Assembly (NCBI GenBank): GCA_002633005.1
Contig: NMRA01000855.1
Location: 1-64,000 of the forward strand
Length of the DNA: 64,000 nt
From: Phoronis australis
Lineage: Eukaryota > Animalia > Phoronida
Direction: 5' to 3'
Shown here: one piece after another, positions 1-64,000 of the stretch
Layout of the letters: each line of letters opens with the position of its first letter
Position numbering within the stretch: position 1 is the stretch's first letter
Notes under the pieces: model-generated
Seen by the model: the letters and a program-made list of their open reading frames with translations, nothing else
Database searches by the model: none
What the model was told of the DNA's origin: nothing
Program-made: the position numbers and the translations under genes

Positions 1-239
1 CAAGGCTAAGTACCGACATAACGGCAAGGCTCGTGGTCTACAAATTCAGCGCACAATGATTTTTTTCAGGACTGTCAGACATCATTGATAAATTGAAGAC
101 GTTATTGTAGAATTTTAGGACTGCAGGCAACGCATTTTTTGCACGTACACGTTCAAGGACTGGGCGCTTATTTAAGCAAAGTCTGAAAACGTGTGGGGGA
201 CGCTTATAGGGGCATGGGCGGTTATTACGGCGAATACGG
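1..239 (+). mobile_element. 3' part of a ~1.39 kb Tc2/pogo-like MITE (truncated by window edge)
   Basis: Ends in GGGCGGTTATTACGGCGAATACGG followed by TA; near-identical to the 3' end of the copy at 5307-6697 and to the inverted copy at 44453-45833. Confidence 0.85.
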
Positions 240-1876
240 TAATTGTGAATCCATCCCTGAATTTTCCAGATTACAGCTACACCAAACATCAAAGAAAACT
301 ACACGTGCCATTAGTTCAAGTTCAATCTTTATTAGAACTCAAATCATAAAATACATACTAAAAGCGCCAATATGGTGATAGCCAAACTGAGGATTTGGAG
401 CCTCTGGAAGAGTTTTGGTTACAGTAACTACATAACTATTCAAACTTTTCCTCAGTCATAAAAAATGAAATCACAGCTCTTGCCCACGGACCAACCTCAT
501 CCGACTGTTGACACTCTCTTGTTGATTACAAAGCTAGCCATCTTAGTTGTCTTCACAGGTGTTCCATAACAACTACAAGCTGACTATCGAAATTGGCGCA
601 TTTCCACAATATCAGTTGTCCGGTTAGTGTATTACTCCTCGAGTAACGTAGTTCGGCAAGCCCTGGACCATACGCGATGTTTTAAAAGTTATTGACATCT
701 GATTTAGTCACTGTGTGTTGTTTATAGATGTTTCAAAGTAGCTTAGTTGTATCTTAAAAGAATAATCAACGTGATATGTTAACTCTGATAGCATTTGTAA
801 ATCCACCGGGTATATCAATACGCACAGCCACTTATCTTCAATCGTAGTTTTTAGCTTAATAGTTCATCGATTTTAATAAATCAAAAACCAAACTTGGTTG
901 TTTCTTCCATCTGAATTCTGCTGTGGTATTTGTTTCTAATGAAAGCCGTTGCTTAAAGTATTTTGAAAATTCGCCAGTATGTAGAGGCAGAGGTGTTTAC
1001 TACAGTTTATGGTCGGGTATTTACACTTAATTGGGTCTTGCTCACACCGGACAATGTGGTCATCGCAACTGAGTCCGACTCTGGCGAGGCGCTGTCTTTG
1101 ATCCTGGTAATAGCCGCTCAGAAGGACGAGCGGTGAAGTCCGGCATAGCTTTAGAAATGCGTGACTTTCGTGTAATTGTATTATTCACGGCGTGGCTAAT
1201 GCTGTTCCCATATGAAATTTGTATTTATTTCCAGGCAAATCATATGTCACTAGAGTTACTAGAAGCTACATTGTCCAGTTCACTGACACTGTGGCAATTA
1301 CCCACAGGCGCGTGAAACAGTGTTCTTAACCTCTGAATTCGACCACTTACCCCTTTAAAACTGGCTTTGACACCGTGTTCCCTTACTCAGCAGAGATACG
1401 TCTGGACTCTCAGTTTCACGTCGAAAGTAACAAGCCAAGAAACCATCTCTAATGTGAGTAAGGTGCAAGTCAAAGACCAGTTTTGCACATTAGAAGCAGG
1501 CGGCTTCATTCGATTTGCACATGAGTGAACAGTGGGCTGCCTTAAAAAAAGACCTTTAGAATCGGTTCTAACACAATGGACTTTCAACACAGTAGTGTTT
1601 ACAACTACATGTCTTTCAGAGTGTGATGTATAAAGACAGCGAACTGAAGTACATTTTGATGAGCAAAAATGCACTTCAAACTTCTTGAAAAAAACATTTG
1701 TGCTTATTGTAGAACATTCCATCCAGAATAAACAAACTATCATAGTCCTATCACAACCCTACTGGATAGATGAAACTGTTGAGGAGATAAGTTTGATTGG
1801 AAAATAAACACAAGAGGTGATAGTATAGCCAAGAGATCAATAAATGGAGGGTACTGACTTCATGTCTGTGGCTTAA

Positions 1877-2374
1877 GGGCCTTTCGTACTAACGTCGACA
1901 CGTCGATGGTTTGGGGAGTTGCGCTCAGTATGAACGCTAAACTCCGATCCTGGATAGCAGTTAACAGCTCCAGTTAACATCGCAGTTAACAGGTGGATTT
2001 AAGACCGCAGTGTCGACGCTGCGGTGCAGTATGAAAGTCTAACTCCGGTCCAATCGCAGTTATCGCCAGGTGCCACTGTTATCCTCAACAGTTACAGAGT
2101 AGAGCTGTCACTAATAACTACTTATTTTTTGCTCTGATAATAACCAATTGATTTAAAAATGAGTTTAATGTCATTTAGCACATTTAAATGTTCCCAAATT
2201 GTCAAATTGAAAAAAATCTTAGCGCTTCCTTGCGATAACTTCGATGACGTCAGCGTCACCAACCCTTTACTTCGATGGTCATCAACTACCGAAGCCAGTA
2301 TGAACGGTCCAGTTAACTGCGCTGTTTACGTCGACGCTGAGCTCAGACCGGAGTTAAGTCAATATGAAAGGGCC
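1877..2374. mobile_element. ~500 bp MITE with Harbinger-like termini
   Basis: Imperfect TIRs GGGCCTTTCGTACT / AATATGAAAGGGCC, flanked by TTAA on both sides; internal repeated AGTATGAA and GTCGAC motifs; no coding capacity. Confidence 0.7.
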
Positions 2375-3043
2375 TTAAGACTAATTTGTTTGCGAAGTGT
2401 AAATTTCTTGATAAAAATGAAGAATAACTAAATATCGAATGGACACAGATCTGTTCTAGTGTGCCCACTCCTCTGCAGGTTGAAAACCCTCTAATCTGTG
2501 AGCAAATGCAGGGCGATGTGGGGTTATCTCAAGGCCGACACATTCACAGGGGAATAAATTTTTTGTAGACAGGATACTTCAAAAATGTGATCGGCTGGAT
2601 ATAAATCATATGCCTTGAGCTCATTCACGGCCTGGGTAAATTCATTACGTTCCAGGGGGTGTAAGGTTGTGACACCAACAGCTAAAGACCTGCATCACTC
2701 GTTAGTGCTCAAATGATGTTCCCACACAAATTAATTTTAGACACTGATGCACCAAACTCCTATGTCTTAGACATAGATCTGCATGCTCTTGCGAAAGAAC
2801 AACAGGAAGTTGGCAACTGTCCTCCCAGCATGCACCTAGCCACATCTTGGTCTGCTCTACAGTTAGGTTCTTTTTAGCATTTTGAGTGGGCACTGACGGG
2901 ATGAGATAAGACCAGAGGTATAAGTCAAAGACCATTCACTCACTCACCACACTGGGATGACATGGTCTGCTTCCCAACACGCAGATACTAGCCGTGTACT
3001 TAAGTCAATCTAAACTTATGCATTTTCAAAAACTTTTTTTCAG

Positions 3044-3123
3044 ATATCCATGTTGAGTGTATGGTCTAGAAGCACCGGTGGTTATAGGGGACAGTTTGCC
3101 TTCAATTCAACCGACATTTAGAG
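3044..3123 (+). other. Candidate non-coding (5' UTR) exon, possibly of gene A
   Basis: Strong acceptor (TTTTTTTCAG) before 3044 and consensus donor (GAG|GTAAGT) after 3123; upstream of the ATG-containing exon, which has its own acceptor at 7266. Linkage to gene A is inferred only. Confidence 0.4.
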
Positions 3124-3424
3124 GTAAGTTGTTTTACATTTATTTTGCTGTTTCCCTACAGTTTTAATACAATTTTTGAATTGTTCTCATTTCTACCAAT
3201 GTCTTCTGGACAAATTTCATAAAACTAATGGTAGCTTGGCATACTAACTTTTACTTAATATATCATCACAATGGTGTACTTAATTTCACTAAAGAAACTA
3301 CAGTAACTTTTTCATGGCAGCATTAGGAAAGCTGTTGTAATTGTATCCTGGCACGCAGCGTTATTCCTGAAACAGAATAATTCACAAATATTTAAAACAC
3401 AACCAGTGCACTACCCGATTTTTG

Positions 3425-3625
3425 CAAAAAGACTGTTTCAGCAAGTAGCTGAGTTATTGTACTCCACAGATCAATTAGACTATAATGCTCTATTTCATCA
3501 TTTAAAGTTTGCTCAGGAGAAATTTCAAAAAGACTGTTTCAGCAAGTAGCCTAGTCATAGTACTCCACCAATACCTTAGACTATAATGCTCTATTTCACC
3601 ATTTAAAGTTTGTTCAGCAGAAATC
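3425..3625. repeat. Direct tandem duplication, 2 x ~101 bp
   Basis: CAAAAAGACTGTTTCAGCAAGTAGC...TTAGACTATAATGCTCTATTTCA..ATTTAAAGTTTG begins at 3425 and again at 3526. Confidence 0.85.
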
Positions 3626-3697
3626 TAAGCACAGATTGTGGCATATGTGCACACACACATATATATGTAATTTATTTTTTTACGAAGCTGTGCTTAT

Positions 3698-4050
3698 CAG
3701 GGCTTGGAATGACCAATGACAAAAAACGCGGAAACTTTGAAACTTTTACGGCCCAAATCATGCCCGATAACCAGCCTTGGAATGGTCAATGTGAACCTTT
3801 CCCCAACAAAAATCGGNCAACGCTGTCCCAGGTGCCCCGGCAATGCTGACAATTTACGTTCCTCCGAAACATAAAGAGCAACTTCCGCTTTTCGAGGTGA
3901 ACGTCGTCTGCAACACCGCGGTAAGAAAGGAATTTGCCGCGGAAATTTTATATCAAATCCGATTTTTTTACGCGGAAATATTATAAAAAAGCGGAAAGCA
4001 CATTTGAAAAAAGCGGAAATCCGCGTCTCCGCGGAAAATTCCAAGCCCTG
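3698..4050. mobile_element. hAT-like MITE (~350 bp)
   Basis: 13-bp TIR CAGGGCTTGGAAT / ATTCCAAGCCCTG; multiple subterminal GCGGAAA repeats; CAGGG terminus is typical of hAT elements. No clean 8-bp TSD is visible. Confidence 0.7.
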
Positions 4051-5306
4051 GGTTATGTTTGACAACGTATCAATTAGAAGTGCAAAGACGCACAGAAAAC
4101 ATCAGATTGTTGGACACACATATTCAAAGAATGTTGCATGTGTCTATCAACGAAAAATACATTATTTCGGATATACCATAGGTGCATTGCATGAAATACT
4201 TCATCATATGACATCTACATCATTCTTTACATAAACTCTGAGGCACAATATATTGGAAGAATATATTATAAGTAACATAACATGAGCAGCCTCCTTAGCG
4301 GATCCTTTTTATTAACATTACCATGTATTTTGTATGTGGGTTCTTCAACATACTTAGCTAATTCCACCTGTTAAAGCCTTGCGTATGACAGTTATGTCAT
4401 CAATTATTAACCTCCATTTCAATCTGATGAATAGTGGCCTCACATATCCTTTGGTAGTCATCTGATCTATAAGGAAAGACAGGCATCTAACATAAGGAAA
4501 CTTTTAGCTGTCTTCTTAAATTTTAGTAGGCGAAAGTTCTGCCGTTGCACTAATTCTTAATACTGTAATTACAGTAAAAATTCTCCAGTTTGGTAGTCTT
4601 TAACTCTCAAGCGTTTTTCTGAGATGTTGATACTTTTGATATTCTTCTTAGTAACGAAAGTAAAATTCTATTATGGTAAGGAATAATATGAGACCGATTT
4701 TATAAGAGTAAAAAGACTAATTCAAAATTCCTTATTTAGTCAGGTGCAGTTAGGGCAGTTCTAACAAAGGCAAGTGTGTGTCTGCATGTTGCCACATTGC
4801 TGCGTTTTGATGCCAACGACAGTTCGCACTTGTGAAGCTGTATTTTCAAGGAATAGATGAGTTTCCATACTGTTCGACACAATTGTTGATGTTAATGGTG
4901 ACAATGTTCGCATTAAGCATCCACGTTTTATGGCATAAATTATAACACTACCAAAAGTCTACATAACTCCATGTTTCCTTCATTTCAATACTTTTATTAT
5001 AGTTCATCACAGGCAAATCATTACTATCACATACTAGATAGAAAAATTTTTAATTTTAGTGAAATTACTTAAAATGTTAAAACTTCCAGCAGTCGCTTAG
5101 GTGAGTGCAATGAGTAAGGTAAACCGGAGATGCCAGCTGACTTAATCTCTGTGAAATCAGTTTAATAACCATAGATTATGAAACAAAAACCTGTTCCTAT
5201 TAGGAAAATAATTTCACAATTTGATCCTCACTGTCTGGAAACACCTCTTTCTAACCACTTATTTTTCTAGAATTTCAATAAATATGGTTTCGAACTAGAG
5301 AATATA

Positions 5307-6697
5307 CCGTAATCGCCGTAATAACCGCCCAGGGCGCTTAGAAAAGTTCTGTTCAGGGGGCGCTTATTATAAACCCAAGCCATTGAAACCCGGTCTCTGA
5401 AACGGGTCAAATCGGAAGCTAAGATTCATCAAATTTACGATCTGTGACGTATCTGTATTCCATGAATGACTTCCAACAAAACTGTGGTGCATTGCTATCA
5501 AACTTTGCTGCAAAACTACTATCATTTTATAGAAAATTGTGCTGAAATTCCAGGGCGAAAACTCGCCGACAAACTGCCTCAAAATCGCCGTCTTCGATAT
5601 GGCGACATCAATGCTTGAATAAAAATAGTTTCGACTCGAGCAAATTACCTGAAATCCTCATTAAGTTTTCTAAGTAGCTTCCCTAAGATTTTTTTTTTTT
5701 AAGTTTCCGTGGAGTCGGGATCACAAATCTGCTGATATCGTGCCATCTATATGTATGACTGGCAACATGAAAAAAATGTCTGAAGGAATGTGTGTTCTTG
5801 TCACGTGACGTTTCTTTTTGAAGTTGTCTGCATTTGTGAGTAAGCGAGTTCATTTGCCAGAGCAGAGACCGTCTTTTGGCCAGAGCCACGCATTCTAACG
5901 AGCTAGATGTGCAATGTATCTGAAGAAATTTGCACAAGCAGTAGGCCTAAACCAGAGCGTGTTTCATTCAGCACTTGCCGGTCTCATGTGCTAAAAACGT
6001 TCGACATTTGTCTCGGTAAGGCCCATATTAGTCGCCGTGTAGCTGGATGCGTACGTAACTATCTGACAGTTATTTTGCGGTGTAAGGGTGTGTAAGCATT
6101 GACTGTCAGTTGTCATCTGATCGGATATTCGGCTTAAAAACACCAATTATGGTTAATCAAACAATCCATCTAAAAAATAACGCAAACGTGTTTTATAGTA
6201 TTAGAAATTGTCGGAAATTAGTGCCAATATTCATTTCTTAACGATGCTATGCTACCCGTTTCATGAATGGATAGTTCCCGACTAATGCCTTTGATGACAG
6301 GTTCATATGTAGCGCGCGCTTTCTGGCCACGTGCGTTTAACACCGACTTATCTTTATTTATGAGACAGTCGATGTGTCTACTGAAAGGTCAAACCATAGT
6401 GGGACACGGTCGTCGCGAGACTAGCAATGCTATTGCGTTCTTTATGAAGCGCTGCGTTACCTTGAAGTGTATAGTCACGGCTAAATACAAACGTAGCAGT
6501 GCCGCTGGTGGTCTAGAAGACCCGTGCGGAAATTTTTCGATAAACTGAAGACGTTACTGTAGCCGAGTTTTAGGACTGTAGGTACGTCATTTTTCGCATG
6601 TACACGTTCATGGACTGGGCGCTTATTTCAGCTAAGTGTTAAAACGCGTGGGGGGGGGCGCTTATAGGGGCATGGGCGGTTCTTACGGTGAATACGG
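5307..6697 (+). mobile_element. Full-length ~1.39 kb Tc2/pogo-like MITE
   Basis: TIRs CCGTAATCGCCGTAATAACCGCCC / GGGCGGTTCTTACGGTGAATACGG; TA on the left (CA on the right); three copies in the window. Confidence 0.88.
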
Positions 6698-7280
6698 CAA
6701 GGCGTTTATAATGATGCAAAATTTAGACAATCGTGAGCAAAAAACTCAAGAGGCAATAAGAATCAAAGTCAAACTTTCTCCTAGGCCTTAGCAGGAACTG
6801 TCAAGCTGGACTATAAGTTACCTTTTTTTCTGGTGCGACACGACACCAAGAGAACTGATTTCAAGGATCACCTGAAGGGGTCAAATTTTTCAACAAATTC
6901 AGCATTCAAGAAGCCAGTTGTCTTGACAACATGAGGAATATCGCGAATTTAAGCTACATTTTGCCCCGTTTAGCTGGTTTTGAGATGAAAATCGAATTGG
7001 TCTTTTTACTCTCAAAAAACCGGTCTTGTAATATACCTTTCCATGATAAAATTCTCTTTCCATTACCTACAACAACATCGTGACTGAAGAAAACACTTAA
7101 GGGTTTATTGGGGTTGGCCAACCCTTAAACTGGAAATTTGAAAATGGCGCATTAGCACATTTCCTGCGACTTGGGCAGGTAATGGAAATGGCATCTTTAC
7201 AGCTTTAAGTTTCATTATTAATGTCCAGTTTATGGTAGTTTCTGTCAATATCACATTTCATTGCAGACATCACAAAGAAG

Positions 7281-7410
7281 ATGAAAATGAGGCTAAGCGA
7301 GGTTTGCTTTGTGCTATTTGTGGTCCTGGGATGTATATCAGCCTACACACTACGAGACTTGTTTCAAGCTCTTGAAGACAAAGAGAACGAAAAGAAAAGC
7401 CAAGCAGAAG
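7281..7410 (+). CDS. Gene A coding exon 1: signal peptide and start of propeptide of a putative neuropeptide precursor
   Basis: Acceptor TTTCATTGCAG ends at 7266; ATG at 7281; MKMRLSEVCFVLFVVLGCISA-YTLRDLFQALEDKENEKKSQAE has a basic N-region, hydrophobic core and small-residue cleavage site; donor AAG|GTAATT after 7410 (phase 1). Confidence 0.85.
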
Positions 7411-8309
7411 GTAATTGTAACAGAAGTCTGAGACCCTCCAAGCATTTACCAAACGTTCCTTGACTGGATTCAACATATGGTGTACCAGCTGCATTGGAAA
7501 TTTTGTAATGCTCATCACACTAATAGTTACTTCTATGATTATTTTTGTACAATAGTGAAGTAAGGTTACGTAGGGCCACATCGACACGTCTGTGTATTTA
7601 TCCAAATACCTGTAAAAATATAGATTTCAAGTTAGTAAACGTACAGTATGTACATTTTGAAAGTAGAAAGCCTGTACAATTTGATTTTCAATTTTACAGC
7701 AATCTCCCATTAATTGGGCCACTTCACCAAGCCTTTTAAATAAAATTAAGCAAAGAAAGAAATGTACATGTGTAACAAATTAACGGTAACAAAAACATAA
7801 CCAAATCTGGTTTGATATAAATGTCCAAGATAGTATCTTGAAAAAGCTGTTACAGTTTTCAAAATTATTTCGTTTTCCTTTCATACAACTCTGGATTTTT
7901 TCAGAAAATTCATAAAAATCACATCTATTAATAGATGCTCAAGCAAAACTGAAACACTTGGAAATTGTTTTATAAAACAGTGCATGAAGCCAAGTACATG
8001 AAGGTTTCCTGTGAATTCAATAGACCATTTATGAGTTGTGATATTAGCATTGGATACTTTCCCATGATCCTACAACACCTTCAAAAAAAAATCTTATAAC
8101 TGAATCCCATCACTAAGCTGCTCCTTTTGAAAACTCGTTTTCACTAACAGAAATGTAATGATTATGGAAGATGTAACTAACAGTAACATGTATTTACCTT
8201 CACACCAAAAGGTAAGTTGAATCAATCAATCAAGCAAATACTTAGAAGTTCAACAAGTGTACAAGTGCTTGAAAACTTTCAGCCACTGCTCTTCATTTTG
8301 TACTTTCAG

Positions 8310-8809
8310 CCGAGGTCAAGAAAGACACTATTCCAGAACAATCAAATGTTAGTGGTAAGAATGACAATAGAGAAAAAGAACTTCTAGAAAAATTGTTGAA
8401 GTTACTTGAAGACAGGAAGAAGGCAAAACAAGTTCTGATCAACAACAATGACTTGAAGAAAACTGTGACTGAGAAAAAGACAGTGACGCAACAGAAAGCG
8501 CTTAACAACAGGGACCAGTACTTTTCACCAAGTCAGGACGTTCCGCAAGTCCGAAATTTTGGGTACTACCCGTGGAAGTTAAGACCTCAAGGCGTACCCC
8601 AAAAAGGATCGAATTTACAGCAGAAGCGAAATTGGGGAAAGTATGGGCGTGAGCTGCAGAACCTGAAAAGTAATGCGAACAGGGCATTCGGACCATCTGG
8701 CCTGGACTATAATCAAAGATATATAGACGCATATGACAGAGATTATATAAGAAAGATGATTTATGAAGAAATAGAGAGATTGTTCTTTAGATCTAAGGAT
8801 CGGCAATAG
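8310..8809 (+). CDS. Gene A coding exon 2 (terminal): peptide-bearing region of a putative neuropeptide precursor
   Basis: Acceptor TACTTTCAG ends at 8309; phase-1 join is in frame with ORF 8393-8809; encodes R-NFGYYPW-K, KR-NWGKY-G-R, R-AFGPSG and C-terminal DYIRKMIYEEIERLFFRSKDRQ*; spliced product 209 aa; paralogous to exon 49671-50104. Confidence 0.88.
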
Positions 8810-8834
8810 AGAGTATTACACAGCTAAGAATTGA

Positions 8835-8840
8835 ATTAAA
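8835..8840 (+). terminator. Candidate polyadenylation signal (ATTAAA) for gene A
   Basis: ATTAAA ~25 nt after the stop, followed by a T-rich tract near 8865; AT-rich context makes chance occurrence plausible. Confidence 0.3.
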
Positions 8841-10819
8841 ATCGACAATCAAAATACAAAAATTATTTTTGTAATTTCAAAAGCTAAGTTCTTTCAAGAC
8901 CATAGCGAATTGGACACAGTCCAGTACTTTTGGAATTAATGTATTTTTCTTTACAAGCTTGGCTTTGAGGCATGTTTCCATTTTATATGCTTTAGCCAGA
9001 TCTCAGAGATGTCTGCTGTTTAACAGATCAAACTAAGAGCAGGCAGCTTTATGTCGAAACCTGACTTTCCGGAGGTCAACTTTATCAGAGGATGCATGAA
9101 AAACAGTACAATGTAGATATGTTCAAAGTGATCCATTCAGGATGTGAGGCTTGATCACTGTTTCACACTTTCGCCATAGAAATGTATGAGTGCAGAGGTC
9201 AGACGTCAAGGCAATGAACTAGACAGGTAGTAAGATTTTTTTAACTGAACATTATATAGAGTCAGTCATCGATTATCTTAAAGCAGAAAAGCCCATGTAT
9301 TAGGTAGACCGGTAAGTCTCCCAATTCTTACATTATACCTGGTGTTGGGTAGAAGTCACGTACAGGGGTCCAGCACTTGAAAAACAGTTTTCTCTGAATT
9401 AAGTAGGTACCAAACTGGTTCTCAAAATGCAGACACCTGTGAGTGACTTGTTGCCAACTGTTGTATATTTCTGACTCATGGGCGTGTACTCTCCTCAGAA
9501 ACCTTTTTGGTGATTCCTAGATTTAAGAACAATTAATGAGTATTTTTCAGTTATTTTGCACAAAATAATTCCCTACTGACCAGTTCTTCAAAGAGCAGCC
9601 GTGATACAACAGGTGCACGCATCAAGCCAGTTTTGGAGGTACAGCAATTCTTCAAGTGTTTAGCACATACTATGGCCAGCAAGTGAAATTCTATTTTGTC
9701 AAATTTCTCCACGGAAATCGTGGTTTGTACTGTAACTGGTGGTGAATTTCCAATATTTTCAGCGCGACCAGCCTTTGAAGATTGGAAAAATGGCAATGTT
9801 GGCAAATATTTTTGTGGGGAAAGAGAGGAGAATTACCAATTCATAACATACATCAAGTTGTATCCACACTTAACTCTACCAGATTGCCATGGTGTTAGAT
9901 TTTAATGGTGCCATATTAGTCAGAACTTTGATGTTCCACTAAGGCTCATGTGTATTACCGTAAACATTCGGGTTAACGCCCTGGGTGGTTGAATTGGCAA
10001 ACCCAAAAAATCGGGGGTGGGCGGTTAACCAGACATGGGCGCTTAAAAGTGAAATTTCAAGAAATCCAGAGTGGATGGTTAACGGAACATGGGCGCTTAT
10101 TACGACACGCAACCGCCCTGGGCGGTTAATCTTACCTCGTGATCTATGTCCCCGCACCACACAGAAACTCGGAAGGCGTAGCACTGTTCAAAGAGCGCTA
10201 TCGTCATGTCGCCAAATGACGGGAAAAATGTCATAAAACCGGATGATCCCAACAAAGGTTCTGGTGCCCTCAGATTAGTTATTCACAATTAAATTTACAG
10301 AATTGCTGAGTAATAGCCCCGTGCCGTCCTGCGGTCTTGTTACTTTGCCCTGTAGAGTGCAGACGACCAGAGACCTGGCAGCCTCTACGAGGATTGCAAC
10401 TATTTCAAGATCTGACCTTGCTAAAGTGTGCGAGTGCAAGCTTCATGTGCTACAGAGGTCATAACAGACATCAAATTTATGGTTACAGTCTCGTACTAGC
10501 TGTCAAGTTCATAGTCAGAGAGCAGTTTCAAAATTAGTTGTAATAAAAGTTTGAAAAACTTAATTCAGATGTTTTTTTGTGTTTGGGATGTTTATAGTCG
10601 ACACTTTCAGCGTATGGTTCTAGGGCTAGCAGCTTTATCTCGATCGCCCGGCATTGCTCACTTGCCGATGCGCCAAACATGCTCGGCAAAGAAGTAGGCA
10701 TAAGACAAGAATCGGGGTTAAGCGGCCGTGAGCCACTTGTCAAACAGGAATAAAATTTCGAGCCAAGGCATAAATATGTAATAAAACGACACAAAACAGC
10801 GTTTTCAATTCATTCTTAA

Positions 10820-11922
10820 CCCTTTCAACACCGCAGACCGCTTAAGCGGTCTCTGAAACTTACCTCCATTCAACGCTGTGGACCGCTTTATCGGTCTCAC
10901 CATACGCCGAACTTCCAAGCAACAGAATATTTGATTGGTTGATTACGGGAATTCTTTTGTGTACGTCACAAATTTAAATATACCCTTACCTTCATTTCTA
11001 ACAGCTTTTCTGATTCGTTGCTGAGATGTAACGGGAGTTATTGAAGGGGTTTCTAAGAATTGAGATCGACTCGCGAAAACAAAATGTCGGCCGACGGCGA
11101 TTCAGACGTAAGCTTTTCAAATGACGAAATTGGCAAAAATGTGTATGCTTTTTACTTAATTAATATACAAGATAATCCAAAAAGGAATTCTTATATATCT
11201 GGCCAGATTTTGTTAATTATTAAGACAAAGAAGTTGAATTACATGGCTTTGAACCGGAGGAAAACTTTACAGGTCGCGAATTTCGCAATTGGGTCAAACA
11301 AACGCCGTTGAACTCCGACAACTTCGCAAATTTTCTGAAAAATGTGGAGTCTTCTAGAGTGTACGATGGTTCTGATAAGCAAGTTGAGTACTTTAAAAAT
11401 TTCTATATTGATGAAATATTAGGTGAAATTGTCAGGGTAATTAATTTGAACGCCCAAACGAAGCGCGAGTCACAACCGGAAGTGGACAAATTTGAATTGT
11501 TGAATTTAACGTTCGCCTAATTTAAGTCACTTTATGGCCTTCAAATGTAAATAGAAGATGTGAAATATGATCGAAAATGTATCTTAAGAAAGAAATTTTA
11601 CTGAAGAATATTGACGACACTCACTCATAAATCATTTTTATTCTTTAAACGATACATTGAATTTGCAAATTGGCAAACAAACACCGGCATTTCAGGTGTT
11701 ACTTACCTGCATCAGGTGAGAGACTGAGATTTTTTACTTTTGGTGAAATTGTAGATAAAGTTCATTCTGTTCTCTACATTTTGGTGTATTACACTTTGAA
11801 ATTCAATGATAAATGGATTGTTTATGGAATTTTGAAAACAAGCACCTCAGTTCAGCCCATGTGTGCTAAGTTACTTGGGGTTCAGGGACACAATGGCCGA
11901 CAGTTACTTGGAGTTGAAAGGG
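10820..11922 (+). mobile_element. Internally deleted piggyBac element
   Basis: TTAA TSD at 10816-10819 and 11923-11926; TIR CCCTTTCAAC / GTTGAAAGGG; subterminal GACCGCTT..CGGTCTC repeats; transposase remnant inside. Confidence 0.85.
11308..11550 (+). pseudogene. piggyBac transposase N-terminal remnant
   Basis: VEYFKNFYIDEILGEIVRVINLNAQ...LTFA*FKSLYGLQM resembles the piggyBac/PGBD motif F..FF.DEI...IV..TN.YA...T..E.K.F.GL; interrupted by stops; lies within piggyBac TIRs. Confidence 0.7.
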
Positions 11923-12098
11923 TTAAACGATCACCTTACCAAACTTCGTGGTGGAAAAACATTTATTTTTCATGCAAGATGTCCAGATTATCCTATTTAT
12001 ATCAATTGCAATATCACACTGCAGCACTGTTCGGTCCCGCTGTTAGCGACCAATGTCTCAGTTGGCTGACAATCGTGACTTGGAAATGCTTTCAAGTA

Positions 12099-14594
12099 CA
12101 CATAGTGTACCTAATTATCGGACGGAACCTAAATATCGGACATTTCATAGAATCTTACTTGAAGCATAATCTGAGAATTAAATGACACCAATTTTTGTTC
12201 CGTTGTAATGCATTCAATGTCCAGATTTCATTTTATGGATAATTTTGTTGCAAATGGACCTGGGTTCTAGCAGCATATATGTCAAAACACTCGAGCTGAA
12301 ATTTGGCGACAAGGTGCCCGCGGCCATTACATGGTTAGTCAGTTTTCCGCGGTGTGGCATATGGAGAACCATGGTGTCCGATATTTAGGTTCTCCGAAGG
12401 TTTGGTTGTTGTGTTTTTTGAAGATCAGTCGGAACATAAATGTGGCTTTCAGTGACAAGATATAGTAACAGAACAATTCCGTGAAGGTAAATCTTTATTT
12501 CAGAAAAGAATTTACAACAATCCGTAGTATTTTCAATTAAATACAAGAGCAACGCGGAGCGTTGAAATGCGCCCACAATTGCACCGCATACGGTATCCTT
12601 CTAGGGTTGTTTATTGGTACCATAAAGTGGCCAGTAGAGGGCATACTTTGCAAAATGGAAAGGCATGGTCATTGTCTCCTCAATAGGCTAGGGGCAAAAT
12701 GTGAGTAATCTTCATAATACAAGCACATCCTATACACCAGTTGCTTAAAGCACCACAGAAACATAGAATTAAAAACAAATTTACCAACATACGAGATTAG
12801 CACAGCATTAGAATGCCAGAAACAAATTTCTACTTGGAACTTTTCCTTCACAGTCACGAAGTAACACAAAGTATACACCTGAAGACCTATGAAAATACAG
12901 AGGTCAATGTAAAATACTAAAATTGCCACTAGAGGCAAATACTAAAATTGCCACTAGAGGCATACCGGTAATCAGAATCATCCTAAAGTCGTCATCGTCC
13001 GTTGTCAACATCACATAAATACACTTGCTAAATTTAGTAAAGATCCTGCAAACGGTTTGGGAGATACAGCCATGGGCGCAAAAAAACAAAACTGCCACTA
13101 GGAGGCGCCACAGTAGTCCAAATCGTCTGAAAATCATTGTCAGCTGTCTTCCTTATAGTAAGCACATACACGCCAATTTTCACAATCATCCTTTGAGCGG
13201 TTTGGTTGATAGAGGGGTGGACGCAAAAATACAGACTCGAAAACAGTAAAAATGGCCACTAGGTGGCGCAAACTACGTCGAATCCATCTGAAAACAGTAG
13301 GATAGCGTCATCTCACTAATAGGTGCCTACATACCAAATTTCATGAAAATCCGTTCAATACTTTTGAAGATACAAAGGTAAGCGTAAAAAACTAAAATTG
13401 CCACTAGGGGGCACACCGGTAGTCGGATCCGACCAAAAGTCGTCATCTTCCGTTGTTAACATCATATAAATATACTTACACAATTTGTAAAGATCCTGCG
13501 AACGGTTTAGGAGATACAGCCATAGGCGCAAAAAAACAAAACTGCCACTAGGAGGCGCCACAGTAGTCGAAATCGTCGGAAAATCATCGTCAACCATCCT
13601 CTACATAGTAAGCATATACATGCCAATTTTCACAATCATCCTTTGAGCGGTTTGGTTGATAGAGGGGTGGACGCACAAAAACAGACTCGAAAACACTAAA
13701 AATGGCCACTAGGTGGCGCAAACTATGTCGAATCCATCTGAAAACGGGAGGATAGCGTCATCTCACTAATAGGTGCCTACATACCAAATTTCATGAAAAT
13801 CCAATAAGGACTTGTGAAGATACAAAGGTAAGCGTAAAAAAATTAAAATTGCCACTAGGGGGCACACCGGTAGTCGGATCCGTCCAAAAGTCGTCATCTT
13901 CCGTTGTTAACATCATATAAATATACTTACACAATTTCGTAAAGATCCTGCGAACGGTTTAGGAGATACAGCCATAGGCGCAAAAAAAAAAAAACTGCCA
14001 CTAGGAGGCGCCACAGTAGTCGAAATCGTCGGAAAATCATCGTCAACCGTCCTCTACATAGTAAGCACATACATGCCAATTTTCACAATCATCCTTTGAG
14101 CGGTTTGGTTGATAGAGGGGTGGAAGCACAAAAACAGACTCGAAAACAGTAAAAATGGCCACTAGGTGGCGCAAACTATGTCGAATCCATCCGAAAACGG
14201 CAGGATAGCGTCATCTCACTACTAGGTGCCTACATACCAAATTTCATGAAAATCCGTTCAGGACTTTTGAAGATACAAAGGTAAGCGTAAAAAACTAAAA
14301 TTGCCACTAGGGGGCACACCGGTAGTCGGATCCGTCCGAAAGTTCGCACATGCCGTCCCATTCATGAATGGAACATATGTGCCAAATTTCATGAACGTAT
14401 GTCAAAGGGTTTTGGAGATAGAGCAGCGGACGCCGGACGCCAGACGCCGGACGCCAGACGCCGGACGCCGCCCGGACGGACGGACGGACGGACGGACGGA
14501 CGGAGATGACGGCATAATGCGTCCACATATAAATATGTGGGCGCATAATAATACAAAATGTGCCAAAACGTCCGATAATTAGGTCACTTGACTG
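12099..14594. mobile_element. TA-flanked Tc1/mariner-type MITE split by a HINE-like insertion
   Basis: Inverted ends ACCTAATTATCGGAC (12109) / GTCCGATAATTAGGT (14570), internal CCTAAATATCGGAC / GTCCGATATTTAGG; TA on both flanks. Confidence 0.65.
12543..14548 (+). mobile_element. HINE/pearl-like (Helentron-associated) non-autonomous element with internal ~450 bp higher-order tandem array
   Basis: Starts ACAAGAG; subterminal inverted repeat ATGCGCCCACA (12567) / TGTGGGCGCAT (14536); (GGAC)n and GGACGCC microsatellite at 14428-14503; 3' hairpin CCACATATAAATATGTGG; about three ~450 bp units each made of three ~145-160 bp subunits; second copy at 23199-24902. Confidence 0.85.
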
Positions 14595-15431
14595 TAATAT
14601 ACCGGTAACGGCCTCTTTCAATATGCGTGTAGTTTTTTATGGCGAAAGACAGCGGCGGGATTCAACACACATGTAGGGCCTACGTGTGACTCACCTGTCA
14701 ATCACATGTTGGTGTCAAGGTAACATGCACTCCAAAGTGTGGGAACTTGTGTGCACCACTACAAAGTCACACATCAAAAGAGAATAGCGACAGTCCTAAG
14801 TAACAAAAACGGGCGTGAATATGTACTTTTAAGCTGTTGTTATGAAAGACCCAGTTCTTTACGACATTCCTCCGTTGCCAATGTTCTCCAAAACTGCGAT
14901 GTCAAGTCTATTACGATATTTCCCGGCTCGATACTCCCTAAGCCCATGCCCGTAGCTAGCTGTGTGAATCTCCTATCCACCATCGCCAATTTTCAGTCAG
15001 TCTAAGTCGTAGATATTTTCAGATTCGAATAGTAAGAATTTTTGTTCAGGCTAAACCACCGACTCGGAGGCCCAGCGTCGTTGCACTCATTGTGATCATC
15101 AATCTTTTTCTAAGTCAGGGAATCGCGAGTTTTCTTAGCAATGGGCGCTAAATCTTCATTCTTTAAAAGACGGGTATGGACGCTTAACTGAGAGGTGGGC
15201 GCTTAACTGGAAATCTTCAAAAATCGCAAGGGGGAGCGCTTAACCGAGCAGAGGGCGGTTAAATCGAAAATCCACCTAAAGTAGGGGGTGGGCGGTTAAC
15301 TGAGCATGGACGTTAACCCGAACGTTTACAGTACATGTATGCAACAACACAGAAATCTAAATGAAACTTCAAGCAGTAACAAGATTGGGTACAGCAGTAC
15401 ATTTTTTGGTTTATCATACCCTGAAGCTTAA

Positions 15432-16157
15432 GGTACACGTCTACCACCGTTGATTTTTTCATTGCATTGACCATGATATTTCTTAAGACACATCATTCAA
15501 TAGTACTAGGATTGTGAGATACTTGAGACCACATCATTCAATGCCTTGTGAGTTAAAATACTTTTAGAAGTTTTGTACATTAGTTTCCGCTACGTGCGTG
15601 GATATATTGGGACAAAATTTTGTACCTATGAATGACGTTTGGGTGAGGGAGTGTCTCCTTCGAACAGCGACATACCAGCTGTCAAAAATGAAGGCTTGTG
15701 TCGTTTTAATAATCTAGAGATTGAAGGCTCATACCTGAGACATAATTCCTTGTGTACTGACAGTACAGAATTTATAGTTCAAACACAAAGTTGTCTACTA
15801 TTTAGGTTTTTTTTTTGAAATATATATTTAAGCCTGAAGTGATACTTTTCAAAAATGGCAGTAAAGTGACAAAGACATGACAGCACACTAATTATAAACT
15901 AGAAAGATTATTTTAACGGCGTAACAATAATGGACTCTGCGCGTGCGTATTGCTGGATTTGTTTTGGGAATACTGACAGCAACCCGTTTACCAACATGAA
16001 AAAAAATTCTTTAAAATTGTAGGAGAAATTACATGTTAATATTTTGATGACCTTTCCGCTAATTGAACTCTTCCGATGCATTATGAACCCCGATCAGGGA
16101 ATAATTGTAAACTCGATTTAAAGTGTGGTTAATCATAAGAATCACAGATGTTTTACC
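15432..16157. mobile_element. Possible Kolobok-like MITE
   Basis: TTAA flanks; imperfect TIR GGTACACGTCT / AGATGTTTTACC. Confidence 0.4.
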
Positions 16158-16169
16158 TTAAGCACTTTA

Positions 16170-17100
16170 GAATACAAAATGAATGAATTGGTCAAACTTT
16201 CAGAAGAAAAAATGCACCTAACGACCCCAAAGGTGCACCAAATGACCTGAAAATTTAGAATTGAAACTCAATCGCATTTAGTACAGATATTAATTTTGAA
16301 GTCTCTAGCTCAAAATTTTAGTTTGCACTCAATGACCTTTGACCTATTTTTTCTGATTGGTTTGGCCTATTGCGTAGTAAAGTAGGGTGTTCAACTGGCA
16401 TGTTGACTTACACTAGTGTGCTGAAATTAAAAAGAATTCCTTGAAAAATGTAGGAGATATAAAATTTTGAACGTTAGATGACCTTTGAACTAATTGACCC
16501 AATCCGGTACATTATAAGCGTCTTTAGGAGAATTGTTGCAAAGCCCATGAAAGGTGTGTAATGCTGAGAATCACAGCTGTCTAACGGTATACTTGGTAAA
16601 TGAAAAGGACAAATTTTCAGAAGAAAAATGCACCTAATGACCCCATGGTTGCACTAAATGACCTGAAACTTTGTACTTCGAATTGAATTAGACGTACCAA
16701 TCAGACTTGTGAATTTGAAGTGTCCAGCTCAAAATTTTAATTTGCACCTAATGACCTTTGACCTGTTTTATCTGATTGGATGATTTGATTACTTAGAAAA
16801 GTAATTTTTTAAATTGTCATGTTGACTTATACCTGTGTACCGAATTTGAAAAAGATAGCTTTAAAACTGAAGGAGTAGCATTTTCAAAATTATATGACCT
16901 TTGCACCAAACGACCTTTTTGCGGTGCAATATGGAATATGATTATATAACGAATCAAAATTTATGTACTGTCAAAATTCATATGCTGAATTTAAAGAATG
17001 TACCTGCACCCAATTTGGAGTTATTAAGCCTCAAAGTTGTTCGGAAGAAGAATAAGAATAAGAATGAAAGCGCTCCGAGGAGCGAAACTTGGCGAAATTA
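16170..17100 (+). repeat. HINE/pearl-like repeat of a second family (TGACCTTTGACC units)
   Basis: Two diverged ~420 bp units (CAAA.TTTCAGAAGAAAA..TGCACCTAA.GACCCC at ~16193 and ~16610), then an (AAGAAT)n microsatellite and a CGCTCCGAGGAGCG hairpin at ~17071. Confidence 0.65.
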
Positions 17101-17106
17101 ACCAAA

Positions 17107-17400
17107 AAGATGACGATAAAGATGATGACGAAGATGACCAATATGACGACGATGGTGGCGAGGATGAACAAAAGAAGTATTAATAACATACACAGGACGA
17201 ACGTAGAAGTCCGAAATCAGTAAGAAAAAGGCTACAATCTTGAGCGACACTTGACGAAATTAACGGAAAAGACGACGACGGAGATGATGACGAAGATGAT
17301 GACGAATATGATGATGGTGGTGGCGATGATGAACAACATCACAACATTCATATGACGAACTTAGATGTCATAAATCTATAAGAAATAGGCTACAGTCTAG
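17107..17400. repeat. GAT/GAC low-complexity tract, two ~170 bp tandem copies
   Basis: GATGATGACGAAGATGA..AATATGA..GATGGTGGCG..GATGAACAA repeated at ~17121 and ~17283. Confidence 0.7.
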
Positions 17401-17429
17401 TTCAATAGAAGATAAATCAACATCAATGC

Positions 17430-19772
17430 AGCAAGAGCGCTCAACAAAGGAACAGCATTATCAGAAAATCTCAAATAACTCAAAAAGTAGACGTCCTAGG
17501 GAAAAATGGAAAACATCTTCTGAAAGACCGTTCAAATTTCTATCTAAACTGATGGTATCGCCTAATTCCGTAAATTTTTCGAAAAAAATGAAATTTTGCG
17601 TATTTTTTTTAAGAAATTCAAAGTCAAATAACTCGAAAACGGTAAGTCTGAGAGAAAAATTGTTACAGGCCATTTGAAAGAATATACTTCAAAGAATCCA
17701 CATGCAAATAATCACGTCTTTTTCTCTTCCCGTTTAAAATCGCACTCCAGCACGACTGAAAATGGGTCAACATGCGCCAGATCCGCCATCTTGAAAGCAA
17801 CTTCCGTTTTTTTGGCTTTGTATAATAGCATGTCATAAGAAACTAATACCTGTAAAAATTCGAAGGAATTGGTCTTATAATGCGCCCTCTACAGGAGAAA
17901 ACGTTTTAGGCCAAAATCGAGGTGCGCATGCGCTATCGCCGATATTTCCGCCATCTTTAACCGGAAGTAAACAATTTCTGGTATACTTGTAGAAAACTTA
18001 CAGTCCATTTACTGTGCCGATTCTTAGCCTTTTACGTAAAAAATTGTAGCTTCCAGAAGCATTTGAACCTTTAAATGAAAACAAAATGGCCGCCACAGCC
18101 GCCATCTTGGATCCGATTTTGACGAAAAACAATAAGCTTCCAGTACTTCCGGAAGTACGTGTTATGTGTAAATTTCGTGATGATCGGACGAAAATTGCGA
18201 CCTGTATCGTGCGAACAAACAAAAAAACGAGAGCGCTCGGAAGAGCGACACTTGGCGGAATTAATCGAAAAGACGACGAACACGATATCATTCATGTGAC
18301 TAGCGAAGAAATCGAATTGAGAGCATGCAATCAACTACAATAAAGAATGAAAGCCCGTTCAAAACTCTATCTAAAGTGGTAGTTTGGCAAACACGATAAC
18401 ATTCATGTGACTAGCGAAGAAATCAAATAGAGAGCATACAATCAACTACAATAAAGAACAATAGATGGCGCAACATGACGGTCCAGTCTGCAGTAGGACA
18501 GTGCTGGCTGGGTCAGTCTGGGTCAACTAGGCATAACCAAAATAAAGTGAACTGAATGCCAGCCAGCTGTTTGCTTGTATAAGTGAACGAAGGAACAACG
18601 GTATCCGAAAATCTCGAATAATTCAAAAGTAGACGTTGTAGCGCAAAATGGAAAATATCTTCTGAAAGCCCGTCCACAACTCTACGTACTTTGATAGAGC
18701 ATACAATCAACTACAATAAAGAACAATAGATAGCGCAACATTACGGACGAGGCATGCTTTGCAGTAGGACAGTGCTGGCTAGGTCAGTCTGGGTCAACTA
18801 GGCATAACCAAAACAAAGTGAGCTGAAAGCCAGCCAGCTGCGTGTGACCGAAGGAACAACGGTATCCGAAAATTTCGAATAATTGAAAAAGTAGACGTCG
18901 TAGCGCAAAATGGAAAATATCTCCTGAAAGCGTGTTAAAAACTCTATCTAAAGTGGTAGTTTGGCAAAAATCAAAAAAATTTTCAAGAAAATTAAAAATT
19001 TGCCGTTTTTTTTTGAAATTCAAAGTCAAATAACTCGAAAACGGTAAGTCTGAGAAATACGCTCTCGCAGACTTTTTGAAAGGCCATACTTCAAAAATTC
19101 ACGTCATTTGCTCTTCCCATAAAAAATGCGACACCAGAGCGATTGAAACCGTGTGAACATGCCCCACACCCGCCATCTTGAAAGTGATTTCCGGTTCAAT
19201 AATTTTTTATAAAAGCTTATTAAACTCAACAAACACGTGACCAGTTTGAAAGTAATTGGTTAGCAAATACGCCCTCTACAGGAGAAAACGTTTTTGGCCA
19301 TATTTCGGGGTGCGCATGCGCCACGTCCAATATTTCCGCCATCTTTAACCGGAAGTCAAAGATTTTCTGCACAATTGTAGCACACGCGTTCTAGTATATT
19401 CGTACCGATTTTCAGCCATGTAGATCGAAAAATGCGGCCTCTACGAGTATTTGACTGTGAAATCGGATACATAATGGTCGCCACGTCCGCCATTTTGTAT
19501 CCGATCATGACCACAAACAATAGCGTTCTAGCAGTTCCCGATCTACACGTTGTGTGCAAATTTCGTGAAAATCGGACGAAAATTGCGACCTGTAGAGAGC
19601 GAACAAAAAAAAAACTTGCTGTCAGACCAACATACTTGGCGGAATTCCCAGAATTCCGCCAAGTAACAAAAAAAACTTACTAGAAGAGCAACATACTTCG
19701 CCAAGTAATAAGAATAAAATTGAAGAAAACCCAGGAACAACAGTACTCTGCGCTTGCACGCGCAAAGTAATA
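17430..19772 (+). repeat. Composite HINE-like repeat cluster with duplicated ~780 bp module
   Basis: Module GGAACA.C..TATC.GAAAAT.TC.AATAA...AAAAGTAGACGT at ~17450, ~18593 (partial) and ~18853; paired segments 17450-18230 and 18853-19615; terminal hairpin-like CTGCGCTTGCACGCGCAAAGTAATAA. Confidence 0.7.
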
Positions 19773-20169
19773 AATGTGCCGTGTTTTAAGACATGAGTTC
19801 CACACAAAAATTCAAAAATTTATATAAGTTTATGATTGAAACTCGATTCTTAACAAGTTTTTTGATAAACATTAAAAAAGGCTTTATGAAGGTTGACGAA
19901 TACCTATAAGATTTTTTCACATAATGTTAACTTGAAAATTATTCTTAATAATGTATCTACTTCATATTAATAATATGTGAATTTTCATGCATGTCACCCA
20001 GTCACAGTGAAGACGTGTATAAAGATTAAGATCTTATATGTTTAGAAATCTTTTAACTCAAAAATAAAACAAGGTTTTAACCAAGAAAAATTTTGATGTA
20101 CAAGTCAAGCTGTCAACAAAGCTAATTACTGACTTTCTAAAACCGCTCTGAGGTGGTGGCGTATAACAA

Positions 20170-20273
20170 CTATTATTAAAATCTCTTGGTCGGAGAATAG
20201 ACCGACCGAAATGTCGTGCCATTGTAAATAGACCAGAGGTCGGTGTAAATAGACCAAAAGATTTTAATAACAG
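20170..20273. repeat. ~100 bp foldback / mini-MITE
   Basis: CTATTATTAAAATCTCTTGGTC pairs with GACCAAAAGATTTTAATAACAG; internal GTAAATAGACC direct repeats. Confidence 0.6.
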
Positions 20274-22700
20274 AAGGTAATTATTTCAACATTACTTTGA
20301 AAGAAATGAGGAAAAAGAATGAGTTGTCAACGCCAACACGAATAAAATAGTGAGAGCACCAGAAGACCTCGAGTCACTTCTAACCAAACACTAATTTACA
20401 TATTATTCAAGAGTTAATGATTGTAATGGTCACTTTTAGGCATACTGAGTCGATAAAGCTGGAAGTCGAATATTGTAGTTCCTCACTAGTTTTGTACAAA
20501 AACATTTGGCAAAATCATCATTTTTCAAAGGCCAGTAACTTTGCTACAAATAATGGAAACTTAAGAAAATCTTGTTTTTGACATCTTCACAATACAAACC
20601 TAGCTAGTAAAAACTTCATATTTTCCTTACCTTTATTTTTGCGGAAAAATTTGACAAAATAGAATTTCAATTGTCAGCCATATAGTGTGCAGTTCGTGAA
20701 GAATCATCATACATCTAGACAGTGCACTGTTACTCTGAGGTGCAAAATGTTAATCAATATGCAATAGTTTTTTCTACAACTTATGAATCGAAATGTCAAG
20801 TATGCCAGCCGTAAAGTCTTTTTTCCACAAATATTATGCAAATCATGTATACTACGGTACTATGTGTTTGTTCAGTTGCTCTTCCTTGACTATTTACTGA
20901 GCATGCTTGTGTATTAACGTCTCTTTATCACTTATAAATGCTGGTAAAGAGTGCAAAGGTGTAGATAATAAATATACCACCAATACTAAATCTTTTATCG
21001 TGACATGGCACTGGGAAATAACAATGCATGATGCAGGCTACATGAGCACACGAGGTACATCATTAGTGCAAAGGTCATATATTTGCCAAAAAAATTTGTT
21101 TTCACATCTACTAGTTGTCAATGAATACAACTGCCTTTTGTTTAGGGTAGCAATAGGAGCATTAAATGACCCTTGGGTTTGACAAGCCGTTCTGTCTAAT
21201 ACCTGCCAGCGTTTTCATAAGCACTTTCACCAGTAGTAAAAACAACGTTTTAATGTTAAGTTACCTTTCCGAGTCATAGTTTACAGAAACCACTAGCTTT
21301 CAGTCTCATTTCACGATCTTCGCTGGGTGAAATGGCGGGTAATTGGGGCCTCGCCTGTGTCTGTTTCGTCATCATTGTCATGTGTGACCTCTGGCGTTGC
21401 AACCAGCGGCTTACTTTAAAGGACACATATACGCTGCGAGGTGTAAGATGCCCTTACTCTATTGCCCCATCAAATAATTAATGGAAGAGTGTGTAAGTGT
21501 TTTGACATCAATTTTTGCTCAAAACCAACTCGACTTGTGAGGAGATGAACTAACCGCTGGTGAAAATTACTCTTTTGTAGACAGCTCTTTGTCTGGCTAA
21601 AACGCTAATGAGAACGCCATTGAAAGTGCTAGCATTGTCATCACTCACGTAGAATTAGATTACAGCAGTTTGTAATTCATGTGGCAAGCTGATCCTGGCA
21701 TTTTATACCACTGGAGTTAAACACAAGCATATACATGCAATTAATCTGCGGAAAATTTTAAGCCAAAACCACCAAAAACGAACTATTTACTCTGACTAAC
21801 TTCTAGACTCAAAACTTAAAATTGCTCTAAACCGGTCCGTCCAAGAAGCCAACTTTTAATTTACACCACATACTTAGTGTTATTAAATTGGTCTCGACTT
21901 GTTCCTAACTGAACTCAGAAGAGAAGTGACTTGAGAGTATTGGCAACACCAGTTTCATAACGGTAGGGGTCTAAATCAACAGTCAGTTTTTGTGATGGTG
22001 GATGGGTTTATAGCCGCTTTGAGATAGACAGCGGCGACCCCTTTAGGTATAGTCAGAGATGCAATGGCTTTTACTTTTTCATTAGGAAAGAAGATAGCTT
22101 ACCGAAAGCTACAGGATAACTTCTAGTGTCAAAAAGCTTCGCCAACTGACAAAGCAACTCGTATGCTGTTATTAAGCTGGTAACTTACATACAAGTCGCG
22201 AATGGAATTTCAATACTGTCGACTTTGATTTTAATTGAGGTCTTTGCTAATTTGGTCTGCACGGCAAACAAGTGAGGTCGTAACTTAATAAAATATTTAT
22301 TTTTATTCAAATTCATTAGGTCATGTGATGTGGCCTATGGGTGGCCTGCACACCAGGCTTTAAAATGTTTGCGATTTATATTTCCACACCAGTTTATATT
22401 TACACATTCATATAACAAACAAGAACATTTGTTAAAATAAATGCCACATTTCCATTTTTCGAAATTACACTCCTTCACTAAAACACCATGTATGGTTTGA
22501 TGGTAGCTACACAATACAAGAGCAACACAGAGCATTCATAAGCACCACAGAGTGAATCATACAGCACTGACTATAAGCAATGATTACTACACAATCTCCC
22601 AAGAGGTGAGCAATACTAGTCAACGTAAAATAGCCTATGAGGAGAGTAAAACAAGTCGTACAAAAAATTAATTTTTCAGAAATTAATTAAGCAGATTAAT

Positions 22701-23120
22701 AACAAGATGTGTGTTAAACAATTGCATCAAAAACCACACAGCACCCTCCTGTGGCATTTGTCCAAAATTTAATTGGTGTTGTCTTATCCGCAATAAAAGC
22801 AAGAATTAATGCTTAAGTTCACAAAGAACCCTCAAGCAGTATAAGCAGAGAGCTACATGTAAGGCACACCAAAAAGTTGTTTCCAAGAATATAAAATAAT
22901 CAGGCACCCTCCTGTGGCATTTGTCCAAAATTTAATTGGCGTTGTCTTATCCGCAATAAAAACTAGTGTTTAACTTCACAAAGAACCCTCAAGCAGTATA
23001 GGCAGAGAGCTACATGTAAGGCACACCAAAAAGTTGTTTCCAAGAATATAAAATAATCAGGCACCCTCCTGTGGCATTTGTCCAAAATTTAATTGGCGTT
23101 GTCTTATCCGCAATAAAAAC
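22701..23120 (+). repeat. ~160 bp tandem array at the start of a third HINE-like element, truncated at an assembly N
   Basis: Begins AACAAGA; unit GCACCCTCCTGTGGCATTTGTCCAAAATTTAATTGG at 22741, 22903 and 23061; ends at N 23121. Confidence 0.8.
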
Positions 23121-23198
23121 NATTACACACTGCCTTTGACATGACTCAACACTTGAGAAAAAACAACACAAAAGTTTTTGAGTCATTACCTTTTTCTA

Positions 23199-24902
23199 AC
23201 AAGAGCAACGCGGAGCATTCAAATGCATCCACGAATGCACCACAAATGGGGTGCGTCTAGCCTTGATTATTTGCATCAGAAAAATAGCCACTAGATGGCA
23301 CAAAATGTCCAGTACTTCTAAAAGCGGGAAGTGCTATCTAAGAAGCTATCTAGAAAACTATTTACCAAATTTCATAAAAATCTATCAAGGAATTTCAGAG
23401 AAACAAAAGAAACGTAAAAAAATGAAATTGCCACTAGGAGGCACAGCATTCCTTGGATCTGCCTAAAAGTCGTCTTTTTCTGTTGTTAGCTTCATATAGA
23501 TACCCTCACTAAATTTAATAAAAAATCTGGAGTGGGTTTAGGAGATATACCTATGGGCACAAAACAAAACAAAACTATCACCACGAGCCACCACAGTAGT
23601 TCAAGTCATCGCCAACCGTCCTCTTCACACTGAGAACATATACGCCATCTTTCAAAATCACGATCCTTAGAATGGATTGGTTGATAGAGGATGGACTCAA
23701 AAACAGCAAAAACAGCCACTAGGTGGTGCAAAATTCCTCGATTTCATCCGAAAACGGGAGGTAGCGTTATCTCACCAATATTCGCCTATATTCCAAATTC
23801 TATGAAAATCCATTGAGGACTTTTGAAGAAACAGACTGAGGTAAATGTAAAAAACTAAAATTGCCACTAGGGGGGCACACAGGTAGTCAGATCTGTTCGA
23901 AAGTTGTGGTCATCTGTTGTCAATATCATCTAAATACATTTAGTAAAGATTCTGCCAACGGTTTAGGAGATACAGCTACGGCCACCAAAAAACTGCCACT
24001 AGGAGGCGCCACAGTGATCAAGAACATCAGAAAATCATCATGAGCAGTCCTCTTCATAATAAGAACATGTATGCCAATTTTCACAATCATCCTTAGAGCG
24101 GTTTGGTAGATAGAGGGGTGGACGACAACAAACAGATTCAAAAACAGTAAAAATGGTCACTAGGTGGCGCAAACTACATCAAATCCATTCCAAAACTGAA
24201 TGCCTATAAGCCACATTTTATGAAAATCCGTGGAGGACCTTTGAAGAAACAGCGGTCTGTAAAAAAACTAAAATTGCCAATAGGGGGCACACCGGTAATC
24301 AGATCTATCTGAAAATCGTCGTCTATTGTCAACATTATATAAATACACTTGCTAACTATACTAAAGATCCTGCAAACTGTTTAGGAGATATAGCCATTGG
24401 TGCAAAAAAACAAAACTGCCAGTAGGAGGCACCACAGTAGTAAAAGTTGTCAGAAAATCATGTTGGCCGTCCTCTTTATAGTAAGAACATACACGCAATT
24501 TTCACAATCATCCTTAAAGCGATTTGGTTGACAGAGGGGTGGACACCAAAAAAACAGACTAAAAAAGAGTGGCCACTAGGTGGCGCAAACTACATCAAAT
24601 CCATCCGAAATCAGGATGATAGCGTTATCTAACTAATAGATGTATACATGCCAAATTTTATGGAAATACCTTGAGGACTTTTGAAGATACAGACTCGGGG
24701 AAAACGTAAAAAACTAAAACACCGGTAGTCGGATCCGTCCGAAGGTTCCCTCATGCCATCCCATCTAAGAAAGGACACGTGCAAAATTTCATGAACATAC
24801 GTCAAACGGTTTTGGAGACAGAGCAGCGGAAGGACGCCGCCCGGACTGACACACGGGGAAGATGGCATAATATGTCCACATATAAATATGTGGGCGCATG
24901 AA
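23199..24902 (+). mobile_element. Second, more diverged copy of the HINE/pearl-like element
   Basis: Same 5' end ACAAGAGCAACGCGGAGC, same ~440 bp three-subunit array, same 3' hairpin GTCCACATATAAATATGTGGGCGCAT as 12543-14548; microsatellite eroded. Confidence 0.85.
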
Positions 24903-26799
24903 AATGATTTTTCAAAAAGCACTTTTCCTTGAATCTTTTTTCAACATATGCTGTGCTCTAAAACACTTCCTATGATCTACTTCAAAGTTGTCAGATCAGT
25001 AAAGAAGTGTAAAAACAAAGCCATTATTAGTACCTTTCTATTCTAACACTTGGTTCTAGTCTCTTATTGCAGACATAGATATTCTAAGGGCAAGTCTGGA
25101 GCCAGGTGAACTTATGGTAACTTATCATTACTTAAGGTTATGCAAGACCATACAGGCAAGTCTGTACATTGGGACAAACATCCATCAAACTAAAAAATTA
25201 AGTAAGGCTGCATATTTTCTGATGTTAGAAAGCCTGCAGAATTGTTTTACTTTAATCCAATGTGCCATTGATTAGGTCGTCAAGTGACCGTGTCTTCGCA
25301 TTAAAGTTTAGGAAATAAGAAAGTTATGAAAAATAATGGTATGGATAGCATGACCAAATTCCCTTTTGATATAAATGATATTTAAATTTAATGATCATTG
25401 TTTTAATCTTAAACTTTTGAGTTTTTGTGTACATACAATAGCAGTCCTATTATTTGAAAACACTTCTGGCAAATTGAATCATATTGAAAACAACTGCAAC
25501 ACAGAGTTTTGGAGAACAGTCCATAACATGAGACAACTCCTACACCAAGAGAGTCCAAGCCTTACTATGACTACCGTAAACCACCCCAATCGATTCACAA
25601 ATTAATGCTCGTGACTTAGCCACGATACTGAAGAAAACCTCTTAGCTAATTTTTGTTGTAATGCCTCAATTTTAAAAATTCGAAGATGGCTACTATTTAT
25701 TTTTCAATTTTAAAAACCGTCACGTTGGTCGTTAGCCTAACTTATTGCTCATTTTTTACTTTGAAACATGTACGCTAAACAGGCGTGTTGGTTTATGACC
25801 ACAGCTTTCTGATCCAGCACATTCAGCCAAGCCCATGAATAGTGACTAGCTCACTTCATTACGTGATGGCGCCATCAAGCCTTTGATGTGTCGAGGACTT
25901 TGCCGGATACTCTGGGGTACACACTGCACTCTTTCTCATCCACTAGCGTGAAATCCAAGAAGATCGAATTTAAGATGTGGATTATGAGATTGTGCAAATA
26001 AGCAGAATTTACTGCAACTCTAAACAAACATAACAAGGCAGCATAATGATCTTATTCATAACTATACCGTGAGTAACAGGAGACAGTCAGAGTGTTAAAG
26101 TTAGGGTTTCACTCAATGTCTGAAAATAGATCATTACAAAAACGGTTTCTTAAGAGACCAGTCCAGATATCACTTTTGTCCACTGTTAAGCGTTCATGTA
26201 CTTTTGTCTGAATCGGGACTCAAAGGCCAATTATATTCCACAGATCAAAGACTTATTGAAACCATTCATCGACAGATACGTTTTATTGGATTTCTTCGGG
26301 TAAAATCATTCCAACTAAACATTTCATAGGAAATTCAATTTCAGAAGCAAAACAGTTTCAATCCAGGATACATAAAAAAGCTAAAGTAAATTTCTGAACT
26401 TAATCTAACCAAACATTGAGAGGGGTAGACAGTGGAATTTACTTATACAAGCATTTTAAGACTTAATGGTCTGTCAGCTAAAGATGCAAAATGCACCCAA
26501 ACATTCAATCATCTGCTGACATTTTTTCAGTGACCATAGTGAGTAACTATAAACCTGTGCCTTCCACCATAAAAACAACTTTTGACTTTGACCACTCACA
26601 TTTATGAAATTGTTGTCAAGTGGTTCCCTTAGAAATCAAAACAGTGTTGTGATTTCTGTGCTCCGGAAAGAACTTGGCTGGCATAAAACGAAAACAAAAT
26701 ATTTCAGAAAACTGTAAGGATTTTTGTGACCTCTATCTAATAAAATGTGACCGTGTTATTTATATCGTTATTTTGCAGTCAAAACCTTTATTTTTTACA

Positions 26800-27290
26800 A
26801 CATTTTACAAAGACACGGACATGTATATCCGCACTCATTTACTAGGAAAACTCCAATTATTGCCCGGGTTTGCTTTTAAAGAATACTTTACCAAGTGGCC
26901 CAATCAATGTCAAGTTTAAAAAATTGTGTTAAATCATTTCTTACCGTTAATAGTCTCACACCTACTCTTACTACTAAATTAAGTTTATTGCCTGAAAAAG
27001 AAATTGCCGTTAACCAAGTGCGAGAGGGGTTGAACGTATATTCACAGACGTTCTATAACTTTGCCATTTCTTCTGATAAATGCACCTGTGGTGCAATTAA
27101 TAGTGATGCTCTCTACTTGCTCTCATGCCCCATCTATAATCTTGAGTGTGAAAAGCTGTTTTGCAACCTGCAATCCAACGATCATATCTGGTTACATTTT
27201 CAAATTTTTAGTAACAGGCATGAAAAAGCTAGTTTTATATTACATGATTGTTTGTCTATATCACAATTTAAATCACGATTGTAATGCTTT
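26800..27290 (+). pseudogene. 3' remnant of a CR1/L2-like LINE ORF2
   Basis: NQVREGLNVYSQTFYNFAISSDKCTCGAINSDALYLLSCPIY resembles the C-terminal R.R.G...L...L......C.CG...E...H.LL.CP.Y zinc-knuckle of CR1/L2-group ORF2; frameshifted upstream. Confidence 0.6.
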
Positions 27291-27843
27291 ACTACCTAGA
27301 AATCCTAGTGATTTTAAGTCATAACAAGGAATTGCAACAATATCTACACTGAGCTTTTTGGTTTGTTTTATGCTTTTCTATATTGTTCTCTTTTAAATGT
27401 TCTCCTTTATTACCTTAGGACTTTGTTCCTGTTTTTTTTGTTTTCTTTACTTTTGCCTGTTTTTTGTTTTCTTTACTTTTGGTGTTTTTGCTCAATATCA
27501 TGTTTCACTTAAGGTAGGTGTATACACTGATCAAATCTCCAGGTTCCTAACTAAAATGAGTAAAAAGGGAGTTTTAACTAGTTAGATATGACTCTGAAAG
27601 TGACAAAAATCGAAAAAAAAAAGTTTTTTTGTGGTTCGTTTTTTAAAAAATCGTATTTTTTAATTTTCAAAAAATCCAATTTTACCTCGATTTTTTTTTC
27701 AAAATGCACAGGGATCATCATCAACTGTTTCCTTACGCAATATTCTACTTATCCATACCAAATATATGTACAAAATCATTATGATTTTGATTTTGTGGCA
27801 TTTTTTGTGTGTAAGTTGGGGCAAGCACGCCACTTTTTGTCAT

Positions 27844-27939
27844 NNNNNNNNNNNNNNNNNNNNNNNNNNNNNNNNNNNNNNNNNNNNNNNNNNNNNNNNN
27901 NNNNNNNNNNNNNNNNNNNNNNNNNNNNNNNNNNNNNNN
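27844..27939. other. Assembly gap (N run)
   Basis: Run of N bases. Confidence 1.
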
Positions 27940-28133
27940 GATTCACTCCATTTCTATTTTGTATAAATTTTCGATTGGTTTTAGGTAAAAACATTATACT
28001 AACAAAAATAAGTCGGTGTGTCTTAAAAGGTCAAGACCTCCAACCCCGGGCCTCTGATATAGAAAGTAGTTACAAAGCCGAGGCGAGTTGAGAAAGGTAG
28101 ATTCATTGTAATGTTTCTCGTTCAGTATGTGGT

Positions 28134-28276
28134 ATAAATAGATTATTACATCTTCTCAGACATTATCCCCCTTATCTAGAGCCCTCGTGGATTTTGTAGA
28201 ATTCTCCAAAGTCCACTCTGGCTCTAGATTACGGGGCGGGGGTTAACGACTTTGCCATGTAATAATCTATATTTAT
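28134..28276. repeat. ~140 bp foldback / mini-MITE
   Basis: ATAAATAGATTATTACAT...CCCCTTATCTAGAGCC pairs with GGCTCTAGATTACGGGG...ATGTAATAATCTATATTTAT. Confidence 0.65.
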
Positions 28277-31200
28277 CTGTGCAGCAATAAAAAGACATGG
28301 TCATATGACCCAATTAATGGCAGATGAGTACATAGTCAAAAATCCCTGCATGTCTTTCAAAAAATATGTACTTTCACTGACTTGAAATCAACTGTTATGT
28401 AGGTGTAAGGCTAAATACATAGACATGCCAATAATGTCTTACATTACCTTAACTAGACTAAAGTTATGAACGCTCTCTGACGTAAGAGCTTAAACAACTA
28501 GCTGGTCATACCTGCAGACATTTTAATAACAGGAATAATTGCCAAGTCTAAGATATTATTCATTTGGCATTCAAGGAAAATTATTCACTGTTGCTCTGGC
28601 CAACCAGTATAGGTGTACATTTTACGTGTTCATTTGAGAAGTAATCAGCTGTGCATTTGGTCACAGGTATGTTGATTAATGCCGTCGCCCCTTGCAGTCA
28701 CAGCTAATTGAACGCCAGCATACAATTGGACGTGTACCTGAACACTGGATTCTTTTCCGTTTTTGCATAACACACGATGAACATGGAGCGTAGGCAGTTG
28801 GGAATCTAATGACATTGTTATGTGAATAGTTTTACAGAGTAGGCTGTTTGAAATACACAACACCCAATACCTGAGTGTAAAAGTATGATTTAAGTTTGAA
28901 CAGCGTCATATCTTTATGCGTACTCCGGGAGGTGGGATATACCAAGACTGAGGAACAAAGACACAGTTACACCAATAATTACCTGGGCATTTATACAGGT
29001 AAGTAGTCAAAAGCATTAACAGTAGGAATGGTCTCATTTACAGAGTCACTTATCCAGATATAGTCCTGAGCTGGGTTGCATAAAACTTCAAAGTTATACG
29101 CTGGATAAGTTTGATTGTTGCATGACATCAGGAGCATTGTTCAACAATAACAACGTGACGCGTGATAATGCGACGTCATTGTTGCTATACGGCGTATAAC
29201 TTTTAAGCAACTGGGCCCAGATGTCTTGGCGAGATAGTAGTTTGAAGACTTTCGCTGTTCACAGTTCATGTGAAAAAATGAGCCAACTTAAGTGGCGATG
29301 GCTAGAGTAGCGTCGTTGAGTCTTTCAATAATGACAACCTATGTAAAAAAATGACGAGGCAATCTCTATTAGATCAGACCTCCAAAAACAAAAAATAACA
29401 TTCACGAGCCAGGACTAATATGATTACGTGAAATATCTTTTTGACGATAGCTTTGCTTTATTCAGTTTCGTTAAGAGTGGTTATTTTGACTGCTTTTGAC
29501 TCGGAGGAGTATATTTCAAGACAGTTTTTTTCAAATTGGGATACTGAAATTATATCCAAATGTAATACTTGTAAATATTATAACCAATTTATTTAATGGT
29601 TTACATAATAAATTTACCATGTTTGGCTTTACTTTTATGTATTCTATTTATATACTATATCTGTCCAGTAGCGCTGCCGGAGTATTTTCATTGAGAAACC
29701 AAAAAATCAAGGGTCCCTCGCTGAAAATTGCCAACAAACGCCATGAGAGGCCTACCACACAATCAGTTTCAATGATGAGGTGGTTAGGATCTTTACAGGA
29801 ATGTTGTTGAGTGACTTTTGTGAACAATCCACACTACGGCTAGCAAACCACAACATTGACGAGATCTAGCCTGCCTCAGAGCATTGCCTGTGAACTAAAC
29901 AAAAACCGCTTAATGTTACCAGATATTGTCAGATTCGTCACCAACATAAAAAATCTGTAGAGAATGGTCTTCAAACGAAAAAATCCACCCCCAATGAGCA
30001 TTTTTTGTATTGATGTGACAAGTTCAGCCTATTACTAGCCCTGTCAGTGCATTGAAACCATAAGGTATCCCACATTTCATCTTTCCATCTTATGAGATTT
30101 CATGGTTATGCAAAGCATTTAAAAACAAGATCATTCCGCTATCAGTACTAGTGCATGTAAACCTGAAAGCGCCGCACTTTACGAAGAGAAGCCGCAACAT
30201 AAGCACATAGAGTTAATACAATGCACATACATCGCGCTCGAAGGGCATGCCATAAAACTATAACCCGACTCTTTTAATAAAAGGGGTACAACATTTTACT
30301 CTGACACCAGAGGTCATTTGAAAGTTTTTTTAATTCAAGGACAAATATCATGCAAAACTAGTCACACTTGTGACTTCTAGCACAATGGCATTTATATGAA
30401 AAGTTGCGTCATAGAGCGTACAAATTTTATTTACATTGTTTTACTCTTACAGTCTTTTTAACTACACAACTTCCTGAAATCAGTTTGAAAATTGTGAAAG
30501 CCGTGGTTAACAGAAGTTGTCCCTTCAATAGGGTACATTCACCCCTCCAATTAGGTAGGTACAGCCTAGATAAGCAGAGCAGGGCTTAACAATGGTTAAT
30601 GTCCTTCAGAGGCCTACTGTGTAATGTACTATGGACAATATCATGCCCTGAAAATTATCATCATCACATGATGAATGATTGGAGGGGTTGGAGATGCTTG
30701 TTTACTTGAACAAATGATTCTAGTTTATGTTGTAGTTAGGGAAACTATTCACTTATTTCACACCAAAATAGTTGCCAAAATCGTTATTTTCCATTTTTCA
30801 AAGGCTGGTTACTTTACTGCAAATAACAGAAAATTTACCAAAAAATGTTTTGAGACATGGTACAAACCATGCTAGTGATACAATAAAATTTTTTAATCTT
30901 TATTTTTGTGTAAAAATATGACAAAATAAAATTTCACTTGTGCTTTAAATAAGTGAATAACTACTTTAGGTCCAGCGACTTCACCTGCAAATGTCAAATA
31001 CAACATGAGTGGACTCACGAGACAGCAGGCACTGTTTTGTAAGCCAGAGGTGTCCATGTATTTTGGGATCAGAGGCTTCCAGTAGATGGGCATTCATGAA
31101 GACAAGGAGGCTTTAAGGACCAGATAAACTAGAAATGAACACAATGGGCTATCAAAAGAAATTTTTTTGATAATTTGGCAGAGGGCAATTAGCCCACTGT

Positions 31201-33924
31201 TGACGTCAACCAGACAGATGTGATATTTACTAATTAATTTCTTAGTAGATGGTCTTTTCTTTAACGTAGATTAACATCACAATCCCAATCACTAAATGAT
31301 CATTTTACACTGCATGTCAAACTCTCTTAAATAATAATCCAGCACTGCAAAATATTTTGTTTTAGCTGAGCTGAATATCAGCATGTTTATGTATAAAATT
31401 ATTAGTAAACACAACACTATTTTCGGCTTATTGTGTAAACACCTTCACCAATTCATTTGGTTGGTCAATTATACAAACTTCAGGGATCTGAATGAACACA
31501 TGTGTTGTGTGTGACACAACCTTGAAAGCTGTTAATAATGCCACTGTGGGGAGGTTTAGCAACAAACCAAAAGAATGTTTTACAAAGGCAATGATTGAAA
31601 TCACTAATACATTAGCAAGTAATTGTATGTTCAAACAAACTACAGCCTAGGGGAAGAATGGTTCACTGTTCAGGCTATAGTAACCTGGCCTGTTTCCTTT
31701 CAGTCAGCTGGGCTTGATTGCATTATATATATAAGTGGAGCCCCCACATTGGTTACACTGAGATAGAGACTTGTTGTTGACAAGGACAGAGCTTCTTCAG
31801 GTAAATCAAGGTAAGTGACAGGCAGCAAAAACAAGCTACAAATTTTGTTTCAACGCAATTACAGGTAGAATGAATCCTCGTCAACTTTCCTCTAGTATTA
31901 GAAACTGCTGATTTAAGGATTCTCCGGTTGAGTGAATAATTCATATAACGCTGTTTCACAGAAAAAGAAGGTGGAAGTTGTAGACGGTTGTAACAGAAAC
32001 AATGCCCTATCATAACCACCTCTTTATTTTATAGAATTTACAAAAGCTTTCAATTTGGTAAAAGATCACTAATTAACGACAAAAATAGTTGCTAAAATTC
32101 CCCTATTGTCATTTCTAATGGTTTCTAACGTGAATGCTCACAATTTCTCAAATAGTGATTGTCTGATGGTTCATGAAGCACCGGTGTGAAACTTCAAGCT
32201 GATCAAGCATTTATTTTGCATTACATATCTGTTGAAGATGAAAAATGAAATTCCGCTTGTCCACCATATTGTGCTCTCAAGTGGTAAAGTTTTACCACAA
32301 TTTACACAAGGACAATATACCACAGTTTACAACCAATATTTACTAATTTACTGTAATGTAACTAATTTACTTGTTACTCCAATTTTGAAAAACATGAAGT
32401 CAATGTTTTTTGTTTAAACAATTCAGAAATACCTTGAAGCAACACCAGTTATTAAGTGTTGGTCAAATTCTTCACCTCATGACACAGCATTGCAGACAAG
32501 TGAGATCTCATTTTGTCAAATTTCAGAAAAAAATTAACAAGAATTTCACTTCCCTGCTAGCCTAGTTTGTATGCGGGTACAGCTGTCTCGCAACACCATT
32601 TGGTAAAATGATGAGTATTTGCTGCAATATGCCTTTGCAATTTTACGACTCATTCATCGAAGAATTTTTGTAGTAGGACACTCCCAACTGTGAGTGAGTC
32701 TCAGATCAACAAAAAACAATGACCATTCTTTACTCTACTAGTTGTGCTGCTTATTGTAGACCCCAAGAAAAGACTGCACTTTAGTTTCATTTGTAAAGAT
32801 CAACTATGAACAGTAACTCAACTGTACATACAGTGCGCAACAAAAGCAATCACTCAAATTACCATTTCAGTGGCATGACTGCTTACTTGGTTAACTGGAA
32901 AATTACTGGTAATGACTATTATGGGGACAAAATTATGATTACAGGACAAATACACTGACAATGAATTTGTCTTCAGCTCAGCTGTCACCACTGGAATTCG
33001 GGGTCATTTTGTTTAAATGCTTTTGACTGGTACTGTACCTACAACAAGAAAAATATACACCCCACAGAGTCAACACATAAAGTCCAATGTGTATTACCAA
33101 AACTATCAGTCAAAAATTATTAATGTTTCAAAACGTATTAGGGATGAGGTAAAACAAAATTGTGCAATTGCACACAATGGTGCGACCACTAGTGGTATTT
33201 GCAGGGGTGACCAACATAGACATGAAACTAAATAATCTAATTTGTGAATAAAAACAAATCTGGCTAGAAAACACAGGTATAAGGAGGTCATGGCAACCAA
33301 TAGGCCAGCCACAACAACAACTTTCTACCCCAATGAACAACAGGCATGGCACATTTGTTAGCCAAGGTAGGTTAGGTGTATCTATAACTTGATATGACGG
33401 TGACCATTCATATGGCTTTGATCAGTATCTGAAATCTTGCAAGTAATAAAAAAGTAAATGACATTGTCAAGCCACATAGAAACAATTAAGACCATGGATT
33501 GATCAAATATCGGGAGAGGCTTCTCCCTTAAAATGGGTACGTAGGGATGTGCTGCTTTTTTTGGGCCTCTGGGGTGGGTAATTTGGTTTGAGGTATTGTC
33601 GCGGTTAGGTATCTGTAAAAGTTACCTCTGCTCTATGGTTGCTGATACATTGCCGGGCACCTGACACAAAAGTGGCATTTTACAGGACTTATCATCTATC
33701 AAATGTTGTTGTTGGTAACGAGGATAGAAACCCATCACAGTCATGATGAGACAGATCTTATGACAATAAAAGACCAGATTTGATTTTCAAATCTTAACCA
33801 AGTAAATAAGGTGAAACTCAGTTTTAAAAACTTTAACGTCAACAGAACATAAAAAATTGTGGTGGTCTAACACAAAGGCGTTAGCTTTTTAGAGAACATC
33901 CATATGGAATTTGCCATCCCGCGG

Positions 33925-34205
33925 GCTAACTCGTATTGACAACGTGCCCGCAGGCATGTGCCAAAAATTGCCGAGAGACCCCGTATTGCAGGTGTCAGGT
34001 CCTATATCCTTTTGCGGGGAAGAGTTATTTGCCTCGCCCCCTTTTGAAGGGTAGTTTTTTGTCTGTTCCACACCTCTTGCGGGGACAAATGGAAATTTAG
34101 GCGCCTACTGGGCTCCGCATGGGTCCTGCAAAACTTGCTGAAAAAGTACTACCTACCCGCAATTTTTGGTACACGCCTGCGGGCACCTTGTCAATAGGAG
34201 TGACC
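33925..34205. mobile_element. GC-rich MITE-like inverted-repeat element
   Basis: ATTGACAACGTGCCCGCAGGCATGTGCCAAAAATTGC pairs with GCAATTTTTGGTACACGCCTGCGGGCACCTTGTCAAT; exact termini unresolved. Confidence 0.6.
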
Positions 34206-34573
34206 ACCCTTCCTTCCCAGGTTTGTAGTATTATGCATACTACATTCCAGGAGTTGATAAACACTACTGGTATTACAGTTACAATAGGTAAATTGAGTCT
34301 TTATGTTATCTATTGTCACAATTTCTAAAAATAATGGTTTCCTTTTTTGTCACAGTTCCCCCTCGCGAAAGCTGGTTTTTCCATCTGGTCTTGATTACTT
34401 TGACTTTCACTAATTCAAGTACCACCCAGCAGACAAAACCTGGCAACTAAATCCAGTGCTAACACATCGGTTGTACTCGAGGATAACTTTTAGAGCAGAG
34501 TAGAGGTCAGTGGACATAACGCATATCTGACCTGCGTTGCCTCAGTGAGTGAAGGGGGCAGCTACATTTTCTT

Positions 34574-34745
34574 ATTGGTTCGATATAAAAGCTCGTGCAG
34601 CAGAACGACATCCACTTTCACATGACATTTACGAAAACACAGGAAAATAAAATGAACGAGCATCAGGACACCCCCCTACCAGTCGTTGACAAAGAACTGT
34701 AGAGTACAGTTCGAAATGTTCGAACTTCTAATCCCCGGTCTCCGA
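34574..34745 (+). promoter_or_regulatory. Candidate core promoter and non-coding first exon of gene B
   Basis: ATTGG (reverse CCAAT) at 34574, TATAAAAG at 34584, pyrimidine-A initiator-like sequence ~25-35 nt downstream, consensus donor CGA|GTAAGT after 34745; the ATG exon at 40695 is preceded by an acceptor, so an upstream exon is required. Confidence 0.55.
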
Positions 34746-35386
34746 GTAAGTTGATTTTACTTATAAACAAATCTTCACCCAGACCATGAAAAAACCTTTT
34801 TCAATCGAATGATCATCAGTTGGGTGGAAAGCTAGTACTGCGCTGCACGTTTAACGCAAAAGAAATTAGGAACTCAAAAAGTTGTGTGTACGGGATTATC
34901 TGGGTTTGGTATGACCATTGACAAAAAAGAGGAAAATTTTCCAAGTGATGTATAGTTCCGCAAATAAATAGGTGTGATAGAAATATTTATTGTGTTGTAA
35001 AATTTAACTGAAATAAATGTTTTTGCATGAATAAAATGAAAAATCATGAAAAAAGAGAGGAAAAAAGAAGGAGCTGGAAACCAAATAAGAGGAAATCGAA
35101 ACCAAACAGGAAATCCTCTTGAGAGGAAAGTTCCAAGCCCTGAATTCTCCTCTTATTGTGCATGAAATAATTACCAAAATTGTCATTTTCCATTTTTCAA
35201 AGTTACATAACTTTGCTACAAACAGTGAAAATTCACCAAATGTTGTTTCATGATAACACCGCAGTACAAAGTAAGATAGTTATAGACTAAAATTTTCTTA
35301 ATTTTCGTTTTTGTGAAGAAATTGGACAAAATAGAATTTCCCTTGCCGGCCATATTATGTGCAAAATTAAGTGAAGAATTACGGTA

Positions 35387-37520
35387 CGGTAAAGTCGCTC
35401 GATTTTCGGACGGCCCGCCATTTTGGGAAAAGAACAAGTATTTCCGAAATGAGTTTTTCATAGTCCACGAAATTCCTACAAGGTCCAAAAACTGCTTTTC
35501 AATGATCCTCGAACTTCGGACAATGTCATAAACATCGGATTTCTGTCCCGCGACTTTCAGACATGGAAAATTTTAGAAACCCTAATTTCGGACTGACGCA
35601 ACTCTCCTGTCACTAACGTTCAATGGATGATTACTTGTCTATAAGGATTGAATCCGAGAATTGGTATAACGAGCTCTGTAATTTTTTACCTAGTCCTGAC
35701 AATGTCACGACCGCTACTCGATTGTCTTACGTTTAGCTTGTGTTTGGCGTTGTATCTATGAAAAGAATCACCGAGTCCCGCATGACGAAAATTTCTGATG
35801 AAAATGGAAATCGGAAATACACCCAAGGTTGCAACTTTTCGTTGTAGCGTTATATGTGCTCTGGTTTAATTAGACAGTGCTGTTCGACTTCCGACTGTGA
35901 CACTGAACTTGCACGCCTGACATCAAGTTGCGTATTTACGAAACTTTATTTTTAAAATGTCCTGGTCTTTGCAAATGCCCTTGCCAGTGGCTAAAATCTC
36001 CCGACGGCTTGTCCGGATGTTATCCTTTTTACGAAGGGAAATATTTTTACGGGCCCCCATACACAATACAGCCAAGTCTGCCCGTCGGATATCGAGCATT
36101 CAGGACATTCTTATGATTCTAAAAATACTCATTGAAGCACACCGTTTGCAGTGCTATCGTGGGCACATTTCAACGCTCCGCGTTGCTCTTGTTGACAACT
36201 GTATTTATATCTACTTAACCCCTAATTGCAAGGTCACAATTTGGCGTGTATAGTCCTCTTTTAAACTCGACAACAATTGGACTAATGCTGTGCTTCCGAA
36301 TGGAATTTTTTTTTCTCAAAAAAGTGTCACGCCTGTTTCTATCTTTAGAGTTCCTGTGCGGATTTTCATTTAATTTTCCCGGACAGTGTTCTTAGAGAGA
36401 AGACATCTTGTTTTGGATAGATTCAATGTATTCTGTGCCATTTAACGACATTAAAACCACTACTGAAATTGCATTGTAGTCATGGGTGCATTTCAACGCT
36501 CCATTTAGCTCTTCTTTACAAGCAGCGGGTTCAATGAAATGTGGCGTGTGTTCAGTAGACGCTAGGACCTACGCTAAAACCTAGTCAAAAAGTCACGTGT
36601 TCTCATATAAAATGCACGACAATATCTCACGTAATCTCGCGAAGTCTTGCTTTTTAGCGAGGTCCTAGCGTTACTGAACAGGAGCCTGGTTTAAAGTATC
36701 CAAGGCACCCCACTGTGTTGAGCTGGGTTAACCTAACAAAGAAACTATTGAATTGCTTCAATGGAACTGTGATCATGTGGGTACAATTGAGAAAGCACAT
36801 GTTCTGATGGTCAGGAACCCTCTTTGTGCGTCGAATACGCAAGTCCAGCTTTTTATTGGGAAACATTGAAAAAGCACTTCGGGGCACTCTTTGTGCGTTG
36901 ACAACGCAAACTCAACATTTTTTATTGAAAAAACACTTTTTTACAAAAGAGAATGAGTTGTCTGGAACGTTTCATGTGCGTCAACAATGCAAACCAAACC
37001 AACTCATTGGAAAGCCCATATTTGCCACCAGGAACACTCTTTTTTCACAACGCAGCCCGACATTTCAAGTGAGATAGCGCATTTTTGAAAAAAATCCGTC
37101 ACTTACCGAGAAAGGTTTTTGAGCATTGGCAATGCAAGCCAAATACTTCATATTGAGAAAGCACATTTTTGAAAAGAAATACCAACACTTGTTGGGAACA
37201 TTCTTTGTGTGTTGACAACACACATTTCTTATTGGGAAAGCCAGTTTTTCAAAAATTAATGGCGCAGACCATTTGAGTCTCATTGACCAGGATGCTATCA
37301 AATGATCGAGACAGCAATCTTGATACTACGACCCCTCATTGAAATAATGTACACCCAAATAATGTACACCCACGAAATTCGGACACGAGCAGAAACCCAA
37401 ATTTGGATTCCGCCAAATTCGGACACCACAAAAATGATGTTTCACGAGATTCGTCCAAAATTGATTTTTTTCTATAATTGTAATTAATTTTGAATGTCCA
37501 AAAATCGCGCGACTTTACCA
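35387..37520. mobile_element. ~2.1 kb TA-flanked Tc1/mariner-superfamily non-autonomous element
   Basis: TIR GGTAAAGTCGCTCGATTTTCGGAC / GTCCAAAAATCGCGCGACTTTACC; subterminal TTCGGAC repeats; internal diverged tandem units at 36760-37250; interrupts a dispersed repeat also seen at ~20510-20720. Confidence 0.75.
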
Positions 37521-40500
37521 GACATGTTATGTGAGCATCAGCATCTAGAAGCGAAATTTCTAAAAAGTTGGAAATCTGATTTATTTTGTCCTTGGCCTAA
37601 ATTGAGTTTCCTCAATGAGTTGTTCTAGTGAAGTAATTTGCTAAAGCTAAAATCTCTGTGGTAAAAGTAACAAAAGTATCGCATATGATATGAAATAAAC
37701 ATGTTGTGTTAGTTTGCCATGCATACCAACACCTTCGGGCTCAACAGTAAAGTGATTGCTTTTGTCATTCTCCCATGTCTAAATTTGAATCTCTCATGAG
37801 AACTCCAGATACCTCACTTCTGAAATTCATCCACTATGTTCTAAAGCGACAAGTTTAAACTATCCAGTCTGTAATGCACCTGACAATGTACTACCTTGTA
37901 TATGTTATACTTTGGGCCTATGGCCATATTTCAATAAAAATACACATAGAAATAAACAGCCCACAAGGATCATTAACACAAATTTATTTTCAGCTAAATA
38001 CACCTCTGGTCATGATTCAATCCTATGTCAAAAATACAGCTATTAGTGAAAGTTTATCTCCATCGGAAATAATGAGAAATCAAGCCCGCCGTAACTAGGA
38101 GTAACCACAGTTATATTTAGCAGCAAACTCTTCCTATTGCTAATAATATCCATGTACATCAACCTTAGACGTCATTTGTTGCCTTCCAAGCAATTTTTGA
38201 ATAACTATTGAATTTAATCTATTCTAAACTGCTAAAAGATTTCATGGAATACTTATTGCTGAAGGGATATATTCCATACCACAATAGGCATTAGTTGATT
38301 GAGACATAGTCAATTTAACCGCGCCATCAATGAAGCCAGCTAACAAGAGGTACTGACAGTCAATGAAGACCATTTTGTTTGGTTTATCAATGTTCAACTA
38401 TAAAACCAGCTCCAACAGAAAATTCTGTATGTAGAAAGCGACATGGTGAATTAACAGCACGTCACCATGAAATGTGGCAATAGAATGGTCAATTCCAAGT
38501 TTGTATTTTTGTAGTGAAATTTGATAAGCACATTGGTCCTTCTCAGAGCTAAATGCATGTTAAATGTTATCCATAAACCACACAATAAGTCATACAAGGA
38601 AAATTCAGGAGGTAGAAAACCATTGATTCAGCCTGAAAAATCTCATCATTGCAATAAATGCCAAGTTTCCAATACTAGTGTCAATGTTTTGAATTTAGCT
38701 TGCCTATGAAATTTCGGTGTTCAATAAGGTTTTAAACAATATCTGTTCAGTATTAAAAATTGGGAAGGTTTCTTATTGAATCATTCAATGGCAAGGCTTG
38801 CAGTCATCCTCCTCAAGATATACAAGCTCTGAATGACATGTTCTCACTGTTGAAAATGAGAGAAAGAGATTATTCAGACATAAGTAGGTCTTAAGACATG
38901 TACAAAATTTAATCCACTCTGAGGGGCTTGTAACCTCAACTTATCAAATTTGACATCCCATGACTAAACGTCTCTAACACAGGTGTTAAACCTATATAAA
39001 ATATGAATGAATTTAATTTGGAAAAGAGTGTCTCAAACGGACAAGCACTAACAAATGGACCCAAGTCTTAGACATCAGAAGATAGAAATTTAGAGAAGCA
39101 AAACTGGTGCACAAAAGCCATCAATAGGCATCACTCAGAGTTCTTAGGTATTTTTGAAACATGCTCTGAGTCATACTCACAGACAGTAAAAATGAACTGG
39201 AAATATAAGTTGGTATAGTGTTTTCCAAGACACTCAAGGCCACTGCAATATTTCAGTCTTCTGCGAACAACCATAAGGGGTTCATCAACTTATGAACACA
39301 TACAATTGGCAAATTTTTGGAAAATAAATTTCTCAATTTTGTGATATTCAAATTTTTCTGCTTTTAGTAAATTCAAACTTGGCAAGCATTTGATACATCT
39401 CTTGCAGTATGCGTGATACTGGGGTATTATTGTATACTGAAGCTTGCTGACAAACAAGGATTCATGCTAAATTTTATCCAATATAAATCTTGCAGCGACG
39501 TAATGAAAAACGCTTCATATCTAGATGGCAACGAGAGTAGCTGGTGCACAGCGTTATGCATACTTGTATGAGGATTTATTGCAGTGGAATTTCCAAACAT
39601 TTGAATCTTTACATATCACTGTGTCGCATACTGCCACAGTTGCCTGAAGGGGTATGCAAATGGTGTACACATACACTCTGTCTATAAACATCCATGAATG
39701 AATGAATGAATGACATTTCATTTTGTCCTTGTCACCTCAGACAGTCTTGAAAATGTGCACTCAAATCATGCGGCATTGTAGGTGAAAGCTGCGTTTTGCT
39801 GTATTTAGGCAACTAAATATCCAGAAACCAAATCAGGCCTATTACTCTCATAAAATGGGTCTAATATTCCATATAATGATAGGTCTCTATTTCCGTTACT
39901 AACAATATCAAGACCCTTAAGTTGAGAAAATGCTTTAGAGTGTATTGGCTTGGTCAATCCTAACATTGCAAATTCAAATGTGGGACATGCACACATTGCC
40001 TGTGGGTGAAGCTGTCACCTTATTGGACAACCATTCAAGATCACACAAGCATGGGAATGCTTTTATACCTCAAAAGGCTGTTGTTGACAGCTTAAACAGT
40101 GTCAAAATGACCAGTCTGAGCCGGGACTTTGAAAGTGAGTCAGGCAAAAGACCACAATGCGAATTACATCTTTCCTATATTGCACCATATTTATCTTCAA
40201 AATTTCAAAAGGTTTGTGAAATACAGCACACTAATCCAAGACTCTGTATTCAAGAGGGCCCACATTTTATTACTGACCACCAGGGACATAATCTCTGATT
40301 GACCACTTGCATGGCAGGCTTTGCGTAAACTAAGAATTTTATAGTAGAATCGTGCCACAGGATTGGTTAAGCTTCGAGTCCAGAGTCTTAATCAAATCAG
40401 AGATCCTCTGGACCCTGACAGCTGCTCACCTGTGTGGGTGCATAGTTCACAACCAGAATGTATGGAATACATTTTTTTCAGCTGGCAGAATTGTTTCACT

Positions 40501-40701
40501 TAGCACTAGAAAGGTTATCCACAGTGATGATTGATAATTACTTCTCTCTAATTCCCTTCCATGACGTCTTAAGTTTGGATACAAAACTCTGATAAGACTA
40601 CACAAAATCACTACAGCCGTCAATGACTATTTTAATATGGCAGTAAATCAATGAGTTAATATTCATCAGCACGCTCGTTTTCAATAATTTCCAGGTCCGA
40701 G

Positions 40702-40813
40702 ATGGTTACAGTGAAAATAGTCCTCCTTGTTCTATGTGGAGCAGTTCTTACTATGGCTAACTTCCACAATTTGAAGAGCAGTGACCATGACCAAGGCTAT
40801 AGGCGATTATCAG
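40702..40813 (+). CDS. Gene B coding exon 1: signal peptide of a putative neuropeptide precursor
   Basis: Acceptor ATTTCCAG ends at 40694; ATG in good context (GAGATGG); MVTVKIVLLVLCGAVLTMA-NFHNLKSSDHDQGYRRLS; donor CAG|GTAGGG after 40813 (phase 1). Confidence 0.82.
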
Positions 40814-43800
40814 GTAGGGCAAAGTGTTATAATGATAATGGGCCAGTGTACCTACTTTACAACACATATATGGTAAAGTTTCTTCAAATTTAAACACAGT
40901 ATGGCAGCACAGTAAAATTTTATTTTAACAAAAATTTTTAAAAGAGAACAAATTTACTTGATTATTTGAAAATGGATGTAATCAGCAAACACACGGTGAA
41001 ATTTAGAACATTTCTGGCATACAATAAGCATTCAAAAATTACCATTTTGGCCAGTATTTGTGTTCAAAATGAGGAAGTTTTACCAGAATAGGGACTGTTG
41101 CAGCTAGAGTATACTTTAGCACAACTTTACCTCAAACATTCCAAAATAACAGTTGAAAGGTCTTGAGAAATTCATTCAAGACGCTTTGAAGATTAGGCAT
41201 AATTATTTGTTTGTAAACTAGTCAGAAGTTGTCAGTTTTACCTTGAGTGTGTGCATTATATTATGTTATGGTCTTTAATTGTTATATGGTGACTGAGTAA
41301 GCCCATTGAGGCTGGGGGATGTGGTGAATATTCTGTATTCACTGGCACCCTTATGTCATTATAACAAATACACTTTGCGTATGCTGTAACAATGCCTATT
41401 AGAGTAGTTTCCTCAACAAAAAATAATGGCCAAAACGGTATGTTTTTCCATTTTCCACTGCCTTGTTAAAAATACAGTTACAGTTCACTATTCCACCAGA
41501 CGGTGTTCCACATAGAGAAAACTTAACCCTAAAAGGACATAACTACTGAAAACACCTGCGAATTTTGAAGGACAGAAAACCAAAAATTAAGGTAACTTTC
41601 TTCTATAAGTTTTAAGATCAACACAAAAGAGAAATTCAAAGTAGTGTGTATTCGTAACAATGCCTGTTGAAAACTGGAAACCTCTCCTGATCTTTGGTGA
41701 GTGGAAAACTGAAATTTGGTATGCTATTCCATCATAAGATTACCATGGATAGAAAAGAGAAATTCAAATAGCAAATGTTCAGTGTTTCATGTCGTCACCA
41801 GCAGTCCACCTGTTCTTGTTTTTCAAAGATATTTTCATTTCAGAAGTTTTTGCTTTAATTAATTACAGCATCCAGTTCTGCTGAAATTCCAATCGTCACA
41901 AACCCCATTTTTATGAACTGCAATTATTGATCAGTTTTGGTTACTAACCTGCTACTGAGTCCTTTGGTTTTTGTGCAGTGAAATTCTGTGTGCACAGCTC
42001 AGGAGATTACAGTGCCGTTGTATTTCCTTAATTTAGAAGAATATAATACTGATCATTGAAATTTTTTTAATCACAATTCTTAACAAAAAAAAGGAAGAAA
42101 CTTTACTTCAATCATTATTTGCTCAAAATACATTGTTATTGACAAGCACATGATGAAATGTTGAGCATTTTTAACAATACTATTAACTGTGTTAGTGAAT
42201 TCTGATTAATTTTATAATTATTTAGAAGAGAACCATTCATAGTTACTTGAGGACAAACCAAAACTCACATTTCAACCATAAATACTCCCTAAAGTTATAT
42301 AGGACTAGCAAAAATGTCCAAATTTGGTCAATTTTGGAACATCACATCTCACATATGGCTGATAGGATTCATATGAAACTTTCAGGCGCCATGTTTTGTG
42401 CACTGTTCTCCAAAACACAGTTAGACATTGTTTTTAAAATGTTCCACTTTTACATGAGGTCATCAAAGTAAGACTTATACAAAAATGAAACATTGCTTTT
42501 GAGATATAACCTTGAACATGTTTATCAAACAAAATTTGGTTGTCTTATTAATATCGTTATTTGCTATGAAAGTATCTTTCACTTTTGTGATATGTTACTG
42601 TTAGATATCATCAAATGACCAAATTCACCGCAGATTGGCAAACAGCCAACTAGGTATGCTAGTTTCAGAAATATTTTTATTGAGTTATGATCCATCATTT
42701 GCAGATATTTGGCTAAATACAAAATTGTCGATAAGGTCCTAGTACATAACATTTAAGCACAAAATACAGAATCATTTTTATGTCATATCATTCAATATCG
42801 CATGAAGTAGTTCCACACTAAAGAGACTAAACGACCATAATCAATGAAACATAATGTTGTAACACGAGGCATTCAAGTGGGCCACCTGGACAGTTAAATA
42901 TCGAAACATAATATCACAGGAGAGGACAATTAAACAATTCAGCAGCCAACTTGATTTCCACAACATGAATGTTTACCAGTTCATCTGTCCATCAACCCAC
43001 TGGGCATACATTCCATTCATTGACAACTTAAATCAGGTGTAGAGAACATTCCAATACAAAATTGTGTATTACATCACTAACTCCATTGCAAGTTTTGTGG
43101 AAAGACCACGCACTAAGAACCATAAGCTAGCTGCACATGCATGGAAGACAGCTGTCACAGAGCAACTAGCACGTAACAGCTGATCGGGCACAAATGTATG
43201 TTTTAACACAACTGACACAGAGCAAATTGGCAGCCATTTTTGATGCCAGTTTGAGAAGTAGTGCGAGTTGCACTCAATCTGTTTCTCTTTCCGTTTCTGT
43301 GGTGACGTCAGAGGGTAGGCACCGGGATAGTCTCTGGCCCTCCTCCACTCAATCAGTTGCTCCAGTTTCAACTACACGTCTAAACACAACTGGGGCACGG
43401 AGGAAAGGGACCATCTTTCAATGGGCTTGCGCAATAATGTAAATACAGGTGATCTGCTGGTATTCCACGTGGTTTGGGCGTTCGCTATTGGTTATGCGAG
43501 CATGCGCAGACAGTCTTCGTGTAAATGGCACAAGGTGACCCAGTTTGTGATCTAATGTTGTGTAAATGCGACTGAAATTGGAACAAGTCATTCCGTGACA
43601 TTACTTGCACCTCGACAACTGTTCCCCGTGTAAAAACAGCAATCTATGACAGAAAGTAGCAGTCTTTAACAAATTCCTGAATTTATCCTTCAACATCGAA
43701 GTTATGCATTAGTAGGTGACAAAACGACTCATGATTTGTTGAAATCATCAAGACTGGGTTTAGTATCCTTTTAAGAGAAGAAATTTATAACAATGATACA

Positions 43801-44276
43801 TCACTAACTTTGACTGGATGTTGCTTGTAGGTATTTACACAAGTGCTACTTTCAGTAGAATGTTTGCTTTTGTAAATTGTGATTCCTGTAATTGCAGTCA
43901 AGAAGTTTTTCACAATACACTGAAAATTGTATGAACTGTTACATATACCAGCAAATGGGAATTCTACATAAAACGTGGGTGCTTATAGAGAACTTACAGC
44001 GATTTTAGAATGATGAATTTCCCCTAAGGATGGCTGGATACAAGCTGAACTTATTAATTTTAACTATCTATCACGATTAGGAATAACAGAGAATTTACAA
44101 GAACGTTAACAAGATAAAAACGCTATGCTGTTATGCATTTTGCTGCATTGACAAATCGATGAGATTACTTTTGATGTACTGTGGCTGCGGTATAATTTCA
44201 TCAATTTAGGAAACATAGAAAACAAGGGAAATATACTTTCACTTTTAGTAAGTCTAGACAGTGGTGATGGCCAATA

Positions 44277-44450
44277 GTGAAATGTATCAAATAAACACAG
44301 AAAAATGAGGAACCCCAACTGGGAATCGAACCACAGGTCTCTAGATAACCAGTCCTTAGTAGCTCACTGGTAAGAGCGCTAGCCTGACAATCTAGAGAAC
44401 TGTGGTTCGATTCCCAGTTGGGGTTCCTGATTTTCTGTGTTTATTTGTTA
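44277..44450. repeat. tRNA-derived foldback element (pseudo-tRNA at ~44353-44424 with an inverted copy of its 3' half)
   Basis: A-box TAGCTCACTGG, D-arm GCTC/GAGC, loop CTGACAA, B-box GGTTCGATTCC; left arm AAATAAACACAGAAAA..AGGAACCCCAACTGGGAATCGAACCACAG.TCTCTAGAT is the reverse complement of the right arm. Confidence 0.75.
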
Positions 44451-44452
44451 TA

Positions 44453-45833
44453 CCGTATTCGCCGTAATAACTGCCCATGCCCCTATAAGTGCCCCCCACG
44501 CGTTTTCAGACTTTGCTGAAATAAGCGCCCAGTCCATGAACGTGTACACGCGAACAATGACGTACATACAGTCCTAAAACTCGGCTACAGTAACATCTTC
44601 AATTTATTAAAAAAAAATTGCACGGGTCTTCAAGACCACCAGCGGCACTGCTACGGTTGTATTTATCTGTGACTTTACACATGAGAGTAACGCAGCGCTT
44701 CAAAAAGAACGCAACAGCGTTGCTACGCTCTCGCGACTACCACGTCCCACTATGGTCTGACTTTTCAGTAGACACATTGATCGACTGTCTCATGAATAAA
44801 AATAACTCGGTGTTAAACGCACGTGGCTACATATCCATGAACCTGTCATCAAAGACATTAGTCGGGAACTATCCATTCATGAAACGGGTAGCATAGCATC
44901 AATAAGAAATGAATATTGGCACTAATTTCTGACAATTTCTAATACTATAAAACATGTTTGCATTATATTTGAGATGGATTGTTTGATTAACCATAATTGG
45001 TGTTTATAAGCCGAATATCCCATAAAATGACAACTGACAGTGAATGCTTACACACCCTTACACCGAAAAATAACTGTCAGATAGTTACGTACGCATCAGC
45101 TACACGGCGACTAATATGGGCCTTACCGAGGCAAATGTCGAAAGTTTTTAGCACGAGACCGGCAAGTGCTGAATGAAACACACTCTGGTTTAAGCCTACT
45201 GCTTGTGCAAATTTCTTTAGACACATCTAGCTAGTTAGGTTGCGTGGCTCTGGCCAAAAGACGGTCTCTGCTTTGGCAAATGAACTCTGGTGACACGCAC
45301 ACACTCGCTTACTCGCAGACGAACTTCAAAACAAATGTCACGTGACAACAACATGTGTGTTCGTCCAGACATTTTTCTCGCCGTGTTGCCGATCATACAT
45401 GTAGATGGCACGATGTTGCACAGATTTGTACTTAAACCTACCGTTAATCCATACTCCACGGGAACTTAAAAAATCTTGGAGACGCTGCTTATAAAACTTA
45501 ATGAGGATTTCAGGTAATTTGCTGGAGTCGAAAAAATTTTTATTCAAGCATTGAAGTCGCTATATTGAAGACGGCAATTTCGAAGCAGTCAGTCGGCGAG
45601 TTTTTGCCCTGGGATTTCAGCACACTTTTCCTATAACATTTAGCAGCAAAGTTTGATAGCAATGCACCACAGTTTTGTTGAGTCTTTCATAGCTTACATA
45701 TACGTCACAGAGCGTAAATTTGATGAATCTTAGCTTCCGATTTCACCCGTTTCGGAGACTGGGCTTCAACCGCCTTGGGTTATAATAAGCGAACTTTTTT
45801 AAGCGCCCTGGGCGGTTATTACGGCGAATACGG
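44453..45833 (-). mobile_element. Full-length Tc2/pogo-like MITE, inverted relative to 5307-6697, in an intron of gene B
   Basis: TA TSD both sides; TIR CCGTATTCGCCGTAATAAC.GCCC / GGGCGGTTATTACGGCGAATACGG; collinear reverse complement of the 5307 copy. Confidence 0.9.
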
Positions 45834-46047
45834 TACTTTCACTTTTAGAAACGTACATTACGTTAAGTGCAGGATGTGTTGTTTTCTAGTTCTATACCAT
45901 AGGTTCTGTCAGACAATCTTTGTTAAAGTGAAAAAAGGTCAATTTTTGTAATTATTTTGTCTGAAATTGGTGAGATGTTACCATACAAGACTATAATACC
46001 ATAATCTGTTTACACATTGTACTCTCACTGTTTAATCATCTTTTCAG

Positions 46048-46218
46048 ATCAAGTGGAAAATTCAAAAACAAGTGATGACTATCTCATCCTAAAACTGAGA
46101 CAACTCATAGACATCTTAAAAACTAAGCTTGAAAGAAATAAAGAGACTACAAAACGGCTTGAAGACATGCACTTAGACGAGGCTCGTCAGAAAAAGGAGG
46201 ACTCCGAGCTTTCCAAAG
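46048..46218 (+). CDS. Gene B coding exon 2 (charged, helical spacer)
   Basis: Acceptor CTTTTCAG ends at 46047; donor AAG|GTAACT after 46218; 171 nt, phase 1 to phase 1, open frame DQVENSKTSDDYLILKLRQLIDILKTKLERNKETTKRLEDMHLDEARQKKEDSELSK with KR/KK sites. Confidence 0.78.
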
Positions 46219-46801
46219 GTAACTTATTGGGACCAATTACTTTAAACAGCAGGTTCTGTGGTATCTGTGTGAGACTTAAACAACACTTTGTGACACGCAG
46301 GATATATTCACTTTTCAATTATTCCAAGGAATATTTTAACTCATACCAGAGTTTTCGTCCACATTTTTTTCAGGACTGGCACTGAGCAGAACCTATACCT
46401 AAGAAAAGAATACATAGTGCCATTTTCTTTTGCCCTAAAACCTGGAAGTCCCAAACACACACGCTTGTCTCAAGATGCCATACTTTGCAGGATGTATGAG
46501 TGAATTAGCCCCAAACTGCTGATGTTTTGGCTAGCACATTTTTAGCCAGATCCGTTACATTAAAGGACACACATGCCAAAGGGATGGATCCCATTGTTAT
46601 TTAAACAATTCATTACAGAGTGCCTCAATACCAATACTTTAAATTCATTGTGGAGACTAACTAACATTTACATCATTCAAGTAAACCAAACATATTAGGA
46701 TTTACAAGTTTTGTACAAGTCTCACATCTGTAGAGAATATATACAGCAAAATTCTGGGGCAATAAATCTTTAGGCATTACAGGGGATCCCAAAATTTTTA
46801 A

Positions 46802-48489
46802 AGGAGAATGCCACCTGATTTAATTAGTCCTTTTTGCCGTCTTAATTGGTCTATATCCACATTGCCACGCATACGGTCGACCTTACCTTGCCAAGAGGTG
46901 TCGCGTTAACCTGTGAAGAAGGTGAGAAACGACGCTAGCAACGTCAGTGGTTCATCTGCAGAGTGAATGCCGATATGTTGCGGTGCATCGTTCCCGCTTG
47001 TCCGAACTATGCAGCTGCGAGGAAAGCGGGTACATCGGGTTTTTTCGACATCCTCGAGAGACAGAAATACTTAGGAAGTGGCTCGTGGTAGTGAAGAATG
47101 AAAAGTACGCTGTAAATAGCAAGTATGAGGCTGTGAAGCATCTCCGTGTCTGTAGCCTGCAGTCGTCGACAATGCCCGACGAATGCCGGCTTACCAAATA
47201 ACTATCCAATCGATACGTTCTGTTGTCTGAGCTTGTTCACGGTGCCTCTCTAGTATTTCTTCATCACTGTATTCCTGTTCGAATTGATAGCCTGTGAAAC
47301 TTAACGATCAACCTGCGAAGTCTTCGTAGGGATCGACTGATGAGCTCTGGTCTAAGTCGGGATTGTGAGTTGCCATGTTGATGTTTATTACTGAGCGTTC
47401 TGTTTCAAAGTGAATAATTCTCACCCTAACCAATACTTATATAAAACTGAAACAAAGTCTGCCTCATTAGATGCAATTTGTAATGCCTTTCGAGTGTTCG
47501 TGAGTGCAAATGATTTGAGAAGCCAGCAATGAATAAATCACTGCGTTACCAGCTTTAGGTGCAATAAAACTAATTGACAGGACACCGAGGCCGTGTGAGC
47601 TCATTCTAATTTAGCGTTTGCTGGCAGAAACTGTTGTGAAACAACTCATTCGATTTCCACCCCACGGCTTGGAGTTAGGGGAGTCTTTATTTACATTTAC
47701 ATTATAAAAATAATCATTGTCAATGAACAACCTCTGCCCTGACGGTGCTGTGGCCAAAGCAGAACCTAAATTGGCGGCCCCCGACGAGTAAGTAGATTTG
47801 CAGTTTCGTGGGTAATTCACCAAAATAATCACGTGCGCATTACTTTGGCTCACTAGTATAGTATTTTCATGACTGGAAGTTTAGTTTCCAACTCTGGCTG
47901 GTTTATGTTCGTAACGTCTGATCAGTTTGCGAGCCACTGGCCGGATAACGAGTCAATCCAGCCGGCCACAACGGGCCTAATCGGGCTCCGAGCCACTGGC
48001 CATAATAACAAGCATTTTGTGTGTTTAGAACTCAAAAAAATCACAAGTCTAAACAACACAGATCGGGGTTATCCTGTCTGTATCTCACGGATAATACTTG
48101 GAATTTGTCTCCGAACAGACCCAAACTCCTGCTACGGACCTTATTGGCCTGCCGAACTTTGGAGGCTATGGTGTGTCCAAATACCAATAAATCCGTAACA
48201 GCGAAATAAAACAACACGTTTTTATAAGAACTCGGTATATTTTTGAGGATTCTACATCGAAGTTTGATGATTTATTGGTGTTAAACGATAAATTTAAGCG
48301 ATAAGCTGACACCAGTTACCAGTGCTGTTAACTAACAGATTGCGTGTGAAACCAATTACGTCATTGGATAATTTCGACACCTCCGTCTGCCGTCAGGTGT
48401 CGGTAACGCAACCGTACGTGCCGTTATGGAGTAGAACTACTCGATCTAAATTGATACAAATTAGGTTGTTTTTTGGGTGGCATGCTCCT
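46802..48489 (+). mobile_element. Non-autonomous Kolobok-like transposon in an intron of gene B
   Basis: TTAA TSD both sides; TIR AGGAGAATGCCACC / GGTGGCATGCTCCT; THAP-domain remnant near the left end, as expected for Kolobok transposases. Confidence 0.8.
46967..47165 (+). pseudogene. THAP zinc-finger remnant of Kolobok transposase
   Basis: MPICC.. start in one frame, then GFFRHPRETEILRKWLVVVK...KHLRVCSLQ in another, matching the THAP signature F..FP......KW.......RVCS.HF; frameshifted and the His ligand is lost. Confidence 0.72.
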
Positions 48490-49670
48490 TTAAGGAAAAT
48501 ATTCTGTGAGACTAGGAAATGGATTTGTTGTTAATTAGTGGTGTGTTTCATATTCCAGGAATTCGAAAGTTTAATTTTGGACTTTTGGCACCAAATACAA
48601 AAAGTTCTACTTCTCCAACCTGACAGAAAAAAATGTTCTATTGTTTTCTGCAGTGGAAGTTGTGTTCGATTTGAAATGGAATGAGAAGTTGTCATTATGA
48701 CAAAATCCATTCATTTCATCACTTCTGTGATTTGGAAATGAAAGGTTTCAACCGCTGGAATATGCAAAATACCACTAGTTTCCAAGAAACCCATTCTCTC
48801 CTGTTCGCATTTCAGAGTATCCTTGTTAAAACTTTTAGTCATCCTGTACAATGGTGCACACAATTTTCTTGAATAATCGAGGATTCTGATAATGATACAT
48901 TTTTAGTCACCTTATACATTCGTGTACACAAGTTTCTTCAATAATCAAGGATTCTGATGATGCATTGCTCCAGAAGGTGAAAATATGGACATGGAAGATA
49001 TTAAGAAGTTTTGATTCTTGATAGCAAATGTAGACAGTCTTAAATATCTGATTATCTATTGTAATTGACTAGTGTAAATAGAGCTTGCGGATGTTGGAAA
49101 AGACAACAAAATCCCTTTTTGTTACATTATGACGTTTAATACCCAAACGTGAATATTTAACGCCAGGTTCTTTCACTCAAATAATATTTTTAACTCTGCT
49201 GACACCAGAGTGTAGGAAATCCTATATTTTGCCTATTAATATAGCTCAATGTTTATTGCATCACACAACGCATGACATGGCAGAAAACTACATCAATTCA
49301 CAGCAAAACGAAAGTTGGACACAACAACAAAAATTTGCTGAAAAACTGCCCCCTGGAAGATTTCTCCAAACATGTTTTTAGAACATGAATGTTCGGATAC
49401 TCAAGGTGGTTAAAAAGGGCAATAAAATCCATCCCATCTGGCCTAGGCAGAGGCAGATAGGTTACTGAACACATAGACTATGAAACCCCTCACATTCCCA
49501 CCAATGCAATGGGTGGAAAATCCCGAGATTGGAACTAACTGTTCTTGGCCCCAAGTGGTACGAACGGAAATCTTTGAATTTAATTACAGAACATTTAATT
49601 GCAACAGCTACAAAGAACTTGCAAAGGTAACATTAATTTCTAAATTAAAACATCCTCGTCTGTATTCCAG

Positions 49671-50104
49671 AGAACACAGCTGAAGAGCCGGAGGACACAG
49701 CGAAGGCGGCCAGATTGAAAACCTTGCTGCAGAGTCTAGCTAAGAAAATGAACACCAACACCAATGACGGCAATGAATCTGAAGAAACGCCACCTAGTGA
49801 GAGAAACTTTGGACCACATGGTCAGGAAGAGAATGTTCATGATAAATTAGGTGCGAGAAACTTTGGACCAGCCGGAAAGGAAAATTTGCAGTCAGTGCAC
49901 AAGAAGGGTAATTACGACTCGGAAACAAAAACAAGCGAAGGAGACGTCAACGAATCGCAAGAACGACAGAACTTTGGTCCAGCCAGATTGGCGGAAGCGG
50001 AAAATGCTGATGACAAGCGAAATTTTGGAACGTTTGGACGAAGCTTGAGACAGATGATTGACGAAGAACTAGAAAAGGTGATGCAGAGGAGAGGAATGAA
50101 ATGA
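49671..50104 (+). CDS. Gene B coding exon 3 (terminal): peptide-bearing region of a putative neuropeptide precursor
   Basis: Acceptor TGTATTCCAG ends at 49670; phase-1 join is in frame with ORF 49715-50104; four NFG units (R-NFGPHG, R-NFGPAG-K, R-QNFGPA-R, KR-NFGTF-G-R) in acidic spacers; ends SLRQMIDEELEKVMQRRGMK*; spliced product 238 aa. Confidence 0.9.
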
Positions 50105-50746
50105 AAAGTTCAGTCCAATCAGTTTTAGTTTTTGTAATGAAATCGAGTCACCAATGTTTCTACTGATGGTAGGATGTGCAAAAACAATAATCAACGGCGG
50201 CCCGTTTTTTCCAGGGTCGTACGCACATTCACAGATAAAGGGACATCATCGGCTTTCAATATCCCTTTCAGACAATTGCATTTTAGATGTTAATGAGCCA
50301 ACAGATCATTTGATTGGTTTGTGACAATTGATATCGAGTGCGGATATCCTTTACAGTATAACATATGCCAATTGGTTAACTTTTGTTCTGATAATAAACA
50401 TAGCGAGGCTTTCACAAGCATGTGGCTACAACTGCAGTAGCTCTGACCTGGTGTATGATCTTTGAGTTGATAAATCAGGCCCCAGGTGAAGATGTATCAT
50501 ATAGAACAATGGCTGACCACAAAGCACATTAATGGCGACAAAAGAGCAAGTTGGAAGTCTGTAGCCAGGACAGTATCAACACTGAAAAAATTTCAAAAGT
50601 TAAACGTAAATTGGACAAGGTGAAAATAGACACTCTCGAAGAATTTTAATCAAATTTAAATGTAATGGCTGTTCAAATATGATTAGTTTAATGAATCAAT
50701 ATCAATGTACCGTCTAGCAAAAGTAAGGAGTAGTTACGACTTGTGA

Positions 50747-50790
50747 AATAAATTCAACTGTCTCATTTTGTGATTGATTTTGTCTTTGTT
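50747..50790 (+). terminator. Candidate polyadenylation site of gene B
   Basis: AATAAA at 50747-50752 followed ~15-40 nt later by a GT/T-rich tract (TTTTGTGATTGATTTTGTCTTTGTTTC); an alternative AATAAA lies at 50393. Confidence 0.5.
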
Positions 50791-53700
50791 TCTTCAAATT
50801 ACCATACAATATGGAGGAACATTGAAATTTTATTTATCAAGCTTTTTAAGAAGAGTAAAGAAGAAGACAATTTTACTTCATTGTTTGGAAACTAATAGTA
50901 TATAGTACATCTATCATCAGCAAACACTGTGTTTTTGAATAAGGAACTACGTTTTTAAGTCTGTGGGCCGTGTTGCTCAACTAGCCTGGCACCGACCAAC
51001 TAAAATAAGGATGACGACCATATACCATATATAGCTACATGAACAGACAGCAAGACAATAGAGCCATCCCGTATTGTACAGTGATATAACTTTCCTTTGT
51101 CCTGGAGATAAGAAAGTGCATGGCCTAGTTTCGGAAATCGGGCACATTTTCGTGTCTCTCATTGATGTTGGGAAGTTGAAGAAATTCAGATCACACAATC
51201 ATCCGCTGGTGTTTTTCCAATTTATCATCAAATTTTTCACGCCAGAGTTGCAGCCCACAGTACAGCAAAAACACTTCGTTGGCATTGGAAGGACGAATTG
51301 AGTAATGCAACCGAGAAAAACTTGTTAAGAATCAGACAACAACAAATAATGCGTGAAATTCCAGTGGCACGAACGAGGCAGCAAATGTGCCTGACGAATG
51401 TTTACAGCATTGTGGGTAAATACAGCGAGACTCGATTGTTATTGCGTAATCTGGGACCGACCAAATTCTCTGTACCAAAAGAAATTCTTAGGAAATGACA
51501 GATAGTGAAATAAATATCACGTAATTAATTTTAAAATTTACAATTAAATTACAGACCATTCAGTCAGTGACAATCTTTTGTGTTGTAAACTATACTTGTG
51601 CACATACATGGACACATTCATGGTCATACTTAGACAATGGACATTGGTCATTTTGCTTCGACAATGGACATCATCATTTGTTCAGGTGAATATCTAGATG
51701 CGAAGAAATTATAAATCACCATTTCTGGAACATATGGTAAATGGTCATGCTGTTTTTGTGCAAAAGCAACGGCAGATAAAAGATAAATGAATCTTAAAAA
51801 TATCGCATATGACGCAACTGGTGTTTACCTGCAACCAGATACACGACCCAAGTGTATTAACAATATCCTGTTAAGACCACATCAGTCCCAATGGTGACAG
51901 GTTAGGACATACAGTAATTCTTTCGTTTTGCACAAAAATAATTCACAAAACGGCCATTTTTCAATTTTTCAACCACAGACTATCTTATGCAAATAATACG
52001 AACTTAACAAATATTGTTTTGGCCACATCATATAGTACAAACTAATAACAGTTTAAGACTAAAATTATCTTAATCTTTGTTTTGGTTGAGAAATTCCAAC
52101 AAAATAAGCCGGTCCACCACATTTGCATACTTAAGATATGAATAATTACTGTCAATGCACTGATGGCGCTGCAAAAATTATTGTTGTTTAGGACACAACG
52201 CCTTGTTTTAGCATCAATTTTAACTACGCAAACGTGAAAGCGCGGGTGTTCCAAACATACAGAACCATTAGTGGATTGGACAGATCACCTCGTTTTCAAG
52301 CACGATGGCGAATTCATGCATGTAGTGAATTGAACGCGGCTACCTCGGCATCGTATACTCTACACAATACTGTAATATCACAATGGTAACAGAATGAAAC
52401 AAAATTCTAATTGCCAAAACACCAGCGTTAGTCATGAAGACTGAAGAATTCCTAACAACTTCATTCCTCAATACCAGGAGCTAAGACATCATTCAAGACG
52501 AATACGCATGATCGGCTTATTGTATTGTTTGAAACTGAGACTACAAAAACACCTATTAGTACATATCAAGTACACCTATTTAGAACTGCTTAGGTAATAC
52601 GGTTATTACCTTGGGACATCCTGTTTCACACAATGGCGAGTGCTCATGGTTTTCGTTTAATTTTGCAACAAGTAGCAAAAACTTGAGTCATGAAATAAGA
52701 CAAGACAGCATTAATTTTCCCCTTTCTATGGTTTTACCGTTTTCAGAATGACCCAACAATGCAACACTCAATTAAACTTAAAATGTGAAATCATTTTTTA
52801 ATTTTACACCTGTGTAATGAACTCTGGTGATTACAACATGGCACATCGTGAAAAATTTAACTAGTCAAATTTCTTGACACATAAAAATATTATGAAAACT
52901 GTAGTGTGTTTAAGCCTGGTTTGTAATGTGTGGATGTGATAAAATGAATATCAGCAACATTTCCAATATTTGCAGCAAAGTATTCAGCCTATGAAATGTA
53001 GACAAATTATCAATTGGCAATTACTTTTATGCGACATCAGTGAAGAATTACGGTAATACTATTTTATATTCTATTTCCCTATCACTCACATTTTATAAAT
53101 CACAGTTAAATCATTGTGTGCTCTACTGATTGCTAGCTTGATTATATCTGCTAGAATTACAGGAAACTGACTGATTGCAAATAACTTCACATCACTGCCT
53201 TGTATTACAGTTAATGTCTACACCTGCCAAAAGGGTGCAGCACAATCTAAATAGGTTTAACAGACAAGGAGTGCAATCTGGACATTACTATAATTCTGTT
53301 ACAATCAAGGCATTAGTGCCTACAATATTTCATTTCATTAAATCTGAAATTAGTTGATATTCTATAGTTTAAAAGAAATTAACTCCATACATTTATTTGA
53401 GCACTCACGCATTTGTTTGTCAATCCTAAAAAGTTAACGGTAATTGATAAATTATCAGATTCATGCATCTCTTCAAGCCAAATGGCCATTTGAAAAATAC
53501 TGAGAACAAAAACTTAACTAAAACAAAACTATATCAGTGGAAATGATTACCAGATTCACTACAGAAATAAACAAACCAAAAGCCAAAAAGTAATAGCTAT
53601 ATAATATCTTACACACAAATCTGCGCATTTAGCCAAATATCATCTAAACTATGCAAATTAACTGCACAAAAGTTTACATTTTTTGAAAGTAGAAAGATTC

Positions 53701-54199
53701 TACTTTGATTTTTAACTTTATGTCAATGTGTAATTAATAGGGTCACATGACCAAGTCTCCTAAGTAAAATTAAGCATGAATTGAATAAATAATCAACAGA
53801 ATGTAGGCAATAGATTTTGACTGGTTATGCATGCTGGGAGGATACGTCCTCACTTTTTGTGTAACTATGGTGATGTATCTGTAATCGTCTGCTTCAATTC
53901 AGCAAGATACCGGCTGTCGTAAACACAAGTTTTGATTTGCCACTTTGCATACGGCTTTGATGAAAACTTGAAGTAAAGCGCCATTGTTTTAACCTTTGAA
54001 ACATATTTGTTGAGGAAGTGATATGAAATGTACAGGTGATAAGAAATGTATTCATTTGGCTTGAAATATTTTGAGTTCTTAGAGTATAAATTCACCAAAT
54101 CAAACCCAGCATCAGGAGTCACCAAAAATGTCAGTTTCCAGCATTCAGAGTGGCTATGTGTGAGCTTACACTTACGATACTGTGGATCCATTTAAAATA

Positions 54200-57100
54200 G
54201 AACTTGCACGCTAATTCCTTATCTCTGTGATTGCTTGGTCAAATTTGTTAGAAAAACAACATGTGAATATGAAGTTTGTTGAAAACTGCCAAATGTTTTT
54301 AAGAACAAGTTTTGTGTCTAGTAAGTATCCTGACGTGGAATTGGGGAATAACACTGCCTGATGTGAGCCCACGAGGTGTGTCATGAGTGCAAAGGTCACC
54401 TATTTGCAGAATTTTTGTTTTCGCATTTATAAGTTGTCAATGAATACAACCGCACTTTGTTTTAGCATAGATGATATTAAAAAGCATTGTCGTTTAGTTC
54501 CTGCTATACATTAGCATAGTTAGGAGCATGTAAACACATCTTTAAATCAACCACTTTCCATGACTGTTATGTATTTAGGAATCAATTCGACCATAGAATA
54601 CTTATCGAGTATCTTTGACTTGAGTTCCTTGGTTCAAAATGGATTCAAAGGTGTAAAGAAATAACGTGTATATGTATTCAACAAACATCACAGATGAATG
54701 AAAAGACGAGAGCATTCAGTAACATAGGGCCAGGCACCAGACTGCATGTCTTCGTACCGTACACAGGAGCTCAATACTGTATTGAGGTTAATTTATTTTT
54801 ATCATGGACAAACTTTTGTGATGACATGTCATGCTGGTACATGTTAACAGGTTAGGTAAATCGGTAATGGTCTGATATAAGCGTGCCAGAATTTTGAGAA
54901 CCAGTTTTCTCCACTAAATAACAGGCATCAAACTGGTTCTCAAAATACGGGCACAAAATATCAGACTATTGCCAGTAAATCTGTACCCAACTCGGCGTGA
55001 TATCATTTATAAATAAATATTAGGTATTCAATACTTTGTAAAATACTGTCTGTGATATCTCTCTAAGCTGATTCAGAGAAGTAGGGAAAAAATTTAATGC
55101 ATCTTGGCAGCTGAAATGAGCGACCACAAAAATAGGTTACCTCAAAGAAATAAATTTCTCGATATAACGTGCACCCCAATATTTTCCAAAATGTTACTTT
55201 TCCAAGCTCAGTTTTACACTTATCATTGATTTAATCAGGTGAGACATGTATTTCTTTAATCAAGGCATCTTATCACTCATTTTAGCTGCCAAAATGCATG
55301 AAATTCAAAAACAGAACTTAATTTCAACTATTATAATTTATACAAGAAATGTGAAGTCTCTTTGTTTTCTAAAAAGCTCACCATTAAGACCAACAAAAGC
55401 CATGGGTTACAGCACAGATACGCAAAACAACAAAATATGACGAAAAATTCATAAGTAATATTTACATACTTATATCATCACAATTTTGTTGTATTACAAA
55501 GTTACAATCCAGGAATACTTCACTATCATGTTATTCCTGTGCCCCAATGTAAGGTCACAAAGTGCACAGAAGTTTCCGCTCCCATTAGCTGTGCAACTGA
55601 AACCGGATCTTGGTGTTTTGCACAAGCAATTGTTTTTGTTTGGTGTTGTCACCATGAAAACTATTCTCTGAAGCTGACCTGCAGCTGGCACCACCTTAGT
55701 GTCTGTCTAACCTGAATACGGGATGATGGTGATGGTTTACCAGCCAAGAAATGTTGCTGTGGTAACAAAACAGAGCTGAGAGCACAGGTGCACTTGAGGT
55801 TGTCTGCCAGATTGAGACCCATATAGTGAAATCTGGACAAATTCAGAAACATTTTGGGCAACTTAAAAATTATCATTTGGCCTCCCCCAACGGTAAAGTT
55901 CACATACGATTGAAAGTTATAATAATTACAGCACGATTGTTTGCTACGGGTTTAAGCTCAAATTCTTCAAACATGTCATTTTATTTACTTGGTTCATATA
56001 AAGAGTATCTGAGTTCTAGCCATTTACAAAAACGTAGCATTGAAGCACTGTTAGCAAGAAAAACTAAAAAAAGAATTCCTTGAGACCATGCTTCACCGAT
56101 GACCCACTGTCCCCCCTACTCTCCCTCCCCCTCCCACCTCCCTCTCCCTCCCTCCCTCCTTCCCTCCCTCCCCCCTCCCCCTGGTGCGTATTGAAACTGC
56201 AAAATGTAAAGCAGGTGACCAGAATGGTTCTGGAAGAAGGTGGATAAGTTGTAATNGTTTTACACTTATAGATTTAATCAGGTGAGACACGTATTTCTTT
56301 AATTAAGGCATCATGTCTTTGAGGTCACTCATTTTAGTTGTCAAAATGCATGGAATTCAAAAACAGAACTTAATTTCAACTATTTTAATTTATACCAGAA
56401 ATGTGAAGTCTCTTTGTTTTCTAAAAAAAGCTCACCATAAAGACCAACAAGAGCCATGGGTTACAGCACAGATATGCAAAACAACAAAATATGACGGAAA
56501 ATTCATAAGTAATATCTACATACTTATATCACCACAATTTTGTTGTATTACGAAGTTACAATCCAGGATTACTTCACTATCATGTTATTCCTGTGCCCCA
56601 ATGTAAGGTCACCAAGTGCACAATAGTTTCCGCTCCCATTAGCTGTGCAACTGAAACCAGATCTTGGTGTTTTGCACAAGCAATTGTTTTTGTTTGGTGT
56701 TGTCACCGTGAAAACTACTCTCTGAAGCTGACCTGCAGCTGGCACCACCTTGGTGTCTGTCTAACCTGAATATGGGAGTGGTGGTGATGGTTTACCAGCC
56801 AAGAAATGTTGCTATGGTAACAAAACAGAGCTGAGAGCACTGGTGCACATGAGGTTGTCTGCCAGATTCAGACCAATACAGTGAAAACTGGACAAATTCT
56901 TCAAACATGTTATTTTATTTACTTGGTTCATATAAAGAATATCCGAGTTCTAGCCATTTACAAAAACGTAGCATTGAAGCACTGTTAGCTAGAAAAACTA
57001 AAAAAATAATTCCTTGAGAGCATGCCTCACCCATAAAATAACCCACTGTCCCACCCACCCTCCCTCCCTCCCTGTCTCCCCCCTTCCCCCTCCCCTGGTG

Positions 57101-58188
57101 CGTATTGAAACTGCAAAATGTAAAGCAGGTGACCAGAATGGTTCTGGAAGAAGGTGGATAAGTTGTAATGAATGCGCAGACAAATAAGCGAACCTTGCAC
57201 TCAGAGAGAGGGAATCTGGCTATGGTTTGCTTCTATGGGTATTGGCAACTGACCAACGAAGATTTTGATAGCAAGGGCACCAGGTATTCATCCGGTATAA
57301 ACCAAGCTGTTTGTCAAATTATTTACAGACATGTTAGATATCTGTAAATACTCATTTACATCTGCAACTACTTATTTACAGACATGTTATATCTGTAAAG
57401 TTCTCAAACAGACTATCTAGGCACCCCGTCAAAACACTGGCACCATAATCAGCCAATAAAAGCACACATTTTGAACACACCCCAACTCAGTAGATCAGTA
57501 AGATGTCTTTAAAGTAGGAATAAAACATCTGTTATTGCAGGTGATACAGGTACACCAGTCCACTGCAGCGTTTGAACTAGACAGTGCAACTCTCACCATC
57601 CCACATGCAGTAAAAATTCCTGAATTTGGGACAAAAATTTGCTAAAACCAACATTATTCTATTTCCAGAGGCTTACTTCGCGATTGGTGTAAATGCTCAA
57701 ACTTTCACCAAAAATCATTTGGTGACAGCTTTAAAGTGAAAACCATGCCGACGATGTCAAAGTAAAAATTCTGTATAAGTACTGTTTATTGAGCACTTTA
57801 AAGATGTATTTGTATGCCGCTATGCTAATGTATAGCAGAACTAAATTACAATGCTATTTTAACATAGTCTATGCTAAACAAAGAGCAGCTGTATTCATTG
57901 ACAACTTGTAAATGCGAAACCATAAAATTCTACAAATAGGTGACCTTGGCACTAATGACGGACCTTGGGGGTTCATGTAATCCGCTTTATGCAGTGTTAT
58001 TCCCCAGCACCACGTCAGGATACCTTCTGGACACTGTTCAGTGATTTGCGAAAAATAATTTTCGCCACAAAACTCGTTCCAAAAACATTTGGCAACCTAG
58101 TACTTCATATTCTTATAGTCTATATATGTTGTGTTTTTACCGAATTTGGCCAAGCGATCACACAGATAAAGAATTAGCCTGCAAGTTT
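54200..58188. repeat. Pair of ~330-370 bp inverted repeats (54200-54520 and 57815-58188)
   Basis: GCTAATTCCTTATCTCTGTGATTGCTTGGTCAAATTT...AGTTGTCAATGAATACA..TTTGTTTAGCATAGA matches the reverse complement at 57815-58188; a related fragment lies at ~21045-21145. Confidence 0.7.
55211..57169. repeat. Apparent ~1 kb tandem duplication joined at a single N (probable uncollapsed haplotypes)
   Basis: Unit 1 55211-56255, N at 56256, unit 2 56257-57169; both start GTTTTACACTTAT and end GGATAAGTTGTAAT; unit 2 lacks ~130 bp. Confidence 0.8.
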
Positions 58189-59610
58189 CACTTATAATAA
58201 AATGAAGTTTCGCATGTCGCAAACTAGAGGTTTTACTATAATCCTATTATATCAAAGCCAATTGTGTCAAAATATAAAGTTTCTTCTTTCAAAGCAAGGT
58301 CCTCATCGCAGTCTTATTTGTTTGTATTGTAAGTGAGGTCAGCCAGATTACAATGGCAACTGTAACTTAAACCAAGACGAGTAACTTGACAGGCCTAGCA
58401 CCTTTTAAAATGTATATCATAACTACCATCAGACAAAGTAATTGGAAAATGTAACCAATCAGAATAACAGCCTAGTGGTACATGGGCATGTTTTGGCCCA
58501 TGCACCTGAATCCAAAATAATGCATTTTTGAAGCCCCTCGCATAATGGGGATTCACTTGGAGTTAGGAGCAACTATCCCCTGCATATATGGATATCTTAA
58601 ACTGGCTGTCATTTGTGTTTTCTGTCCCTTCTCGTAACTTTTTATTCAGTTCTTAAGAAAAAAAAGTGAATAAATGTCCACCATTGTGCAAGAGATCAGT
58701 CAAGTTTCACTCATAAAAAATATTCTCCTTAGTTTTACCCAGATACATAGTTGTATGCACGTGATTCTGGAAATAGGCACAACTTAATGTATAAGACAAA
58801 ATATGGAAAAAGATCAATTTCAGCACTAATTTTTGTCTGTGGAAAGATTTTACATGGCTTGGGTTAAATTGCTGACTTTCTAGCAATTGACCCTCTACAC
58901 GCCATCCCAAAATGTACAAAGTTAGAGGTGATATCTTGCCACTTTGTGTATTCTGTTCAGCCAATGCTTTGATCAGTATTTCATATCACTACATTTGGCA
59001 GTTTGGTACACACAGACAGTGAGTTGTAATGTTCTGTCAAGAAAATTCAACCGATTGGATAAATATTTGTAAATGTGTGACATATGGCAACACCGTTTGC
59101 TATTTAACTCTTTAAAATTGCCCGACATTCAAAAAGCACAAAGCAAAGTGATTTTTATAAACTTTACTGAATTAAAATTCTTCCATGAAAGAAGAGAAAT
59201 CAATTTGAGGACTTTTCAAAACTGTCCTTAGCTGCTCTATTATACAGTGTGATTGCTACCAAAGGCTTTTTGCAACAGTTTTAGAACTGTGATAATGATG
59301 GTTATACAAGTTACAGATAACCAAACCTTTTGGGTAACCTCTACTCACTGATTATTCAAAGTTAACCCTATTTCAAGTTAACAGATATTTTTATTTTACT
59401 TCAGGAATTAACAGATTTTTTCAAAAACAAAAAGATAATAGAAACAACATACCTAAACACACATCTAAACAATTTCCAAATGAAAGGCTTGTGAACACAC
59501 ATTTTGAGTTTCAACTTTTATACTAAGACAATGTCTCGTATTTTTTGTAATATAAATTTTGTTAGCATGTATCATGAAACAGGAGCTGCTGTAGAGTCAA
59601 ACATGTATTT

Positions 59611-59745
59611 GGGTCTTTGTAGATTATTCCATTCTATGAACCATCAAATCTGGCTCACATAGGGGTCTTTGTAGATTATTCCATTCTGTGAACCATCAAA
59701 TCTGGCTCATGTAGATTATCCCACTCTGTGCACCATCACGTCTAG
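59611..59745. repeat. Minisatellite, ~52 bp x 2.5
   Basis: GGGTCTTTGTAGATTATTCCATTCT.TGAACCATCAAATCTGGCTCA repeated. Confidence 0.8.
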
Positions 59746-62700
59746 CTTGTCATAATGCTTTGGATAAATAGCTTCCAACGATGATATAATTTTTATTCAA
59801 TTTTCTCAAAAAGTAAATTATGCATTGCTTAACACATTTCAGACATATATCTCACAAAAATGTTACAAACCATTGAGATTTTGGTTTCTGATCTTTCTCT
59901 TCTGTCAAATATGTAATCTATCCTTACATATTTCCTATTTGTAATTTATCTGTATCTTTACAATATTCATTTCAGAAAATAGTGAATAACTTGGATATCA
60001 CATCAACCTAACGCGGTTGCAGATAAAAAAATCAGTGTTTTCACTTCAATGTTGTTAAATTTAATGTGTTTGTTATTTTAACAATGCACATTGTCAAATA
60101 TTCATTTCATGTTCCATTATTTTTGATAATGGGTGACTATGGTGCCTGCTTTTATGTTTAATTACAGTTTTAAATTTGTTGAATTCTTTATCTTTTAAAA
60201 ATCAAATTGAGCACATTGAATTTGTTCAATGAACATTTGCTGACACCCCACAGAGAGGCCGCTTCCTGGCAGACCACATGAGTACTTTGTACTGCAAATT
60301 TCTCAAAAACTACATTATCAAGCAAGTTCTACCATATCTCTCCAAAGAAATAATCTTTTACTTATTTCTTGAAGTCATCAAAATTTCACCTAATGATGTT
60401 TTGTACCCGCTGTTAAGTGAAAACTGTTCTAAAACAGAAAGTTTCTAAATCTTTATTCAGCAGAACAGCACCTTTGACAACAAACTGTGTGCTCAATGCT
60501 AAATTGGTCAAATATTACTGCAAGAGCTCCAATGATGCCACAGAGGGTCACACTGCCCTATAATTGAGTCATGAGGTAAGACAGCAGAACTTGACACAAA
60601 GATTGAGGTTTTACTGATTCATTGTGGAATACTTCACTAAAGACTGTATATCTTAAGATCAACAACATGTCAGCTGTTACTAAACTTTGTTTGGATGGTG
60701 TTTTACAAAGAATAAGAAACAATTCTGACTACTTCATAAGATTGACCAGTTGAGAGTCTGTCCTAACTCTACATGTCATGGCTCTGGTTTTTAGAACAAC
60801 TGTAACATTTGTGTAGTTTTTCGACCACATCAATAATTTGACACCCATGTTTTTTAAAACAGTGCCACACTGCTATTATGTCACTTTACCCAGCAATAAT
60901 GAATTCTTTTTATAATTTAAGAAATGTTAATTTGATCACAGCTGTACAGCATTGTGTTCAGAAATGAGTACAATTTTTATACCTATATTTCTAGTTTATT
61001 GTAAGACCTTATCAACAAGTCTGTCAATTTATCTAAATATCTTCAAAAAGAACATTTTAACTCAGTAAAAGTATGCATATTTTGAAAATTAAAAGCCTGT
61101 AGACTTTGATTTTTGTCTTTATAGCAATCTGCCATTAATTGTGTCATGTGACCATGTGTTTCAGTAAAATTAACCGAAAAAGAAACTTTAGGTAAGGAAA
61201 ACAACGGTGTTAAGAACATGGGAAAATTCTGTTTGATATAAATGTTCAAAATAAAATCACAAAAACGCTGGTTCCGTTTTAAATTATTACTTTTTTAGTT
61301 TGAAGAAAATTTCGATTTTTTCACATAACATATTAGTCTTATTTTTATAGCCTCTCGTGCAAAAGTGGAATATTTTAAAAACAATTCGTAATAGCGTTTG
61401 GAGAATAGTGCATAAAGCATAGTATGTGAGAAATTTAATGTGAATTTGATCATTCGTTTCCCAGATATGATTTCCATAACCTTAAGTAACTTGCCAACAT
61501 AAAATTCCAGTTTTCTACCAGCATGCTAAACAAGCGAACAATTGACGGAGCTCAGTCTTGTCTAGGTAACTGTTCTAAAACTTTCACAGCAACTGACTAA
61601 CATGGGACCCTTTCGACAGGCACAGGTCCCCAATTTCTGGCAGGAGTGATCCAGTGAAGACTGGAAATACAATAAATAGCTGCAGACCAAATATAGTTGT
61701 TGAGAGCACCCCTACTGGAGTACAGACAGCAGATTAATCTCATTAGTTACTATGTACTACCACATGGCGAGGTAATCAAATCCAAATTCCCAGAATATTT
61801 CTGTCACTGCCAACACACGTTTTTACTACGCCATGGCCTCAGGCACGCCTAGTAAACAGACTTCAAGTTCACCAGAATCCACGGACTGGTATGGAATTTC
61901 CTGCATGTAAAAATCTCATAAAGTTTCTTCAATCAACAACACAATGCAGTGGAAGAGGAAAATATAAATTTTACTATTTTTATAAAAATTTCAACAAAAG
62001 TAAATATTAGGAAGAAACTTTCCTTCCACTGGAGTTTATACACACATGATGATAATCTTAAGTTTTAACAGTGCAGTGAGCTTCTGAACAATGGCAAGAC
62101 TAAAAGTGACTACAGCTAAAGGCCAATATCTCACATACCTAAAACTATAGCATTTTAACCTTTAGTGACAGAAATTCACTAAACATGCTATAAAATCCAC
62201 CTTTTGGTCCAAGAAACATATTATAACTTAGACTATTTAATTGGCCGCAATCTGTTCCTTACACACAGATGAGAAGGGGTTTCTGGACTTGCCAAGACCT
62301 GCCAGTTCCTCATTTTTCTCGAACTACCTTCAAGGTGAAATCTCAAAAACGCTGATACAATCTTATAAAATATCATTTCATTTTCATTTTATGCAACATA
62401 AGATTTTTCATTAAAACCATCAAAGACCTATTTTGATGGTCCCTCATACAAAACTGGAACATTTTAAAAACAATTTCTATCACGTTTTGGAGAACAAGCA
62501 TACAGCATAAAATCTGAAAGTTTCATGTGAATGCAATCAGCCATCTCTGAGATTCTGAGACACAATGTATTGAAGTTACGAAGTTCGCCAAATTTGTTTG
62601 TCAACTAATTTATACTTGGTGAAGATTGTCCATGAGGTTTCGTGTATTTTGAGAACCATTTTTTTCCAGTGAATATAATGGGCATCAAGTTTTTTCTCAA

Positions 62701-64000
62701 ATCCAGGACACCGGTAAATGACTGTTATCACATTACGCGTAGTAATTAGCTTCTCATTGAATCAAAACAACAAGACCGGCAACATAGAAATTGTGGCTAC
62801 CAACATTCAGATGTAGTATCTGCATCAGCCTACATCACATCCACTGTTTGTAAATATGAGGGTATTAATCTCTTCAACTATCTTTTATTTTTGTTTATTT
62901 GTAGACATTTATTGTTGTTATTTATTATAGTGATGTAAGGATGCTAGCGAATAACAAGTACGTAACATCAAATACAGAATATTCACCATACAGCCCAGTC
63001 TCAGTGGGCTTACTCAGTCACCTTATAACAAAACCATACCCATAACATAATATAATGCACACACTCAAGGTAAATCTGACAACTATAGATTAGTTTACAA
63101 ACAAATAATTACTTCTAAACTGCAAAGCATCTTGCATGAACTTTTAATACACCTGGATTGCTCATTTTAAAATTAATTTTCCAGAAAAACAAGCGGAAAA
63201 TAGCCCAAACACAATGTTGAAAACATTTTGACAACACCAGACATTTTGGCTTGAGTCCATGCTGACAATCATGAACATGTTGTTGGCCGGCATGAGAAAC
63301 AAGTTCCCGCCAAATGAAATAGGATTGCCCATCTCAGCAGGTGATTTGCGAACTCATAATTGATCCTGTCTGCTTAAACTGGCGCTTAAAACTGGCGATA
63401 AACAGTTGGGTAAGTTCTTGTTATGGGATTTACAGAGGCATCCAGACACTTTCACAAATGTCAAGATGAGTTTACAAACATTAAGTAATGTTTGCAAATG
63501 CCTACAAACCGTTGACCTCTGATTACACTTGTAAAAAATTCAGGCTTGGTGCAGGGGGAAGTTTAACAGATTCATGAAATAATCCACAAAACTGAACTTA
63601 GGGATAATAACTGTTCGGTGGGTTGCATTTTGCACTGGTGTTTTGCATTAAAGCAGACACGTTGCAAAAAATAAAAGCACACCATGTGAATGACCCTGTG
63701 GGAAATTGCTCAGTCTATCAAAATATTTACATGCACTGACGTCTGACCTCTTGTGGTGACCAGCGTAAAAGTTGTAATTGGTTCTACAAAGGGCTCTAAC
63801 CCAAGGGCTCTTGGAGAAGGAGATCCAGTTCAAACTAGTTTCAGCCGGATTGGCACCAGCAAGCAACTGGATTGCACCAGTGATGCAATTCCACATCTAT
63901 AAATATGAGGCTTGATACAGAAAAGAGCATTATTTCCACAGGAGCTCATCAAGGAAAGACAAACTCAACACTTTGACAGTGATCAAAGAGACTGCACTAG

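Follow-up and report, generated by a model that had tools for sequence, protein, structure and literature searches.

The question raised by this locus is whether two genes in the window (the whole stretch of DNA analysed, 64,000 nucleotides) encode precursors of short amidated neuropeptides outside the described families. Gene A, spliced from the window sequence, has coding positions 7281–7410 and 8310–8809 and displays a translated sequence of 209 aa. Gene B, spliced likewise, has coding positions 40702–40813, 46048–46218 and 49671–50104, and translates to 238 aa. The introns of both genes are GT-AG and all three coding introns are in phase 1. Both genes are on the plus strand, with 31.9 kb between the gene A stop codon and the gene B ATG. 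The features are listed in Table 1.

Table 1. Positions of the exons, repeat units and cassettes of genes A and B in the window.
Feature	Position	Strand	Remarks
Gene A non-coding first exon	3000..3123	+	reaches upstream of 3000; X1 contig adds 65 letters
Gene A exon 2	7267..7410	+	14 nt UTR, ATG 7281, predicted signal peptide, phase-1 intron end
Gene A last coding exon	8310..8809	+	amphipathic Leu-rich helix, three units, C-terminal helix, stop
Gene A unit 1, R-NFGYYPW-K	8552..8581	+	single Arg, no amidation Gly
Gene A cassette, KR-NWGKY-G-R	8624..8650	+	predicted product NWGKY-amide
Gene A unit 3, R-AFGPSG	8681..8701	+	Gly with no basic residue after it
Gene A 3′ UTR	8810..9600	+	end approximate; stranded depth to ~9600
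Gene B first coding exon	40695..40813	+	ATG 40702 lies 7 nt past the acceptor; predicted signal peptide; phase-1 intron
Gene B middle exon	46048..46218	+	Leu-rich amphipathic helix, phase 1-1
Gene B last coding exon	49671..50104	+	four units, C-terminal helix, stop
Gene B units 1–3	49802..49987	+	R-NFGPHG-Q, R-NFGPAG-K, R-QNFGPA-R; alike at the DNA level
Gene B cassette, KR-NFGTF-G-R	50015..50041	+	predicted product NFGTF-amide
Gene B 3′ UTR	50105..50752	+	AATAAA at 50747; X1 contig ends at 50722

Read evidence comes from the public RNA runs X2, X3 and X4 and from contigs of run X1, which is RNA by guess. Junction 7410/8310 of gene A is spanned by 41, 38 and 89 reads in X2, X3 and X4, respectively (stranded; first mates on the minus strand throughout), and by an X1 contig. 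A joint in the untranslated region, 3123/7267 (GT..AG), has 16, 15 and 54 reads in these runs and also an X1 contig. In gene B, junction 40813/46048 is present in a single X1 contig with 37 letters on the short side and the intervening letters not given (0 reads listed in X2–X4), and junction 46218/49671 in one X1 contig and 1 X3 read (0 reads in X2 and X4). The X1 contig at 40695–40813 begins there and 37 of its letters place elsewhere; we infer a non-coding exon upstream of position 40695. All three coding junctions predicted by the initial annotation are thus present in public runs, and its picture of two spliced same-strand genes ~32 kb apart is borne out by clean translations, GT-AG introns and transcript junctions. 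Genes A and B are real, spliced and transcribed. Exon depth in X2–X4 is 19–78 for gene A and ~1 for the last exon of gene B; use of the pair apparently differs by tissue or stage.

Both proteins display the precursor anatomy that had been described for them, i.e. a hydrophobic N-terminus, a Leu-rich helix, the units, a cassette and a C-terminal motif. Hydropathy peaks at 3.17 in gene A (residues 9–19) and at 3.29 in gene B, in both within residues 6–19, and beyond residue 35 has a maximum of 0.41 (gene A) and 1.21 (gene B). The N-terminus is the sole hydrophobic stretch of each protein. Two features are expected of a neuropeptide precursor: a signal peptide with no other hydrophobic segment, which hydropathy indicates in both proteins, and a peptide between basic sites with an amide-donor Gly, which is found in one of the three gene A units and one of the four gene B units. 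Cys is absent past residue 18 in both proteins, Lys/Arg content is 16–20%, and each ends in a C-terminal helix with R-x-M-I-x-E-E. A phase-1 intron after the signal peptide is frequent in secreted proteins, according to PMC7259759.

R-(Q)-[NA]-[FW]-G units number three in gene A and four in gene B. The repeated units that had been reported are therefore present in both genes, but one gene B unit reads R-Q-N-F-G, and five of the seven have no good C-terminal amidation site. F-G-P recurs in four of the seven, and the feature kept across all of them is their N-terminus, not their C-terminus. A complete KR-pentapeptide-G-R cassette occurs exactly once per gene. The initial annotation had placed these at 8624–8650 and 50015–50041, where both are found, and one full cassette per gene supports NWGKY-NH2 and NFGTF-NH2 as predicted products. 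NFGPA-NH2, also proposed, would require a cut at a lone Lys and was an overstatement. The designation “xx-amide family” likewise goes too far, because only two of the seven units, one per gene, are complete amidation cassettes and it is the N-terminal N-aromatic-G that is conserved.

The strict cassette pattern occurs twice in the six frames of the window and in 0 of 60 Markov-simulated windows, and 0 of 20000 shuffles of each protein contain as many R-(Q)-x-[FWY]-G units as the real sequence; both patterns were chosen post hoc. Shuffling alone produces a generic dibasic...G-basic cassette 2162 and 2433 times in 20000 (11–12%), thus one cassette by itself is weak evidence. The single-Arg sites that close both cassettes have Arg at P8 and Leu at P2′, and that of gene A also Lys at P4, a pattern that fits the rules of monobasic cleavage.

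As judged from the sequences, genes A and B are rather probably old tandem duplicates encoding secreted neuropeptide or hormone precursors, which would release NWGKY-amide and NFGTF-amide; the databases and literature searched yielded no described family to match. Prohormone convertases, carboxypeptidase E and PAM form the established peptide-processing pathway. Signal peptidase would remove ~20 N-terminal residues, the amphipathic helices may assist sorting to dense-core vesicles, and prohormone convertases would cut after KR and after single Arg. Carboxypeptidase E would then trim the basic residues and PAM would convert Gly to the amide, giving NWGKY-amide from gene A and NFGTF-amide from gene B. 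The released peptide may have a rhodopsin-type GPCR as its receptor. The remaining five units may be minor, mostly non-amidated single-Arg products, or decayed copies; the product of the R-QNFGPA-R unit would begin with pyroglutamate. A more tentative proposal, which we consider fairly unlikely, is that of a new family with N-terminal Asn-aromatic-Gly as its core, in which the aromatic second residue may be in the D-form and whose amides are ligands of an orphan GPCR; if the animal is a hemichordate or lophotrochozoan, the kisspeptin-type receptors of that group would be one example.

Among known families the nearest open lead appears to be the kisspeptin group, a resemblance that the initial annotation missed. 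The pair would then be shortened members of the kisspeptin/KP2/SALMFamide group acting on kisspeptin-type receptors, which we hold to be unlikely. Amphioxus kisspeptins (KP1–4) end in W-S-x-F and then G-R (PMC9400282 Additional file 13), and the aromatic-G-x-aromatic-G-R of the pair parallels this; the predicted C-terminal aromatic-G/S-x-aromatic-amide and a nearby Asn recall the kisspeptin-type peptides (amphioxus KP1–4, echinoderm KP1/KP2, SALMFamides). Echinoderm KP2 peptides end in G-x-F-amide or G-x-x-F-amide, and in a by-eye comparison of the kisspeptin C-terminus the G-T-F-amide of gene B fits, whereas gene A ends in G-K-Y. However, kisspeptin-type peptides (PMC9400282 Additional file 13) extend further N-terminally, while KR leaves those of the pair five residues with Asn at position 1; the longer kisspeptin-type peptide with one or two core Asn is absent from the pair. 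The chordate kisspeptins in that file have N-x-aromatic where the pair has N-aromatic, and conservation of the units at the N-terminal rather than the C-terminal end also argues against this kinship. In KPP1 and the vertebrate genes a phase-1 intron separates the signal-peptide exon from the peptide exon, a layout that gene A matches; gene B has one further phase-1 intron and the ArKPP2 gene is a single exon. Against this kinship, such an intron is also frequent in secreted proteins generally. KP precursor paralogues are known on one chromosome or in several copies, as this account would require.

A prior description of the family, in literature or data beyond the reach of the searches, is quite unlikely: exact-motif full-text and precursor-supplement searches, whose scope excludes figures and most subscription papers, gave no relevant match. 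Database searches used single exons as queries and had no positive control for animal precursors. With this scope, no last-exon homologue was found at E ≤ 1 among 42 and 62 candidates or among 7989 longer proteins scored, and an HMMER profile of both last exons yielded 0 hits at E ≤ 0.001 against 1.84 billion representatives. Likewise, 0 of 270 and 0 of 132 pattern matches in metagenome contigs were confirmed, and the last exons had 0 matches in PDB sequences. Pfam gave only two sub-threshold matches, with the gene B exon. The earlier statement that no family is recognised agrees with these protein, metagenome, PDB and motif searches, and the pair are likely precursors of a family matched to no described one in the databases and literature searched.

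NG peptides (NGFFYamide, NGIWYamide) are, like those of the pair, Asn-started amidated pentapeptides that follow KR and have an aromatic last residue, and an NG precursor has ~238 aa, as does the gene B protein. The pair differs in the lack of the Asn-Gly motif (its units are N-F-G or N-W-G; NG definition in PMC4772807), in the lack of a 14-Cys neurophysin (no Cys past residue 18, no Pfam match) and in having one cassette instead of identical tandem copies. With the Asn-Gly motif and neurophysin both absent, the NG peptides (NPS/CCAP type) are rejected, as they had been initially from the N-aromatic-G order and the missing neurophysin domain. To our knowledge, the sea cucumber NG precursor likewise has no neurophysin.

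Unit 3 of gene A resembles a starfish peptide of the echinoderm bombesin type (RIFGPxx-amide) at N-x-N-R-x-F-G-P; in gene A it is not amidated, and the precursor is twice as long. The bombesin type is rejected since the F-G-P units have no x-x-Gly-basic in that register, hence no RIFGPxx-amide, and the phase-1 intron inside the peptide-coding sequence is absent, all units being wholly in the last exon. The predicted products share with achatin (GFGN) and NdWFamide their small size and an aromatic second residue; it is this position that undergoes L-to-D conversion in Aplysia peptides. Achatin usually occurs as tetrapeptide copies starting with Gly (GFGN/GFAD type), which are absent from the pair, and NdWFamide is three residues long and immediately follows the signal peptide, whereas the peptides of the pair are >100 residues downstream. 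Spexin-2, kinin and crustacean FLRFamide may also resemble the peptides of the pair. Hemichordate NNFamide (PMC10508912 S1 Table, by eye) is a repeated C-terminal NNF-amide, and there is no NNF in either protein. Orphan lineage-specific precursors (crinoid PCNP1–20, xenacoelomorph multicopy peptides) likewise have predicted short amides and no family; of the crinoid PCNP peptides whose sequences are given in the text, none matches, and none of the four motifs searched for is present in the crinoid supplements.

A reading of the pair as secreted proteins of a non-neural or granin-like kind, from which the repeats are not set free as signals, is very unlikely. Five of the seven units do lack the full cassette, and with so high a Lys/Arg content basic pairs are frequent. 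Yet each gene retains exactly one full cassette, with an N-aromatic-G start and a G-R end, and the strict form is absent from all 60 simulated windows.

Genes A and B are likely paralogous, as suggested by the units and the short C-terminal helix. The protein alignment has a score of 77 against 45 ± 7 for shuffled sequences (0 of 2000 as high), and for the last 30 residues, a region picked by eye, 9 of 5000 shuffles are as high. The paralogy originally claimed is significant only through the units and a 15-residue C-terminal stretch: once the N[FW]G motifs are masked, the alignment falls to chance level (1150 of 2000 shuffles). The coding exons of the two genes have no listed similarity in DNA, and gene A has two coding exons, gene B three. 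A tblastn search found no third copy within the window, and no other gene was found between A and B, with Pfam empty for 17 long and 88 of 257 short frames. A 1.4 kb element common to introns of both genes was discounted as a sign of duplication because of its inverted orientation and its dispersed-repeat behaviour. Unrelated adjacent precursors with a motif common by convergence are extremely unlikely, in that the chance-level masked alignment, the differing exon counts and the lack of listed coding DNA similarity would fit, but the common strand with no gene found between, the same rare unit in both and the common R-x-M-I-x-E-E helix would not.

Two synthesisable five-residue amides suit direct receptor screening. 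According to PMC13020265, the kisspeptin-type receptors of hemichordates and of protostomes have no known ligands, and 10.64898/2026.04.13.718258 calls the annotation of the hemichordate neuropeptidome incomplete. Should the animal come from such a group and its peptides prove to be partners of kisspeptin-type receptors, a known gap would be closed. Otherwise this would be one more lineage-specific orphan precursor pair, usable as neuron markers, and an example of peptide-repeat decay following duplication. Orphan precursors are frequent in invertebrate surveys.

The X1 contig over the last exon of gene B has 3 listed substitutions in 434 coding nt and 18 in 618 UTR nt (21 of 22 listed; Fisher p 0.008–0.028), none of those listed being inside a unit; this favours the precursor reading, as does the listing of three coding variants in gene A, all synonymous. 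Against it, three of the six listed coding variants of gene B change a residue, and an X1 contig across 8641–8832 of gene A has ten differing letters, one of them listed.

Genes A and B, two candidate neuropeptide precursor genes on the same strand, appear from their sequences to operate as ordinary neuropeptide precursors and are filed here under no named family. All of their introns are GT-AG and in phase 1; that of gene A falls after residue 43 and those of gene B after residues 37 and 94. The initial annotation placed one amidation cassette (KR-pentapeptide-G-R) in each gene, and the window sequence displays both where expected, KR-NWGKY-G-R in A and KR-NFGTF-G-R in B.

Coordinates of genes A and B and of other features in the window
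Feature	Positions	Strand	Remarks
Gene A, coding exons	7281-7410, 8310-8809	+	spliced from window; 209 aa
Gene B, coding exons	40702-40813, 46048-46218, 49671-50104	+	spliced from window; 238 aa
Candidate core promoter, gene A	2894-2945		TGACG half-site at 2894, TATAAG at 2919 (by eye)
Length polymorphism, gene A 5′ UTR exon	3085-3107		~21-25 nt, among runs X1-X3
Assembly gap between A and B	about 27850-27940		run of N; 99 N window-wide
Dispersed element, 1.4 kb	5287-6697, 44453-45852		84% identical; one intron per gene; opposite orientations
Possible SINE-like element	44295-44440		tRNA-like sequence 44353-44425 (Rfam RF00005, 44.6 bits)
Arrays	12900-14500, 23400-24800		units ~145-160 nt; higher-order period 450 nt
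Local duplication	55357-57034		~1 kb, 94% identical

Four public sequence runs were aligned to the window: X1 consists of contigs, by guess from RNA, and X2-X4 are raw RNA reads of one study (~18-19% of each run covered). The splice junctions proposed in the initial annotation are borne out. That of gene A (7410/8310) is spanned by 41, 38 and 89 reads in X2, X3 and X4; in every case the first mate aligns to the minus strand, which in most stranded libraries denotes plus-strand RNA. Both gene B junctions (40813/46048 and 46218/49671) are present in X1 contigs and the second also in one X3 read; neither is found among the reads listed for X2 and X4. Exon depth in X2-X4 is 19-78 for gene A versus about 1 for the last exon of gene B, thus the two genes seem to be differently expressed.

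A non-coding first exon is probably present in both genes. In gene A an exon ending at 3123 is spliced to 7267 (16, 15 and 54 reads in X2-X4). In gene B there is an acceptor site 7 nt upstream of the ATG, and 37 letters of the X1 contig map elsewhere, which makes such an exon probable. The candidate promoter lies just upstream of the expected start of the gene A X1 contig.

Each protein has a single hydrophobic stretch (residues 6-19), no Cys beyond residue 18, and Leu-rich amphipathic 11-mers in the pro-region and at the C-terminus. There are three R-(Q)-[NA]-[FW]-G units in A and four in B, and one complete cassette per gene. In both genes, Arg occupies P8 and Leu occupies P2′ of the single-Arg site that closes the cassette, an arrangement that fits the rules of monobasic cleavage. 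Of the remaining five units, one would be amidated only upon cleavage at a lone Lys, one is a potential source of a non-amidated pyroglutamyl peptide, and the other three lack a nearby closing site. Since these five are poorly closed, the invariant part of the unit is its N-terminal start, x-aromatic-Gly. Thus the N[F/W]Gxx-amide repeats described earlier are kept as to the aromatic-Gly start, but the amidation cassette is complete in one unit per gene only. Most likely both proteins would be secreted and cut by convertases, amidation would yield one pentapeptide amide per gene, and the predicted pentapeptides would act on a GPCR.

The strict cassette pattern occurs twice in the window versus never in 60 simulated windows, and the observed unit count was matched in 0/20000 shuffles of either protein, although a generic cassette arises in 2162/20000 and 2433/20000 shuffles; the patterns were picked post hoc, with the sequence already known. 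In the last exon of gene B the X1 contig shows 3 substitutions in 434 coding nt vs 18 in 618 UTR nt (p 0.008-0.028, from the best 21 of 22 differences). Among the 40 best-supported rows of the variant tables, gene A has 3 coding variants, all silent (for one contig 1 of 10 differences is listed); in gene B 3 of the 6 listed coding variants change a residue, none inside a unit.

The two genes likely originated by an old tandem duplication, though this is not proven. Their last exons display 28% identity across 100 residues (E 3e-5, pair alignment), the mature parts score 77 vs 45 ± 7 when shuffled (0/2000 as high), and the similarity of the last 30 residues is reached in 9/5000 shuffles. These alignments favour the paralogy claimed initially; however, with the motifs masked the score drops to 42, a value reached in 1150/2000 shuffles, and the matches listed include no DNA-level similarity between the coding exons. 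The run of N between the genes leaves their true distance and the gap content uncertain.

The initial statement that the peptides match no recognized family agrees with the databases, papers and supplements covered, using single-exon queries and exact motifs. No homologue of A or B was obtained, a weak result because the sequence-database queries were single exons without a positive control. The KR and G-R sites of the predicted precursors suggest that the animal is a bilaterian. Full-text literature searches gave 9 papers for four pentapeptides, none about neuropeptides judging by title, and a single unrelated paper for six cassette terms. The exact motifs are absent from seven supplementary files of PMC9793003 and from the 8,325 characters covered of the PMC6188537 supplement. 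In the PMC8557429 supplement with earlier precursor sets (3.85 million characters), the matches listed all lie in unrelated contexts, among them sulfakinins, allatostatin B and leucokinin. Hemichordate NNFamide, taken from the PMC10508912 supplement, has a repeated C-terminal NNF-amide, whereas NNF occurs in neither the A nor the B protein. The string NFG or NWG is absent from the running main text of PMC5627052, PMC6586643, PMC4772807, PMC6188537, PMC8557429 and PMC9793003. A hemichordate neuropeptide table and other bioRxiv supplements lie beyond these literature negatives and could affect the novelty.

Known families were compared using portions of the papers cited here and of PMC12002301, PMC10508912, PMC7282810, PMC13020265, PMC11277431 and 10.64898/2026.04.13.718258. 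The kisspeptin group is the closest open lead: amphioxus peptides end in W-S-x-F followed by G-R (PMC9400282, Additional file 13), KP2 peptides end in G-x-F-amide, and KPP1 genes are laid out around a phase-1 intron as gene A is. Arguing against membership of A and B, their peptides are short, their units are conserved N-terminally, and a phase-1 intron of such layout is common (PMC7259759). Achatins have an aromatic-Gly core in common with the units but are described as tetrapeptides beginning with Gly. The third unit of gene A resembles a starfish bombesin-type peptide; the RIFGPxx-amide ending and the interruption of the peptide by the first intron, as described for that type, are both lacking in A and B. 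NdWFamide directly follows its signal peptide, unlike the predicted peptides of either gene. The NG peptides, from which A and B had been held distinct, are defined by Asn-Gly in the part covered of PMC4772807, and this motif is missing from both. An Aplysia isomerase is described as converting aromatic residues at position 2, hence the speculation that the A and B peptides may carry a D-residue there.

Surveys often report orphan precursors (20 in crinoids and 14 types in xenacoelomorphs, in the sections covered), so A and B should interest the specialist without causing surprise. They would be considerably more interesting if their peptides were ligands of an orphan receptor clade.

The 1.4 kb element is likely a mobile repeat, and its copies have RNA reads from both strands. 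An inverted partial copy lies immediately upstream of the tRNA-like sequence and forms a long hairpin with it; ARAGORN gave no tRNA there. Both arrays terminate in a GGAC/GGACGCC microsatellite tail. The local duplication, which flanks a C-rich low-complexity stretch, is recent.
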